NCBI GenBank assembly: GCA_963722255.1
Contig: CAVRJO010000002.1
Coordinates: forward strand, 640,001-704,000
Direction of reading: 5' to 3'
DNA length: 64,000 bases
Origin: Candidatus Babeliales bacterium
GTDB taxonomy: Bacteria > Babelota > Babeliae > Babelales > JANWKD01
Part shown: positions 1 to 64,000 of the stretch, piece after piece
Layout: each line of letters starts with the position of its first letter
Position numbering within the stretch: the stretch's first letter is position 1
Notes under the pieces: generated by a model
Database searches by the model: none
What the model saw: only the letters and a program-made list of their open reading frames with translations
What the model was told of the DNA's origin: nothing
Program-made: the position numbers and the translations under genes

Positions 1-624
1 GTTTTGGAATATATTGATGAACTAGCAAAAAAAGAGATTATTAACGAACGAGATCGTAAGGGCGATACACCTGTTATGATTATCATTAAAGCCGCTTATG
101 TGCACGATGACCATAAAGCAAAGATCTTAAAAGCACTTTTTAGTTATGGAGCTGAGCTTGGTGTAGATAATAAAAGAGCCCTTAACAAAGCACTTGGTCT
201 TGATGAAAATATTCAAGATTTACATGCTAAAAAATTGAGTTTTCAACCGCAATTAAAAACTTTGAAAGTTCTTTTACAACATAGTGATAAAAATCTGATT
301 AAAGATCTTTTAGACGTTTATAATAAAAAAATAACCCAACTGCAAGAAGGATTAGCGAATAGTCAAAAAACTCTTGAAGATTTACAAAAACAAAAGGGGG
401 TCTTTGGATTCACTTTCAATAGAGAAAAACAAAATGATGAAGCAAAATTATTAGGGCTTATAGATAGCTATCAGGCTCGATTGAATCCATCACTAAAACT
501 TAAAAAAATAGCAGAAAATAGTCTCAAAAAACAGGAAAACCGGATAAATACCACAGGCAAAGGGAAAGAAAGACACGAGCCGATTTCTCTGAAAATAGGC
601 GATAAAGAAGGCGAAATCAGATAA
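1..624 (+). CDS. Ankyrin-repeat protein with C-terminal coiled coil (5'-truncated by window edge)
   Basis: INERDRKGDTPVMIII...LKALFSYGAE resembles an ankyrin repeat; frame is open from base 1. Confidence 0.6.
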   Translation, partial: VLEYIDELAKKEIINERDRKGDTPVMIIIKAAYVHDDHKAKILKALFSYGAELGVDNKRALNKALGLDENIQDLHAKKLSFQPQLKTLKVLLQHSDKNLIKDLLDVYNKKITQLQEGLANSQKTLEDLQKQKGVFGFTFNREKQNDEAKLLGLIDSYQARLNPSLKLKKIAENSLKKQENRINTTGKGKERHEPISLKIGDKEGEIR

Positions 625-645
625 TATTTTTTTGGGCTGCACCTA

Positions 646-802
646 GGTTCTGTTGAGTTTTTGATTTATCTATGGCAATGCAGTATAAATGTCATTCTGA
701 GCGTAGCGTAGGAATCCAGGCTTATAAAAATTGACCTAATACTATTTAATAATGACGCTGCTTTACAAAAAAACTTATATTTTTTAAAAACTCAACAGAA
801 CC
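646..802. mobile_element. 157-bp MITE with IS5-like ends
   Basis: Perfect inverted repeat taggttctgttgagttttt (644-662) / aaaaactcaacagaaccta (786-804) including flanking TA; terminal GGTTCTGT shared with the IS at 31745-32600; no ORF. Confidence 0.75.
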
Positions 803-830
803 TAAATAAATTAACTCCAAATAAAGAATA

Positions 831-1226
831 TTACTGAACGCTAGGACATAAAGGACCCAATTCAGGTTTTAACTCTGCCATAGGCTTGGTATTACAACCA
901 TTTTTTTCATAATTATTTTTATCTCGTGGCTTACAAAAACGTATACCTGTTGCTGGATCTGTCTGAGGTGTATCATCAGCTTTACGTGCACGATAACCAC
1001 AAAGATCAGAACAGTAGCATTGGCACGGCTCAACAAGTTCAACAACTACTGGTGTTTGTTCTGTAGTACTTGCTGAAGCTGGTTCCAAATTTTGTGGTAC
1101 AGATGTTGGCTGAGAAACATAAATAACGCCCGGTTGCATATCTTGAATATTTACTGGCATTTCTGCAGCATAACTCAATCCAAATGCAGCACAACCAAAG
1201 GCTAACAAATATGAACGTAGAAACAT
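831..1226 (-). CDS. Secreted Cys-rich hypothetical protein
   Basis: Likely start MFLRS after GGGGA; signal peptide; CQCYCSDLC motif. Confidence 0.65.
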   Translation of the reverse strand: MFLRSYLLAFGCAAFGLSYAAEMPVNIQDMQPGVIYVSQPTSVPQNLEPASASTTEQTPVVVELVEPCQCYCSDLCGYRARKADDTPQTDPATGIRFCKPRDKNNYEKNGCNTKPMAELKPELGPLCPSVQ

Positions 1227-1331
1227 GCTCTTCCCCCCTTCAAAAAAGTTTATTACGTGTACTAAATTCATTACTACACTAATACTATTTAAAAAAGATA
1301 ATCAAGACTTTCTAATTTCATATCTTAATAA

Positions 1332-1366
1332 AGCAGCCTTTCAAGCAAAACACGAGTAAGGCTGCT
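1332..1366 (-). terminator. Possible terminator hairpin after the 1381-1587 gene
   Basis: agcagcctt / aaggctgct 9-bp stem; weak U-tract. Confidence 0.35.
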
Positions 1367-1380
1367 CACAATCTCTGGAA

Positions 1381-1587
1381 CTACTTTTTACTTTTACGAA
1401 GCATAGGTAAACCGGTTTTAGCATTTTCCATAAGCTCATAACCAGCAGGAAGAGCATTTAAAGCCCCAGCACCGGCTTCGCCTGCAAAGTAGTAAATTTT
1501 TTGCAAACGATCACCAGCAAGTTTTACTTCTTTTGAATGTAAATAGTAAGTTTTTCCACTTTTTTTAGATTTAACGCTATAGGCCAT
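1381..1587 (-). CDS. Small basic conserved hypothetical protein (68 aa)
   Basis: Start MAYSVKSKK with GGAG upstream; YYLH...IYYF...LPAGY...TGLPML pattern recognised as a small uncharacterised family. Confidence 0.7.
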   Translation of the reverse strand: MAYSVKSKKSGKTYYLHSKEVKLAGDRLQKIYYFAGEAGAGALNALPAGYELMENAKTGLPMLRKSKK

Positions 1588-1827
1588 TGGGTTTAAACTC
1601 CTTATAAACGTGTTAATAAAATACAATTTTTATTTCTCAATAAAGGTAATGAATTAATGGTAGAAAATCTAGCCTTTAGCAAATTTAGATAAATATATGC
1701 TTTCTAATCAACTATTTTTTATAATTTTAACAACTAAAGACGAGAATATCTCAACAAAAAAGTTACAATCTATACAATTTGACTATTTGAATTTTACAAA
1801 TCGAACTAAAAATGGTATAGTGGGACC

Positions 1828-3096
1828 ATGGAAAAGAATAAAAAGACTGATTTACCCTCATTACCCGGAGTTTATCTTTTTAAAAAAGATACTGAAATAC
1901 TCTATATTGGAAAGGCTAAATGTCTTAAAAAAAGAGTTGCCTCTTATTTTTCTAAACAAGGAACAGATTGGAAAATAGATTCTCTCATTGAGGAACATAC
2001 CCACATCGATCATATTATTACCCATAATGAAACCGAAGCTCTTCTCCTTGAAGCTCAATTAATTAGAGATAATAAACCAAAATTCAATGTTCTCCTTAAA
2101 AGTGGTCAGCCATTTGTTTATATTCATTTTTCCAATGAAGAGCCTCGCCAAATCAGTGTCACTCGCAACAAAAAGACTAAAGGAATCTATTTTGGTCCTT
2201 TTTTACATAAAAAACAGGCTCGAAGCGCTTTTTCTTATATCATAAAAACATTTCGACTACATATGTGCAAAACTAAGATTGAAAATGGCTGCTTAAACTA
2301 CCATCTAGGGTTATGCGCCGGTAATTGCATTCCTAACTTTGATCTTACCGATTATAAGATTCGCGTGGAACTTGCTCTCGATTTATTACAAGGCCACTAT
2401 AATCAATCGCTTAAAAAACTCTCTCAACAAATAAAAATTTATACGCAACAGCTGGAATTTGAAAAGGCTCGCACCTTACATTATTATCTTACTAACCTTG
2501 ATACCATTTTTACGACTCTTCAAACACGCTTTTCTGAAAAAAAATATGAACGCGAAATATTTTTAACGACTTCACCTATTGATAAGAAGCTTCTAGAGGA
2601 TCCTCACATTGGTATAAAGATTCAGCAACTTTTATCATTACAAAAAGCACCTCAAACTATTGATTGTTTTGATATTTCACACTTTCAAAGCAATTCAATG
2701 GTTGGCTCATCAGTACGATTCAATAAAGGAATACCTGATAAAAATAAGTTTAGACGTTTTAAAATTAAAACTTTAACGGAACAAAATGATTACGCTGCCT
2801 TACAAGAAATCGTTATACGCCGCTATAAAAATCTTGAAGACCTACCCGATCTCATGCTCATTGATGGAGGCAAAGGACAATTAAATGCCATTACAAAGCT
2901 TTTTCCTCAATGCCAAATTATAAGTCTCGCAAAAAAAGAAGAGCTCGTTTTTGCTCCGCATCTTGCTGAACCAATTCCACTTAATGTAGCAACAGATGCA
3001 GGAAAATTATTGATTGCTCTGCGTGATTATGCTCATCATTTTGCCATTAGCTACCACAAACTACTCCGTACAAAAAACTTCAATGTAAACAATTAA
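1828..3096 (+). CDS. uvrC: Excinuclease ABC subunit C (short form without C-terminal HhH)
   Basis: GIY-YIG (PGVYLF...YIGKAK), UVR-like LEFEKA, DISHFQ, DYAAL, LIDGGKGQL, RDYAHHFA. Confidence 0.9.
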   Translation: MEKNKKTDLPSLPGVYLFKKDTEILYIGKAKCLKKRVASYFSKQGTDWKIDSLIEEHTHIDHIITHNETEALLLEAQLIRDNKPKFNVLLKSGQPFVYIHFSNEEPRQISVTRNKKTKGIYFGPFLHKKQARSAFSYIIKTFRLHMCKTKIENGCLNYHLGLCAGNCIPNFDLTDYKIRVELALDLLQGHYNQSLKKLSQQIKIYTQQLEFEKARTLHYYLTNLDTIFTTLQTRFSEKKYEREIFLTTSPIDKKLLEDPHIGIKIQQLLSLQKAPQTIDCFDISHFQSNSMVGSSVRFNKGIPDKNKFRRFKIKTLTEQNDYAALQEIVIRRYKNLEDLPDLMLIDGGKGQLNAITKLFPQCQIISLAKKEELVFAPHLAEPIPLNVATDAGKLLIALRDYAHHFAISYHKLLRTKNFNVNN

Positions 3097-3100
3097 AAAG

Positions 3101-4456
3101 CTACTTAAAATGGATTTCACGCATGTGATAAAAAACTCCCGAAAGGGAATCTGATCGCCACGAAGGACAATAGGGACACTCATATACCCCTTGTTCCACT
3201 GCATGACATGTTTTAATATGATAAATGGTAGAATCTTTTCCACTATTATGTTTTTTCTTACATGAACAGGTAATGCGATCACCCCTCATTGTCCTACGCC
3301 CTAACGCTTCGCCATTTTTATTACAATCATCAGTTATATGCTTGGATAAATCTTCCTGAGTAGTAAATAGTTTTAAACAACTACAACTATATAAGAGCTG
3401 ATGGTCATCACTCAAATGATGAATCAAATCAACTGTGCGTGAATAAGATTGTTCGCATAAATCACATCTATAGTTAGAACTACTACAATGTTTTTTCCTA
3501 ATATGGTTAAATAAAGTATTATATTTTTTACAGTTACGACAACAATTATGCATTAGTAAAAGATTGCAATTTGCTTTATGCTCATTAAAATACAGTTCAC
3601 TCGTAAATATCTTATTACAGCAAACATAAAATAAAAAATGATCTACACTTAGATGTTTGATCAGCTCATCTGGTAACTCAAATGAAGCCTTGCAAGAAAT
3701 ACAACTGTATTTTTCATTTTCATTGTGCATTTCTTTAATATGACTGAGTAATCTGTTATAGGATTTAATAATAGCACAACAGAAAGATTTCTTAGTACGT
3801 TTACTTTCTACTCGCATTGCTTGCTTTTGAATTCCTGACGCTATATCTATAAAATCAAATTTTCGTTTATTGCCAATTTCTTTATTACAATCATCTGAAG
3901 GTAAATGAGTATAATCATGAGATTTATGAGATGAAATTTTCTTCATGAGCTGATCAAATTTTTCATTGTATGATGCATGTGGATATATAATAAGTTGTGA
4001 TTTAACACGAATCATCAAATCCAAAACATCTGTTTCTTTTTGTGCATCAGTTAAATGAAAAGCATAATTGCAGGCACATTCATACCACATTTCGACTAAT
4101 TTTTCTTTGGACTCTTTCATATCCTCTTGAAGCAAAAGACCGTTAATAATCGTTAAAAGAGGCATTACATAAAATACTTTTAAGGAATCATTAACTTTTT
4201 GTTCACCATTTTCTAAAAATGTCTTTAAAGTTGAACAGCATTCTTCTAGAAATGGTATAGTTGCCTCTTTCTTTACACTATCTTCTATAGTATTAGAAGA
4301 AGCATACATACTAGAGAAACCAACCATAAGATTTAAAAATGATGAAGTTTCACCATGATTAATTCTTTCACTTACTGGAAAATCAAAAGAACTAGTTTCC
4401 ATACAAAACATCATAGTCACATCAAACAACATCAATAAAAACAGAATTTTTTTCAT
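3101..4456 (-). CDS. Secreted protein with tandem C2H2-type zinc fingers
   Basis: Signal peptide; CISC-x12-HLSVDH, CDLC-x12-HLSDDH, CPYC-x13-HMREIH plus degenerate fingers. Confidence 0.8.
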   Translation of the reverse strand: MKKILFLLMLFDVTMMFCMETSSFDFPVSERINHGETSSFLNLMVGFSSMYASSNTIEDSVKKEATIPFLEECCSTLKTFLENGEQKVNDSLKVFYVMPLLTIINGLLLQEDMKESKEKLVEMWYECACNYAFHLTDAQKETDVLDLMIRVKSQLIIYPHASYNEKFDQLMKKISSHKSHDYTHLPSDDCNKEIGNKRKFDFIDIASGIQKQAMRVESKRTKKSFCCAIIKSYNRLLSHIKEMHNENEKYSCISCKASFELPDELIKHLSVDHFLFYVCCNKIFTSELYFNEHKANCNLLLMHNCCRNCKKYNTLFNHIRKKHCSSSNYRCDLCEQSYSRTVDLIHHLSDDHQLLYSCSCLKLFTTQEDLSKHITDDCNKNGEALGRRTMRGDRITCSCKKKHNSGKDSTIYHIKTCHAVEQGVYECPYCPSWRSDSLSGVFYHMREIHFK

Positions 4457-4813
4457 AGAGCATTTACCTAGTAGCTTTGTTTATTTTTTTAAATTTTCTT
4501 TTCTTGGGCAATGGTTTTGAACAGGATTCTCGATGAATTTTAAAATCAGCCGATAACCACAAACGATTGCAACAATTATATATCCCATGCCTTTTCCAGT
4601 GATATATAACACGAGCTCGACGCTTATATTTTTTTGTGCAATTATCGATAAAACATCGATACCTTCCATCAACTTCATGATAGGCTGACACATGTCTAAA
4701 TATAGTACTGTATACTCCTCTTAATTTTCTTTTACAACCACAATTAAAATGAAACTTTGGGTTTTTTATTTTTACATCCGTTGCTTTCTTATCTTTTTTT
4801 ATCAATTTTATTA

Positions 4814-5723
4814 GACCTCTTCTGAAACTCATTTAACCAACTCAAAATTATAGATACCCGCAATAAGATTGAAACGGAGCCCAAATCTTTTTCGTCTATT
4901 GCGATATTTGTCAGCAACTATTTTAAAACGTTTTATCATACCAATTACATGCTCATTTAAAACACGCTGGCTTGATAATTCTCTATTTCGTTGTTTATCT
5001 GTTAATGTTAAAGGATTTTTTTTACTTTTTTTCTTTGGCATAGAAGTATTATTATGAATTTTTTTTAGACCTAAATAACCTGTATCTGTAAGAACTTCAG
5101 TAGATTTTGCGAAGTGAATTTTTGAAGTTTTGAAGAGTTTAAAATCATGTCGTTTACCATCTGAAAAATTTGTACAAACAATTTCTTTTGTTTTTTTGTT
5201 TACAACTACCTGAGTTTTTATAGTATGACGTTTTTTCTTACCGGAATAAAATTTCCGCTGTTTTTTTTAGGACGTTCAATAGGACTTTCAGTTGCATCTA
5301 TTAAAATAACTTCAAATTCATTATCGCTTTTCAGTAGCGCTTTTCTGCCAGGCAATCTAAATTCTTTGCTTTGAATAAGAGTATTTTCAACCCATCGTAT
5401 TGCTTCAAATGCATTGCTTTCAGCAATGCCATAACTTGTCGCAATATGAAGATACGTTCGATATTCCCGTATATATTCAAGAGTCATCAAAAGCATTTCT
5501 TCAATACTGAGCTTATTTGGACGTCCTCCCTTTGCCTTTTTTATTTTTTGCGCTTCTTTTAAAATAGAAACCAATACTTCAAATGTTTTTCGTTTTACTC
5601 CAGTTACTCTTCTAAAGTTTTTTTCTGATGAAATTTTTAATTTTTCATACTTCATAATCGCTTACCCTTTTTTTATAAATCGATTATGATTATGCCATAA
5701 AATTTATAGTTTCAGAAGAGGTC
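4814..5723 (-). mobile_element. IS5-family element (ISL2-like), TA target duplication
   Basis: tagacctcttctgaaact (4812-4829) / agtttcagaagaggtcta (5708-5725) perfect inverted repeat. Confidence 0.9.
4829..5655 (-). CDS. IS5-family transposase, two frames joined by -1 frameshift at the A8 run (5261-5268)
   Basis: FRRVTGV, IDATE, ERPKK; -1 frame continues KQRKFYSGKKKRHT...HD...TDTGY...RVLNEHVIG. Confidence 0.85.
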
Positions 5724-6250
5724 TATTTTTTTTTGGGGTTTATTTTTTAATTTTTTTTCTTTTGATCTGATTTTTTTCCGTTTATGAGACACTTTTTGTT
5801 CTTTATTTTTTACCGCACAGAATGAAAGAACTCTCTCAAATGATTCTTCAAGCACACTAGCATTATAATCACCCGGATTTTTTAGAAGTTGACTATAAAG
5901 ATAAAGAGTTTTATTACATGCGCATGCTATGTCTAGTAGTTCTGTTCTTTTAGAGTTTATTGCGTCATGTATTTCTGCCTCGCAATCCGTAATAATGTAC
6001 ATAATCAAATCGTCCAAACTAGTATAAGGTCGATTCAGCAACATCATACCTTTACTGACAATTATCGATTCAAACAAATCATTTTGATCTTCTTGCATAC
6101 CCATTGCGTTATTAAGGCATACTAATAATAAAAATAGAACAGAATACAATTTCATATCTAATGCCAATCAATGATATTTGACCCAACAGTTACTATCTTT
6201 TACACTAAAGATAAAGAATACACTAACCGTAATTCGAAATTAAGATCATT

Positions 6251-6952
6251 ATGATTAATTTAAGAAACATTGAACATATAATATATATAATAACATTCAT
6301 TATTGCTTATTTAATTACAGAAACAGCCAGTGGCTGGTTTCGTGCCTATGCCGCAAAAAAAATGGGAGATGATACTCCTGAAGCATTAGGATTTTTGAGT
6401 CTTAACCCACTTGTACATATCGATTGGGTAGGACTTATTTTTCTAATCTATTTTGGGTTTGGTTGGGGCCGAGCTGCACCTATAACTCCTGAGAATATTA
6501 ATGAACCCCATAAAAACTTAAAACTTGCTTGTGCATATTTTTCAGACACCTTTGCCCATTTGATTCTTGCACTTTGTGCTTTCGTTACACTTGTGAGCAT
6601 ATTCGGAACAAAAATAATTGATATCGCAGAACCAATGTTTTATTATAGAAACATTTCATTGCCATATCTAACGCATTATTATCCTCATTGCGCTTCGTCA
6701 ATTTTAACCATAGCAGTTATTTTAGTTGCTATAATGTACCTTTGTATTATTTTGGCAGTTCTTAACTTTATTGTTAATGGTTTTAGATTAATAATGTATA
6801 TCTTCTTCAATGAATCATTTGGTCTTTGGTATATAGATCTTATTGTTCCTATTATGCTTATTTTATTGTTTGCAAACTCGTTACAAGGGTATGTTATTAG
6901 AGGGATCACATTCATTGCCCACTATATAGCGTATTTTTTAGGTATTTTTTAA
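6251..6952 (+). CDS. Site-2 protease (M50)-like membrane protein lacking catalytic motifs
   Basis: MGDDTP..GFLSLNPLVHID..G..FGWGR matches the S2P scaffold; no HExxH. Confidence 0.7.
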   Translation: MINLRNIEHIIYIITFIIAYLITETASGWFRAYAAKKMGDDTPEALGFLSLNPLVHIDWVGLIFLIYFGFGWGRAAPITPENINEPHKNLKLACAYFSDTFAHLILALCAFVTLVSIFGTKIIDIAEPMFYYRNISLPYLTHYYPHCASSILTIAVILVAIMYLCIILAVLNFIVNGFRLIMYIFFNESFGLWYIDLIVPIMLILLFANSLQGYVIRGITFIAHYIAYFLGIF

Positions 6953-6964
6953 CTGAGAATATTC

Positions 6965-8167
6965 ATGAAACAATCAATCGATAAAGCTCTTGAAATTATC
7001 AAAGACGGCACAGCCTCTCTAATTAATGAAACAGAGTTGAGATCTAAGTTAGAACAGTCAAGAAAATTAAAAATTAAACTTGGAGCTGATCCAACAGCAC
7101 CAGATCTTCATCTTGGACATGCGGTAGTACTTTCTAAATTGAAAGATTTTCAAGATTTAGGACATGAAATTATTTTTTTAATCGGTGATTTTACTGCACG
7201 CATTGGCGATCCAACGGGAAAATCAAAAACAAGACCTCCTTTAACTGAAAAACAAATTGCGTATAACACTGCAACTTATTTTGAACAAGTAGGCAAAATT
7301 CTTGATCCAGCTTCAATAAAAATTCGTTATAATTCTGAACTGCTTGAACCATTAAAGGCGCAACAAATCATAGAATTATGCGCACATGTCACTCTCGCTC
7401 GCCTTATTGAAAGAGAAGATTTTAAAAATCGTATTGAAAAACATGAACCAATAGGGTTTCATGAACTATTATATCCATTATTCCAAGGATATGATTCTGT
7501 TGCACTTGAAGCTGATGTTGAGATTGGTGGTACTGATCAAACATTTAATTTATTAATGGGAAGAGAATTACAAAATCATTATGGTCAAGAGCCACAAATT
7601 GTTATCACCATGCCCCTACTGGAAGGTCTTGATGGTGTTGCAAAAATGTCAAAATCTCTGGGCAACTATATTGGATTAACTGAAGCTCCCGAACAAGCTT
7701 ACGGAAAACTCATGTCTATTTCTGACTTGCTTATGTGGCGATATTTTGAACTTTTATTACGCACGCCAAAACAAGAAATAAGTAGTTTGCAAGAACGAGT
7801 AGCATCAGGAGCTACACATCCCATGGAGCTAAAAAAAGAGATGGCACATGCTATTATTGCCAAATTCTGGTCTAAAGAAGAAGCAGATTTTGCGCAACAA
7901 CAGTTTGAAGCTCTCTTTCAAAAGAAAGATTATTCTCAAGCAACACCAATAACATTGCCAATAACTACACCATCGCCTATCTGGATTGTTGATTTGTTGA
8001 AACTGTTAGATGCAATAAAAAGTTCATCTGAAGCTCGAAGATTAGTTGAGGCTGGGGCTGTTAAAGTTAACGATGTTCCAATTACCGATTTTAAAGCACA
8101 TATTGATTGGCACGATGGAACGATCGTTAAAGTTGGAAAACATCGCATATATCAACTAAAAAAATAA
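6965..8167 (+). CDS. tyrS: Tyrosine--tRNA ligase
   Basis: [19 protein letters not shown]-terminal S4 domain. Confidence 0.97.
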
Positions 8168-8191
8168 CTAATAATCAAAAAAAATTTTTAA

Positions 8192-8698
8192 TTAATTCTT
8201 AAATACCTTTATTTTTTCAAGCAATTCAGAATTAACCCATGTTTTGCAACGTACTTCAATCATTTGGTTATTTTCTGATTCTTGAACAGTTATTGTTGTT
8301 GAATCATCAAGCATCAATTCACGCCCCAATTTATAATGATGAAGAAAAGAGCTCATTATCTTATGCAAATTATTGTCAATAGAAATACGCCTTTTCCAGC
8401 CCGTAGGAATTGATACTGAACTTTGCTGCATCAAATTATCCGAATAATAATTTTTAGTTTCTAAAATAACACAATCATCATATATTTCAGTCATGCTAAT
8501 CGTTCCAAAATATGTTTCTACATCCTGAAATTCTTTTGCCCCATTCCTTTGTGCTATTGCATTGCCTGCAAGATACATTTGAACAATATATACACTTGAT
8601 TCTTCACCTAAATCATCATAACAAGGACTTTCGCCCTGACCTCTTATTGAACCAACAGCCATCAAACTTATACAGAAAAACATTAAATATATATTCAT
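8192..8698 (-). CDS. Secreted hypothetical protein
   Basis: 168-aa ORF with hydrophobic N-terminus. Confidence 0.55.
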   Translation of the reverse strand: MNIYLMFFCISLMAVGSIRGQGESPCYDDLGEESSVYIVQMYLAGNAIAQRNGAKEFQDVETYFGTISMTEIYDDCVILETKNYYSDNLMQQSSVSIPTGWKRRISIDNNLHKIMSSFLHHYKLGRELMLDDSTTITVQESENNQMIEVRCKTWVNSELLEKIKVFKN

Positions 8699-8779
8699 AA
8701 CAAACCGATCAAATTATAATAATTGTAAAAATATTCCTATTTGTAGGATATAAAACAGTTAAATTATTGGCAATATTTA

Positions 8780-9433
8780 TTATCGCACAAGACCCATAAA
8801 TTCTTTTATTTTTTGACATTGCGCTGCAAACTGAATAGGATTTTGTTCAAATTCTTCATTGCAATCAAGAGTCAACACAGGAACATTGTGCAACGCGGGT
8901 CCCACTGCCTCTTTATCGCACAAAAATCGTTCATGCTGTTTATCAAGCTGGTATAAATAATCTAAAGGCAACGTCTCTTCAGCAGATCTATTTCTTTTTT
9001 TAATACGTTCAAATGCAATTTTTGGGTCAACTTTAAGATAAATGAACCCTTGAGGAGCAAAACATTTACTGGTTAAAAATTCAAACCATTCAGCATATAA
9101 TTTCCATTCAAGTTCAGTCATAAAACCATTTTCATAACTATTACGAGCAAAAACATAGTGGCCAGAATAGACTGAACGCTCAACAATTAATAATGATTCA
9201 TTATTTTTCTCTTGGATATATTCATGCATACGTTTAATCATAGTAAACGTCTCAAAGGTGTAAGCCCACCGCTTTGGGTATTCATAAAAGTTATGCAATA
9301 ATGATGATCCAATTTCCTGTGATTGCCATGAATCGACCGGTTCGAGTTTAACCGTCACTTCAGGTAAAGCATGAGAAAGTAGCTTTAAAAAAGTAGACTT
9401 ACCAGCACCAATTGTGCCTTCCAAAATATACAT
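8780..9433 (-). CDS. Deoxynucleoside kinase
   Basis: EGTIGAGKST, EPVDSW, ERSVYS, RIKKRNRSAE. Confidence 0.9.
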   Translation of the reverse strand: MYILEGTIGAGKSTFLKLLSHALPEVTVKLEPVDSWQSQEIGSSLLHNFYEYPKRWAYTFETFTMIKRMHEYIQEKNNESLLIVERSVYSGHYVFARNSYENGFMTELEWKLYAEWFEFLTSKCFAPQGFIYLKVDPKIAFERIKKRNRSAEETLPLDYLYQLDKQHERFLCDKEAVGPALHNVPVLTLDCNEEFEQNPIQFAAQCQKIKEFMGLVR

Positions 9434-9556
9434 ATATATCCTTACAATGCTGGGTTTTTATAGCTAAAGGATACCATAAATTCACTATTTTTATAAGATA
9501 ACTTTTACAAAATCTTATTTTGCTAAGTAGTGTAATTTGTGCTATTCTAGGCGTAT

Positions 9557-10285
9557 ATGAAAAAAAATACAGATAAAGTAACAGAACTCATTTTTGGAAT
9601 CCATTCGGTCATTGAACTTCTTAAAGCTAAACGACGAAAATTGGCCATATTGTATACAACCAAGCCAATCCCCAAGGGATTGCAGGCTGTAGAGCCATTA
9701 TTACCAAAAAATATCCAAATTCAGTATGTAGACCGTGATGTTTTAACAAAACTAGCAGGCACCACTGATCACCAAGGTGTTGTTGCCTATGCTTCGCCTT
9801 TTGTTATCCGTAAAAAATTCTTTGATCCAAATCTACAAAAAAAACTTCTTATGCTTGATGGCATTCAAGATGTGCGCAATTTAGGGGCAATTTTACGCTC
9901 TGCCTATTGCACCGGTATTGATGGTGTTATTTTGATGAGAAAACATGGCGCTCCGTTAAATGCTGCCGCTCTTAAAGCTTCTGCCGGACTTGCCGAACAT
10001 TTAGAGGTTTACTATGCAGCCTCAAATCAAGCTGCAATACAAGAATTAAAAAAAGCTGGCTATAATCTCTATTTAGCAGTTGTTCAAAAAGCGACCGATG
10101 CTACAAAAGTCGAATATAAAGAACCGTTATGTCTTGTTATTGGCGGCGAAGCTACCGGTATTTCTTCTGATATTCGTGGTTCAGGACAACTCATAACCTT
10201 ACCGCAACGAAATGCTGAAATTTCATACAATGCTTCAGTTGCTGCTGGAATCTTGCTCTTTATTATTTCACAGAACAGCAAATAA
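9557..10285 (+). CDS. rlmB: SpoU/TrmH-family 23S rRNA 2'-O-methyltransferase
   Basis: HQGVVA, LDGIQDVRNLGAILRS, GGEATG, SYNASVAAG. Confidence 0.85.
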   Translation: MKKNTDKVTELIFGIHSVIELLKAKRRKLAILYTTKPIPKGLQAVEPLLPKNIQIQYVDRDVLTKLAGTTDHQGVVAYASPFVIRKKFFDPNLQKKLLMLDGIQDVRNLGAILRSAYCTGIDGVILMRKHGAPLNAAALKASAGLAEHLEVYYAASNQAAIQELKKAGYNLYLAVVQKATDATKVEYKEPLCLVIGGEATGISSDIRGSGQLITLPQRNAEISYNASVAAGILLFIISQNSK

Positions 10286-10289
10286 GCAG

Positions 10290-10616
10290 ATGAGAAAAAC
10301 TATGGTTTTATCACAATCAATTTATAAAAAAATCTTGTTGATTGCTGCGATAAGCATGACCTATAATTCTTGTTATCCTTTCGATCGTGAATTTCTTGGA
10401 TGGAGCATAAGCGCTGTTGGTGCTTGTTTAACGGCAGTAGGGATTTACAAAATTTGGCAAAAAGAAAAGCCCAATCAACCCATTACTTTAACAAATAATA
10501 ATGCTCCCATTATTATTAATGTTAATACTACAAGTAATACCGCAAAAGGTGCTACGATTGCTGCAATAGGTTTATATATTGCAAATAAGGGAATCAACAT
10601 CCTCAATAAAAACTAA
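10290..10616 (+). CDS. Small membrane hypothetical protein
   Basis: Signal-like N-terminus plus hydrophobic segments; start uncertain. Confidence 0.5.
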   Translation: MRKTMVLSQSIYKKILLIAAISMTYNSCYPFDREFLGWSISAVGACLTAVGIYKIWQKEKPNQPITLTNNNAPIIINVNTTSNTAKGATIAAIGLYIANKGINILNKN

Positions 10617-10625
10617 ACTTTTTCT

Positions 10626-11236
10626 TTAATCTTTTTTACGCCCATCATATTCAGGCTTTACAACTCTTCCTGTTTCTTTTTGAACTAACTGATAATCATT
10701 GTGTCCTTGCCACAGAAGAACATACTCTTTCTTTCTTGGTAAGTAAGCAAAATTAAACCATAAATAAAAGCCATCTTCTTTTACTTTATCAATTGCAATT
10801 GTATCGCCACGACTACCAACTTTAAGAAATGGTGAATCTTCACGTCTAAGCCATAGCGTTTTTGCACAAATTTCCTCTCCTATACAATAAACGTTTTCAT
10901 AATCTAACGAAGTACATCGATTATTCGATCAGAAAAAGAGTTCTTGTAATTATCATTCTTTTTTTCCAAAGGAACTTTTATTGATTTATTTGTTTTGCAC
11001 TTTTGCCATGCATAATATAATCCAGCACCTAAGCTTGTACCTAATGCTAACGCCGTACAAAGATTACTTTTAAGGCTATAATTTTCGGCATAAATCTGAT
11101 GTGCTAAATGCGCAAAGCCAGCAACTCCTGCCACGAAGCTTAATGCACCTACTTCCAAAGAATCTTTCATAGACATTGCATGAATATAAGGAGACGCTAA
11201 AAGCATCGTCAAAAATATGATTTTTATTTTTTTCAC
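10626..11236 (-). pseudogene. Membrane/secreted protein, paralog of 12122-12652, apparently frameshifted near 10905-10930
   Basis: N-terminus nearly identical to 12122-12652; another frame continues RCTSLDYENV...QKETGRVVK...KKD to a stop at 10626. Confidence 0.6.
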
Positions 11237-11254
11237 AGAAATCCCTTGTAATAA

Positions 11255-11874
11255 ATTTCACCCGCAGCAAGCAGCGGGGTATTGAATTTTTTTAAGGATT
11301 TCTATCTACATGAAGAACATCTGACCCAGATCTCTTGGCGTACGAGTAGGGTCTTTTTTGTGCAACATCATGTAATCCCTTCCCTGGTTTTTTACGTATT
11401 CTGCCACTCGTTTTTCGCTTCCATGCTTACTTACCGTGTTTACGAAATATCCATCAGACCAAAATTCTCCACCCCATAGCTGCCTCTTTACTTCGGGAAC
11501 TTGTTTGAAAATTTCCCGCGCCGTTATACTTTTTATTTTTCTAACGATATTCGTAGGACTATACGTCGGTACGGACTGCACAAGAAAATGAACGTGATCC
11601 CCATCTGTTCCTATTTCTAGAAACTCTATCTGATAACGTTTTTCTATCTCAAGACACACCGACCTCAATACTTTGTCTACTTCCTCTGTAAAAACCGCTC
11701 GCCTATATTTTGCTGGACAAACTATATGATACATCAGAACCGATACATTATGACTTTTGTGTATAAACCTACTTAATTTACTCATTCTCCCAATTTATCA
11801 GGACTTTTTATTTATTCCATTTTTTTTATCTGACTACGCGGCAAGCCGCGGGGAATTGTACCCGTAGAGATTAA
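11255..11874 (-). mobile_element. IS200/IS605-family element (tnpA only), approximate ends
   Basis: Subterminal hairpins cccgcagcaagcagcggg (11261-11278) and cgcggcaagccgcg (11837-11850) flank tnpA. Confidence 0.85.
11306..11785 (-). CDS. tnpA: IS200/IS605 Y1 transposase
   Basis: YHIVCPAKYR, DHVH (HUH), FWSDGY, YVKNQ. Confidence 0.93.
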   Translation of the reverse strand: MSKLSRFIHKSHNVSVLMYHIVCPAKYRRAVFTEEVDKVLRSVCLEIEKRYQIEFLEIGTDGDHVHFLVQSVPTYSPTNIVRKIKSITAREIFKQVPEVKRQLWGGEFWSDGYFVNTVSKHGSEKRVAEYVKNQGRDYMMLHKKDPTRTPRDLGQMFFM

Positions 11875-11941
11875 AAAACACACTTTACTAAATAACTATA
11901 GTCATCGTAAGAAACTATTCGAAGGATTTCTTATTTTATTA

Positions 11942-12018
11942 CTGGATCCCCCAGCCGTCGCACAAGGCTATGGCGGCCAGTGCACGGAGCTACACTTCAT
12001 TCCGCTCCTCTGGATGAC
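11942..12018 (-). repeat. GC-rich REP/RPE-like palindromic element
   Basis: Minus strand GTCATCCAGAGG...GGGGATCCAG with internal stems; similar ends GTCATTCTGAGC...GGAATCCAG at 691-719. Confidence 0.5.
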
Positions 12019-12121
12019 ATCAAGCGGTTCACTCAATTATTTTTTCTTGTAGAAATCTAATTCCTTCTTTATAATTCAACTTTCTCTCTTATTACCTTAC
12101 CGGTACTTTTCTCAATAAGCT

Positions 12122-12652
12122 CTAAAATATCTTTTTTTCATTTAACCAAAAATACGTACCTTTTTTAAGGTCTGTAATATCATAGTTAACTTGATGTGTA
12201 GCATACTTTACATATAAAAATGTGCTCTCATCCTTCATACTGAGATTAAAATATGAACTATCTTTTGCATAAGCAAGTATTTTATATCCTGCATGAGATC
12301 GACTACAACCATGCTTTATCGATGCAGTATCCCTTGTTTCATTACACAAATCATCGATTATAAATTTTTTTTGCTTAACGACTGGTTTATTAGGTTTGAC
12401 AGCATTGCAAGATAAATTTCGCCAAGCAAGATACAGCCCAGTTGTTAAGCTTGTACCTAGCAGCAAAGAAGTAACTACATTATTTTTCAAACTATAATCG
12501 TGAGCATTTATTTGGTGAACCAACTGTACAACTCCAGCGACTCCTGTCACTAAGCTTAATGCGCCTACTGCCAATGAGTCTTTCATAGACATTGCATGAA
12601 TAGAAGGAGATGCTACAAGCATCGTCAAAAATATGATTTTTATTTTTTTCAT
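12122..12652 (-). CDS. Membrane/secreted hypothetical protein (paralog of 10626-11236)
   Basis: MKKIKIIFLTMLVASPSIHAMSMKDSL shared; two further hydrophobic helices. Confidence 0.7.
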   Translation of the reverse strand: MKKIKIIFLTMLVASPSIHAMSMKDSLAVGALSLVTGVAGVVQLVHQINAHDYSLKNNVVTSLLLGTSLTTGLYLAWRNLSCNAVKPNKPVVKQKKFIIDDLCNETRDTASIKHGCSRSHAGYKILAYAKDSSYFNLSMKDESTFLYVKYATHQVNYDITDLKKGTYFWLNEKKIF

Positions 12653-12686
12653 AGAAATCCCTTGTTAAAGAAACGGAATTAATTTT

Positions 12687-13112
12687 TTAGTCATGTCCGC
12701 CACAGCAACCTTCTTTTTTCTTAGCTTCATGTGCAGCCTTTTCAACCGCAGCTTTGACCTTTTCAGGCGTTGGTTGATACAAATCTAAAATATTATTGCC
12801 CGGATCTTTGAAGCTAATAATAAATCCATGTACCGCTTCTACCGGTTGCCCGATGAAAGGAATTGCATCTTTGTGTGCTTCATAAAAAGCTTTAAGATCA
12901 TCAACGCCAAAAACAATTCCTGTTCTGCGCTCAGGAAGTTCCTGCGCAGTTTCAGCTAGACCAAGTTTTACACCTTGCAAATCAAATTCTGCCCATTTGT
13001 GGGATATATGAAATTTTAAGGGCAAACCAAATTCTTGATAAAATGCCACAGCGCGAGAAAGATCATTCTGCATAAGAATAACCATATTTAGATTAATATT
13101 TTCTTGGGTCAT
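12687..13112 (-). CDS. VOC/glyoxalase-family protein
   Basis: DLSRAVAFY, WAEF, FKDPGNNILDL. Confidence 0.85.
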   Translation of the reverse strand: MTQENINLNMVILMQNDLSRAVAFYQEFGLPLKFHISHKWAEFDLQGVKLGLAETAQELPERRTGIVFGVDDLKAFYEAHKDAIPFIGQPVEAVHGFIISFKDPGNNILDLYQPTPEKVKAAVEKAAHEAKKKEGCCGGHD

Positions 13113-13194
13113 TAAATTTTTCCTTGAGTTTACTGATATGTGCTAGTATATTTTTAATAATACTAAATTATTTAAAAATGTAAAAAAAGTAGTT

Positions 13195-13854
13195 ATGAAT
13201 CAAATAAAAATCTTTCCTTCACTCATCTCTTCAAACATCTTGAATCTTGAAAAAACAGTCATAGAATTAGGCCCATTTTGCGATGGCTTTCACATCGATA
13301 TCATGGATAACCATTTTGTACCAAATTTAACATGGGGGCCTCCTATAGTAAATCAGATTGCAGCGCGAACTGATAAACCACTTTCAGTGCATCTCATGGT
13401 AGAAAAACCGGAAACAATTATTAATCAACTTAGATTAAAAGAAAAAAGCAGTATCTCTATTCATATTGAGAATGAAAATATTGATAAGCTCATTAGACTA
13501 ATACAGGAAAAAAAGCAACGCGCAAGCATTGCAATAAAACCGGAAACTCCGCTCGAAAAACTTTATCCATTTTTAAAAACAATTGAGCAGGTATTGCTCA
13601 TGTCAGTCGAACCGGGATTTTCCGGGCAAAAATTTTTGCCAAATTCTATTCAGCGCTTAAAAGAACTTATTGCCTATAGAAAAACTAATGATCTTACTTT
13701 TGAAATAGCCATGGATGGCGGCATCAATGAACACAATATTCACCAACTTTTTCTAGAAGGTTGTACGTCATTTTGCATTGCTTCAGCGATTTTTTCATCA
13801 TCACATGCGATTAATGCCATAAAAGACCTGTATACTAAAGCTCTAGAAGGGTAG
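13195..13854 (+). CDS. rpe: Ribulose-phosphate 3-epimerase
   Basis: HIDIMDNHFVPN, VHLMV, MSVEPGFSGQKF, DGGIN. Confidence 0.95.
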   Translation: MNQIKIFPSLISSNILNLEKTVIELGPFCDGFHIDIMDNHFVPNLTWGPPIVNQIAARTDKPLSVHLMVEKPETIINQLRLKEKSSISIHIENENIDKLIRLIQEKKQRASIAIKPETPLEKLYPFLKTIEQVLLMSVEPGFSGQKFLPNSIQRLKELIAYRKTNDLTFEIAMDGGINEHNIHQLFLEGCTSFCIASAIFSSSHAINAIKDLYTKALEG

Positions 13855-15243
13855 TTTCTCAAGTTCTGCACCGTAGCTTTTTAATAATGTAATAATATCG
13901 GGTGCAGTTGCATATGCCAAAGGTGGATAACCATCAAGATCTCTTGTATTAACAAACAGTTGAACCGGCCTTGAATCTTTTCCAAATAATCCCACAATTG
14001 TATCAATCAAGGTGCTAATAATTTCTGAAAAAATTCTTTTGTCCAAACTAAAATTAACAGCGGCTAATAGTGGTGTAAAACCTTTGCTATACGTACGAAT
14101 ATTTAAAAGTATATACAAAAAATATTTACTTGGAGCATAATTTTTCATAGTTCTAATTATAAGATGAGAAATATCAAACTTTCTTTGCAAAAGTGAAATT
14201 ATCAATGCACCTCGCCCATCTTGAGCAACATTTCTCAAAATAGAATAAAAAGCCTCTTCATCATCTGCAAAAAAGGTTTCAACAATATGAAGCAAAAATG
14301 CAGTATATTCATAACTTAGTGCAACAGCATGCATCAAAGGATCCCATCCTGCCGGTGAACGCGTCATCATAACTTCCAAAAAGAGCCTTGGCGTTTTTTT
14401 ATATTTTTTTTGAGTTTCAAAAATAATTTTTTGTACAACATTGAATTTATCATCACGAATTGCCTCTATAAGCTCAAGTCCTGTTTTACGCGCTTCTACA
14501 ATTTCCGGTTTAATTTCATGTAAGGTAATACCCCCATACTGTTTGAGAAATTGACGATGACGCGCATTAAAATAAGTATTATCATAAGGAGTTCTACCCG
14601 CAAGACTTACTGCATTAATAAAAGATTCATACTCTTCAGAATTCTTGCCTAAAATTCTTTCAGCAACAATTACCACAGCTTCCAAATTGAGCATTGATCC
14701 TTGAAAAGCTAACCAATGCAATATAGTCCAACCATCTTCATAGGCAGTAGCATTTAAAAAATCAAGGAACAGCTTTTTTTCAGAGCCTAATAATCTAATA
14801 ACATGATAAAGCATTAAATCTATCTGTTCGCGGGTACCATTTTGTGCCAACAAATAAAAAGCGGTGTGGCCTTGGAGGCATTGTGCATTAAGAAAATTAA
14901 ATACATCAAGAATACCATCATCTTGTGTGTCATAATATTTTTCAACTTTTTCTAAAATAAAAATTACCTGATCAATATCTGTCAAAGCAGCGGCTCTCAA
15001 CAGACTTGTACATCCATAGCCATCCCTGACATCCAAAAATTCATAGAAGGCATTCTTATTGTTTTTAAATTTTTGTAAAGCACTATTCATAATTGATTTG
15101 AATTCTGATTGGTCTATTAAATTTTGAGCTTTTAAAAACTGTTTCCCCATTTCTAGAGCTTGAGGGAGTGAGCTTCCAGTCATGCCCTTGCATAAGAAAC
15201 TAGTTACTAAAAAAAATATCAAAACCAAATATAATTTTTTCAT
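13843..15243 (-). CDS. Secreted ankyrin-repeat protein
   Basis: Repeated G-x-T/D-P/A-L units (GCTSLLRAA, GWTILHWLA, GFTPLLAAV, GYPPLAYA); ends LLKSYGA. Confidence 0.8.
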   Translation of the reverse strand: MKKLYLVLIFFLVTSFLCKGMTGSSLPQALEMGKQFLKAQNLIDQSEFKSIMNSALQKFKNNKNAFYEFLDVRDGYGCTSLLRAAALTDIDQVIFILEKVEKYYDTQDDGILDVFNFLNAQCLQGHTAFYLLAQNGTREQIDLMLYHVIRLLGSEKKLFLDFLNATAYEDGWTILHWLAFQGSMLNLEAVVIVAERILGKNSEEYESFINAVSLAGRTPYDNTYFNARHRQFLKQYGGITLHEIKPEIVEARKTGLELIEAIRDDKFNVVQKIIFETQKKYKKTPRLFLEVMMTRSPAGWDPLMHAVALSYEYTAFLLHIVETFFADDEEAFYSILRNVAQDGRGALIISLLQRKFDISHLIIRTMKNYAPSKYFLYILLNIRTYSKGFTPLLAAVNFSLDKRIFSEIISTLIDTIVGLFGKDSRPVQLFVNTRDLDGYPPLAYATAPDIITLLKSYGAELEKLPF

Positions 15244-15403
15244 AGCATACTACCTTTTTTGTAACTAAAGACTAAGAGCGCTATTTCTCCTAAAACAGTA
15301 TCATACTCATTTTTCGGTTTGCAATAGTATAGCATTGACTTACTTCTAAACTATTTTTTAAATTTAAAGCTGGTTTTCTATAACCATTTACCTAAGGATA
15401 AAT

Positions 15404-16954
15404 ATGTTAAGAAGAATATCAAAAAATATATTGTTTACTTTGATAACTACTTTTTTAATCAATCACATGAATTTGAGTTGTACCAGTTCTCTACCTATAA
15501 ATTCATCGTTCAATAAAGCTGCGCGTCCAGATGCGCCCGGGAACCAGGATGGATCGGTTGTTGGTTCAATAGTATGTGATAACCAAGAATTGCGTGAATT
15601 AGTCCAATCAGTTGGTCAATCTTTTGATACATGCTGCAATACGTTACAACAGGATTTTACACATACTTTTTCATTGCTACAAGAAATTATTCAAGATTTA
15701 GGTGCTAAGGTAACAACACCTTGCGTCATCGTTCCCGTATCTCAAGCTCTCATTGACGCAAACGGCGGCACCTTAGTTATAAATACTCCAGGAAACTATA
15801 TTTTTACAGAAAATATTTCAACAGCGGCCAATACTGCAATAATCATAAACTCAAATGCTGTTACTATCGATTTTTGCAATAGAACCTTATTTGGTATAGG
15901 TCCTAATGCTATTACCGGAATACAAATCAATCCAGGTTTTTCAAATATTTTGATAGAATATGGTGAAATCAATCAATTTTCAAGTTATGGAATCCATGTA
16001 TTAAATGGGGTCTTCAATCTTACTATGCGCTATGTTTCTGTTTATAATTGTGCACGGGCTGGTATCTTTTTAGATGGATTGGGTAGTGGCTCGACAACAA
16101 TTACCAACTCATTTATTCAAGATTGCAGAGCTTCTTTTTGTGCTACTGCCGGTGGAGGCAATGCATTAGGAGGCCTGAGCCTTCTTAATTGCAATAATGT
16201 TATTGTAAATGGAGGCATGTATAACCAAAATGGTTCAGTATTAGCAACTGAATCTACTGGCGTCTTAGTTAATCAAAGTATTAATTGCAGATTAACCGGT
16301 GTTTTTATGGATAATAACACGGGCATTGCCGTTCATGGAATGCATATTCTTTCAAGCACTGGCAATATCATAAGCTCTTGTATTGCAAATGATAACATTG
16401 GAACTGCCACTGTTATCGGTCTTTTTGCAAATGGAGGAATGAATAATAGCTTTATGAACTGTACATCATCACGAAATACTGCTCCCATTGCTTATGGATA
16501 TAGTTTAGGAGCTGGTGAAATTTCTTCGCTGTTATGTAGATGTATAGCTGAAAATACTATTGGAACTCTCCCTTCATCTCCACCAAATGGAATTTATGGT
16601 GCTGGAATTGCTATTGATGGTGCCAATGGAGCATCATTCAATGAAGTTATGAGCAATTTAGTTATTAAAAATAATCAATCTGGTATTTTTGACAGTGCTC
16701 TTACTTTTAATGCACTTCCTATAGTTATCGCTGGCGCGAGTACAACTCTTGTCAATGGTAACAAGGCCGTTGATAATGGATTAGCTGGACCTGCATTCAG
16801 CACTACAACACCATTTAGAAATTATACTATTGCCTATACAACAGGCACACCAGTTGAAACAGTTATGTTTCGCTATTCTACGGGCGCAGCTCCAGTTGTA
16901 TCTTCTGCAGGAGATACTATGATCGCTAATATTGATGCTCGAAATGGTGCTTAA
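15404..16954 (+). CDS. Secreted right-handed parallel beta-helix protein
   Basis: INTPGNYIFTENI cap; repeated G-I-x-L...N-x-I-x-x-C-x-A-x-x-N units. Confidence 0.75.
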   Translation: MLRRISKNILFTLITTFLINHMNLSCTSSLPINSSFNKAARPDAPGNQDGSVVGSIVCDNQELRELVQSVGQSFDTCCNTLQQDFTHTFSLLQEIIQDLGAKVTTPCVIVPVSQALIDANGGTLVINTPGNYIFTENISTAANTAIIINSNAVTIDFCNRTLFGIGPNAITGIQINPGFSNILIEYGEINQFSSYGIHVLNGVFNLTMRYVSVYNCARAGIFLDGLGSGSTTITNSFIQDCRASFCATAGGGNALGGLSLLNCNNVIVNGGMYNQNGSVLATESTGVLVNQSINCRLTGVFMDNNTGIAVHGMHILSSTGNIISSCIANDNIGTATVIGLFANGGMNNSFMNCTSSRNTAPIAYGYSLGAGEISSLLCRCIAENTIGTLPSSPPNGIYGAGIAIDGANGASFNEVMSNLVIKNNQSGIFDSALTFNALPIVIAGASTTLVNGNKAVDNGLAGPAFSTTTPFRNYTIAYTTGTPVETVMFRYSTGAAPVVSSAGDTMIANIDARNGA

Positions 16955-16969
16955 CAAAAATAAAAATAT

Positions 16970-17650
16970 CTATTTATTTTTTTTTGTTACAATCACAGCA
17001 TACAAAGAACCAAAGGGAATATATTTCAAAATCGATTCCATGGTATAAGAGATATTTGGATACAAATATAAACCTTTACTAGTACAAGAATTGAATGTAA
17101 AAAGGCTCTTTACATAGTTCAAACTGAGCATAACGGCTTCTTTGTCATGTTCAGCATAAAATGTTTTTCTTGCTGACCAATTATAAGGATTTGTTTCAAA
17201 AATAACGAGCACTCCTCCTGGTTTTAGCACACGTACTAGTTCGCAAGCAAAATGATTTCGTTCATCTTCTTTAATATGATGAAAAACATTGACACTATAG
17301 AGTATATTAACTGAACAATCATCAAAAGGTAGCAGATCTCTTATTAAAGGCATAAACGATATTTCAGGATACTGTTCAATATTTTTTTTCAATTGATCAT
17401 AATCAGTATCAACCCCTATAATATGCGCCTCATGAAATGATTTTTGTATATAATTTGTCAAAAAAGCATCACCACATCCAAAATCAAGGAGCGTAATTTT
17501 TTCATTAACTAGATGAAAAAACCAACGACTCAACGTATCATTGAGATACGCATAAAGTTCAGCATGAGGATGATCATTCATACTATTCATAAGAGATGTT
17601 CCAAGTATCAAGATTATTAAGAGCAGTAATCGTATCACATTGTGTTTCAT
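16970..17650 (-). CDS. Class I SAM-dependent methyltransferase with signal-like N-terminus
   Basis: LLDFGCGD, LPFDD, VFHH, RVLKPGG. Confidence 0.85.
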   Translation of the reverse strand: MKHNVIRLLLLIILILGTSLMNSMNDHPHAELYAYLNDTLSRWFFHLVNEKITLLDFGCGDAFLTNYIQKSFHEAHIIGVDTDYDQLKKNIEQYPEISFMPLIRDLLPFDDCSVNILYSVNVFHHIKEDERNHFACELVRVLKPGGVLVIFETNPYNWSARKTFYAEHDKEAVMLSLNYVKSLFTFNSCTSKGLYLYPNISYTMESILKYIPFGSLYAVIVTKKNK

Positions 17651-17654
17651 GTTA

Positions 17655-18620
17655 TTACAACTTTAGTAATAATGCATGCAATAATTCATTTCCAAAAACA
17701 ACACGATAAATACCTTCAAAAAGAGGCAAATTCAGATTCTTTTTTTGTATAAGCTCATGAATCGAAGTAAGTGTATTAACTCCCTCAGGAATCATTCCAG
17801 TTTCTTGTAAAATTGAATCTAATGATTTTCCTTGCCCAAGCATATGCCCAACCTTTACATTTCTGCTTTGATTGCTGAGCGATGTTAAAATCAAATCTCC
17901 AACGCCGGCAAGGCCATACACCGTTTCCGATTGGCCACCGCATGCGGTTACAATGCCCGCCATCTCATACAATCCTGTAGTAAGTACAAAGGCTTTGGTA
18001 TTATCACCATACCCTGCCCCTGAAAGTATTCCAATGAACAATGCAATAACATTTTTTAAAGCTCCACAAAGCTGTACACCTAAAGGATCTGATGAAAGTG
18101 TCGATTTAAAGTAGTCATTGGTAAGCAATGATTGTAAAGAAGTCGCCAACTTCTCATCATTAGATGCTAACGTAACCGCGGTAATATGTTTTTGCGCTAA
18201 ATCATGCGCAAAACTAGGACCAAAGAAAACAACCTTGGGAACTTCAACTTCCAATACAGAATCGATCATTTGACCAGGCAGCATAAGAGTACTATTTTCA
18301 ATACCTTTGCTTAATACTACCCAGGGTTTTTTACCACAAACTTGAGGATCTATAGTTAAAAGAACTGAGCGTAAATAGGTGATAGGTGTTGATTCAAAAA
18401 TCCATGAGCTTTGGCTTATTGCCTCATTAAGGTCTAGAACAGGAGCGATAGCGTTTGAAAGCTTAATGCCAGGCAAATATCGTTCATTAACTCCCTTTTT
18501 CTCAATGCTTTCTTTTACTTTTTCATCATGACACCACAAGAATACCGTATGACCGTTCTGTGCTAATAATGTTGAAACAGCGGTTCCCCAAGCCCCTTCG
18601 CCAATAACGGTGATATTCAT
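17655..18620 (-). CDS. gpsA: NAD(P)H glycerol-3-phosphate dehydrogenase
   Basis: GEGAWGTA, SKGIE, GPSFA, GALKNVIA, GDLILT, SRN. Confidence 0.95.
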   Translation of the reverse strand: MNITVIGEGAWGTAVSTLLAQNGHTVFLWCHDEKVKESIEKKGVNERYLPGIKLSNAIAPVLDLNEAISQSSWIFESTPITYLRSVLLTIDPQVCGKKPWVVLSKGIENSTLMLPGQMIDSVLEVEVPKVVFFGPSFAHDLAQKHITAVTLASNDEKLATSLQSLLTNDYFKSTLSSDPLGVQLCGALKNVIALFIGILSGAGYGDNTKAFVLTTGLYEMAGIVTACGGQSETVYGLAGVGDLILTSLSNQSRNVKVGHMLGQGKSLDSILQETGMIPEGVNTLTSIHELIQKKNLNLPLFEGIYRVVFGNELLHALLLKL

Positions 18621-19318
18621 TGACCAAAGTTCCTTTGCGTCGCAATATAACTCTGCACTGCAGTATGCATATGTTCTTGGGTAATATCAGGCCACAAACA
18701 ATCTAAAAAATAAAATTCACTATAGGCTGCTTGATATAAGAGGAAATTACTCAATCGCTTTACACCGCTTGTGCGAATAATGAGTTCAGGTTCTGGAATA
18801 TCACCGGTCCACAAATACTGTTTAAAAAATTCATCATTAAGATCTTCAAGGAGAACTGCACCAACTTTTATCTGTTCATAAAGCTTTTTGATTCCGCCAA
18901 TAATCTCTTGACGAGCTCCATAACAAAAAAGGAAATTAAGATTTAAATTAACGCAAGAAGAGGTTGCTTGCTCAAGCATACTCACCGTTGAAACAATTGA
19001 AGCAGGAAAAAGATCTCTATCACCAACAAAACGAACACGAACCCCATGCTCTAAAAAAAGAGCCAGCTTATTTTGAGCTTCATTAAGAAGAAGATTGAAT
19101 AAATAGTTCACTTCTTCGGTAGATCGATTAAAATTTTCAAGGGAAAAAGTATATAATGAAACATAGAGTATCTTACTTTTCAGACAAAAATCTATCACAT
19201 TTTTAAGCGCCTCTGCTCCCTTTTTATGCCCAAGAAATAGTTGCAAGCCTTGTTTTTTTGCCCAACGACGATTCCCATCCATTATAAAAGCAATGTGCTG
19301 AATCATACCGCGCTCCAT
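18617..19318 (-). CDS. uppS: Undecaprenyl diphosphate synthase
   Basis: HIAFIMDGNRRWA, FSLENF, IRTSG..RLSNFLL. Confidence 0.95.
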   Translation of the reverse strand: MERGMIQHIAFIMDGNRRWAKKQGLQLFLGHKKGAEALKNVIDFCLKSKILYVSLYTFSLENFNRSTEEVNYLFNLLLNEAQNKLALFLEHGVRVRFVGDRDLFPASIVSTVSMLEQATSSCVNLNLNFLFCYGARQEIIGGIKKLYEQIKVGAVLLEDLNDEFFKQYLWTGDIPEPELIIRTSGVKRLSNFLLYQAAYSEFYFLDCLWPDITQEHMHTAVQSYIATQRNFGQ

Positions 19319-19329
19319 CCTTAATCAAG

Positions 19330-20031
19330 TTATATTTTTTTTGTAATGCCAACGACGCTCATTAAAGTTTCTTTATGAGCTTGCCACATCTGCATAACCC
19401 AGTTTGAACCATAAAATATAAGCGTCATTCCTGAGGCAAATAATAATCGCTCAACAATCACAATAGGCATAAGACCTAACCAATACTCTGCAGGCATTGG
19501 GGTATAATAAAGCATGACTACTGACCCAACACCGTGCGCCAGAAAAGTAGTGCCCAGAGCTTCAGTAAATGCCATTTGTACAGGTAAAAAGTGTATTACC
19601 ACCGGAATCAACCAATACCAAGAATAGAAAAATGCCTCACGGCCCACCGGGTGTACTATAAAAAGCAGCATACAAAGCAATGGAAGGCACAACCTGATCA
19701 ACTTATTAGAACTAAACCAATAACCAGATGCAATTACAATGGGTATGTGATATACTAAAGGATTGAAAAAGCCATTTCCAGAACTATATGCTAAAGTTAG
19801 GATCTTGGATTTACTAGAAAAGCTCCTTTTGAGCATCATAAGAATAGATGTACTAAGACCACCATAATGACCTAATAACGGCCCTGTAATATTTATCGCA
19901 GAGAAAAATAATCGTTTTGAGCCTACAATAAAGCTAAATTTAATAAAGGAAGACAGCTCAAGAATCACGTACGAAGCTACAGTTTTTATCAACAGTAACA
20001 GATAATTATGAACCATAAAAGATATCCCCAT
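19330..20031 (-). CDS. Polytopic membrane protein (possibly ECF S-component-like)
   Basis: Multiple hydrophobic helices; family assignment tentative. Confidence 0.55.
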   Translation of the reverse strand: MGISFMVHNYLLLLIKTVASYVILELSSFIKFSFIVGSKRLFFSAINITGPLLGHYGGLSTSILMMLKRSFSSKSKILTLAYSSGNGFFNPLVYHIPIVIASGYWFSSNKLIRLCLPLLCMLLFIVHPVGREAFFYSWYWLIPVVIHFLPVQMAFTEALGTTFLAHGVGSVVMLYYTPMPAEYWLGLMPIVIVERLLFASGMTLIFYGSNWVMQMWQAHKETLMSVVGITKKI

Positions 20032-20115
20032 GACAAAAATGAAAAACTACACCGCACCTTTATACTATATCATCAATGAACATCCTGAACAACTAGCAAA
20101 GAAAGGAAAAATACA

Positions 20116-20787
20116 ATGAACTACAAAGCAATAATTTTCGATATGGATGGAACGATAATCGATACTGAACATATCTGGCTGCAGGCTACACAAGACCTTA
20201 TAACATCACGAGGAGTTGATTACAAATCCGGTGACCAATGCCCTTTAACAAAACAGTTACGAGGATTAGCATTATATGAAAGTTGCCAAATCATAAAAGA
20301 TACTTTTGCGTTTAAAGATTCTGTGACCGACTTGGTCCAAGAAAAATCAAAGAATGCAATAAGTCTTTATCAGAAAAGCGTAAAATTTATAGATGGATTT
20401 CTTGATTTTCATCAACGAGTTATTCAAAAGAATTTAAAAAATGGGATCGCTACTAATGCCGATGATGCAACGGTTGCCATAACAAATAAAAGCCTTAATT
20501 TGGAAAAATTATTTGGGCAACATATTTATGGTATCTCAAAAGTTAACAATCTTTGTAAACCTAATCCTGCTATTTATTTATATGCTGCTTGCCAATTAGG
20601 TATTGATCCTGAAGATTGTATCGCTATTGAAGATTCTGAACATGGTATACGAGCAGCAAAGAGCGCTGGCATGTTCTGCATTGGAATAAATTCAAGCAAT
20701 AATCGCAACTACATAAAAGAATCAGATTACATCATCGACACGTATCAAGAATTGGATTTAGAAAAGATTCTTACTAAAAAACATTAG
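20116..20787 (+). CDS. HAD-family phosphatase
   Basis: FDMDGT, KPNP, IEDS. Confidence 0.9.
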   Translation: MNYKAIIFDMDGTIIDTEHIWLQATQDLITSRGVDYKSGDQCPLTKQLRGLALYESCQIIKDTFAFKDSVTDLVQEKSKNAISLYQKSVKFIDGFLDFHQRVIQKNLKNGIATNADDATVAITNKSLNLEKLFGQHIYGISKVNNLCKPNPAIYLYAACQLGIDPEDCIAIEDSEHGIRAAKSAGMFCIGINSSNNRNYIKESDYIIDTYQELDLEKILTKKH

Positions 20788-20824
20788 TAACAACCACTAT
20801 AAACTATTCTTATAGAACTATTTT

Positions 20825-21214
20825 TTATAGTTTAAAACTTATATACAAAAGAAGTATATTGAGTAGATACATCGTTGTACACAAGAGACAAAATGTTCTA
20901 AGTTTATAATAAAGAATATAAGCATAGATACATGAGCCAATAAATCCAACGCAAGAAAAAAGCATAAGTACTAATTTTGCATCAAGAAGTGCAGCAAGTG
21001 CAATTAAAGCATAAAAGCCCATCGCTAATGCTGCATTAGAAAAATAAAAAAGCGAAGCATACTTACTTTTCATGGGCTTCGTACACGAAACCATATCAGA
21101 AAGATCACACACAGGTTTATAAGAAGGGTTTATTTTAATTTTTTGTTCTAATCTATAGGTATATGCAGCAATTGAAAACCCAATAAGTGCGATCAGAAAT
21201 ATAGAAATTATCAT
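20825..21214 (-). CDS. Vitamin K epoxide reductase (VKOR) family protein
   Basis: CDLSDMVSC, SKYA, CLLC active site. Confidence 0.85.
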   Translation of the reverse strand: MIISIFLIALIGFSIAAYTYRLEQKIKINPSYKPVCDLSDMVSCTKPMKSKYASLFYFSNAALAMGFYALIALAALLDAKLVLMLFSCVGFIGSCIYAYILYYKLRTFCLLCTTMYLLNILLLYISFKL

Positions 21215-21376
21215 ATACTCCTCTTTTTTTTATACGAATGCATAACTTCTAGAATGCATCTTCATGCATCCAAATACAAGATTTTTACTATATCTGCGTA
21301 AAATCTTTAATTTATATCTCATATCATTGTATTCTAGCAAAGGGACAATTTTTATAGGTAGAGGGGTATTATCACC

Positions 21377-22039
21377 ATGAATACTAATGTGAAAAATTCT
21401 GAACGAACACAAGACGAAAAAAAAATTTTTGTTTTTGATCTGCATGATGTTCTTTTTAAGAGAAGCTATTGGGATACATTTAAACTTTGTTATGCCATTA
21501 AAAATAAATTTCAATTATTTCGGATTTTATGCAATCCATTGTATCTCTACGATGCTTTTAAATTACTCTCTATAACGCGCGTAAGCGAAGCTTATCTTGT
21601 AAAATTGGCTGAAAAACATCCCAAGTTTAATCCATTTGTTGAAACAATTATTGATATCACTAATGCAATAAAACCAATTCCTCATATGTTTGAATTGGTT
21701 ACAATGCTTAAGAAAAATGGATCCAAAGTATATATTTTTTCAAATATTGGAAAAAAAACATTTGAAAAACTTAATGATTCCTATAATGATCTCTTTGAGC
21801 AGTTTGATGGTATACATTACGTCGAATCAACCAACGATTGGCTTGCAAAACCACAGGTGAATGCCTATAGATTATTTTTACGTAAATTTAATATTAACCC
21901 TGAATCTATGATTTTTGTTGATGATAAAAATAAAAATGTAAAAGCGGCACATGCTTTAGGCATTACCGCTTTCATATATAAATCAACCTATCAATTAGTA
22001 GATGATATCCAAAAACTAGATATTACTTTTGGAATATGA
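21377..22039 (+). CDS. HAD-family hydrolase (YihX-like)
   Basis: FDLHDV, FSN, AKP, FVDD...NV.AA. Confidence 0.8.
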   Translation: MNTNVKNSERTQDEKKIFVFDLHDVLFKRSYWDTFKLCYAIKNKFQLFRILCNPLYLYDAFKLLSITRVSEAYLVKLAEKHPKFNPFVETIIDITNAIKPIPHMFELVTMLKKNGSKVYIFSNIGKKTFEKLNDSYNDLFEQFDGIHYVESTNDWLAKPQVNAYRLFLRKFNINPESMIFVDDKNKNVKAAHALGITAFIYKSTYQLVDDIQKLDITFGI

Positions 22040-22056
22040 TTGAAAAAAGCTCACCA

Positions 22057-22725
22057 TTAGCCACAAACTTCGCAATGCTCCTTTAGCAACTTCAATGCTT
22101 CATCAATATCGTTGGTAATTTGAATTAAATCCAAATCTGCTTGAAGAATTAAACCTTGCTTAAGAGCAAAATCGCGAAGCCATTGCATATAAGGAGCCCA
22201 ATAATTTTTTCCAATTAATACAATTGGAACACCTGCAAGTTTTTTTGTCTGCATCAAGGTCACTACTTCACCAAACTCATCAAGAGTCCCAAAACCACCA
22301 GGAAAAAATGCGAATGCAACGGCATATTCAACCATTAACCACTTACGAACAAAAAAATAATCAACAATTATTCTTTCTTGGGCACATGTATTAAATGGTT
22401 CTTTTTCTAAATCTTTAACGGTAATTCCTATTGACCGTGCAGAAGTTTTTTCAGTTTCTGCATGCGTTGCCCCGCAATTTGCAGCCTCCATTACACCGCC
22501 TCCACCGCCGGTAATTACTGAAATATCATGCTCAATAAGCAAAGAAGCTAAATCATGTGCAGTGCCAGCATAATGGCTTGTCATTTTTAATTTTGAACCC
22601 CCAAATATAGAAACAACGGGACCGGGTAAATTATTAATTTTCCAAATCCCTTTCATTAGTTGAAACATCGATTTTATTATACTTATATAAACAGACCAAT
22701 AAAATGATAATTTTTTTTTAGACAT
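22057..22725 (-). CDS. LOG-family nucleotide phosphoribohydrolase
   Basis: TGGGGGVMEAAN, FFVRK, PGGFGTLDE. Confidence 0.9.
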   Translation of the reverse strand: MSKKKLSFYWSVYISIIKSMFQLMKGIWKINNLPGPVVSIFGGSKLKMTSHYAGTAHDLASLLIEHDISVITGGGGGVMEAANCGATHAETEKTSARSIGITVKDLEKEPFNTCAQERIIVDYFFVRKWLMVEYAVAFAFFPGGFGTLDEFGEVVTLMQTKKLAGVPIVLIGKNYWAPYMQWLRDFALKQGLILQADLDLIQITNDIDEALKLLKEHCEVCG

Positions 22726-22877
22726 AGCTATTTTCCTTACTACTTTTAATGATGCTTTTCGTTTCTTTTATGACAAAAAACGTACGCAAATGTAAAGAAA
22801 AATAGACTCAATTAAAATCACGTGTTATAAAAAATAACATACATAAGTAAAGAACAATCCCAATAAATGTATGAGTA

Positions 22878-23729
22878 ATGAATTCTAAACAAATAATTTT
22901 CTTTATCCTTTTGTTTTGCTTCAATAGTATCAAAGCCCAGCGTGGTTCAGCGTTGCCGTATACAAGTGGTCCTGGACCTCTTTTTAGCTTTGGGCTGAAC
23001 ATTCAACCTAAAAAAAGTTTTGTTTATAGACAAATCTATGCACTCGATGAAAGAAATTTAGAGTCAAGATTGATCATGCATAACCATCTTTATTATGGCC
23101 TTTCTGATCATTTTACTTTCATTATAAAGCAACCTGTAATACTTAAACGAAGAACAAGCGGAAAGCATTCTCGAGGCTTAGGAGATTCAAGGTTTGAGAT
23201 CGAATCAATTCCCTATGTATATCAAATTGATGACGAATTCCGGTTTAGAATCACAACGGTTACCGGAGTCATTCCACCTACAACTACATCAAAAGCAGTT
23301 ACACAACTAACGTTGCATTCAAATAGTTATTTTCTAGGGGTGACTCAAAGTAATACAACACCAAGAATTTTTCAATATGGTGGAATAGGTATCTTTATTC
23401 CGACCACAAAAAATAAAATGTATTATGGCTGTAGATTATATTATGAACTTGGTTTTGCTCATGCAATCATAAACAATGACACCTTATTTTTTGGCGTTGA
23501 TTTTGAAATGAGCGGTGAATATCAACAATCGCGCCAAATAAATGGAATACCAGATTTCACAACGGGTAGTAATATGATTTTCTTTGGGCCCACAGCACGT
23601 ATATCAACCGAACACTTCATTGGGCAACTTGGTATGCAATACCCATGGATTCGCCACGTAAAAGTTGTTAATCCAAATAAAACTAACTATAGACTTTCAG
23701 TTGCCGGAGCATTTCATTATCAATTTTAA
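22878..23729 (+). CDS. Putative outer-membrane beta-barrel protein
   Basis: Signal peptide, GLGD motif, amphipathic strands, ends HYQF; paralog of 25024-25872. Confidence 0.65.
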   Translation: MNSKQIIFFILLFCFNSIKAQRGSALPYTSGPGPLFSFGLNIQPKKSFVYRQIYALDERNLESRLIMHNHLYYGLSDHFTFIIKQPVILKRRTSGKHSRGLGDSRFEIESIPYVYQIDDEFRFRITTVTGVIPPTTTSKAVTQLTLHSNSYFLGVTQSNTTPRIFQYGGIGIFIPTTKNKMYYGCRLYYELGFAHAIINNDTLFFGVDFEMSGEYQQSRQINGIPDFTTGSNMIFFGPTARISTEHFIGQLGMQYPWIRHVKVVNPNKTNYRLSVAGAFHYQF

Positions 23730-23827
23730 GGCCTTTCAAAAAAAGATTTTAATTGAAAAATCATCCATTCTTTTTTTAGACTAATGCTATTAAAAAAAGT
23801 TTAGTATGAAAGAAAGGAATTAGCTCA

Positions 23828-24991
23828 ATGAAAACAAAAATGGCTTTGGTACAATTTTGTATACTCTTAATAACATCAACTGCAACGACCTGTATAACAC
23901 AAGATGTTGATTGGGCGATTATTGGAGCTGGCCCTGCCGGCATAAGTGTTGTTGCATTACTTTTAGAACTTGGTGTTTCTGGAGAGAATATTGCTTGGAT
24001 CGATCCTAAATTTAATGTAGGAAGATTGGGCGAATCTTATGGTAATGTGCCAGCCAATACACAAACAAAATACTTTATTGAATTTATTACTTCATGTAAA
24101 ACTTTCCAAGAATCTCATTCACCCTACATTGAAAAATTATATTCCTACAATCCTGATCTTGAATATTCCTTACAAATCATCGTTGATCCACTGCGCGATA
24201 TTACACACCATATACAAAAACGAGTAGTAACAATCCAAGATAGTTTACAATCATTAGATTTTAATAATGATCTATGGCACATAGGAACTTCTCAAAAAGA
24301 AGTCACAACCTACAATGTTGTATTAGCAACAGGATCGCATCCACGAACATTAAACTATTCAACAGATGCCCTACAAATTCCTCTTGATCTGGCTCTTGAT
24401 AAAACATTGCTTGCAGAAAACATAACTGCACATGATTCAGTTGCCGTTGTAGGAAGCGCTCATTCAGCTATTTTAATTTTAAAATATTTGACTGAATTAC
24501 CTATAAAAAGAATCATAAATTTTTACAGCAGACCATTGCAATATGCAGTACCAAATCCAAGCGGTTTAATTAATGAAGAAAATGGACTTAAAGGAGTCGC
24601 TGCTCGATGGGCATTAGAAATACTTGAGAAAAATCCTCCTGCTAATCTTATACGCATTCATAATAAACCAGAAGCATTAGATGCATGGCTTCCTATATGT
24701 AACAAGATAGTTTATGCCGTGGGCTATGAGCGCAATGATCTTCCTGCAATTAATGGTGTCGAAAAACCATATAGCAATTACGATTCATCATCGGGAATCA
24801 TTGCTCCTCGACTTTTTGGCATCGGTATTGCATTTCCTGAAAGGATTCCTGATTTTGAGGGCACAGAACAATATGGTATCGGATTGAACAACTTCATAGA
24901 ATATGCACAACGAGTGCTTCCCGCTTGGATGAAGAAAAAGTATATACAGCTCATGAAGTTTGCTGATTTATTTAGCATAACTTCGTTATAG
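23828..24991 (+). CDS. FAD/NAD(P)-dependent oxidoreductase with signal-like N-terminus
   Basis: IGAGPAG, LATGS, VVGSAHSA, YAVGY, GIGIAFPE. Confidence 0.8.
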   Translation: MKTKMALVQFCILLITSTATTCITQDVDWAIIGAGPAGISVVALLLELGVSGENIAWIDPKFNVGRLGESYGNVPANTQTKYFIEFITSCKTFQESHSPYIEKLYSYNPDLEYSLQIIVDPLRDITHHIQKRVVTIQDSLQSLDFNNDLWHIGTSQKEVTTYNVVLATGSHPRTLNYSTDALQIPLDLALDKTLLAENITAHDSVAVVGSAHSAILILKYLTELPIKRIINFYSRPLQYAVPNPSGLINEENGLKGVAARWALEILEKNPPANLIRIHNKPEALDAWLPICNKIVYAVGYERNDLPAINGVEKPYSNYDSSSGIIAPRLFGIGIAFPERIPDFEGTEQYGIGLNNFIEYAQRVLPAWMKKKYIQLMKFADLFSITSL

Positions 24992-25023
24992 CAACTCTTG
25001 GATTTTTTTCAATTATATGAAGC

Positions 25024-25872
25024 TCAAAATTTATATGCACCAAAAATACCTGCTATATAGTTAATATTGTCTTTATTAACTCTTGCATGGTGTGATACTA
25101 CATATTGAATACCCCCTTGAATAAGAAAATTTTTGCGAAAAAATCTAAAGCTCGGTCCAACAAGAAGAAAATTTTCTCCTGTGGTTAAATCAGGGATACC
25201 ATTAATTTTATCTGGACGAGAATAATAATCACTGCATTCAACTAAAATGGTAAAAATATTGTCGCCCTTGCAAAATATTGCACCGCCTCCTATATCAAAA
25301 GATAAAATAGTACCAAATTGAATCTGATGGTGTTTGAGATTAATAAGTGCTCCAAAATTAGAATAACAATACAAACTTCGTATCATTGCATCTTGTGTTA
25401 TACCTAAAAAAAAGCTTGTAGTGGGAAAATTGAAGAATATATTTTCAGTTACGGTTGTGGTTGGAAACTGGATTCCACTGCTACCAATAATTCTATAACG
25501 ATAGTCATCGGTTTCATTTTTATAAAATTTATAATTAGCTTGTATATTAAGATCACCTAACCCTGTTTTTTTCCCGGGCACTTCTGGTTTTTGGCTCACA
25601 ATTGGTAAGATAGCCAAAAGTGTTATTTCATTTGTTAAACCATAATATGCTTCTGTATATGCAATAAATGCAGAATGAGGTTTTTGTTTAATAAAAAGTA
25701 TTTCCTCAGCTAAAACGAAAGCCTTTTTTGGTAATACCGAATAATCAAAGCTAAAAAAAGGGCTTATGCCTTCCGGTGGAAGTTGATCACATCCGGATTG
25801 GATAAAACTCTGGAGAATAAAGAAACTAAGAAAAATAATAGATCTAACAATGGTATGTAAATTTTTGTTCAT
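25024..25872 (-). CDS. Putative outer-membrane beta-barrel protein
   Basis: YYGLT, GLGD, INGIPDLTTGEN, GP; ends AYKF. Confidence 0.65.
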   Translation of the reverse strand: MNKNLHTIVRSIIFLSFFILQSFIQSGCDQLPPEGISPFFSFDYSVLPKKAFVLAEEILFIKQKPHSAFIAYTEAYYGLTNEITLLAILPIVSQKPEVPGKKTGLGDLNIQANYKFYKNETDDYRYRIIGSSGIQFPTTTVTENIFFNFPTTSFFLGITQDAMIRSLYCYSNFGALINLKHHQIQFGTILSFDIGGGAIFCKGDNIFTILVECSDYYSRPDKINGIPDLTTGENFLLVGPSFRFFRKNFLIQGGIQYVVSHHARVNKDNINYIAGIFGAYKF

Positions 25873-26053
25873 CTGTTTTACTTTGGATATGATTTTTTTG
25901 AATTTTTAAAAATCATTTTTACCATAACATAAAAATGAAGAATTAAAAGCAGATTAGAAGAATTATTCCTTGCGTGCGGGCCTTTTGCGCACTGTAGCCA
26001 TTTTTTCAAGAATACCTGAACAGCATAGTAGTTTTCTATTTGGTTTTGCAGCA

Positions 26054-26173
26054 TCAGCCTATTTTTAACCTCACCTGAGCTTGATCAAATTCTGAAGTAC
26101 CATAATGCAATTGTGTAAAAAGCTCTTCGAGTTTTTTAAGAAATTTATCTAATTTGATTTTTTTAAAAATCAT
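26054..26173 (-). other. 39-aa ORF homologous to part of the ABC-F C-terminus (copy 1)
   Basis: MIFKKIKLDKFLKKLEELFTQLHYGTSEFDQAQVRLKIG vs ABC-F IKKLEERFTQLQYGTLEFNQAQAKLK. Confidence 0.7.
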
Positions 26174-26226
26174 ACTATGTTTATATTTGTATTATAGGCT
26201 AAACTAATAACTTTGAAATCAAAATA

Positions 26227-27726
26227 ATGAAAAATACAATAATAATCCTACTTGCAGTTTCACTTAACATTTCAACATATGCAATGGAAAGACAATCAAA
26301 TCCTCCCAAAAGAAACAAGGATGAAACAAAACCTCCTTCATTCGCGCATCTAAGCCCCAAAAGCCTTGTTGATACCTGCCTAAAAACTTATTCTGATGCA
26401 ATTAAACAATGCATTGATCCCAAAGCACCTTTTGAAAATATAGAGGTGATTAAACAAGCGATTGCAGTAATTCAAATTCTTAATAATGATAGCCTCACAG
26501 AGAAGTTATTAAATCATCTTCATGAAAATACTCAACCCATTTGGAGAAAATACATAAGATTACACAGTAATATACTATCATTTGTCGTCGCCGATGATCC
26601 TGTAACATTACCATTTTTAGAACAAACTACCGTAAGTTGGCTAGAATGCGAACAAAATGATTTTTTTCATTATTCAAATATATCAAAACCTAAATTAACC
26701 CATTCTTATGAATTACCTGAGGGTTACGATGACAACAGGGGCTTAATCATTACTCCTGATCAACGATATACTGCGATTGCTCACCTTAATGAACTTTTTT
26801 TATTTGATATGATCAATGAAAATCAAACTATTTACTATGCACCTAAACCAATAGAATCATTGGCATTTTCGCCTGATGGTACCGGTTTTCTTGGCCTTCG
26901 CGATGGATCATGCTCTTTTGTAAAAAAAGATACTAATGACATGTATGTAATTGAAAATCTAAATCATTTTTTTTCAGAACCAATTCGTGCACTAGAACTC
27001 AGTTCAGATGGTTCTGTTCTTGTGCTATCAGATGGAAAATCCATAGCAATTTGTTATCAAAAAGACAGTTATGCAGTCAAACACACTCTTACATTTCCTC
27101 ACTTATTAGAATATACGCAAGGAGCTCAAGGCTGCTCAATAAAGGGCCTTAAGTTATCGCCAGATTCTTCCCTATTAGCCATTAACCTTAAGCAAACAAA
27201 TAGATCGCTCATTTATGATTTCGTTCATAACAGTTCAATAATTTTATCACAACCGGTCATCAAAATTGATCATGCCAATAGATGCATATGCACACGATTT
27301 GCTATTTATCAAGGAGATAACGAAGATGACGAAGATGATAAGTATCAATCATGCCTTTTAGATTATGTTGTACCCAATTGTTCTGACAAAAGTTATTTAA
27401 GTTCATCTTATGTTTTGCCAAAAGATAGTATGTGCTTAGTTTCGTATCAAAAGAGTGCAACAGTAAATCCATTATCAATTGTAATACAAAAAAGAGGTAA
27501 TGCAGAACCTTATCTTCTCTTACAAAAAAGAGTAAATCTTAAAAAACTCTTATATCTTATTGCACTTAACAAAGCGTCCAAAGAAGAACTACAAGCACTA
27601 AAAGAAATGCAAACAGCAAACCAAAGTCCTTTTTTAAAATTATTTAAAAAGCCTCAATGTGATAATGTCGTAAAGCAATATATTAATCATCGATTGAAAC
27701 AATTTGAGCAAAAAGGTTCAGAGTAA
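26227..27726 (+). CDS. Secreted WD40/beta-propeller protein
   Basis: Signal peptide; IESLAFSPDG, ALELSSDG, LKLSPDS repeats. Confidence 0.8.
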   Translation: MKNTIIILLAVSLNISTYAMERQSNPPKRNKDETKPPSFAHLSPKSLVDTCLKTYSDAIKQCIDPKAPFENIEVIKQAIAVIQILNNDSLTEKLLNHLHENTQPIWRKYIRLHSNILSFVVADDPVTLPFLEQTTVSWLECEQNDFFHYSNISKPKLTHSYELPEGYDDNRGLIITPDQRYTAIAHLNELFLFDMINENQTIYYAPKPIESLAFSPDGTGFLGLRDGSCSFVKKDTNDMYVIENLNHFFSEPIRALELSSDGSVLVLSDGKSIAICYQKDSYAVKHTLTFPHLLEYTQGAQGCSIKGLKLSPDSSLLAINLKQTNRSLIYDFVHNSSIILSQPVIKIDHANRCICTRFAIYQGDNEDDEDDKYQSCLLDYVVPNCSDKSYLSSSYVLPKDSMCLVSYQKSATVNPLSIVIQKRGNAEPYLLLQKRVNLKKLLYLIALNKASKEELQALKEMQTANQSPFLKLFKKPQCDNVVKQYINHRLKQFEQKGSE

Positions 27727-27743
27727 TCATAAATAGTATTACC

Positions 27744-27902
27744 TCAAAAAGGCAATAGAATATTCATTTTAGGCTTGTTGGAGTTTTCGTATAAACTCTT
27801 AGTTTGCGCTTGATCAAATTCTGACGTTCCATACTGCACTTGCGTAAAACGCTCTTCAAGTTTTTTTATTAGACTCTCAAATTTGATTTTTTTAAAAATC
27901 AT
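27744..27902 (-). other. 52-aa ORF homologous to part of the ABC-F C-terminus (copy 2)
   Basis: IKKLEERFTQVQYGTSEFDQAQTK; 53/60 nt identical by hand alignment (27808-27867 vs 34767-34826). Confidence 0.75.
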
Positions 27903-29354
27903 ACTATGTTTATATTTGTATTATCAACTAATCTAAAAATTTTAAAATCAAAACAATGAAAAAAACAATAATAATTCTACTTGCAGTTTTGCTTAACATT
28001 TCAACATATGCAATGGAACAATCAGATCATCCCAAAAAAAGCAAGGTTGAGAAAGACCCTGCAATGCCAATACAAAATCCCAAAAGCCTTGTTGATATCT
28101 GCCTAAGAACCTATTCAGGAGCAATCAAGCAAAGCATTGATCCCAAAACACCATTCAAAAATGCAGATGCAATTAAACAAAAAATTATTGCTGTAAAAAA
28201 TCTTAACAACGATGCTCTCATGCAAAAACTTTCAACTTATCTTCACGAGAATACGCAACCAATCTGGCGAAGCATTATGCAATTAGGAACTGATGGTGAT
28301 GAAGATATGGGTTCCTTATCAGAACAAATGGTATTTAGCAATAATACTATTGCATGGGGCTATAATGGCTCTATTACCTATCTAAACATAAAAAATTCAA
28401 GATTAACACATTCTTATAAACTTCCTGATGAATTCGAAGCTTGCCAATGTATAGGCTTGACTCCTAATGAACGATATATTACTACAACAAATAAGTGTAA
28501 TCTTTTTTTATATGACACGCAAACCGGCTCTCATAGTGTCTATAGTGCCCCAAACTTCATAACTGCTTTCACATTTTCATCTGATGGGATCGCATTTCTT
28601 GGTCTTTATGATGGCTCATGCTGTTGTGTAAAAAAAGACAAAGCCAATAAACTTACGTTAGTAGATCAAATTTCCTATTTTTCTCAACCAATTCGCATTG
28701 TTAAATTTGGTCCAGACGGCTCAACATTATTTATATCCGATGGCAAAACTATAGCCTTAAGTCACAAAACTGACAATTATAAAATTATAACTCCTCTAAA
28801 AATACCAAAATTAAAAGGCCATATTGAGGGTAGTTCAATTAAAAATATTGTTATTGCCCCAGATTCATCATTTTTAGTTATTAATTTTTATAAATTCTCC
28901 TCATCACTTGTATATAATTTTACTCATAAGCGTTCTATGAAATTACCTGAGCGCATTATTACAATCGACCATATCAACAGATGCATTAGCGCGAATTTTA
29001 CTTACAAAGATGGCGATGAAAATGATGATGGTGGGCGAGCATGTCAATTAGATTATGATATGCCCACTAATTGGGTTAAAAGCGGAGACTATTCAAATTC
29101 AACGTATCTTTTACCAAAAGACTGTGTATGTTCAGTAGTATACCAAAATAATAGAACAGGAAGTCCAAAATCGGCAGTAATAAGACAAAAAGACGATGAA
29201 CCTGCCCATTTGCTGGTACAAAAAAATGTTAATCTTAAAGAACTTATATATCTTATTGCACTAGATGAAGCATCATATGAAGAGCTTCAAGCATTAAAAA
29301 AATTACAACAAACAAAAAAAGGCTCTCAAGAAAAACGACCTATTTTAAAGTTAT

Positions 29355-29996
29355 AACGCCCCCGTAGACCGGGGGGCTTGACGGCTGTTAGCAGTCCCAA
29401 GGACTGCCAGATTTAACTTTGACTATATTTTAAAATTGACCTTCTTCATCAAAACCTTGGCTATCCAGCTGTTCTTGATTTTTCACGTAGGCTTTAACAT
29501 TCTCCAATTCATGACCTACTGTTGAAACCGCATATCCCCTTGCCCAAAACTTCTCGCCATTAAAATTTTTTTGCCGACCGCCAAATTGTCGCGCAACTGC
29601 AATCGCACTTTTACCTTTTATATATCCAACTATCTCTGCTATTGAATATTTCGGCGGAATACTTATCAGCATATGCACATGATCTTGTACCATGTGGCCT
29701 TCCAAAATCTTACTTTCCCTTTGTCCTGCCAATTCATGAAATACTGGTCCTAAGAATTTACGAATTTCTCCATAAAGTTTCTTTTTTCTATATTTTGGAA
29801 CAAATACAATATGGTATTTGCAGTTAAATTTAGAATGGCTTAAACTTTTAAATGATGTTTCCATATATATTTTTTTTCGAGCCGTCACGCCCTAAAAAAA
29901 TATATCATTGGAAACATTTTTTTTACACTTGAATCTAAAGGCCTAGCCTTGAAAGTCTCACTAGTCAAACTAGTGGTTTACCTATCTTTCAATTAT
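29355..29996 (-). mobile_element. IS200/IS605-family element (tnpA only)
   Basis: Hairpins gcccccg..cgggggg and cactagt..actagtg near the ends; TTAT at both junctions; excision restores the host frame. Confidence 0.85.
29430..29864 (-). CDS. tnpA: IS200/IS605 Y1 transposase
   Basis: SLSHSKFNCKYHIVFVPKYR, DHVH, IKGKSA, FWARGY. Confidence 0.93.
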   Translation of the reverse strand: METSFKSLSHSKFNCKYHIVFVPKYRKKKLYGEIRKFLGPVFHELAGQRESKILEGHMVQDHVHMLISIPPKYSIAEIVGYIKGKSAIAVARQFGGRQKNFNGEKFWARGYAVSTVGHELENVKAYVKNQEQLDSQGFDEEGQF

Positions 29997-30158
29997 TTAA
30001 AAAAAAACATTGTGGTAATGTCGTAAAGCATTATATTAATCATAGGTTACAACAATTAGAGCAGAAAGAAACAAAATAAATTCAGCATACGTAAAAGCCA
30101 AACGATATATTTATTCAGAGAAAAACAATATCGATACAGATTATAAAGGATTTATTTT

Positions 30159-30512
30159 ATGAAAATGTATACCTTTTTTTATGCTCTCGTTCTCTTTTCA
30201 ATTTCAAGCACCTTTGCAGGAAAAGATCTAACTCATCTTGAAAAATTGATAGTCGCAACAGCTAAAGGCACAAAGGAACCCGAGACACTATTTAAACAAT
30301 TTACCTCAGCGCTTACTCATGACGAATATTCATGTCAAGATAAATTATCACTCTTCACCTCTATGAAAAGCCATGAATATTCATATCCTATCAGGCAAAT
30401 CTTAAAAAGCTTTGAAACATATAATCCAAATCAATATGCAATGTTTAATAAAGCATATGAGTTTGGCAATCTACACGGTACGATGGTTGTTATGGGTAAT
30501 TGTGAGTCATAA
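30159..30512 (+). CDS. Small secreted hypothetical protein
   Basis: Signal peptide ending TFA; AAGGA upstream. Confidence 0.6.
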   Translation: MKMYTFFYALVLFSISSTFAGKDLTHLEKLIVATAKGTKEPETLFKQFTSALTHDEYSCQDKLSLFTSMKSHEYSYPIRQILKSFETYNPNQYAMFNKAYEFGNLHGTMVVMGNCES

Positions 30513-31744
30513 AAAGTCCTATGAAAAAATACTAATCTTTTTTCATCACTTCAACAAAACTTTAGCAATCGCATACAAAGGATATGAATGTATCTTTTGA
30601 AATACAGAATAATTAAGAGTGGAGAATCTAATACCATAAGGAGAATTTGAGTGGCCTTCTAAGAAAAGTTGCATACTTTTAAGCGTCGTTCCACCACTGC
30701 TTTTAACCTCAATTGGTAAAACATATTGATCATGCTGAATAAGATAATCGATTTCAGCTTGACTACTACGCTCAGTTCTATGCCAATAATACAATGAACC
30801 CTTTTTATAAGGATTTGAATAGGCCAAAATCTCTTGACCAACAAAAGCTTCTACAAGTTCACCTTTATTAATAAATTGCTGCAAAGGATTAACAATCCAA
30901 CTACTCATACCGATACCAAGCAAAACCTGACTCAATGCAACATCCAAAAAAATTACTTTAAAATCTTGCAGATCCGCTTGCGCACCCAAGGGAATTCCAT
31001 TACCCGAACTAAATAAAACTTTATTAACGACCCCTGCCGTGGTAAGCAAATCAAGGCAAGGTGCCAATTCTCTTTTTTGGTAATCACTGCTAACTTCACT
31101 ATATTTAAATTTTTTACCCAGGCGTAAAGGAATATGCTCATAAAGTAAATTTAAATATTTAATTTGGAACTTTTTTGCATACTTATTAAAATCTTGTCGA
31201 TATGTATCTACAAGTGTTTGCTGCAAGCTAAAACATTCAAAGGTATCTTTATTTTTTTGCCAAGAATCAACTATTTCAGGCATACCTCCAATAGCCAAAT
31301 ATTCTCCTAGAAAGGATAAAAGCTTTTGATGAATTGGTTCACTTAAAGGATTTTCCGGTGTATGGGCTAAAATTTCTTCGACTAAGAGATCTTGCTTTAA
31401 AGCACCTAAAAATTCAATAAATGATACCGGATACATATATAAGGACATTACTCTGCCAACGGGAATACCATGTTCTTCAGCAGTAAAATCCAATAAAGAA
31501 CCGGCAGCAATCACATGAAGCACTGGTAATCGTTCATAAAAATAACGCAATGCAAGAAAAACCCGAGGCGCTGATTGAATTTCATCAAAAAATAATAACG
31601 TGATCCCAGGAACTATTTGTTGGCCAACAAATAATGAAAGCTCGCGTATAATTCTCTCAGGATCTAGATCTCTTTCAAAAAATAATGCCGCTGACGGAGT
31701 ATATTCAAAATTAATTTCTACAAAATTCTCAAAAGATTTACCTA

Positions 31745-32600
31745 GGTTCTGTGAACCAAATTTAAAAAATGCTTAAAAAAAGATAAGCTTCCTTTGTTAA
31801 TCAACTAAAAAAACAAAAGGAAGCTTGTAATGCATTACCTAATTAATGATACAGATTTTGAAAAAATATTGAATGTTTTAATGAGCATCAAAGGGATTCA
31901 CAAGAAGTCTATTGAAAAATTACGTAAATTTATAGAGGCAATATATTACATATGCAGAAGCGGTTGCCAATGGAGATTATTGCCAATTTATTATGGTAGT
32001 TGGCGAGCTGTTCACAAGCGATTTAAGCAGTGGAATAAACGTAATATTTGGAAAAAACTATTTGAAAGTTTTCAAGAAGATCCTGATATGGAATGGGCAA
32101 TGATAGACTCTACAGTTATTAGAGCACATGCATGTGCAGCTGGATATGGTAAAGATACTCAAGAACAAGAGGCGTTAGGACGTAGCAAGGGCGGCTTCTC
32201 AACAAAAATACACGCTTTGGTTGATGCATTGGGAAATCCACTAAAATTTGTTTTAACACCCGGTCAACGACATGATATTACTCAAGCAAAAAATCTGAGC
32301 ACTGGTATTGTAGATGCTTCTATCATTGGAGATACTGCTTATGATGCTGATCATTTCATTGAAAGCATAAAAGATCAACGATGTAAGCCAGAAATTCCTC
32401 CTCGTAGAAATCGTAAGCAGCCTCGTGACTATGATGTTCATCTTTACAAAGAGCGACATTCCATCGAATGTTTTTTCGGAAAAATTAAACATTTTCGTAG
32501 GATTTTTTCGCGATTCGATAAATCTTCTCAATCTTATTTATCTTTTTTATATTTTGTAGGGACCTTAATTTGGCTTAGGTAAAATTTGGTTCACAGAACC
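31745..32600 (+). mobile_element. IS5-family element inserted in CTAG (TA duplication)
   Basis: ggttctgtgaaccaaattt / aaatttggttcacagaacc perfect terminal inverted repeats. Confidence 0.92.
31830..32582 (+). CDS. IS5-family transposase (single ORF)
   Basis: SGCQWRLLP, IDSTVIRAH, GRSKGGFSTKIH, GDTAYD, YKERHSIECFF. Confidence 0.93.
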   Translation: MHYLINDTDFEKILNVLMSIKGIHKKSIEKLRKFIEAIYYICRSGCQWRLLPIYYGSWRAVHKRFKQWNKRNIWKKLFESFQEDPDMEWAMIDSTVIRAHACAAGYGKDTQEQEALGRSKGGFSTKIHALVDALGNPLKFVLTPGQRHDITQAKNLSTGIVDASIIGDTAYDADHFIESIKDQRCKPEIPPRRNRKQPRDYDVHLYKERHSIECFFGKIKHFRRIFSRFDKSSQSYLSFLYFVGTLIWLR

Positions 32601-32733
32601 TAGGTTACGAACGGCAAAAGTCTTTCCAATTTGACGTGCCCCCCTCAAAAGCAGAGGCTTCCTGTTCTCATTTTTTTTCCATTCAACAAGATGCTTATCA
32701 ATAAGACGTTTCATAGGGCTCTTTCGTTTAATG

Positions 32734-32850
32734 ATGTTGAAAAATCAAACATGAATTAAGGAGTTCATGTCGGAAAATCAAACATACTTTACCAATTCTA
32801 TGCCGAAAAATCAAACATGTTTTAGAGTAAATATGTTGAAAAATCAAACA
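32734..32850. repeat. Four 18-bp direct repeats with exact 33-bp period
   Basis: ATGYYGRAAAATCAAACA starting at 32734, 32767, 32800 and 32833; 15-bp dissimilar spacers. Confidence 0.85.
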
Positions 32851-32980
32851 GGAAAGCCCTAATTTAAGCCAAAATACCTTTAAAATCATTGCTTTTACTA
32901 TTTTAAATTTGTTACTATAAAGATTAAACAGCATGCCTCTTCTTTAAAAATAACTATTTTCAATAGAAAAGGAAAAAACT

Positions 32981-33400
32981 ATGAATAGCCTAAAAACAGT
33001 CGCTTTGAGTATCATGTCCTTAGCAACTTTCACTAATATGTATTGTGCATTATATTATATCAAAAATGAGGGCACAACTCCTATAACAGTAAACATCAGA
33101 GTAACATCAAATGAACTTGGTGATAAACTATTTAATCCTGGCAATAAACGCATTTTATATGCTAAAGACCTTCAGCCTAATGCGCAGACTCAACTTAATG
33201 CAGGTGGCGGCTGGGAAGCTCGATCGGTTGGCCTCCTTGGCATAGACCTCGCTAATTCCACTGAAAAAAGCGGACCAGAAAAGGGTTGGCATTACTTTCC
33301 AGAATATACTTCCGCTGATTATGATATTACCTTCAATCAACCGAAAATAATGTTTAAAGATAATCGTTGGGAAATTAAATTTGCTCGACATAAATATTAA
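32981..33400 (+). CDS. Small secreted beta-rich protein, family member 1
   Basis: Signal peptide; YYIKNEG..PITVNI; LQPN..TQLNAGGG; terminal WEIK. Confidence 0.75.
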   Translation: MNSLKTVALSIMSLATFTNMYCALYYIKNEGTTPITVNIRVTSNELGDKLFNPGNKRILYAKDLQPNAQTQLNAGGGWEARSVGLLGIDLANSTEKSGPEKGWHYFPEYTSADYDITFNQPKIMFKDNRWEIKFARHKY

Positions 33401-33416
33401 AAAATAAAGGGAAAAA

Positions 33417-33857
33417 ATGCATACATTAAAAATAATCACTATCACCATTATGATATTGGCAACTTTCACTAACACTCATTGTGCATTATATACGGTTATA
33501 AATAATGGGGCAGCACCTGTGACGGTAAAGATTGATACTGAAACTAAGGATATTTTCGGCGATACTCAGATATCGGTAACCTTAACAGCTCAAGGACTTA
33601 ACCCTAGAGAATCTACTCAATTAGATGCAAAAGGAGGACACAATGCTTATCGTATTTATCTCCTTCCATCAGTACCAGGAAAAAATCTAAAACTCAAACC
33701 CTTACCTTTAACTAATGGCAATAGTAAAGAACGTGACGCATTATGGGTAAAATTTGATGAAGGCTCTGATTACACAATTAAACTTACTTCCAAACCTAAC
33801 CCCAGCCCCAACAATCCAAAGGCTTTATTATGGACTATTACGCCCAGTAAGAATTAA
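33417..33857 (+). CDS. Small secreted beta-rich protein, family member 2
   Basis: YTVINNG..PVTVKID; IYLLP; PNNPKALLWTI. Confidence 0.75.
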   Translation: MHTLKIITITIMILATFTNTHCALYTVINNGAAPVTVKIDTETKDIFGDTQISVTLTAQGLNPRESTQLDAKGGHNAYRIYLLPSVPGKNLKLKPLPLTNGNSKERDALWVKFDEGSDYTIKLTSKPNPSPNNPKALLWTITPSKN

Positions 33858-33875
33858 AAAATAAAGGAAATCACC

Positions 33876-34208
33876 GTGAAAACCATAAAAACACTTTTAT
33901 TCACTGCGATACTTTTAACAAGCACAAACTTATTAAGCTACACTGTTATAAATAATGGCAAAGAAGCGATAACAGTAAAAAACGATACAGGAGCTAAAAC
34001 CGAAACGGTAGAAGCACTTCAACCAGGCAAATCTACGCAACTATATTCATTTGGAACTAAAGAAATATACCTTCTCCCAGCTCGCCAGGAAAGTCGTCTT
34101 CAAAGACTAGGAACTTTAACAGAAAAAGATATACCAAAGGATGCTAACACTATTTATCTTACCCAAGATGACAAAAAGAAGTGGAGCATAAGAGCTGTTA
34201 AAAAGTAA
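33876..34208 (+). CDS. Small secreted beta-rich protein, family member 3
   Basis: GTG start with AAGGA; YTVINNG..ITVKND; IYLLP; WSI. Confidence 0.75.
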   Translation: MKTIKTLLFTAILLTSTNLLSYTVINNGKEAITVKNDTGAKTETVEALQPGKSTQLYSFGTKEIYLLPARQESRLQRLGTLTEKDIPKDANTIYLTQDDKKKWSIRAVKK

Positions 34209-34240
34209 AAAATCTTTTTGAAATTAAAAAGGAAACCGCC

Positions 34241-34678
34241 ATGAAAACCATAAAAATATTTGCTCTCAGCATAATAATGTTAGCAACATTCGCGCAAATA
34301 CACACAGCACAATTTAGAGTTTATAACCATGGATCTCGACCGGTGACGATAAAAATTGACCTTGAAAGCAGTAACCTTGCAGGATGGGGCGGGGGTAGAA
34401 CGATAACCTATGAAAATCTTCAGCCAAATAGCATGGGACATAAAGATGAAGGCGGTGGTTTCAAATTTGGTGAATTGTATCTTCTTCCGGGTAATCAAAA
34501 GGGTCCAAACCTTCCACGACAAAATATAAAACGATGGGATGGTACTATTATAAATGGATATACTACATCACAAGACTGGAAAGATGTGACCGTTGATCTC
34601 AAATCTGAACCTGATCCAAAAAATCCAAAAGAGGTGCTCTGGACGGTTGATCTTTATGAAGGCATTATTAATCTATAA
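34241..34678 (+). CDS. Small secreted beta-rich protein, family member 4
   Basis: VYNHG..PVTIKID; LYLLP; PDPKNPKEVLWTV. Confidence 0.75.
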   Translation: MKTIKIFALSIIMLATFAQIHTAQFRVYNHGSRPVTIKIDLESSNLAGWGGGRTITYENLQPNSMGHKDEGGGFKFGELYLLPGNQKGPNLPRQNIKRWDGTIINGYTTSQDWKDVTVDLKSEPDPKNPKEVLWTVDLYEGIINL

Positions 34679-34693
34679 TAGTAGCTTCCACTA

Positions 34694-36541
34694 TCAACCT
34701 TGCAGCTCTTCCCATTGCTGCATGAGATCTTCATATTCAAGCGTATATTTTTTTAATTTAGCTTGTGCTTGATTAAATTCTAAGGTTCCATACTGCAATT
34801 GCGTAAAACGCTCCTCAAGCTTTTTAATTGATTGCTCAAGATGCCGAATCTGATTCTCAACACTACTTAATTTTTTTTGAGCGTCAACTGTTATACTTTT
34901 TTTACTATCTACTTCTTGTACATTCTTTTGTTTCTCTTGAGCTGCAGGCTTTGAACCATTTTTTTGATACAGATACAAATCATAATCGCCATGATATAAA
35001 CGACTTCCTTGAGGTGTCAGCTCAATAATTTTAGTTGCCAACTGATTGATAAAATCTTGATCATGCGAAACAAAAAGGATCGTGCCTTTATACTGTTTTA
35101 AAGCACGCAATAAAACCTCTTTTGATTGCATATCTAAATGGTTTGTTGGTTCATCAAGTAAAAGAAAATTGGCATCCTGCAAAAGAACTTTTATCATACC
35201 AACTCTATTTTTTTCGCCACCACTTAAAACTTTAATTTTTTTATAGACATCATCATTAGAAAAAAGAAAAGCGCCCAAAATTGATCGCAATTGCCCCTGA
35301 GGTATTTTAGGGCAAAAATCCTCAAGCGCATCAATAATAGTTTTTTCTAAAGGTAACGCTGCCGTCTGATCTTGATCAAACACTGCTTTAGAAACATTAT
35401 GGCCAAAATCAATTGATCCTTGTTGCTTAGGATAAATACCGGCAATAAGATTAAAAAGAGTTGTTTTACCTGCACCATTGGGAGCAATAAGGGCAACTTT
35501 ATCCCCCCGCTCAAGCTCGAAGGTGACATTTTTAAAAAGTTGTTTATCAGCAAATGCGTAAGCAACATGTGCAACTTTTAAAACAACTTTTCCTGAAGGC
35601 TGAATAGGCGGAAAGTTAATTACAACATTTTTCGTTGTTGGCGGAAGCACAATACGTTCAACTTTTTCAAGCGCTTTAATCATACTTTGTGCCATTTTAG
35701 CTTTTGAAGCAGAAGCACGAAACCGATCAATAGTTTTTTGTTTGGCTTGGATTTCTTTTTGTTGCTGCAAATATGCTGCTTCAAGCAATAAAAGATCATG
35801 CTCTTTTTGTTGTTCATAACGAGTATAATTACCCGTATACATCTTTGCCTTACCAGATTCTAGCTCTAAAATCTTTGTACATAACGAATTTAAAAAATAA
35901 CGTTCATGGCATACAATAATAAAGCCGAATGATGCATTTTTCAAAAATTGCATAAACCATTCTTTTGCTACAATATCAAGATGGTTAGTTGGCTCATCAA
36001 AAAGGTAAAAGTCAGCTTTTTGTAATAATAGTTTTGCTAAAACTATGCGCATTTTCCATCCAACGCTTAATTGTGCAACAGGTTGATCCAATTGTGTTGG
36101 CAAGAAACCCAACCCGATCAAAAGCTCATGAACTTCAGCTTTGACTTTATTGGGACTCTGTTCAGCAAGCTTAGCTTGTAAAAGCGCATATCGCTCTATG
36201 CAATCTATATCTTTTTCTTTCTCAATAAGAGCTTCAAGACGTTGTGATTCCTGCAATAAAGCAACGATATCTCCACATGCTGAAAAGGTTTCATCGAAGA
36301 TTGATTTTTCTGAAAGCAACACCACTTCTTGCGGGAAATAGGCAATAGTTTTATTTTTCTCAAGAGAGATTGATGGATTATTTTCATATAACGATTGGGC
36401 TATTAAGGAAAGCAAGGTTGATTTCCCTGTACCATTACGCCCAACCAACCCTATTCTGTCATGGGCGCCAATAGAACAAGAAATATGATCATAAATCTTT
36501 TGATCACCAAAAGAGAGCGTTAAATCATTAATGTATATCAT
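34694..36541 (-). CDS. ABC-F family ATPase
   Basis: Two NBDs (GRNGTGKST, APNGAGKTT, DEPTNHLD twice), no TM segments, C-terminal coiled coil. Confidence 0.92.
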   Translation of the reverse strand: MIYINDLTLSFGDQKIYDHISCSIGAHDRIGLVGRNGTGKSTLLSLIAQSLYENNPSISLEKNKTIAYFPQEVVLLSEKSIFDETFSACGDIVALLQESQRLEALIEKEKDIDCIERYALLQAKLAEQSPNKVKAEVHELLIGLGFLPTQLDQPVAQLSVGWKMRIVLAKLLLQKADFYLFDEPTNHLDIVAKEWFMQFLKNASFGFIIVCHERYFLNSLCTKILELESGKAKMYTGNYTRYEQQKEHDLLLLEAAYLQQQKEIQAKQKTIDRFRASASKAKMAQSMIKALEKVERIVLPPTTKNVVINFPPIQPSGKVVLKVAHVAYAFADKQLFKNVTFELERGDKVALIAPNGAGKTTLFNLIAGIYPKQQGSIDFGHNVSKAVFDQDQTAALPLEKTIIDALEDFCPKIPQGQLRSILGAFLFSNDDVYKKIKVLSGGEKNRVGMIKVLLQDANFLLLDEPTNHLDMQSKEVLLRALKQYKGTILFVSHDQDFINQLATKIIELTPQGSRLYHGDYDLYLYQKNGSKPAAQEKQKNVQEVDSKKSITVDAQKKLSSVENQIRHLEQSIKKLEERFTQLQYGTLEFNQAQAKLKKYTLEYEDLMQQWEELQG

Positions 36542-36607
36542 AATAGTAATAGTATATAACAGGTTGCATCGATAATCCAGTTGCCTAACAACCTGTTATA
36601 AAACTGA

Positions 36608-37363
36608 CTATGATAGTAGACATCTAACCGTATTTTTGGAGACTCTTTGTTGTTTTAAAGTCTCAACAATTGTAGAACGATTATAACGGGCAGCAACCTC
36701 AATTGCTTTCGAAAGGGTTTCTTTTTTATTTTCTCCTTCGAGTGCACCATTTTTTAGAAGAATTGTTACTATAGACATTTCACCAACTTCGCACGCTAAA
36801 ACTAAAGGAACCGACCCAACCAAATTAGGTATTGTTACATCTATTTTTTCTTTTTTTACCAAATATTTTACAGCTTGTTTATGTTTTGCACATATTGCCC
36901 ATTCTAGCATTTTCTTTTTGAAAAAATCTTTATGTTCCGAATCAATGAGAAGCAACCACGATGCTGCTATAATTTTATTTGCTGTTAATGCTTCAGAATC
37001 AAGATTATTACTTACTCCCTGCAAGCAGGGGCCATTAAGTTTTTTTTCTCCAGAGCATGGAATTGCCTTTTGATAAATATTCCATGCATTACATAAAATA
37101 TCTCTATAGATGGTTCTTGTTTCGTCAACCTCATCTATTTCTTTCTCATAGCCTGGCATGTTCTTTGATTCTGCTAAAAATAGTTGTAATTCATTGGCAA
37201 GCTTTTGAGCTTCTTCCATCCATTCTGGGTGACGAGGAGTCTCTGTACGCAAAGAACTCGATGAATCCGTTAATTCTCCCGATTCCATCGAAGAGTGCAT
37301 TGCACATAAAGAAGAAATCATTGTCACCATAAAAAGTAAGAGTAAATTTTTTTTCATATTCAT
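36608..37363 (-). CDS. Secreted ankyrin-repeat protein ending in a CaaX-like motif (CLLS)
   Basis: GSVPLVLACEVG..SIVTILLKNGA; C-terminus RCLLS. Confidence 0.8.
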   Translation of the reverse strand: MNMKKNLLLLFMVTMISSLCAMHSSMESGELTDSSSSLRTETPRHPEWMEEAQKLANELQLFLAESKNMPGYEKEIDEVDETRTIYRDILCNAWNIYQKAIPCSGEKKLNGPCLQGVSNNLDSEALTANKIIAASWLLLIDSEHKDFFKKKMLEWAICAKHKQAVKYLVKKEKIDVTIPNLVGSVPLVLACEVGEMSIVTILLKNGALEGENKKETLSKAIEVAARYNRSTIVETLKQQRVSKNTVRCLLS

Positions 37364-37506
37364 CCCTTTTTTGAATTTTGCATTAACCCCAATAAAATAT
37401 TTTTAGTAAAACATTTTTAATATTTATATATATTTTCAATGTACAGTATGCAATAAAAACGATACAAAAATAAAGACTATTGTTATTGTGTATATTTTAT
37501 TAGAAA

Positions 37507-39591
37507 TTACTGGTCGTTGCGTACGCTCGCTTGTATCTCACTAATCTTATGTTGTAGTTCAAGCACAAATAGATCAGTAGAAAGTGGCGTAACTTCAACT
37601 CCATAGTCCCATGGCCAATCTGCTGGGTTACGAGATTCTTCAAGACGAGATATACGATTAAACCATGCACCATCATGAAATTGTGCAACCTCGCCTATAA
37701 GATTAAAATCTTCTATAGTTTTAAATTTTGAAAGTAATAATGCAGGAAGATGATAGGCGTAAATCCCATTTTTTATAAGCCATGAATAATGGCAATAAAA
37801 ATCATTATTAAATGTCGCAAGGATTATTGGCCTTTTACAAGAACTTAAACCTGCAAGAAACCCTTTGTAAAACCAGGTATGAGGTAAATGAATATCATAA
37901 ACACCAATAAGTAGATTCGGTAACTTTTTAATAATATGATTTTTAATAATAAGTCCGATTTCATAGGCCTTTTTTTGCAAGACGGTAAAATAATAGTCAA
38001 ATAAATTATTTTTCAGCAAATAGGCAATTCGAGCAGGTATATCATTGATTTTATGGCATGCTTTATTTCGATATACATCACAAAATACGTGCCACGCTAA
38101 GTCTGAAAAATCCATACACGTAAGATAATGGCCCGCCTGATCTTGAGCATGATACATTTCTAAGTCAATGAAAATTCCCGCTAAAGGAATGCCATGAGAA
38201 ATGGATGGCCATTGCGCAATGAGTTTATCAAAAACATCTAACAACTCCTTTTTCCAAAAATTTTCAAAATCAAGCGGAGAGGGAATTTTTGTATATACCT
38301 GTGCATAACAATCCACAGCAGGATTTTTTACGCTGGTGTTTAAATAATTGCATGTTACTTCAGTCCCCACGAAAAATTTAGGAATTTGTTGCGTTTCTGA
38401 AAGTTTTTGCAACTTTTCTGTTACCAAGCTAATACGTTGCAAGAAATCATTTTTTTCTTTTTTTTTCAACCCTGATTGAGCCAAATAGCATTCAGGATTC
38501 ATTTGAAACCAAATAAGATTCAATTTAGAGTCAACAACTGATTTTACTGCCAGATCTTTAGTGTATACATCTAACACACCCCAACCACACCAGAGTAAAT
38601 CTCGTTCTACCCAGTCATATAATGGTTGCTCAATATGTGAAGAACGCTGAGCTCGTAATCTTTTTTTTGCATTAAGCAAATACTCTTTTGAAAAGGTACG
38701 TGGTAGATTTAATGGAGGTGCAGAAGATGTTCTTGACAATTTTCCAACGACACAAACTCTATACAACTCATATAAAAGCTGCTGTAACTCTTTTAATCGA
38801 TCAAATCGCAGATTAAACTCAAGAGGATTATATATAAAATTTTCACCAATATCAGAAAACAACATCAAACTTTCTTTAGTAATCAAATAATGTTTACCAG
38901 TTTTTTGTTCAGCACAATACCATGCCAAAGGAGGCAAAGAATGGTATCTATGAAATGGCAAATGGCCAGCTATAATCGTATCTGTTGTTTCATCAACACA
39001 ATTTGGTATTTTTAATTTTGTTTTACACTCAACATAATTTTCATTCTTTTCATGCTTTGTAAGCAATGTTGTGTGGTAGTGAATACTTCGCTTGCTATCA
39101 GATTGCATAAGCTCTTGCAAAAAACTACATAATGATTTTTTTATTGCTTTATCAGTTTCAAAAATAGGCAATGTCAATTCTAACGCATTCTTACATGAAC
39201 TTTTTATAGTATCTCCCATCCTTGATGGCAACATAAATCCTAAAAGCCTATTCTTTTTTTTGCTCAACATCGACAACAAAGAAACAATTTTTTGTGTAAT
39301 TAGACTTGCTTTTTCAATTGTTTCTTTGTTTTTATTATAGTCTCCAACAAAGTGGCTATCGAGATTCACAAAAACACAACCATATGAATCAATTGCATTT
39401 GGACAAATATTGTAAAAGCTTTTTACTTCAGCTTTAAATCCAACAGATTTGACAAGCTCAAGAAAATTTTTATATATATATGGATCATTAAAACCAGTAT
39501 CAATAATAAGCATTCGATCATATGCACCAAATAGGTGTGTACCATGAGCCATACTTATAAATACATACAGTAGTCGTATTTTTATGTTCAA
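37507..39591 (-). CDS. Large secreted hypothetical protein, possible C-terminal TIM-barrel glycoside-hydrolase-like domain
   Basis: 694-aa ORF; PSPLD..FW, GIFIDLEMYH; domain call tentative. Confidence 0.6.
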   Translation of the reverse strand: MNIKIRLLYVFISMAHGTHLFGAYDRMLIIDTGFNDPYIYKNFLELVKSVGFKAEVKSFYNICPNAIDSYGCVFVNLDSHFVGDYNKNKETIEKASLITQKIVSLLSMLSKKKNRLLGFMLPSRMGDTIKSSCKNALELTLPIFETDKAIKKSLCSFLQELMQSDSKRSIHYHTTLLTKHEKNENYVECKTKLKIPNCVDETTDTIIAGHLPFHRYHSLPPLAWYCAEQKTGKHYLITKESLMLFSDIGENFIYNPLEFNLRFDRLKELQQLLYELYRVCVVGKLSRTSSAPPLNLPRTFSKEYLLNAKKRLRAQRSSHIEQPLYDWVERDLLWCGWGVLDVYTKDLAVKSVVDSKLNLIWFQMNPECYLAQSGLKKKEKNDFLQRISLVTEKLQKLSETQQIPKFFVGTEVTCNYLNTSVKNPAVDCYAQVYTKIPSPLDFENFWKKELLDVFDKLIAQWPSISHGIPLAGIFIDLEMYHAQDQAGHYLTCMDFSDLAWHVFCDVYRNKACHKINDIPARIAYLLKNNLFDYYFTVLQKKAYEIGLIIKNHIIKKLPNLLIGVYDIHLPHTWFYKGFLAGLSSCKRPIILATFNNDFYCHYSWLIKNGIYAYHLPALLLSKFKTIEDFNLIGEVAQFHDGAWFNRISRLEESRNPADWPWDYGVEVTPLSTDLFVLELQHKISEIQASVRNDQ

Positions 39592-39630
39592 AATATTCCT
39601 TAGAAACGGGTCGCAAATAACAACAATCTA

Positions 39631-40008
39631 TTAGACTTCACAACTTCTGCAAAGCTCAATAATTTTTATTATAAGCTCTTCTTGACGCGCTTTAGATAAT
39701 CCAGAACGAGTTATTACATGAGCAAGATTATTAATCCCATTTAAAATATTATATGCATTTTGTTTAGCTTCCGGAATATTATGAGGATCCATAAAAAGTT
39801 TTACAAAATTAACGACAATACCAACAAAGTTGGTAAACATGAGATAATCTCTATCTTTTTCCGAAAGAGGCTTTTGTATTTCTGCACTCATACTGCTATT
39901 TTTTGACAATACCAAATTTTTAGGAGCACTGGTTCTTGATCGAGGTGCAGCAACAATAAGAGCTGGAAAGAAAAAGAGAAAAACAAAATGGATCATTACT
40001 TTTTTCAT
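39631..40008 (-). CDS. Secreted hypothetical protein
   Basis: Signal peptide; AGGGG upstream. Confidence 0.6.
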   Translation of the reverse strand: MKKVMIHFVFLFFFPALIVAAPRSRTSAPKNLVLSKNSSMSAEIQKPLSEKDRDYLMFTNFVGIVVNFVKLFMDPHNIPEAKQNAYNILNGINNLAHVITRSGLSKARQEELIIKIIELCRSCEV

Positions 40009-40076
40009 AAATACCCCTTTTTACATGGATTTTTTTATTTACTTTAAAAAGTAGATGATTTAAAAGTCAAGAATGC

Positions 40077-40358
40077 TTATTCTTTATGAAAAATCTTTCG
40101 CAATTCAACTTTTGCTTGCTCTAACCTTTGTCTATCAGTATCAGCAAGCTTTTTTCCAGCGCGATTAATATAAAAATTAAGCATGGACATCGCAGATTGA
40201 AATTTTGTACCTTTGGTTCTATTGCTTTCTAAGACAGCCTTTTTTAAACCTTGTGCGATAGTTTTTGAAGAACGGGTAAAAAGACCTTCGGGAATATCCA
40301 TGGCAAATGAAGTTTCTTGTACCTTTTTTACCCACAGCTTTTTCTTTGATTTAACCAT
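40077..40358 (-). CDS. DUF3175-family protein
   Basis: W..KV.ETS.AMD...GLFT, SAMSMLNFYINRAGK, LEQAK.ELR. Confidence 0.8.
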   Translation of the reverse strand: MVKSKKKLWVKKVQETSFAMDIPEGLFTRSSKTIAQGLKKAVLESNRTKGTKFQSAMSMLNFYINRAGKKLADTDRQRLEQAKVELRKIFHKE

Positions 40359-40481
40359 GCTACTTTCATTAAAATCTATACATACATCATGAGCTTTATA
40401 TATATCCTATAATGTTCATACTAAAATATGGTATAGTTCAACTAATAACCATAAAATACTGTAGAATGAAATAGCAAAGCA

Positions 40482-41195
40482 ATGCAAAAAATCAAAAAGC
40501 TTTTTCCCTTAATTACTACAAAGAAACTAACTTTATTGCTCATTATAATTGCCCTTATTGGTCTTTATTTTTGTTATATTCATCCCTATGCTTCGTTTGA
40601 AAACTTCAAAAAAAACATAGAGATCATTGAGAAATTTGTTGCGCTACATTATTATAGTGCGCTACTTATTTACTGCTCTACCTACATCATTGTAGTTGCG
40701 CTCTCATTGCCTGTAGCATTATTAATGTCTCTTATAGGCGGATTTTTATTTGGTAGCTTTTTTGGAGCATTTTTAGTTACTCTCAGTGCTACACTTGGTG
40801 CAACAGTCGCATTTCTTATTGTACGCTATGTGGCAGGAAACTATTTTCAGAATCGCTACAAAAAAGAACTGATTACCTTTAATCGTGAAATTGCACATTA
40901 TGGAATATTTTATTTAATTTTAGTGCACTTTTTTCCGTTCATACCTTTTTTTGTCATCAATATTCTCAGTGCACTAACTAAAATATCGGTACTAACGTTT
41001 ATTATTACAACAGCTCTGGGAATAGCACCCATTACACTTCTGTACACAACCATTGGTCATCAACTTGCAATGATTGAAACCTACCCAACCTATATAGTAA
41101 AAATCCTCGTGCTTCTTACATTTATTGCTCTATTACTTTTAGGTATTTTTATTATAGTACGAAAAATAAAAGCAAAAAAAGACGAAAAAAAATAG
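40482..41195 (+). CDS. TVP38/TMEM64 (DedA/VTT) membrane protein
   Basis: GGFLFG, SATLGATVAFLIVRY, PFIPF..IN. Confidence 0.85.
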   Translation: MQKIKKLFPLITTKKLTLLLIIIALIGLYFCYIHPYASFENFKKNIEIIEKFVALHYYSALLIYCSTYIIVVALSLPVALLMSLIGGFLFGSFFGAFLVTLSATLGATVAFLIVRYVAGNYFQNRYKKELITFNREIAHYGIFYLILVHFFPFIPFFVINILSALTKISVLTFIITTALGIAPITLLYTTIGHQLAMIETYPTYIVKILVLLTFIALLLLGIFIIVRKIKAKKDEKK

Positions 41196-41359
41196 TAGGT
41201 CTTTTTTTAAAAAAATAGGTTTTTGTCTCTTATGAAACATTGAATAGAAATGGAATATTTTTAATAAAGGTATTGCATGCCCAACATCTTTATAAAAAAA
41301 ATCTTAATTAAAAGGAATTAGGGTTATAGGGATTTTATAGCAGAAAAATACCTAAGATA

Positions 41360-42112
41360 TTATCTGCTGCTTTTTAAATCTTGAATATACGTTTCAAATA
41401 AATGTTCATAAGGAATAAAAAAAGTGTCACCACTTTTTATCTCATTTTTTATTGAGCTATCATAATATTCTAATGCTTTAATTGCAGCATCTTTGTTATT
41501 CAATTTTTGCAAAACCAAGTCATGTATCTTTTTATCATGAAGTTTACCAAAATACTGTTTTACTTTTATTTGTAATGGATCAAGCAGTATAAATTCGGAT
41601 ATCCCAACAATAACACATACCATGAGAATTCGAATCCAGATGCTTTGCTTTTTTAAAGCAGTCTTACCAAGAATCCAATATATAAGGAGCAGTAAAAGCA
41701 ATGAAATGACAATAAACGCATAGTTAATAATGGTAAAACTAGTTGGAGTAACTCCATGTTTTAAAAGCAACAAATTACGTCCAATCAAAAAAAGCTGTTG
41801 GTCTTCAGGCAGTTGAAAAAACCATTCAGGGTTTATGATAAGTAAAGGATTTTTTGTGAATGGATTCATTGTGTAACCAGCAAATTTATTCCAAGGATTA
41901 ATCTCAATTCCGGCTTTTTTGGGCACCACAACCTCATAATCAGAAGTAAAATCAACGTCTTTGGCAGCTTTTTCTACCAGAGAAACCACATTTTCCGGTG
42001 CTTGCATAGAATAAGCATCTTCTTGAAAAGGTATATTCTTTGCTTGAGCAGTTGTTATAACCATCATTCCGACAAGAATGCTCCCTAGAATATTCTTTTT
42101 TATAGTAATCAT
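41360..42112 (-). CDS. M48-like membrane protein without HExxH
   Basis: QQLFLIGRNLLLL aligns to EQRFLIGHELVH of the upstream gene; ATGA overlap. Confidence 0.6.
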   Translation of the reverse strand: MITIKKNILGSILVGMMVITTAQAKNIPFQEDAYSMQAPENVVSLVEKAAKDVDFTSDYEVVVPKKAGIEINPWNKFAGYTMNPFTKNPLLIINPEWFFQLPEDQQLFLIGRNLLLLKHGVTPTSFTIINYAFIVISLLLLLLIYWILGKTALKKQSIWIRILMVCVIVGISEFILLDPLQIKVKQYFGKLHDKKIHDLVLQKLNNKDAAIKALEYYDSSIKNEIKSGDTFFIPYEHLFETYIQDLKSSR

Positions 42113-42915
42113 AAATTCCTTTCATTATTTTTAAGATGCAAACAATATGTTCTTCGTTCATGACATGAGGGATGATCAGAAAACAATCCATAATAAGCAT
42201 TATGCAAGGGCATATTAAACTCTTTTTGCCAGCGATCAATAATCTTGAGTGCTCCATCATAGACTTTCAGAGTAGCAAGAGCTCTAGAATCAGCAACCCA
42301 TTCAATATACCGTTTATAAGCAAAACTACCAAGGACTGGAAATAAACAACCTACATAAACTAAACAACAGAAAGTCAGCAGTGCAAATTGACGACTGTTC
42401 CTAAAAGTAATAAGACTTTGAATAAAAGAAATAAAGGGTTTTTTTGTAAACCAATAAAACAGAATCAAAAACAACCAAAAACTATATACTATCAAATTCA
42501 AATACTGCGTATGATGCTCTTGAATATGTACAAGCTCATGACCTATTAAAAAGCGCTGTTCTCCTTCTGATAGATCTTCAAAAAACCCTTCGCTGACAAA
42601 TAAAAATGGCGTGCTGCAAAGAGGCAAGAAGTTAAGAAAATTATAAAAATAGACAAAGGCATTACAGTAGCCAAACTGTAGCAAAGCAGTACGGTTCATT
42701 TTGCGTATGATAAACTCTTGGTCTATTTTCATTTCTTGCGCTATGAGCCTAATTTTTTCTTCTCTTTCAGCACTCAATGCCTGTGTACCAAATCTTTGCT
42801 GAGCCTGCTTTATCGCATAATCATAGACATATTGTGCAAGGTAGCTCTTAAAATAAAAGGCTCCAAGCATCAAAGATAGAGTAAATAATAGTAAAATTGT
42901 GTTTGTTCTTATCAT
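42109..42915 (-). CDS. M48-family zinc metalloprotease
   Basis: NAF, GHELVH, EWVAD, DHPS..ERR. Confidence 0.85.
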   Translation of the reverse strand: MIRTNTILLLFTLSLMLGAFYFKSYLAQYVYDYAIKQAQQRFGTQALSAEREEKIRLIAQEMKIDQEFIIRKMNRTALLQFGYCNAFVYFYNFLNFLPLCSTPFLFVSEGFFEDLSEGEQRFLIGHELVHIQEHHTQYLNLIVYSFWLFLILFYWFTKKPFISFIQSLITFRNSRQFALLTFCCLVYVGCLFPVLGSFAYKRYIEWVADSRALATLKVYDGALKIIDRWQKEFNMPLHNAYYGLFSDHPSCHERRTYCLHLKNNERNL

Positions 42916-43080
42916 GATAAGTTTAATGATAGCATGTTTTTATTAAAAAAAAAGTTATTTCTTTTTGAAACATTGAAAATAGAATATAGGCAAAAACTGG
43001 GCAATCTAAAGATTGTCAGCCCAGAGCATTAATCATAATATTGTTTACAATTTGTAACAAAATAATAAATCTTAAGCTTC

Positions 43081-44634
43081 CTAAAGAGCCTCCTGAACAA
43101 AATCTATATGCATCTTTTTTTTGACCTGATTAAATGCTAATCCAACCAGAACAACAGCTCTTTCCTTATGCAAAAAACGTTCATAGTAACCGCGATCTTT
43201 AATTTGCTTAAGAGCAATCTCAGGAGAACTATTTATTTTTAACTCAAATAAATAATCATGCGTCTTTGTACTTACTACCATATCTATACGTCCTTTATTT
43301 GTTAAAAATTCTGATTGAGCTTCAAGTGATAAGAGACTTAATAAAAATTGAAACAAAGCATGATAATAATCCTCTTTATCAATCGTATAGGGAACATGCG
43401 CAAAAAGTGTTTGTAGTACTGCACAAAATTGTGTAATATCATTATTTCTTAATGCATCTACAAGTTGTAAACCTAATGTATCCAGAACAATCCTAGAAGT
43501 ATGAGCAAGAGATGTTACCAAAAATCGTGTAAAAGATAGTTCGACTTCACGATCGGGAAAATTAATCTTTAATTTACCTGTTTTTTCATCATAATCTTTG
43601 ATTGTTAGATACCCAGTTTGAAATAATAAAGGAACCAAAGGGATATTTTCTAAATCAAAATTGCCTAAACTGTCTTGATCGATTTCAGTCTGGTTAATCT
43701 TTTCAAGATATGTGTAATGTTGCCTTAATAAGTGTATAAGAAAAGAAGGCGTCCCTGATTCAAACCAGTAATTATAAAACTCCTTATCATGCAAACAATA
43801 AAGCACAGAGAATGGATTATAGACCATTTGGGGTATTTTGGAAAATCTATAGCCATTATACCATCGCTGTAGTTCCTGCAATATAACCTGTGTAGAAACA
43901 TTATTTTTTTGCGCAAGAGCTTCAAGATATGGTTTAAAATTCTCCTGAATTTCTTCTTGTGTATAGCCTAAAACAGCAGCTGCTTCAGGTTTTAACGTAA
44001 GATCATTTAAGTTATTTATACCTGAAAAAAGAGATGTTTTTGAAAATCTACTGACTCCGGTTAAAAATACAACTTTAAGATAAGGATCAAGTCCTTTTAT
44101 AGCATCATAAAAACTTTTTAGAACAGCACGTTGCTTCTTTGCTCTTTCTATAGAATGAAGATGATCAAGAATGGGCTTATCATATTCATCAATGAGAATC
44201 ACCACTTTATTTTTTTTTGATAGCTCAACAACTAATTGTTCTAACATCGAACCCAGCGTAGGAGGCCAATCAATGTTTATGCCATATTTTTGCGCAATTG
44301 TTTTTAACTTCCACGCAAGGCTTATTTTTAACTCTTGGACGGTTTCATGATCAATAATCGAAAAATCAAGATGTATTACCGGATGTTCCTGCCACTCAAA
44401 ATCAGATTTATAAATCCATAACCCTTCGAATAATTTTTTGTTTCCTAAAAAGAGTTCTTTTAGGGTTGAGATGAGCAATGATTTTCCAAATCGTCGCGGT
44501 CGTGATAAGAAAAAGTACCTTCCACCTCGCGCAAAGAGGTTGTATATATATTCCGTCTTATCCACATAAAGATAGTTACCTGAAATCATCGTTTCAAAGG
44601 TACTTACATCGAGCGGCAAATATTTATTTTTCAT
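43081..44634 (-). CDS. AAA-ATPase-like protein with C-terminal PD-(D/E)XK nuclease
   Basis: YVDKT, RPRRFGKSL, LIDEYD, YNPFS, GRIDM...FELK. Confidence 0.9.
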   Translation of the reverse strand: MKNKYLPLDVSTFETMISGNYLYVDKTEYIYNLFARGGRYFFLSRPRRFGKSLLISTLKELFLGNKKLFEGLWIYKSDFEWQEHPVIHLDFSIIDHETVQELKISLAWKLKTIAQKYGINIDWPPTLGSMLEQLVVELSKKNKVVILIDEYDKPILDHLHSIERAKKQRAVLKSFYDAIKGLDPYLKVVFLTGVSRFSKTSLFSGINNLNDLTLKPEAAAVLGYTQEEIQENFKPYLEALAQKNNVSTQVILQELQRWYNGYRFSKIPQMVYNPFSVLYCLHDKEFYNYWFESGTPSFLIHLLRQHYTYLEKINQTEIDQDSLGNFDLENIPLVPLLFQTGYLTIKDYDEKTGKLKINFPDREVELSFTRFLVTSLAHTSRIVLDTLGLQLVDALRNNDITQFCAVLQTLFAHVPYTIDKEDYYHALFQFLLSLLSLEAQSEFLTNKGRIDMVVSTKTHDYLFELKINSSPEIALKQIKDRGYYERFLHKERAVVLVGLAFNQVKKKMHIDFVQEAL

Positions 44635-44875
44635 TCTTTACTCTTTAAAAATGTCTTTATTACATAAAGGTTTGATTACAGTATATAACAAGAGCTCTCA
44701 TAAAGTATATACGCTCCCCTGTAGCTCTCAACAATGTACAAATCGAAAAAAATGTCACAGATTTGCTATTTTATTAATTTTTTTAAATATTTACAAATTG
44801 AAACTATTTTTGGTATGCTTAGTATAGAATTGGGTGTTTTATGCCCTTAAAAAGATTAATTTCATGGAGATTTGT

Positions 44876-45700
44876 ATGAAAAACCATTATTCAATAAAAA
44901 AAATAAGTATATTAATTGTTATGTTCGTAAGCTTTCAAGCGTATGCGCAACAAAGAGTACGTTCAGCGGGAAGAGCATATGTAGGAAAGTATGTTCGTCC
45001 TAATTCAAAATCATCATTACGCTATTTTGCAACCAGTCCTGAAAGAAGATGTATAACCGGAACAAAAACAACAACGCCTTCATCTGCAAAATCGCTCACT
45101 CCTAAACGAGAACTTTCAATTGGCCAAATTGGAACAGGTCTTTGGAAAAAAGCACGATGGGGTTTCACATCACGTGAAGATAAAAAGACTGAACTATTTA
45201 CTGCTTTGGCATCTAATATACTACATAGAAATGCTGATAATTCTCTTACATCAATTATAAATCTTTTTAAATCGGAAGATTTGCTTAATGAACCACAAAC
45301 AGAAGGTCATGCTTTAACCCCTTTAGATTTAACACCTTTAGCATTTGCAATCGAATTCAGTAGCAATAGTGATACTGACTACCAAAAAAACCTAATCGAC
45401 GCACTTGTTGAAAATGGTGCTCAACTTCATGGCACCAAAGAACTTGACTTAGCATTTAAACATTATAATTTAGGTGCAATTCAAGCATTACTTCCTTATT
45501 ACTCTGAAAGTGCTCTTTCTGATTTTTATTCAAGAGTAAGAAAATCAATCGAAGCTCAAGAGAAAGAACTCGATATGGCTCAGGGCATTAATTATAAGAA
45601 ATTACTACAAAAGAGAATCACAAAACTTAAAAGAATTGAACAATTACTTGAAACCAAAACGACCTTTTTCCCGTTTGAAAAAGAAAGTGAACTAAAATAA
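44876..45700 (+). CDS. Secreted ankyrin-like protein with an Arg/Ser-rich segment after the signal peptide
   Basis: GGAG before ATG at 44876; TPLAFAI...LIDALVENGA. Confidence 0.7.
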   Translation: MKNHYSIKKISILIVMFVSFQAYAQQRVRSAGRAYVGKYVRPNSKSSLRYFATSPERRCITGTKTTTPSSAKSLTPKRELSIGQIGTGLWKKARWGFTSREDKKTELFTALASNILHRNADNSLTSIINLFKSEDLLNEPQTEGHALTPLDLTPLAFAIEFSSNSDTDYQKNLIDALVENGAQLHGTKELDLAFKHYNLGAIQALLPYYSESALSDFYSRVRKSIEAQEKELDMAQGINYKKLLQKRITKLKRIEQLLETKTTFFPFEKESELK

Positions 45701-45730
45701 GTAATTACTCTTTAAAAAAAGGAATAGATT

Positions 45731-46117
45731 ATGGAAATCTCAAAAAAACTCATTGTAAGCATTATACTACTTGCATCTTTCATTAATGCATACGGAGTGC
45801 GCATTACCAATAAAGGCACTCAAACAATAACAGTAAAAATTGATGCATATGTAGATTTATCAGACATATACATTTCTACTCAAACAGTAGCTAATCTAAA
45901 ACCTGGCCAAACAGTCGAAAGAGAAATAAGAGGAAAGTATATTTATATTCTTCAAGGATTAGGAAAGGCTTCTCTTATTCCAATAACTAATGGAATAACC
46001 ACAGGAGAGAATTACGGTAAGTTCATTCTTCCACCGCGCACTGACATTATTGAGTTTAATTCGCAACCAGATCCAAAAAACAGTAAGAATTTACAATGGT
46101 CTATTACTACCAAATAA
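45731..46117 (+). CDS. Small secreted beta-rich protein, family member 5
   Basis: ITNKG.QTITVKID; NLKPGQ; IYIL; PDPKNSKNLQWSI. Confidence 0.75.
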   Translation: MEISKKLIVSIILLASFINAYGVRITNKGTQTITVKIDAYVDLSDIYISTQTVANLKPGQTVEREIRGKYIYILQGLGKASLIPITNGITTGENYGKFILPPRTDIIEFNSQPDPKNSKNLQWSITTK

Positions 46118-46183
46118 TACCCAATAAATGAATTTATTTAATTGTATGCCTTAAAAACTATTTTAAAAAAAAGGGAATATGTT

Positions 46184-46618
46184 ATGAAAACTTCAATAAA
46201 ACTCATTGTAATCATTATACTCATTGCTTCTTTTACAAATGCATATGGAGCCCGCTACTATATTACCAATAAAGGAGCTCAAACAGTAACGGTAAAGCTT
46301 GACGTTGTTGAAAGAGATGAAGATTTCGAAGTATATTATTTTACCTTAACAGCAGATAATTTAAGACATGGCCAAACGGTAGAAAGAGATGCCGGTGGCG
46401 GTAAATATGTTAACGTCGTATATCTTCTTCCGGCAGGTTCTGGAAAGTTGCCACTTTTGCCAGTAACAAATGGCATGAAAAACTCTGGAGATAAATTTGG
46501 TAAGCTTGCCCAATCACTAGACAAAGACCATAAAGATTACACTATTGATGTAATTTCAAAGCCTGACCCAAATAATCCAAAAAACTTATTATGGACTATT
46601 GATGCAAAACCAAAATAA
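46184..46618 (+). CDS. Small secreted beta-rich protein, family member 6
   Basis: YYITNKG.QTVTVKLD; DAGGG; VYLLP; PDPNNPKNLLWTI. Confidence 0.75.
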   Translation: MKTSIKLIVIIILIASFTNAYGARYYITNKGAQTVTVKLDVVERDEDFEVYYFTLTADNLRHGQTVERDAGGGKYVNVVYLLPAGSGKLPLLPVTNGMKNSGDKFGKLAQSLDKDHKDYTIDVISKPDPNNPKNLLWTIDAKPK

Positions 46619-46631
46619 GGCATAGTGTAAT

Positions 46632-47006
46632 TTACAATTCTGTATATTTAAGTGTTTTGCCTTTTGATTTTTCAACCGGATATTTTTTGCCATTCAATGC
46701 CATTTTTTCATGGACAGCTTGTGATAAATCAATGTTGTTGGTAACGCAAAATTCTAGAAGTAGAATTGCAACATCTGCAACCTCTTGCTCTATTTCTTTG
46801 CGCTTAGTTTCAAAAACTTTGTGCGATTCGGATGATTCAACCCAAAGAAAATGTTCCATCAATTCAGCAGCTTCACATGAAAGTGCCATGCTTACATTTT
46901 TGGGCGAATGGAATTGAACCCACTCACGCTCTTGCATAAAGTCATTAATAAATTTCTTGAGATTGGTAATAGTAGTATTCTGATCGTGCATAGAATAATC
47001 CTTCAT
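46632..47006 (-). CDS. MazG-like nucleotide pyrophosphohydrolase
   Basis: REWVQFHSPKN, EAAELME, EVADV, KYP. Confidence 0.9.
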   Translation of the reverse strand: MKDYSMHDQNTTITNLKKFINDFMQEREWVQFHSPKNVSMALSCEAAELMEHFLWVESSESHKVFETKRKEIEQEVADVAILLLEFCVTNNIDLSQAVHEKMALNGKKYPVEKSKGKTLKYTEL

Positions 47007-47014
47007 GCAAAAAA

Positions 47015-48322
47015 TTATGATAAAACCACCGGCGTTTCAACATGTTCCTGATAAATAAGGACTTGGATTACTCTCTTGTGACTTGCCTTTTGAACCTGGA
47101 AATAATAGTGCTTATATAAAATTCGTTCATCTTTTTTTGGTAATCTTTGCAACTGTTCCATTAGAAATCCACCTAACGTGAAAGCATCTTCTACTTCAAA
47201 GGTAATACCAAGCAAAGGAGATAGCTCATCAAGGTCAACCGATGCGTCAACCAACCAGCTACCTTCTTGAAAAGGAACTATTTTTTCAGTTATCTCTTCA
47301 TATTCATCGCTAATTTCACCAACAATTTCTTCAAGTACATCTTCAAGGGTAACTAACCCGGTAACATTTCCATATTCATTTATTACCATTGCCATATGCA
47401 TTCGTTCAACTCTAAATTGACGCAATAACTGATTAATCTTCATCGCTTCAGGTACAAATAGTATTGGACGTACCAACTCTATGAGTGATTTATCTTCACC
47501 TTTTGAAAGAAGTGCAAAAATATCTTTTTGATAAATCATGCCAATTACATTATCAGGATTATTTTCATACACAGGAAGACGCGAAAATTGGTACGTAGAA
47601 AATTTATTAAGGGCATCTCGTAAGGTTTCTGTTGTACCAATCATGATGATATCAATCATGGGCACCATTATTTCTTTTACCGGCTTACTTCCAAAATTAA
47701 AAATGCTCTGCAACATTTCTGTTTTTTCGGTTTCGATCAAACCTTTTTTATTGATATAATCAATTAAAAACCGAATTTCTCGTTCTGAAGTAACAAGTTC
47801 AGTTGACTCAGTTGAGCCGCCTACCCAAGAAACAAAAAGATCTGATACCATAATTAAGAGCTGCACAAAGGGATATAAAATATAAAACGTAAGATTCGTT
47901 ATCCAAAGTGAAGATTTAAACAGCTTTTCTCCATGAATTTTAGCAATATTTTTTGGGATAACTTCCCCAAACAAAAGAATAGCAAAGGTACCAAAGCCAA
48001 TACCAACTGAAAAACCAAGCCCGGATGATAAATTCAACCGGGCAAAAACTTGTTCCATGATAGTTGTAATGAGCGCCGATGTTGTTACATTGGCCAAACA
48101 ACTGGCAATCAAAATGGTAATAAGAACTTGATGGGGGTTTTCTTCCAATGTTTCAAATAGTTTTTTATAACGCGTCGTTGACGTTGCAAGCTCTTTGAGC
48201 TTAAACAAACGAAGAGCGGTTACCGTTGTTTCAAGAAATGAGAAAAGTGCACATCCTAATAATGATACAACAAATCCTGCTATTTCACTATACAACAAAC
48301 TCGAAAAATTATCTGGTTCCAT
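47015..48322 (-). CDS. HlyC/CorC-family CBS-domain membrane protein
   Basis: FSFLET, GEVIPK, FSRLPVY, GLVTLEDVLEEIVGEI.DE. Confidence 0.92.
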   Translation of the reverse strand: MEPDNFSSLLYSEIAGFVVSLLGCALFSFLETTVTALRLFKLKELATSTTRYKKLFETLEENPHQVLITILIASCLANVTTSALITTIMEQVFARLNLSSGLGFSVGIGFGTFAILLFGEVIPKNIAKIHGEKLFKSSLWITNLTFYILYPFVQLLIMVSDLFVSWVGGSTESTELVTSEREIRFLIDYINKKGLIETEKTEMLQSIFNFGSKPVKEIMVPMIDIIMIGTTETLRDALNKFSTYQFSRLPVYENNPDNVIGMIYQKDIFALLSKGEDKSLIELVRPILFVPEAMKINQLLRQFRVERMHMAMVINEYGNVTGLVTLEDVLEEIVGEISDEYEEITEKIVPFQEGSWLVDASVDLDELSPLLGITFEVEDAFTLGGFLMEQLQRLPKKDERILYKHYYFQVQKASHKRVIQVLIYQEHVETPVVLS

Positions 48323-48356
48323 CTGCTCTTTTTATCCTTTTTCCATATAGTATATA

Positions 48357-50348
48357 TTACTCCAAAGAATCATTTGAAATAGTATCAAATTCTTTATCAA
48401 AAAACGATTCTAATTTTTTACTGCGTGAAGGATGGCGTAATTTACGTAATGCTTTAACTTCAATCTGACGAATACGTTCACGAGTAACAGAAAAATCTTT
48501 GCCGACTTCTTCTAAGGTATGCTCTGAAGCCACATCAATACCAAAACGCATTTTGAGCACTTTTTCTTCTCGCGGTGTTAATGTCTTTAAGCACTTCACG
48601 CACTCGTTCTTTAAGGTCATTACTTGCTACGGTATCTGCCGGAGAAAATTCATTTTCATTTTCAATAAAGTCTTTAATAAAAGCATCTTCACTATCACCA
48701 ACAGGTGTTTCTAAAGAAATAGGCTCTTTAGAGATTTTGATGATATTTTTGATTTTCTTCTCATCAATGTTAAGTTCTTTTGCCAAGTTCAGCATGAGTA
48801 GGTTCACGGCCATGCTCTTGTAAAAACGTACGTTTAATTTTGTTGATTTTATTCAATGTTTCAACCATATGTACCGGAACACGAATGGTACTTGATTGAT
48901 CGGCTATAGCACGAGTGATCGCTTGTCGAATCCACCATGTTGCGTAGGTTGAAAATTTATAACCACGCTCAAATTCAAACTTTTCAACTGCTTTCATGAG
49001 GCCGATGTTACCTTCTTGAATTAGATCAAGAAAGTGCAGGCCACGATTAATATATTTTTTTGCAATATTTACCACAAGACGTAAATTTGCCTTTGCAAGG
49101 TCATCTTTTGCAATTTTATCTTTAGACTGACTTACCTTAAGCTGCGTATAATATTTAACAATCAGATCATACAAGAGCCCCATTTCTCCTTCAAGCTTTT
49201 TTATAGCTTTTTGAGCTGATCTAATTAAACGATCATTTTCCTCAATATCGGCAAGAATCTCCGGGGTCTGTTGTTTTTTTTTGAAATAGTTCTATTGTCT
49301 TTTTATAGCGCTCAATATCCTGAAGTTTTTCATTAATTTTATTAACCGTTTTTTCAATACGGTTAGCCATTTTTCTAATAAGCTTATTTGAAATCTTAAT
49401 AGACTGAATGGTTTCAGCAATCTTTTCCTTGTTCTGCTTTACCCGGTCAAGCATCTCTTTCTTTTTAGCTTCAGTATCAAGTTTGCCGCGATAACTTCTA
49501 TAGATCTTTTCTTCATTATCAATCAAATCAGCAATTACTTTTATTGTTGCCAATAAAGCATCTTTTTCTTCTTGAACCTTAGGCAAATTCTCCTGATCAA
49601 ATTCGGAAAATTGAATAACATCCTTTAAAGGAACTGATCCTTTTTGAAGTCGATCACCAATCGAAACAAACTCCTTATGCACAAAAGGAAATTTGGAGAT
49701 CGATTCAATTGATCCGCTCTTGCCACTGGCAATTTGCTCAGCAATAATTGATTCAGTTTTTTTATTAAGCAAAGGTATTTTACCAATGTCCCTCAAATAG
49801 CATTTTACCCCATCAGCTATTTGAGCTGAAGAAACGGCTTCTTTTATTACGCGTTCTTCATCTTCAACATCAACATCATCTTCTTCATCGATAACATCTT
49901 CATCCACATCAAGATCAAGAGAATTTTCAATTTTTTCTTTAAGGTTTTTACTTTTAAGCGGTTCGTCTTCTTTTTCAAAATCATGAAGATCAGCTGCATT
50001 AGCATCCAACTCTTCTTGCATTAAAAGTTCAATATTTTCTTTATCAAAAATACGCATTAAATTATTGGTATCTTGATCAGATAATTGGTGCTTATGGCTA
50101 AACTCCATTATTTCTTCATACGTCAAATAGCCTAATTTTTTGCCTTTAGCAATCAAAGGCTCAACAAGAGCTTTTTTAACTTCAATACGTGCATTGGGGT
50201 CAAGATTTTCCTCGTCTTGATACACATCTTTTACAACTGCTTTCTGATTTTTTTTTGCAGAAACAGTTTTTTGTGTTATCTCTTTTCCATTAACTTTTGT
50301 TTCTTTTTTTTGGCTCACGTCGGTAGACTTTTTTGTTTTTTTTACCAT
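48357..50348 (-). CDS. rpoD: RNA polymerase sigma factor RpoD, split by three +1 frameshifts (about 49263-49282, 48778-48784, 48586-48588)
   Basis: [64 protein letters not shown]; follows dnaG. Confidence 0.92.
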
Positions 50349-52126
50349 TATGCCCCTTTGTTTATTACTAATTTATTTTTAAATTTTTGAAAATCATGTA
50401 ATAATTTTTGCACTAAATTTTTATTACCTTCTTGTTCCGCTTTGGCCAATTTTAGTTTAAAAACCGCAACTAACGTTTTCCAATGTTGTTTTTGAAACTG
50501 AGCAAAAAGATGATTAAAATTTTCTTTAGGAATATACTCTTGAAATTCTAACAAGAGCTTACTGACCAAATCCTTTTGCCAAGGTTCAAGCAAATCAAAG
50601 AAATTAATAAAATCCCGAGGAGAACTACTTTTTTCTATATGTTCAATTTTTTTTAAAATTTCCTGCAATGGATTACTAAAAAAATCAATAAAGTGCCAAT
50701 CTTCCTCTTGTAGTATCCCGATATTATTTATTATAACAGAAAATAATTTCTTTTCCAACTCTGATATAGTTTTCAACGAAACAGAAGCGGGTTCACTATG
50801 CTCCAGGTTGGACGGCGGCTCTCGTCTAGGCACCTGACTAACCTCAAATAACCTGGTCAACTCTTTTTTTAATGAATCAAGGGGTATATCGCATTTTTTA
50901 GCTGCAGTTTGTAATAGAAAATCCCTTTTTAATGGCTCTTCAATCGCCATAATAATTTTTAACAACTGTTGGGTTGAACGAACTTTTTCATGCAGATTTT
51001 TATGAGAAAAATCAACGCCAAGCATACAAATAAAAAAATTAAAAATATCCTGAGCCTGATCAACAAGAAGATTTAAATTGCCACCAGCAGAAAGAAAAGA
51101 GGCCGGATCTTCATTTTTAGGCAATTGCACAACCCTAAGCTCTACATTGACCTGCCAACACAGCTCTGTTAGGCGCAAAATGGCCTTTTGTCCAGCCTCA
51201 TCACCATCATACACTACAAATAACGTATAGGCGTACCGGCCAATCGTTTTTAGATGTTCAAGAGTGCATGCAGTGCCCAAGGTTGCGACAGTGTTGATAA
51301 AACCATGCTGAACCATTGCAATACAATCAGTATACCCCTCCACCAGAAAAGCCGCTTCTTTTTTTTGAATGGCTGTTTTGGCCAAATCAAATCCAAACAT
51401 TAAAGAACCTTTAAAAAAATTGGGATTCTCTTTTGAATTATAATATTTAGAGCGTTCATCATTGGGTAAAAATATTCTCCCTCCAAATCCACAAAACCTA
51501 CCCAGATGATCCTTGATAGGAAAAAGTAATCGCTCTTCAAAAGGAGAATAAAGATGGCCTTTGCTCTCGGTTATTATATGAACTTGCAAAAGATCATGAG
51601 CCATATAATTATGTGATTTAACAAAATCTAATAGTGATTTTATTGCCCTACTACCGCTTGGAAAATATCCCAATGAAAAAAGGCTGATTGTATTCTTATC
51701 TATCCCCCGTTGTTCAAAATAGCTCATCGCTTGAGATGATTTTAAAAGATTACCGTGACACCATTGCGCAACCAGCCCGCATAAATCCCAATACTGTTTC
51801 TTTTCGTTCAAATGCTGATCATTATTTTTAAAGCTTGCTTCATTCTGTTCCGGCAACGTTAAAGAATATTGCTCAGCTAAATGATACACTGCCTGAATAG
51901 GAGAGATATTTTCCGCTTTGGCTACAAAGGCTATAACATCTCCACCAACATGACACCCAAAACAGTAAAATATATTTTTATCGGGACTTACGGTAAACGA
52001 TGCTGTTTTTTCAGAATGAAAAGGACAACATCCTTTCCAATAATTGCCCGTCTTTCGCACAGTTGTGTAATGGTTAACAACATCAAGGATGGGTAAATGG
52101 TTTTTTACATAGGTAAAAAGATTCAT
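50348..52126 (-). CDS. dnaG: DNA primase
   Basis: CPFHSEKTASF, CFGC, GFGGR, KYYNS, VEGYTD, YDGDEAG, DP. Confidence 0.96.
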   Translation of the reverse strand: MNLFTYVKNHLPILDVVNHYTTVRKTGNYWKGCCPFHSEKTASFTVSPDKNIFYCFGCHVGGDVIAFVAKAENISPIQAVYHLAEQYSLTLPEQNEASFKNNDQHLNEKKQYWDLCGLVAQWCHGNLLKSSQAMSYFEQRGIDKNTISLFSLGYFPSGSRAIKSLLDFVKSHNYMAHDLLQVHIITESKGHLYSPFEERLLFPIKDHLGRFCGFGGRIFLPNDERSKYYNSKENPNFFKGSLMFGFDLAKTAIQKKEAAFLVEGYTDCIAMVQHGFINTVATLGTACTLEHLKTIGRYAYTLFVVYDGDEAGQKAILRLTELCWQVNVELRVVQLPKNEDPASFLSAGGNLNLLVDQAQDIFNFFICMLGVDFSHKNLHEKVRSTQQLLKIIMAIEEPLKRDFLLQTAAKKCDIPLDSLKKELTRLFEVSQVPRREPPSNLEHSEPASVSLKTISELEKKLFSVIINNIGILQEEDWHFIDFFSNPLQEILKKIEHIEKSSSPRDFINFFDLLEPWQKDLVSKLLLEFQEYIPKENFNHLFAQFQKQHWKTLVAVFKLKLAKAEQEGNKNLVQKLLHDFQKFKNKLVINKGA

Positions 52127-52128
52127 GA

Positions 52129-52908
52129 TTATACTACCCGAGTGGCGGTACTTTTTGATAAAGAGCAAAAGAAAAATAAAGCACAGGCAAAAAGAATTAT
52201 GCCCAATGCAATAAGTTGGTGGTCTGAGTAAAAAGCAATGCGCGTCAAAGAATAGGTTTGATCGTCTCTAAAAAAATCAATAATAAATCGCTCAGACCCT
52301 GCAAAAAATAGATAAGAGGCAAGAAGTTGTCCCTTATTTTTTAAAAAGCGCTGAAACCACATTAAAAAACAGAAGATTAGCGCTAAAATGAAAGCGCTAT
52401 AAAGCTGGGTAGGATGAAGAGAGACACCTAAAGGGGCCATACAGCCATGATTGGTATACGTGACAGCCCATGGCAACAATGATTCCTTACCGTAACAGCA
52501 TCCGGACAAAAAACATCCTAGGCGCGAGATTGCTTGCAATAGTGGCGTATATAAGGCTACTCGGTCAAGCAAAGGCAAAATTGGCACCTTGTACAATTTT
52601 AAAAGCAGGGGCATAACAAATAAAACAGCCAGTATTGAGCCTAAAACAGCAAATCCACCATACCAAAATTCAAAAAAATCAAAAAAGGATTCTGAGTGAT
52701 TAGTTGCAAAAAATAGCAGCCTTCCTCCCAAAACTCCACATATAATGCCGATAATAAGAAGTTTTTGAAATCGATCATCATCAATGAGCAAAGATCGTTT
52801 TTTGTCGTTTGAAAGTAACCCTCCAAAAACAAGAAGCCCCAAAGCTATACAAAAACCATAACTTTGGATAAAAAATGGCCCATAAATGTGTAACAGCTTT
52901 GGATACAT
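52129..52908 (-). CDS. lgt: Prolipoprotein diacylglyceryl transferase
   Basis: SYG, GGR, RLGCF..GCCYG, HPTQLY, RF..DFFR. Confidence 0.92.
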   Translation of the reverse strand: MYPKLLHIYGPFFIQSYGFCIALGLLVFGGLLSNDKKRSLLIDDDRFQKLLIIGIICGVLGGRLLFFATNHSESFFDFFEFWYGGFAVLGSILAVLFVMPLLLKLYKVPILPLLDRVALYTPLLQAISRLGCFLSGCCYGKESLLPWAVTYTNHGCMAPLGVSLHPTQLYSAFILALIFCFLMWFQRFLKNKGQLLASYLFFAGSERFIIDFFRDDQTYSLTRIAFYSDHQLIALGIILFACALFFFCSLSKSTATRVV

Positions 52909-52984
52909 AACTCACATATCTGCTTAGAGAGAAAATCAACAAAATAAGTATACCGCACTCTTAAAAAAAAGAATATAACCCTCT

Positions 52985-53611
52985 TTAATAGCTATTATCT
53001 TTGCTTGCAACCAAAAGTCCTTTGTTCAGAACTAGATTTGTCGGGTCATCCCATGAAAAGGTAGAACAAATTTTTTCTATTTCAGGTGGTACGGTATATT
53101 CCAATTTTCTTCCACCGGCTCGTTGAACTTTACCAAATACTTTAAATTCATAATCAAAACTAACGCAAAGTTTATCGTCAGTCACTTTAATGGGTGTGGC
53201 CGTATCCTGCTTTACTTCTTGGCCATTGGCCATAAGAATAAATTTTGATGGCGTATAATTGCCAGTCCAATGCTTTTTATAGGTAATCATATCTTTTGTT
53301 ATCTCATTTGACAGTAGAACGGTTCTTTCAACAGGCTTTGATGGAACTTTATTTGGTAAAGAAATTGTTGATTTTTCAACCGTCGTATTTTTTTGAGAAG
53401 TTATGCTGTTTACTTCATTTGCTTGAATGGGTACAGGTTGAATCTCTTGCTTCATACTTTGCGCAACTGCATCTGTATCCTTAGATTCAGCAACTATTTT
53501 TTTAGAATCTAAGACGCGTTGACCATTTTCAGTCACAGAAATAAAATTCATCGGCGTGGTAATAATAATTGCACTACAGAAAAGCAAAAATATTTTTTTC
53601 ATTGTATTCAT
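52985..53611 (-). CDS. Secreted hypothetical protein
   Basis: Signal-like N-terminus, low-complexity linker, beta-rich C-terminus. Confidence 0.6.
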   Translation of the reverse strand: MNTMKKIFLLFCSAIIITTPMNFISVTENGQRVLDSKKIVAESKDTDAVAQSMKQEIQPVPIQANEVNSITSQKNTTVEKSTISLPNKVPSKPVERTVLLSNEITKDMITYKKHWTGNYTPSKFILMANGQEVKQDTATPIKVTDDKLCVSFDYEFKVFGKVQRAGGRKLEYTVPPEIEKICSTFSWDDPTNLVLNKGLLVASKDNSY

Positions 53612-53700
53612 AGCAATAATCCTTTATTTTAAATTCATGTTTTTCACTATACAAAAAAAAGTGAAAATCGTACAATTTACTAAACAAAGGAGCATTTATA

Positions 53701-55107
53701 ATGGTGTACAAAAGCCTATTATTAGCAACAATTGCATATTCATCATTAATGAGTATGGAAGAAAAAGAACCAGAAACTCTTTTTGATAAAGCAGTTTGCT
53801 TCATTGACACCATTATTCCACAAAGAAACCCCCATGATTTCAGCAAAAAAGTTAAACAATTTCTCAGAAACCAGAACGCAACAAAAGAACAAAAAAAAGA
53901 GCTAAAAAGCAAGTTAGCTTCATTTGCACAATCTACTTTTTATACCATTAAAACTCTTTCTGATATTAAAAATCTTGATTGTGTTGCTTCTGCACAAAAA
54001 TCAATAGTAGCCTGGGTCGATACTCTAGATACTGCCTTTAATGTTAATGTAACAACAAAGCCTCAAGAAACAGTACGCATGAACGGCCATAAACATGCTA
54101 TTTCTTGCCTGTCCATATCTCCCGACCAAAAATGTCTTATAACCGGCTCAAAGGGAGAAGATTCCTTAAAAATTTGGCAACTTGAACCACAAATTAAATC
54201 TCTTGTTACCTGTAACTATTTTAAATACGCTCAAAAAAAAATACCGAGCATGGAGTCAACGGATTCTCTTTCCTGCGTTCAATTTTCTCCGAATGAAGAC
54301 CATATTGTTTGTGCTGACTCAAGCGGAAGAGTTTGTGTAATAAAAGTGAGCAAAGAAAGCAACTATGAAATAAAACTACTTTCCTTTAAAAAATTTATTA
54401 AGAGCACTAATAATCCTTTTACAAAGATTAGTTTTATATCTGGCAATAGAATGATTATATCAAATGCACGCACAATAACTTTTTGGAAGACAACGACATG
54501 GAAAATTAACCAGACAGTAAATCTTGATGAGTCTCTTGAAATGATCGCTACCTTTCCTGATAAACTACGAATATGCGCTAAATATTTAGATGCAAAAAAT
54601 AAAAATAGTTCAATTCAAATTATAGAAACTAAAGGAACTAAACGAATTACAGAAGATACTATTCATAAAATTGTCTATGAATCTGCTCTTTTTGCAAAAG
54701 AAAATGTTAGTACAGGTTTTGATTCATCAGGTAATTTAATCCTCATAAAGAAAGGCACCCATCCAAAATTTTATCGTCTTGATACTGATGAACCAAACAA
54801 ATTTTTGTTACCGGATTGGACAAGTCTATACTATTTTACAAATCCTCAAACCATGCCGCAAAGCTTGCTTTCAGCCTCTTTGATCGACCAAAGGAAACCT
54901 TTTAGGATAACAACAATCTATGTACCTGAAATGCTTAGTTTTAAAAAATTGTATTTGCATATGGCAATAAGAAAAGCTATCGAAGAACATGATACTGATA
55001 CCTTACGTAAGCTAAGAAAAAGCAATCTAATAGAAACCTATGGGACGCCTGAACTTTTACGAGGATATATTGATAAGGCAATGCAAAATCTCAGCGCAGA
55101 GCTATAG
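53701..55107 (+). CDS. Secreted WD40-repeat protein
   Basis: GHKHAISCLSISPDQKCLITGS...LKIW; CVQFSPN. Confidence 0.8.
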   Translation: MVYKSLLLATIAYSSLMSMEEKEPETLFDKAVCFIDTIIPQRNPHDFSKKVKQFLRNQNATKEQKKELKSKLASFAQSTFYTIKTLSDIKNLDCVASAQKSIVAWVDTLDTAFNVNVTTKPQETVRMNGHKHAISCLSISPDQKCLITGSKGEDSLKIWQLEPQIKSLVTCNYFKYAQKKIPSMESTDSLSCVQFSPNEDHIVCADSSGRVCVIKVSKESNYEIKLLSFKKFIKSTNNPFTKISFISGNRMIISNARTITFWKTTTWKINQTVNLDESLEMIATFPDKLRICAKYLDAKNKNSSIQIIETKGTKRITEDTIHKIVYESALFAKENVSTGFDSSGNLILIKKGTHPKFYRLDTDEPNKFLLPDWTSLYYFTNPQTMPQSLLSASLIDQRKPFRITTIYVPEMLSFKKLYLHMAIRKAIEEHDTDTLRKLRKSNLIETYGTPELLRGYIDKAMQNLSAEL

Positions 55108-55115
55108 TAAAAAAA

Positions 55116-56924
55116 CTATCTGCCCATTTCACGGATCTTGAAAATAAGTAATGATATTGCAGCAGGCGTCATCCCAGGGATGAGCATCGCTTGTGCAATA
55201 GTTTGCGGTTTATGTTTTAATAATTTTTGTTTTAATTCGGTAGATAATCCGGGCATAGAGCTATAATCTACATGAGCGGGAATAATAAGCGCTTGATATG
55301 TTTTAGATTTTTCAATCTCTTTTTCTTCGCGCTTTAAATATGGTTCATAACGAATATCGGCCCATATAGTTTGCAGGATACGTTCGGGCAATTTACCTCC
55401 GGTCAACTCAATAAGTTTATTTTTATTCTCTTCTTGATTTCCCAAAAGCTTAAGAAGCTCACAACTATTAGTTCCTGTTCTTAATTGGTCTATAGTTTCA
55501 TGGACAAGCTCTTTTTCATTTTTGATTGCTGTATATAATTCTTGATCGATTAACCCTAGATCATAGCTCATATCGGCCAATCGTAAAAAGACATTATCTT
55601 GACGCAATATTAATCGACGTTCAGCACGAGAGGTAAACATTCTATATGGTTCATCGACACCAAGAGTCACCAAATCATCAATCATCACGCCAATATACCC
55701 TTGTGTTCTATCCAAAATAAAGGGCGAAAGCCCACATGCTTTACGATGCGCATTAATTCCGGCAATAATACCTTGGCCGGCTGCTTCTTCATAGCCGGTG
55801 GTTCCATTGATTTGACCTGCTAAAAAGAGCCCGGGCTTTTGCTTAACTTCAAGCGTATGTTTAAGTTGGTCAGGTAAAACAAAATCATATTCAACGGCAT
55901 AACCAGGTCGAACAATAACAGCATCTTCAAAACCAACAATTGAACGAACCATCTCCATCTGCACCTGTAACGGCAAAGATGTGGAGATTCCATTAGGGTA
56001 AATCTCTTCGCTTGATGCACTTTCAGGTTCAACAAAAATATGGTGTGATGTTTTTTCAGGAAATCGCGCAATCTTATCTTCAACTGATGGGCAATAACGA
56101 GGGCCAACGCCTTTAATATTTCCACTATACATAGCAGAAAGATGCAAATTCTTTCGAATTATTTCATGTGTTTTTGTGTTAGTGTAGGCAATATAACAGT
56201 CGCGACTATTTGTCACTCTATGAGAAGAGAATTCAAAAAGATGATCAAGATTGTCCGGCGCTTGTACCTCAAGTTTGGTGAAATCAATGCTCGAACGTAA
56301 TAACCGGGGCGGTGTACCGGTTTTTAGTCGTCCAATTTTTAATCCTAAATCATTAAGAAAAGAAGAAAGATGTGGCACCGCTTCATCGCCTTGGCGACCT
56401 GCAGAATAGTTTTGTTTACCAATATGAATAAGGCCATTTAAAAATGTTCCTGTGGTCAAAATGACAGCAGAAGAACTATATTCCATGCCTTCGCGTGTTA
56501 CTACTCCACAAACATCCCCTTCAGCATTGGTTATTAATCTTTCAACCATGCCTGAAAGAATGCTCAGGTTTTCAGTCGTTTCTAATGTCTCTTTTGCTAA
56601 TTTGTTATACGCATGCTTATCAATTTGTAATCGCAATCCTTGAACTGCCGGACCTTTTTTTGTATTGAGCATGCGAGCTTGTAGATAGGTTTTAGTGCAC
56701 AATTTAGGCATTAAACCGCCTAGTGCACTTATTTCAAACACAATGTGACCTTTGCCAACACCTCCGATTGCAGGATTGCATGGCATGTAACCAATTCGAT
56801 CTAAATTTAAAGTAATAAGTAATGTTCTTGAACCCAAACGAGCTGATGCGTAGGCTGCTTCGATACCGGCATGACCACCGCCAACAACAATCACATCAAA
56901 ATCATAACTATTTATTTTTGACAT
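55116..56924 (-). CDS. mnmG: tRNA uridine 5-carboxymethylaminomethyl modification enzyme GidA
   Basis: GGGHAG.EAA, CNPAIGG, RLKTGTPPR, PRYCPSVEDK, AGQINGTTGYEEAA. Confidence 0.97.
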   Translation of the reverse strand: MSKINSYDFDVIVVGGGHAGIEAAYASARLGSRTLLITLNLDRIGYMPCNPAIGGVGKGHIVFEISALGGLMPKLCTKTYLQARMLNTKKGPAVQGLRLQIDKHAYNKLAKETLETTENLSILSGMVERLITNAEGDVCGVVTREGMEYSSSAVILTTGTFLNGLIHIGKQNYSAGRQGDEAVPHLSSFLNDLGLKIGRLKTGTPPRLLRSSIDFTKLEVQAPDNLDHLFEFSSHRVTNSRDCYIAYTNTKTHEIIRKNLHLSAMYSGNIKGVGPRYCPSVEDKIARFPEKTSHHIFVEPESASSEEIYPNGISTSLPLQVQMEMVRSIVGFEDAVIVRPGYAVEYDFVLPDQLKHTLEVKQKPGLFLAGQINGTTGYEEAAGQGIIAGINAHRKACGLSPFILDRTQGYIGVMIDDLVTLGVDEPYRMFTSRAERRLILRQDNVFLRLADMSYDLGLIDQELYTAIKNEKELVHETIDQLRTGTNSCELLKLLGNQEENKNKLIELTGGKLPERILQTIWADIRYEPYLKREEKEIEKSKTYQALIIPAHVDYSSMPGLSTELKQKLLKHKPQTIAQAMLIPGMTPAAISLLIFKIREMGR

Positions 56925-57062
56925 TGCGTATATATACCTAACATTATTTGCACGAAATTTCTGCTAGAGATAATTTTAACGCATCTTTGATTAGATAGCA
57001 ATTATAAGCACAAAGAAGAACCTCCATTCCCCCTAACTTGTGCACGTATCACTTCATGAAGA

Positions 57063-57476
57063 CTATTTTTTCTTTGCAGTACGCCTATTTATAGCACGCC
57101 ATAATTTTGAGACGTCTTGTAAATCTTCCGGCAAATATTTGAAAAATGGCCTAAGGGCCAAACCAATCAAGGGTGCACTTGTTTTGTGTTGCACTTTTTT
57201 CAATGCCGCAATAAGCGCTTGGATATTAATACTGGGATACTCTTTTTTAAATTCTGCTGCTTTGACAGGATCTTCTAAGATTGCAATAATTGCAGCAAAA
57301 AACTCACTTAAGGTTCTTGGATCATCATTTTCGGCTTCAAATGTACGCAAAAGTTCAATAACAACTTTTCCGGCTGTGTCTTCTTTTGCTTGCATCGTAA
57401 AACTTGTTAACCCCGAAGATAATACAAATGCTAACATTCCACACATACCAATTTTTTTTAAATCGATTAAATTCAC
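57063..57476 (-). CDS. Secreted helical hypothetical protein
   Basis: GTG start with GGAG; signal peptide ending MQA. Confidence 0.6.
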   Translation of the reverse strand: MNLIDLKKIGMCGMLAFVLSSGLTSFTMQAKEDTAGKVVIELLRTFEAENDDPRTLSEFFAAIIAILEDPVKAAEFKKEYPSINIQALIAALKKVQHKTSAPLIGLALRPFFKYLPEDLQDVSKLWRAINRRTAKKK

Positions 57477-57891
57477 AGTTATTTCCTCCGCTTACTATAA
57501 GCTACAGATTAAACTCACTATACCACCAGTTTAAAGAGCTGATTAATCTTGTCAAAAGGTGGCCGTTTTACCAATAAAAACCACTCAATCGGCCTTGCAA
57601 AAACAAGCCAACTGAAGATCATTTTTAATGCTATCATTTAACTAATTATGATCTTCAATCATTTGACTCAATGGGCATTTAAAACTTCTAATAATTTTTT
57701 AAATAATCTGTTTTGCTGTTTTTGCGCTATTTTTTTAAATTTCAAATAGATATTTTATATTGAAGAGTAATTGGATTCTTCCATTTTTATGATTTCTATA
57801 AATATGGTGATATACTTGGCAATGCGTTATTCTAAAACGTACAAAAAAATAGGCTAGAATTCACTTAATTTCATACGAAAATAGTAAAACA

Positions 57892-58956
57892 ATGATATAT
57901 CATATAGCATTATACCTAAAAAACTCCGTCTCATTTTTCAATGTCTTTCATTATGTAAGCTTTCGGGCAATGGCAGCACTACTTACGTCGCTTCTATTTT
58001 CATTTATGTTTGGCAACTGGTTTATTGCTCAATCAAGACAGTTTTTTCGCTCTAAAGCGCGCGAATTGACCCCTGAAAACCATAGAGCGAAAGACAATAT
58101 GCCCACAATGGGCGGACTCTTTATTTTAACAACCGTATTTGTTTCATCACTTTTATGGTGCAATTTATATCAACCGGAAGTATATATTTTCTTAAGCTGT
58201 TTAGCCGGTTTTGGCATTATAGGCTTTTTAGATGATTGGTATAAAATCAGAGTAAAAAAAGGAATAAGCGCTCGGCTTAAGTTTGGCATGCAGCTTGCCG
58301 TTGCAAGCTTGGTTGCACTCAGTATCTATAGTTACAGTCCTGAAAATACCCAAATCGCTCTACCTTTTTTCAAAAATATCAGTCTTGACCTAGGTTACTT
58401 TTTTATTATATGGGTGCTCTTTATTTTAGTAGGAACTAGCAATGCGGTAAATTTGACTGATGGTCTTGATGGCCTTGCTATAGGGTCTTTAATTCCAAAT
58501 TTTGGGTTATTTTCTCTTATTTGCTATCTTGCAGGCCATTTTTCTTTAGCTCATTATCTTCATATTCCTTATGCCCATTCATCAGAAATTACCATTATTG
58601 GTTCAACCCTTCTGGGTGCCTCATTAGGCTTTTTATGGTATAACGCCTACCCAGCACAAATTTTTATGGGAGACGTTGGATCATTGGCTCTTGGAAGTGG
58701 ATTGGCTCTTATGGCAATCATGTCAAAACAAGAGCTTTTGTTGCCTATTTCGGGTGGCCTTTTTGTGGTTGAAGCCGTTTCTGTTATTGCCCAAGTAATT
58801 TCTTTTAAGCTTATTGGTAAACGCATCTTTAGAATGGCCCCGATTCATCATCATTTTGAACTTTTGGGATGGCAGGAATCAAAGATTACGGTGCGATTTG
58901 CTATTATTTCATTGATACTATGCCTGATTGCGCTTATGACCTTAAAAATTAGATAA
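57892..58956 (+). CDS. mraY: Phospho-N-acetylmuramoyl-pentapeptide transferase
   Basis: PTMGG, GFLDD, NAVNLTDGLDGL, FMGDVGS, APIHHHFE. Confidence 0.97.
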   Translation: MIYHIALYLKNSVSFFNVFHYVSFRAMAALLTSLLFSFMFGNWFIAQSRQFFRSKARELTPENHRAKDNMPTMGGLFILTTVFVSSLLWCNLYQPEVYIFLSCLAGFGIIGFLDDWYKIRVKKGISARLKFGMQLAVASLVALSIYSYSPENTQIALPFFKNISLDLGYFFIIWVLFILVGTSNAVNLTDGLDGLAIGSLIPNFGLFSLICYLAGHFSLAHYLHIPYAHSSEITIIGSTLLGASLGFLWYNAYPAQIFMGDVGSLALGSGLALMAIMSKQELLLPISGGLFVVEAVSVIAQVISFKLIGKRIFRMAPIHHHFELLGWQESKITVRFAIISLILCLIALMTLKIR

Positions 58957-58958
58957 TC

Positions 58959-58992
58959 AAAAAAGGCCTCAGTTTCCCAAGGCCTTTTTTTT
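58959..58992. terminator. Bidirectional intrinsic terminator
   Basis: aaaaaaggcct-loop-aggcctttttttt between convergent genes. Confidence 0.75.
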
Positions 58993-59017
58993 GAATATTT
59001 TAATAACTACTCGTTAA

Positions 59018-59653
59018 TTAGCTTGCTTTTGTAGCGACTGTTGCAAGTTTTTCAAGAGCTGGCTTAACTGCTCCTGCTGCCGTTTCAACTGCTGGTTTAA
59101 CTGTCGCTTTAGCTGCTTTTTGAACGACTTGAGCAATATTTTGAGATCCGAGCCATGAAGTCAACCCATCCATACACGCAATACCACCTAAAAAGTATCC
59201 CATTTTATTTGGCATACAATAATCTAAAAGAGCTATTGCACCCGCTGCAGCCAAACAGTATCCATTAAATTTTAAACCATTTTCGAGCAATTCATTGTTT
59301 CCTGTTACTTTGCAAATCTGAGTCATATAATGCTGGATTCTCCATGCTGATGTTAATGCTACCGTAACAGCTCTTGCAACGGTAAAACCTAACCTCAAAC
59401 CGCTCACACCAGTTTCTTCTTCTTCATCTTGTTCAGCTTTTTTCAAAGCTTCTGCTTTTTCTCTTTGCTCCATTTGCTGAGCCAATTGTGCTAATTGTTT
59501 TGATGTCATATTATGCAGATTTCCTGAATAATTAACCCCTTTAGGTACTTGGCTTTGTTGTTGTTGCCCTTGTTGCGGATTCATAGTTAATGCAGAACCA
59601 ACTGTCAAAATAAGCGAACATAAAATCATTAATCTTTTTAATATTGTAACCAT
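59018..59653 (-). CDS. Secreted/membrane hypothetical protein with Gln-rich and acidic tracts
   Basis: Signal peptide, PQQGQQQQSQ, DEEEE, hydrophobic helices, Ala/Lys tail. Confidence 0.6.
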   Translation of the reverse strand: MVTILKRLMILCSLILTVGSALTMNPQQGQQQQSQVPKGVNYSGNLHNMTSKQLAQLAQQMEQREKAEALKKAEQDEEEETGVSGLRLGFTVARAVTVALTSAWRIQHYMTQICKVTGNNELLENGLKFNGYCLAAAGAIALLDYCMPNKMGYFLGGIACMDGLTSWLGSQNIAQVVQKAAKATVKPAVETAAGAVKPALEKLATVATKAS

Positions 59654-59849
59654 ATTTAATCTCCATTTTTTAATAAAACTAACCAATTACATACTCTAAG
59701 TTTACCTTATATATTCTATTTGTCAATAAAAATATTAGCTTTTTATAAAAATAATTTATTTTTTAGTCAATTTCAGAGAAAAAAGCAACAAATATACGTA
59801 AGGATCGCATATTTCGATTGATTTATAGTCAATTAATCGATCAAATCAA

Positions 59850-60737
59850 TTAATTCATGGTCTCGACTGGATTAATGAGAGTAAAGGAATCCTTTGATTC
59901 CAGAAAGGCCTCAGCATAAAAAACCTTGCTGAGGTCAAAACAGTGCGGGAATAGGCTTTTTTCATCGCCATTGCCTTGGGTATATGAAAGGGTATCAGTT
60001 ATCTTTTTGCTGTAACGGGGTATTATTCCTAGGCCTTCCATATCCTTATAAAGGCCATAAAGGGTATTTAAAGCATATTGGGCATGCTCTTTGCCATTTG
60101 CTATATAAATCACCATAAGAGCCATGGCGCCTCCATCAACGCTTTTAGCCTCAAGAAGCTTTTTTATCTCTTCTAAAGGCCATGAAAAATCTATAAGAGG
60201 CTGAAGCTTAAAGCTTGTTATTGATTCTTGCAATTGAGTGTCAGTTTTTAAAGTTACTATGAGTTTTTTTACCATGAGCTTATATTCATCAGCATTTTTT
60301 GGCATTGCATGAATTTTATAACAGCTTGCACATAGTTTCTTGGCTTTCTCTAGTTTGTTTTTTGAAAGATCATTAGCACAGTTCCATACGCACGCGAGTG
60401 ATTCTTCTTTAAGGCGCTCTTGGCAATCTAGGATTTCTTGAAGACGATACTCTTTTCTAACTCCTTTAAAAAGAGACCCTCTTACTTCTACATAATTTGT
60501 AGACTCTAATGTTGCATGAACCATTTCTTGATCTAATTCAGCATTTATTAAAGCATCATTGACCCACTGGTACAAGTCTTCTTCAGTCACACCATGAGGA
60601 TTTAGATATAAAAATTCAATATCGAGTTTTTTTAAAAGTAGTTCTAATGCATGCTCTCGTGATTTTTCTTCCATCGCCAAAAGTGAAGTTGTATAAAAAA
60701 AATAAATGAAAAAGTACCAATAATAAGAGCCTCTCAT
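59850..60737 (-). CDS. Secreted hypothetical protein
   Basis: Hydrophobic N-terminus ending LLA-MEE. Confidence 0.6.
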   Translation of the reverse strand: MRGSYYWYFFIYFFYTTSLLAMEEKSREHALELLLKKLDIEFLYLNPHGVTEEDLYQWVNDALINAELDQEMVHATLESTNYVEVRGSLFKGVRKEYRLQEILDCQERLKEESLACVWNCANDLSKNKLEKAKKLCASCYKIHAMPKNADEYKLMVKKLIVTLKTDTQLQESITSFKLQPLIDFSWPLEEIKKLLEAKSVDGGAMALMVIYIANGKEHAQYALNTLYGLYKDMEGLGIIPRYSKKITDTLSYTQGNGDEKSLFPHCFDLSKVFYAEAFLESKDSFTLINPVETMN

Positions 60738-60757
60738 TTCATTCCTTTTTCACTTAA

Positions 60758-61774
60758 TTATGATTCCTTTACAACATCCTTTGCAGCTTTATCATTGCGC
60801 AAACCTTTGTAACGACCGACGCGAAGCTTTCCGGCATTAGTCCACTGGGCAAATTGAAATTCCGCAACAAGCGTAGGCTTCACCCAATGAACCCTCACTA
60901 AATGGCCGTCATAATCACTAAACGGACACTTTTTTATTTCCAATCGCTGTAACTTTTTACCCAAAAGCGCAAGCGTTTCTTGTGTATACCCGGTGCCAAC
61001 CTTTCCTGCATAATGGAAAACTCCTTTTTTATCATAATAACCCACAAGTAAAGCACCAAAGTAAGATCGTGATCCCTGAGGTTCTGTATAACCACCAATA
61101 ACCAACTCTTGCCCCATACTGCATTTGAATTTTAACCAATTTCTAGACCTTTTGCTTTCATAGGGGCTATCAGCTCGTTTTGCCATGACCCCTTCCCAAC
61201 CAAGCTTGCAGGCTTTTTTAAAGAGCAAAACCCCATTTCCAATAGTATGCTCACTAAAGGTAAGCATCTTTGTGAACCTTACTAGCTTTTTTAAAACATC
61301 TTTACGGGCATAAAGAGGCAATTGAGTAAGTAAATATCCATCAGCATACAAAAGATCAAAAATACGATAATAGATTGGAACCTGTTTTTTCATTGAACTT
61401 ATATCTGAAAGGCTTTGTAAATTAATTCTTCCCTGCAACAGTTCGAAATCTGAAATTCCTTTTTTATTGAGCGCTACAATTTCGCCATCAATAATAAAAT
61501 TATCGGCTTTTAATTTTTCAAGCGCTACTACTAACTCAGGATATTCATCATTTATCAATTTATCATTGCGAGACATGAGACGAACTTTACCATTTTTTTT
61601 AAATGCTAGACACCGCTCACCATCAAATTTATGCTCATAAAACCATTCATCGCTTGAAAAATAATCATGAGTAAGTACTGCAAGCATTGGCTTAATAAAG
61701 TGAGGTTGTGCTAATTTTTTTCGTTTTTTTAATATCGTTTCAGAAAGTCCTGAAAAGAGAGTAGAATTTTTCAT
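60758..61774 (-). CDS. ATP-dependent DNA ligase (stand-alone LigD-type ligase domain)
   Basis: EHKFDGER, IDGEIV, FDLL, EGVMAKR, WLKFK, GKVGTG, LRNDK. Confidence 0.9.
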   Translation of the reverse strand: MKNSTLFSGLSETILKKRKKLAQPHFIKPMLAVLTHDYFSSDEWFYEHKFDGERCLAFKKNGKVRLMSRNDKLINDEYPELVVALEKLKADNFIIDGEIVALNKKGISDFELLQGRINLQSLSDISSMKKQVPIYYRIFDLLYADGYLLTQLPLYARKDVLKKLVRFTKMLTFSEHTIGNGVLLFKKACKLGWEGVMAKRADSPYESKRSRNWLKFKCSMGQELVIGGYTEPQGSRSYFGALLVGYYDKKGVFHYAGKVGTGYTQETLALLGKKLQRLEIKKCPFSDYDGHLVRVHWVKPTLVAEFQFAQWTNAGKLRVGRYKGLRNDKAAKDVVKES

Positions 61775-61906
61775 AGAATACTCATTGGTTATTAACTATA
61801 CTAAAAAAAAGCTTAAAAAAAAGGCGTACAATGAAGCAATATAAATTTTTGCATTTTCATAGTAGATCAATAAATGATTAAATAATTTCCTTAATAAAGG
61901 CAACTC

Positions 61907-62773
61907 ATGAACTCAATAAAAAAATTATATGTTTGGCTCAGAAGGCCTCATAAATCACAACTCGCTCAATATATTGAAACGATCATTATTTTTGTTCCCT
62001 TAGTTTTTTTTATTCGCACCTATTTCTTCGGGTTGTATCAAGTTCCAACCGGCTCAATGGAAACTACAATGCTTGTTGGAGAACGGTTTTTTGCTGATAA
62101 ATTAACACTCCATTTCAAAGGTCTTCAGCATGGAGATATTATTGCAATCAATGATCCAACCTTTATCTATTCAAACAACTATCTTATAAATTTACTTCAA
62201 CGTTATGTATATGGCCCCACAAATTGGACAAAACGTATCATTGGTTTACCTGGAGATCATATTCAAGGCAAAATTGAAGATGGCAAACCGGTCGTGTATC
62301 GAAATGGCGATAAGCTTAATGAGCCCTACTTAAATAAGTTTCCTCTCATCATGCTCTATGAAGATGGAAAATTAACTCCTCGTTCATACGATGACCATTA
62401 TTCTTTTGAAAATCAACCATTTTATCGCATGAATGCAAAGGAAGTTATACTTGGGCAAAAAGTAGCCGCACAGTATGACGAAGAACCACTACTTTTACCC
62501 GACACTCCCACCTATTCAAATAATCGTAACGTCGATGAGTTTGATATTCATTTAGGTCCTACTCAAATTTGGGCAATGGGAGACAATCGCAAAGGAAGCG
62601 CAGATTCGCGCATGTTTGGACCATTTGATATAAAGCTTGTTCATGGCAAAATAATCTTTTGTTTATACTCACTCGATAGCCCTGATTCATGGTTTATCTT
62701 TGATCTTATAAAACATCCAATAGATTTTTGGAAACGAGTACGTTGGAATAGATGTTTGCAATCTATTAGTTAA
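61907..62773 (+). CDS. lepB: Signal peptidase I
   Basis: VPTGSMETT, KRIIGLPGD, MGDNRKGSADSR. Confidence 0.93.
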   Translation: MNSIKKLYVWLRRPHKSQLAQYIETIIIFVPLVFFIRTYFFGLYQVPTGSMETTMLVGERFFADKLTLHFKGLQHGDIIAINDPTFIYSNNYLINLLQRYVYGPTNWTKRIIGLPGDHIQGKIEDGKPVVYRNGDKLNEPYLNKFPLIMLYEDGKLTPRSYDDHYSFENQPFYRMNAKEVILGQKVAAQYDEEPLLLPDTPTYSNNRNVDEFDIHLGPTQIWAMGDNRKGSADSRMFGPFDIKLVHGKIIFCLYSLDSPDSWFIFDLIKHPIDFWKRVRWNRCLQSIS

Positions 62774-62816
62774 AAGAGTTACTGTTTCCAAATAGTTTTT
62801 TTAGATCGAATTCTCA

Positions 62817-63695
62817 CTAAGATACAAGACAACTGCTGCCGATTGCACTTTCGTTTTTTACGTCGGATTCACCTTTTCTGATATCAAAATAGTGCACGAC
62901 ACCATCAATCCCCGAATAAGCAATTGTAGTATCATCTGATGAACATGCAAGAGATCCGGCATAACTATTGATATGATTTTGTATAATTTTGCCAGAAGAG
63001 ATATCCCATAATTTGATCCCTTCACGAGCACACTGTGTACTTGAAATAAGAGTTTTAGTATCTGATGAAAAAGCCAGTGCGGCAATTTCACTCGTATCTA
63101 TAAATAGATTCGTTTCTTGTCCAGTACTAACATCAAAAATTTTTATAATTTGTCCTGTGCCACCCGTAGCACAAAAATTGGTACCGTTTGAAAGGGCAAG
63201 AGCTACTATTGTATCATCCTTAGAAGCTTCAAAAGTTTTTACACATTCACGTTTTTCTATATTCCATAATATAGGACTTTGAAATTCAATATCATCTGTA
63301 TGCAGACAAAAAACTCCATCATCTGAACAGGCATTTGCATAAGTTCCCTTAAAACAGTCCTTTAATTCTTGGGTAGATTCACCCGTTATAATATTCCAAA
63401 CTTTTATCGTCATTGAACAAGGAGAAGCGCCTATAGTTGCAATAAGATGGACATTGTCTTTAAAAAATTTTACAGAGCTGGCAACATCCTCATTTTTAAA
63501 TTCATGGGTATATTTTTTTTGCTCAATATCCCAAATTGCTACTTTAAAATCTTGCCCCATTGCAATTCGTTTTCCATCAGGAGAATAGTCTAGAGAGGCA
63601 ATAATCCCATCATTTTCCTGTTTGCTTGGCTCTTCATCCATGCTTTTACTAGCAAAAATTAATAAACAGATGCTTAATAAGAAATACTGTTTCAT
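62817..63695 (-). CDS. Secreted WD40-repeat protein ending in a CaaX-like motif (CLVS)
   Basis: SLDYSPDG, VAIWD, IKVWN, IKLWD; C-terminus SSCLVS. Confidence 0.85.
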   Translation of the reverse strand: MKQYFLLSICLLIFASKSMDEEPSKQENDGIIASLDYSPDGKRIAMGQDFKVAIWDIEQKKYTHEFKNEDVASSVKFFKDNVHLIATIGASPCSMTIKVWNIITGESTQELKDCFKGTYANACSDDGVFCLHTDDIEFQSPILWNIEKRECVKTFEASKDDTIVALALSNGTNFCATGGTGQIIKIFDVSTGQETNLFIDTSEIAALAFSSDTKTLISSTQCAREGIKLWDISSGKIIQNHINSYAGSLACSSDDTTIAYSGIDGVVHYFDIRKGESDVKNESAIGSSCLVS

Positions 63696-63798
63696 ATTCT
63701 TCCTTCTTTTATTTTTTGGTTTCTAAATCTGTGCTAGCAAAGTAAAAATTAGTTTTTTTGTCAATATAAAAAGACAAATCTTAAGCCCGTAAATTTAT

Positions 63799-64000
63799 TT
63801 ATTCCCATCCTGGTAGTTGACCACCGGTACAAAAATAGCAACATAAAAAACATAAGCCGGCAGAAGTTTTACAACATACCATGCAAAACTTTGGGCATGA
63901 TTCGCAGCAAGCTTTTGTACTGTTACAACAAGAAGACTCACTCATCTCTTTTTTCTTTGACAAACTTTCCATCCCAGTATTCATTTCCAATTTTTCTTTA
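63799..64000 (-). CDS. Cys-rich C-terminus of a protein starting beyond the window
   Basis: SCCNSTKACCESCPKFCMVCCKTSAGLCFLCCYFC; frame runs to the window edge. Confidence 0.55.
   Translation of the reverse strand, partial: KEKLEMNTGMESLSKKKEMSESSCCNSTKACCESCPKFCMVCCKTSAGLCFLCCYFCTGGQLPGWE

Follow-up and report, generated by a model that had tools for sequence, protein, structure and literature searches.

A methionine-centred tag directly after the signal-peptide site of exported proteins in one Babeliales clade, a possible sorting mark

Introduction

Under the von Heijne -3/-1 rule, classical substrates of Sec and signal peptidase I carry a positively charged n-region, a hydrophobic core and small residues at -1 and -3, the whole spanning 18-28 residues; textbook sets of signal peptides seldom show Met at +1. 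The exported proteins described here share this architecture but differ in the residues that follow it, with Met at +1 in about half of the sites of the motif and Glu at +2.

The use of the first mature residues for sorting purposes is known from lipoproteins, in which they decide whether a protein stays or moves outward (the Lol +2 rule; the lipoprotein export signal of Bacteroidota). A comparable determinant is proposed here for the tag; lipoproteins, however, carry a lipidated Cys generated by signal peptidase II, whereas the tagged proteins are soluble repeat proteins in which no lipobox was found (Cys occupies +1 in 3 untagged sites and -1 in 26 of 232 tagged ones). In the PEXEL pathway of Plasmodium, the second mature residue is E, Q or D and the N-terminus is acetylated. 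Like the tag, PEXEL adjoins a signal and exposes a new N-terminus, as is predicted for the tag, but it is eukaryotic, whereas the tag presumably uses the signal-peptidase site itself and would have Met as its first mature residue. According to one report, the PEXEL motif lies next to an ER-type signal and is cleaved, and passage into the host cell depends on the N-terminus so exposed (10.1101/2023.07.12.548774). The +2 spectrum of the tag also matches the eukaryotic NatB class (Met-Asp/Glu/Asn/Gln), although the N-terminus of that class stems from translation initiation and that of the tag would come from proteolysis in the bacterial periplasm.

For Dependentiae, one genome report gives predicted signal peptides on 79 of 126 ankyrin proteins of an isolate (PMC4378268), and in another isolate 78% of the ankyrin proteins and 44% of all coding sequences carry one (PMC6561590); many ankyrin proteins are likewise signal-bearing in the present genome. 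No description of a post-signal Met tag was found in the literature searched, and the main texts of the two reports do not mention such a Met (0 occurrences of 'methionine' in either, and 0 of 'cleavage' in PMC4378268). Here we describe exported proteins of a Candidatus Babeliales bacterium, an organism of the amoeba-symbiont type, which bear Met, followed by Glu, Gln, Asn or Asp, directly after the signal-peptide site, a real and genome-wide pattern.

Tagged genes in the analysed window

The window is a stretch of 64,000 nucleotides (contig CAVRJO010000002.1, positions 640,001 to 704,000), in which an initial annotation had listed 14 open reading frames with Met behind an apparent signal peptide. 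All 14 show the pattern of MKK, a hydrophobic N-terminus, a small residue and Met, each beginning with K/R-rich residues and continuing with 18-23 hydrophobic ones, A, G, S, C or T at -1 (P once) and an ATG-encoded Met. One coordinate had to be corrected, 3101 being the stop end of a minus-strand frame that starts at 4456, and the coordinates 6155 and 59653 are ATGs internal to longer, TTG-started frames. Signal peptides were called by a strict, Met-blind filter on hydrophobicity and charge combined with a motif score, and cleavage is predicted throughout; nine of the 14 were classed as SP+M in this way, two (16970-17650 and 52985-53611) have weak scores with the predicted site before Met, and three (3101-4456, 53701-55107 and 59850-60737) failed the hydrophobicity/charge filter and were accepted by eye only. 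The filter also flagged 15404-16954, a weak case listed last below, and 41360-42112, a dubious one with its site 35 residues in. The genes are listed below, with predicted signal-peptide length, predicted site (slash), Met codon, SP+M score and Shine-Dalgarno (SD) sequence where noted.

3101..4456, minus strand: zinc-finger-like protein, 451 aa; 18 aa, FC/MET, 4400-4402; weak zf-Di19 match (E 4.7e-4); SD-like AGGT upstream of the first Met only; failed the filter owing to a D in the hydrophobic window
5712..6155, minus strand: orphan protein, 147 aa from the ATG at 6155; 19 aa, MG/MQE, 6096-6098; score 9.0; no Pfam family
10904..11236, minus strand: small protein with hydrophobic segments, 110 aa, GTG start; 20 aa, HA/MSM, 11174-11176; score 7.7; SD AAGG at the first start; no family
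12122..12652, minus strand: paralogue of 10904..11236, 176 aa; 20 aa, HA/MSM, 12590-12592; score 9.1
13843..15243, minus strand: ankyrin-repeat protein, 466 aa; 20 aa, KG/MTG, 15181-15183; Ank_2 7.8e-10; score 6.2; SD AAAGG
16970..17650, minus strand: SAM-methyltransferase-domain protein, 226 aa; 23 aa, NS/MND, 17579-17581; Methyltransf_11 2.1e-15; weak score 5.6; start less certain because neither Met has an SD
26227..27726, plus strand: beta-propeller-like protein, 499 aa; 19 aa, YA/MER, 26284-26286; weak Beta-prop_EML_2 match; score 15.5
27956..29356, plus strand: paralogue of 26227..27726, 466 aa; 19 aa, YA/MEQ, 28013-28015; Beta-prop_EML_2 1.7e-6; score 14.0
36608..37363, minus strand: ankyrin-repeat protein, 251 aa; 21 aa, CA/MHS, 37298-37300; Ank_2 3.9e-10; score 8.2
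52985..53611, minus strand: orphan protein, 208 aa; 20 aa, TP/MNF, 53549-53551; weakest of the 14 (Pro at -1, Phe at +3; score 0.9); SD AAAGGA at the first Met; no family
53701..55107, plus strand: WD40 protein, 468 aa; 18 aa, MS/MEE, 53755-53757; WD40 7.7e-10; SD AAAGGAG at the first Met; below the hydrophobicity cut-off
59018..59653, minus strand: Gln-rich orphan protein, 211 aa from the ATG at 59653; 23 aa, LT/MNP, 59582-59584; score 7.6; SD GGAG
59850..60737, minus strand: orphan protein, 295 aa; 21 aa, LA/MEE, 60672-60674; SD AAAGGA; no family; aromatic-rich h-region under the cut-off
62817..63695, minus strand: WD40 protein, 292 aa; 18 aa, KS/MDE, 63639-63641; WD40 6.1e-14 and many beta-propeller families; score 8.8; SD AAGGA
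15404..16954, plus strand: beta-helix-like protein, 516 aa, a possible extra member absent from the earlier list; INH/MNL with an atypical His at -1, 15467-15469; weak score 5.4; Beta_helix 1.4e-4; SD AAGGA

The regions upstream of 26227 and 27956 are nearly identical.

Anatomy of the tag across the genome

By our calls, 232 of 1628 genes are tagged, about one protein in seven, chiefly proteins with eukaryote-like domains or without a family; a loose filter finds 40% of its coding sequences to be signal-bearing. Motif discovery on 656 signal-peptide-like N-termini returned a classical -3/-1 signal-peptidase site followed by Met (51% at +1) and then Glu (+2), that is S-[LISAV]-[YF..]-[A.36 S.21 G.15 C.10]-[M.51]-[E.36 Q.12 N.10 D.07], in which Met is the most informative position. 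The residues before Met are those expected of such a site (L, I, S, A or V at -3; A, G, S or C at -1), and their register to Met is fixed. When best sites were scored on positions -4 to -1 only, Met stood at +1 in 183 of 656, with 0-4% at neighbouring offsets; in a test of the -3/-1 rule that used no weight matrix, it occupied 268 of 1892 rule positions (14.2%) and 157 of 7978 others (2.0%), an excess far beyond chance (OR 8.2, p 1.5e-92). The idea was to have been dropped if predicted cleavage did not fall before the Met or if Met at +1 was no more frequent than background; a cleavage-type site directly precedes Met genome-wide, and the enrichment is about sevenfold.

The second residue is constrained as well. 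The proposed enrichment of E, Q, N and D at +2 is borne out genome-wide (138 of 183 Met sites vs 60 of 187 non-Met sites), with Glu in 49% of tagged sites, while G, A, S, T, C, P and V, like the hydrophobic residues, occur there less often than in the mature region, the hydrophobic depletion being partly a by-product of how the signal peptide was delimited. The features of the n-region and h-region are the same in tagged and untagged signals, and both therefore appear to enter by the same Sec route.

The first methionine as translation start

The pattern would be trivial if the second Met initiated translation, either alone, with the signal peptide as an untranslated leader, or additionally, giving exported and cytoplasmic isoforms. 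Ribosome-binding sites, proposed earlier as the check on this point, speak for the first Met: Shine-Dalgarno sequences precede 62% of first but only 5.2% of second Mets, against 13% of internal ATGs and 42.5% of long non-signal genes, and within the window they precede 9 of 14 first and 0 of 14 second Mets. Upstream of the second Met the frame is open without exception and translates into a canonical K/R-rich n-region followed by an h-region, and position 2 at cytoplasmic starts (K.185, N.155, A.11, E.08) is unlike the +2 spectrum of the tag.

A few tagged calls are nevertheless artefacts, translation really beginning at the second Met. In a DNA-ligase-like gene of genome G000 (TTG start, no SD) and in its homologue in G024, a hydrophobic in-frame extension ends exactly where other homologues start with Met. 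By the criterion used, 38% of first Mets lack an SD, some window genes have one at neither Met, and the cofactor-requiring enzymes would function in the bacterial cytoplasm. Cases of the second-Met type, however, amount to 0-4% in three sister genomes of similar G+C under the same pipeline, which limits the share of chance extensions, and initiation at the second Met is a most unlikely general explanation.

Proteins that carry and lack the tag

Tagged classes comprise ankyrin, WD40/beta-propeller, F-box, LRR and C2H2 proteins, cofactor-dependent enzymes and many orphans, whereas BamA, PBP, Prc, M23 and hydrolases are untagged. The association with eukaryote-like domains noticed in the window holds beyond it: on contig C2 (E<=1e-5), such domains occur in 18 of 98 tagged vs 3 of 70 untagged signal proteins (Fisher p 0.008), and envelope or hydrolase families in 1 of 98 vs 12 of 70 (p 1.3e-4). 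Genome-wide, strict criteria tag 21 of 35 Ank_2 genes (three more by eye), 3 of 4 zf-C2H2 genes (one more by eye), 3 of 9 WD40 genes (two more by eye) and both F-box-like genes. As had also been noticed, the barrels (22878, 25024) and six small paralogues (32981, 33417, 33876, 34241, 45731, 46142) lack a post-signal Met; their predicted sites precede A, Q, D or G, as do those of 831, 30159, 37507, 39631 and 44834. Subtilase, GH1, nuclease/phosphatase-type and metallophosphatase proteins are also among the untagged ones. Enzymes of these kinds typically travel by the type II route in other organisms, and if those found here are secreted, the tag would be dispensable for crossing the outer membrane.

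Signal peptidase and secretion machinery

The presumed processing enzyme is encoded within the window, flanked by tagged genes.

61907..62773, plus strand: signal peptidase I (LepB), Peptidase_S26 1.1e-32 / 3.9e-33; one of two near-identical paralogues in the genome

Since the genome has a duplicated LepB gene and the window copy is flanked by tagged genes, the signal peptidase of the clade, or this second copy in the window, might simply favour Met at P1', the tag reflecting enzyme specificity only. We regard this as very improbable: envelope proteins of the same genome retain ordinary +1 residues, the two copies are close duplicates which both retain the stretches GSMETTM, KR.IGLPGD and GDNRKGS.DSR, and copy number, 1 to 3 per genome among 61 genomes, does not follow the tag in the sampled genomes (a single copy accompanies the tag in G014, whereas G052 lacks the tag despite two copies).

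Known type II substrates are generally described as recognised by conformation, not by a linear signal. The genome encodes a secretin pair and GspE/PilB-type ATPases, and for one relative a type II system is reported to be the only secretion system detected (PMC4378268). Secretin pairs occur in tag-positive and tag-negative genomes alike (at least a pair in all nine relatives searched, two in G000); as neither they nor LepB copy number follow the tag in the genomes compared, no candidate reader emerged.

Paralogy, selection and clade distribution

The 232 tagged genes fall into 182 single-linkage families, 144 of them singletons, and no 5' cassette common to them was found, so paralogy does not explain the tag. 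Among paralogue pairs below 40% identity, Met is more conserved than any other N-terminal position (0.53, vs 0.39 at +2, 0.35 at -1 and 0.15-0.30 at non-motif positions); these pairs are drawn largely from a single ankyrin family and lack independence. Synonymous codons at -1 and +2 track genome usage, and the constraint thus acts on the amino acid. Tagged genes are young, with fast turnover: within 400 kb of sequence from a genome of the same genus, only 6 of them have a reciprocal best hit, vs 194 for all genes.

Youth and turnover would suit an evolutionary relic, in which Met is the old start of cytoplasmic or horizontally acquired genes and the signal was added by 5' extension into AT-rich upstream sequence, without function; the DNA-ligase-like gene and its homologue are extensions of this kind. 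As an account of the whole set we find it improbable, in view of the frequency of Glu at +2 (49% vs 8% at position 2 of ordinary starts), the fixed register to -1 and -3, the information content of Met and its conservation above its flanks in divergent paralogues, the lack of a common cassette, and related families equally rich in signal-bearing proteins without the Met.

Measured as [AGSC]M[EQND] per signal-like protein, the tag is present in G000 (180/658), G001 (45/154), G003 (34/102), G020 (29/98), G014 (14/64) and G024 (12/76), and scarce or absent in G051 (4/103), G052 (2/67) and G016 (0/77); none was found in 41 from loci of other phyla. Several Babeliales families are thus tag-positive and three others are without the tag. 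Under the identical pipeline, three other genomes of this order give a rule-based OR of 0.4-1.7 and have S and A as their top +1 residues. Such lineage restriction fits a lineage-restricted bacterial machinery.

Proposed function

Two functions suggest themselves, a sorting mark read after Sec export and a eukaryote-like N-terminus. The latter would matter after delivery, unread by the bacterium, and is compatible with sorting. Met-Glu/Asp/Asn/Gln is the eukaryotic class that keeps its initiator Met, is acetylated by NatB and avoids the Arg/N-degron pathway, so that a cleaved effector may resemble a native cytosolic protein of the host and thereby evade N-terminal quality control. The bias towards E/Q/N/D at +2 agrees with this, as do the depletion there of hydrophobic residues (partly due to signal-peptide delimitation) and of residues permitting Met removal, the preference of G020 for D rather than E at +2, a residue of the same class, and the domain types, which either work in the cytosol or nucleus of eukaryotes or depend on ATP, SAM or acetyl-CoA (AAA, methyltransferase, three GNATs). 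NatB, however, modifies chains still being synthesised on the ribosome, and acetylation of an imported protein is hypothetical; the usual +1 residues Ala, Ser, Thr, Gly and Val stabilise as well, so avoidance of N-degrons fails to account for the choice of Met. The preference of NatB for Met plus an acidic or hydrophilic residue is documented (PMC3104970). Sister families with many signal-bearing proteins lack the tag, even though every eukaryotic host has these pathways, and we consider a host-like N-terminus possible but on balance unlikely.

Our preferred reading, which we hold tentatively and at a probability of roughly 0.4, is that of a selected two-residue tag on the host-directed exported proteome of one Babeliales (Dependentiae) clade, read as a sorting mark after Sec export and predicted cleavage. 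Translation would begin at the first Met and yield a Sec-type signal peptide, signal peptidase I would cut directly before the second Met, and the mature N-terminus so exposed would be Met-Glu or, less often, Met-Gln, Met-Asn or Met-Asp. A putative periplasmic or outer-membrane factor may then recognise the free Met-acidic N-terminus and sort proteins bound for the outside from those kept in the periplasm, with resident envelope proteins and classical secreted hydrolases outside the tagged set. Such a process would be a bacterial counterpart of sorting via the first residues after cleavage, and the tag may offer a simple listing of the host-directed proteins of the bacterium.

Methionine directly after the signal peptide is a genome-wide feature

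The initial annotation listed 14 open reading frames of the window in which a signal peptide, read by eye, is followed directly by Met, and the described N-terminus is present in all of them. Coordinate 3101 proved to be the stop end, not the start, of ORF 3101..4456(-); the positions 6155 and 59653 are those of ATGs lying inside TTG-extended ORFs. Across the Candidatus Babeliales genome (1.62 Mb, 34% G+C, two contigs, C1 and C2), ORFs scored by codon usage yielded 1628 genes, which together take up 86% of the sequence. A loose and Met-blind signal filter (K/R but no D/E ahead of a 9-residue window that is uncharged and has a mean hydropathy of at least 2.0) was passed by 658 genes, membrane anchors among them. 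Met makes up 6-8% of residues at its peak, residues 19-24, in these signal-like proteins and about 2% in other proteins.

Expectation-maximisation was run with ten seeds on the 27 residues C-terminal to the hydrophobic core (656 usable sequences); with one exception, the seeds led to a single site in either of two registers. The motif obtained de novo from the 656 sequences, S-[LISAV]-[YFNQK]-[A/S/G/C]-[M 0.51]-[E 0.36, Q, N, D]-K/E-K/E, is as a sequence pattern the textbook -3/-1 motif of signal peptidase I with Met added at the predicted +1 position. When sites were scored on positions -4..-1 alone, Met stood at +1 in 183/656 (28%) and only in 0-4% at offsets -3..-1 and +2..+5. With the full matrix and a score cut-off of 6, 280 sites pass, 232 of them with Met at +1; these 232 tagged genes represent 14% of the gene calls and have a median signal length of 22. 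A cleavage model derived from tag-negative genomes gave too fuzzy a pooled motif, and a generic, matrix-free rule (-1 in AGSCT, -3 in AGSCTVIL, no Pro) was used instead. Met occupies 268/1892 rule positions vs 157/7978 others (OR 8.2, p 1.5e-92). The proposed enrichment of Met at +1 over background is thereby borne out, and the original observation is confirmed and widened from 14 proteins to about 230.

The residue following Met is similarly constrained. At the 183 sites picked blind to +2 it is E in 89, Q in 19, N in 17 and D in 13, that is, one of the four residues in 138/183 (75%), vs 60/187 (32%) of non-Met sites, so that the E/D/N/Q enrichment suggested by the initial annotation holds as well. 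Gly, Ala, Ser, Thr, Cys, Pro, Val and hydrophobic residues are depleted at +2. For comparison, position 2 of 336 cytoplasmic starts supported by a Shine-Dalgarno (SD) site is K in.185, N in.155, A in.11 and E in.08. The information of the motif runs out at about +4. Synonymous codons at -1 and +2 match genome usage, which rules out a nucleotide-level motif and places the constraint on the protein.

Class of signal peptide and site of initiation

Tagged N-termini have the positively charged n-region and, within about 25 residues, the uncharged core of a Sec signal, the features by which they were selected. Tagged and untagged signal-bearing proteins have equal medians of n-region charge (+2) and of core hydropathy (2.82), and their signals are alike in length. 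At sites chosen with the motif matrix, -1 is A/G/S/C/T in 226/232 and -3 is L/I/S/A/T/V/C in 211/232, a pattern also recovered de novo and by the matrix-free rule test.

Several other classes were considered and rejected. A lipoprotein signal cleaved by signal peptidase II would need a lipobox Cys at +1, which here is Met by definition; Cys occurs at -1 in just 26/232 tagged sites. An RR pair within the first 12 residues, as in Tat signals, is found in 3/232 tagged and 4/176 untagged proteins. Type IV prepilin leaders are short, charged and cut after Gly, with a hydrophobic helix after the site and Glu at +5, whereas here the hydrophobic stretch precedes the site (the first 30 residues after Met are 63% polar). 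Membership of the PEXEL class (RxLxE/Q/D downstream of the signal, plasmepsin V) does not apply to a bacterium whose motif has no conserved position beyond +4; the likeness of the Met-Glu tag to PEXEL lies in a possible mode of action and not in membership.

A further possibility is that the second Met, the residue after predicted cleavage, itself initiates translation or formerly did so. The SD site of this genome is of the AAGGAG type and peaks at -12 to -9. Counting at least 4 nt of such a site, SD precedes 62% of the first Mets of tagged genes vs 5.2% of second Mets; controls gave 13% for 6577 internal in-frame ATGs and 42.5% for 327 long non-signal genes, and within the window the counts are 9/14 and 0/14. 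The ribosome-binding sites which the initial annotation had proposed to inspect thus indicate that the second Met is not the true start in general, and an alternative start there is very improbable. The same pipeline, applied to three sister genomes similar in G+C, finds 0-4% of such Met patterns, which sets an upper bound on chance 5' extensions; that the tag is a relic of former starts we consider improbable. TTG or GTG starts occur in 29/232 tagged genes. A few of the tagged calls are artefacts, among them a DNA-ligase-like gene whose TTG 'start' lacks SD and whose homologues begin at the second Met. A look-up of sequencing runs and RNA sources for window 53700-63699 found none listed.

Two individual genes illustrate the ambiguity of start assignment:

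G000:C1:218478-220421(-), DNA-ligase-like gene of the genome under study; in-frame 5' extension of hydrophobic character, which ends at the Met with which other homologues begin
window 16970-17650(-), SAM methyltransferase with a tagged signal-like N-terminus and SD at neither Met, so that its true start is uncertain

A homologue of the former in the relative G024 (sample gene G024_6) has the same kind of extension, which, judged from sequence, could reflect an ORF extended in error or else exemplify a route by which signals might originate.

Proteins that carry the tag

The Pfam scan took in every one of the 98 tagged and 70 well-scored untagged signal proteins of contig C2, with 105 weak C2 proteins and contig C1 outside the scan.

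Pfam families among signal-bearing proteins of contig C2
Tagged, E<=1e-3: ankyrin 12; WD40/beta-propeller 6; LRR 2; F-box-like 2; zf-C2H2 2; AAA 1; Peptidase_M48 1; three weak matches
Tagged, no Pfam family: 69/98
Untagged, E<=1e-5: Omp85/POTRA 2; PBP1; Peptidase S41+PDZ; M23; S8; GH1 2; Metallophos; Exo_endo_phos; PAP2; Beta_helix
Untagged, eukaryote-like domains, three proteins only: WD40; Ank_2; zf-MYND
Untagged, evident false signals: amine oxidase; CMAS; FMN reductase; Ku; TLC
Untagged, no Pfam family: 46/70

At a cut-off of 1e-5, with families sorted into the two classes by our own judgement, eukaryote-like domains occur in 18/98 tagged vs 3/70 untagged C2 proteins (p 0.008), and families of envelope or hydrolase type account for 1/98 vs 12/70 (p 1.3e-4), in agreement with the enrichment anticipated by the initial annotation. 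Genome-wide and under strict criteria, the tag is present in 21/35 Ank_2 genes (3 further by eye), 2/2 F-box-like genes, 3/4 zf-C2H2 genes (1 more by eye) and 3/9 WD40 genes (2 more by eye). Clustering of tagged genes is moderate, at 61 pairs of neighbours vs 33 +/- 5 expected.

Some neighbouring or related genes deserve mention. Six small paralogues of the window lack the Met tag, as had been noted; their ordinary signals end C|A, G|A or T|A and are followed by Y/F-rich, beta-like sequence without a Pfam family. Three transposases lie amid the tagged genes.

window 32981-34678(+) and 45731-46618(+), the six small paralogues
window 11306-11785(-), 29430-29888(-), 31830-32582(+), transposases: two IS200-like Y1 (E 1.6e-38, 2.1e-36) and one IS4/IS5-type DDE

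GNAT domains give 9 matches in the genome, several with signal-like N-termini and three tagged (examples are C1:275618-275788, C1:753145-754006 and C1:588756-588941); the signal-bearing ones are probably exported enzymes. To our knowledge, the periplasm is without acetyl-CoA, which makes these GNATs likelier effectors than PEXEL-like modifiers of the tag.

Distribution among relatives and turnover of the tagged repertoire

The 61 sampled genomes of the phylum are small and all belong to one order. Tag frequency was taken as [AGSC]M[EQND] per signal-like protein, with relatives sampled at 88-400 kb.

Tag frequency in the genome under study (G000) and relatives of the same order
G000: 180/658
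G001 (same genus): 45/154
G003 (same family): 34/102
G020: 29/98
G014: 14/64
G024: 12/76
G058: 4/26
G051: 4/103
G052: 2/67
G016: 0/77

By the matrix-free rule, the relatives sampled in the first group have an OR of 7.5-9.1, and G051, G052 and G016 one of 0.4-1.7. Nearness to G000 by TyrRS identity goes with the tag: the tag-positive genomes stand at 67-80% (a comparison made without G024), the families of the three tag-negative ones at 60-61%. In loci from other phyla, a comparison called for by the initial annotation, the tag was found in 0/41, vs 180/658 in G000.

By BLAST of the mature parts, the 232 tagged genes fall into 182 single-linkage families, 144 of them singletons; judged on these sequences, paralogy does not account for the tag. 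A shared promoter-plus-signal cassette was likewise rejected: blastn with the signal region and the 100 nt preceding it as query returned only 19-80 nt matches between different families. These are located for the most part near the SD and ATGAAAAAA start, with untagged genes involved as often as tagged ones. Between the window paralogues 26227 and 27956 the 60 nt upstream (26167-26226 and 27896-27955) are nearly identical, and the promoter region was thus duplicated along with the gene. In paralogue pairs below 40% identity, identity is 0.53 at Met, 0.35 at -1, 0.39 at +2 and 0.15-0.30 elsewhere, in a sample of 192 directed pairs that are largely from one ankyrin family and therefore not independent.

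Few tagged genes have homologues in 200-kb samples of relatives. In 400 kb of G001 (G001:C1:1000001-1400000, L140-L159), reciprocal best matches were obtained for 6 tagged genes vs 194 genes overall; the 6 have a median identity of 32%, with Met kept in 3/6, a comparison of low power. The tagged repertoire turns over quickly, yet the frequency of the tag in G001 is the same.

Candidate machinery and possible functions

The results fit a tag that is selected, class-specific, clade-specific and exposed by predicted signal-peptidase cleavage. The presumed processing enzyme is present, in the form of two Peptidase_S26 (LepB, signal peptidase I) genes, and the genome also has two adjacent secretin genes as well as GspE/PilB- and PilT-type ATPases.

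window 61907-62773(+) and G000:C2:137881-138756(-), LepB genes, close duplicates
G000:C1:854358-859728(-), the secretin genes, with frames of 801 and 945 aa

At a probability of about 0.4, we favour sorting of tagged proteins after Sec export, by means of the tag. Precedents are known for proteins being sorted by their first mature residues, and the lineage restriction of the tag suggests a lineage-restricted bacterial machinery. However, no reader was found among the candidates checked in this genome and its relatives. A dedicated LepB paralogue is not supported, since the copies closely resemble each other as duplicates and their number per genome (1 to 3 matches across 61 genomes of the order, tandem pairs being common) does not track the tag; a mere preference of the peptidase is also very unlikely to explain it. 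Secretin copy number gives no signal either: the pair, with a spacing of about 5 kb, is present in each of the nine relatives examined, tag-positive and tag-negative alike, and G052 and G058 have three secretins. Moreover, the tag is missing from hydrolases of a kind that type II systems usually secrete.

A somewhat less probable reading is that a tagged protein passes as a Met-retaining host protein of the NatB type. The N-termini follow the NatB substrate pattern of Met then Asp/Glu/Asn/Gln (138/183), and the +2 spectrum is exactly that of the Met-retaining NatB class (PMC3104970). Furthermore, the types of protein found in the tagged set are cytosolic or nuclear, or depend on ATP, SAM or acetyl-CoA. 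Such mimicry and sorting after Sec export are compatible with each other. By analogy with PEXEL processing, which licenses export in malaria parasites, Met-Glu/Gln/Asn/Asp might, in a tentative and less than likely extension, be an export code, necessary and sufficient for routing from the periplasm to the host and also passing as a NatB-type host protein.

Significance for Babeliales biology

Dependentiae are widespread obligate parasites of protists, with genomes full of signal-bearing ankyrin and other eukaryote-like proteins. Most ankyrin proteins of two isolates are reported to carry signal peptides (PMC4378268, PMC6561590), and for one isolate type II is given as the sole secretion system reported (PMC4378268). 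We found no mention of Met after the signal in the literature searched, and 'methionine' occurs 0 times in the main text of PMC4378268 and PMC6561590. The tag is a new and apparently undescribed feature of one Babeliales clade.

With the tag, candidate effectors can be listed cheaply from sequence, and the list takes in the roughly 70% without a known domain. Point mutations of Met and Glu, together with N-terminomics, offer a concrete experimental handle, and tag-positive vs tag-negative families a phyletic contrast for finding the reading machinery. Host mimicry, if true, would be a new bacterial way to handle eukaryotic N-terminal quality control. An export code, if true, would make the whole effector repertoire of the clade readable from sequence (about 14% of genes, mostly orphans), and would imply that a reader or a translocation step is yet to be discovered in a phylum with no reported type III, IV or VI system.
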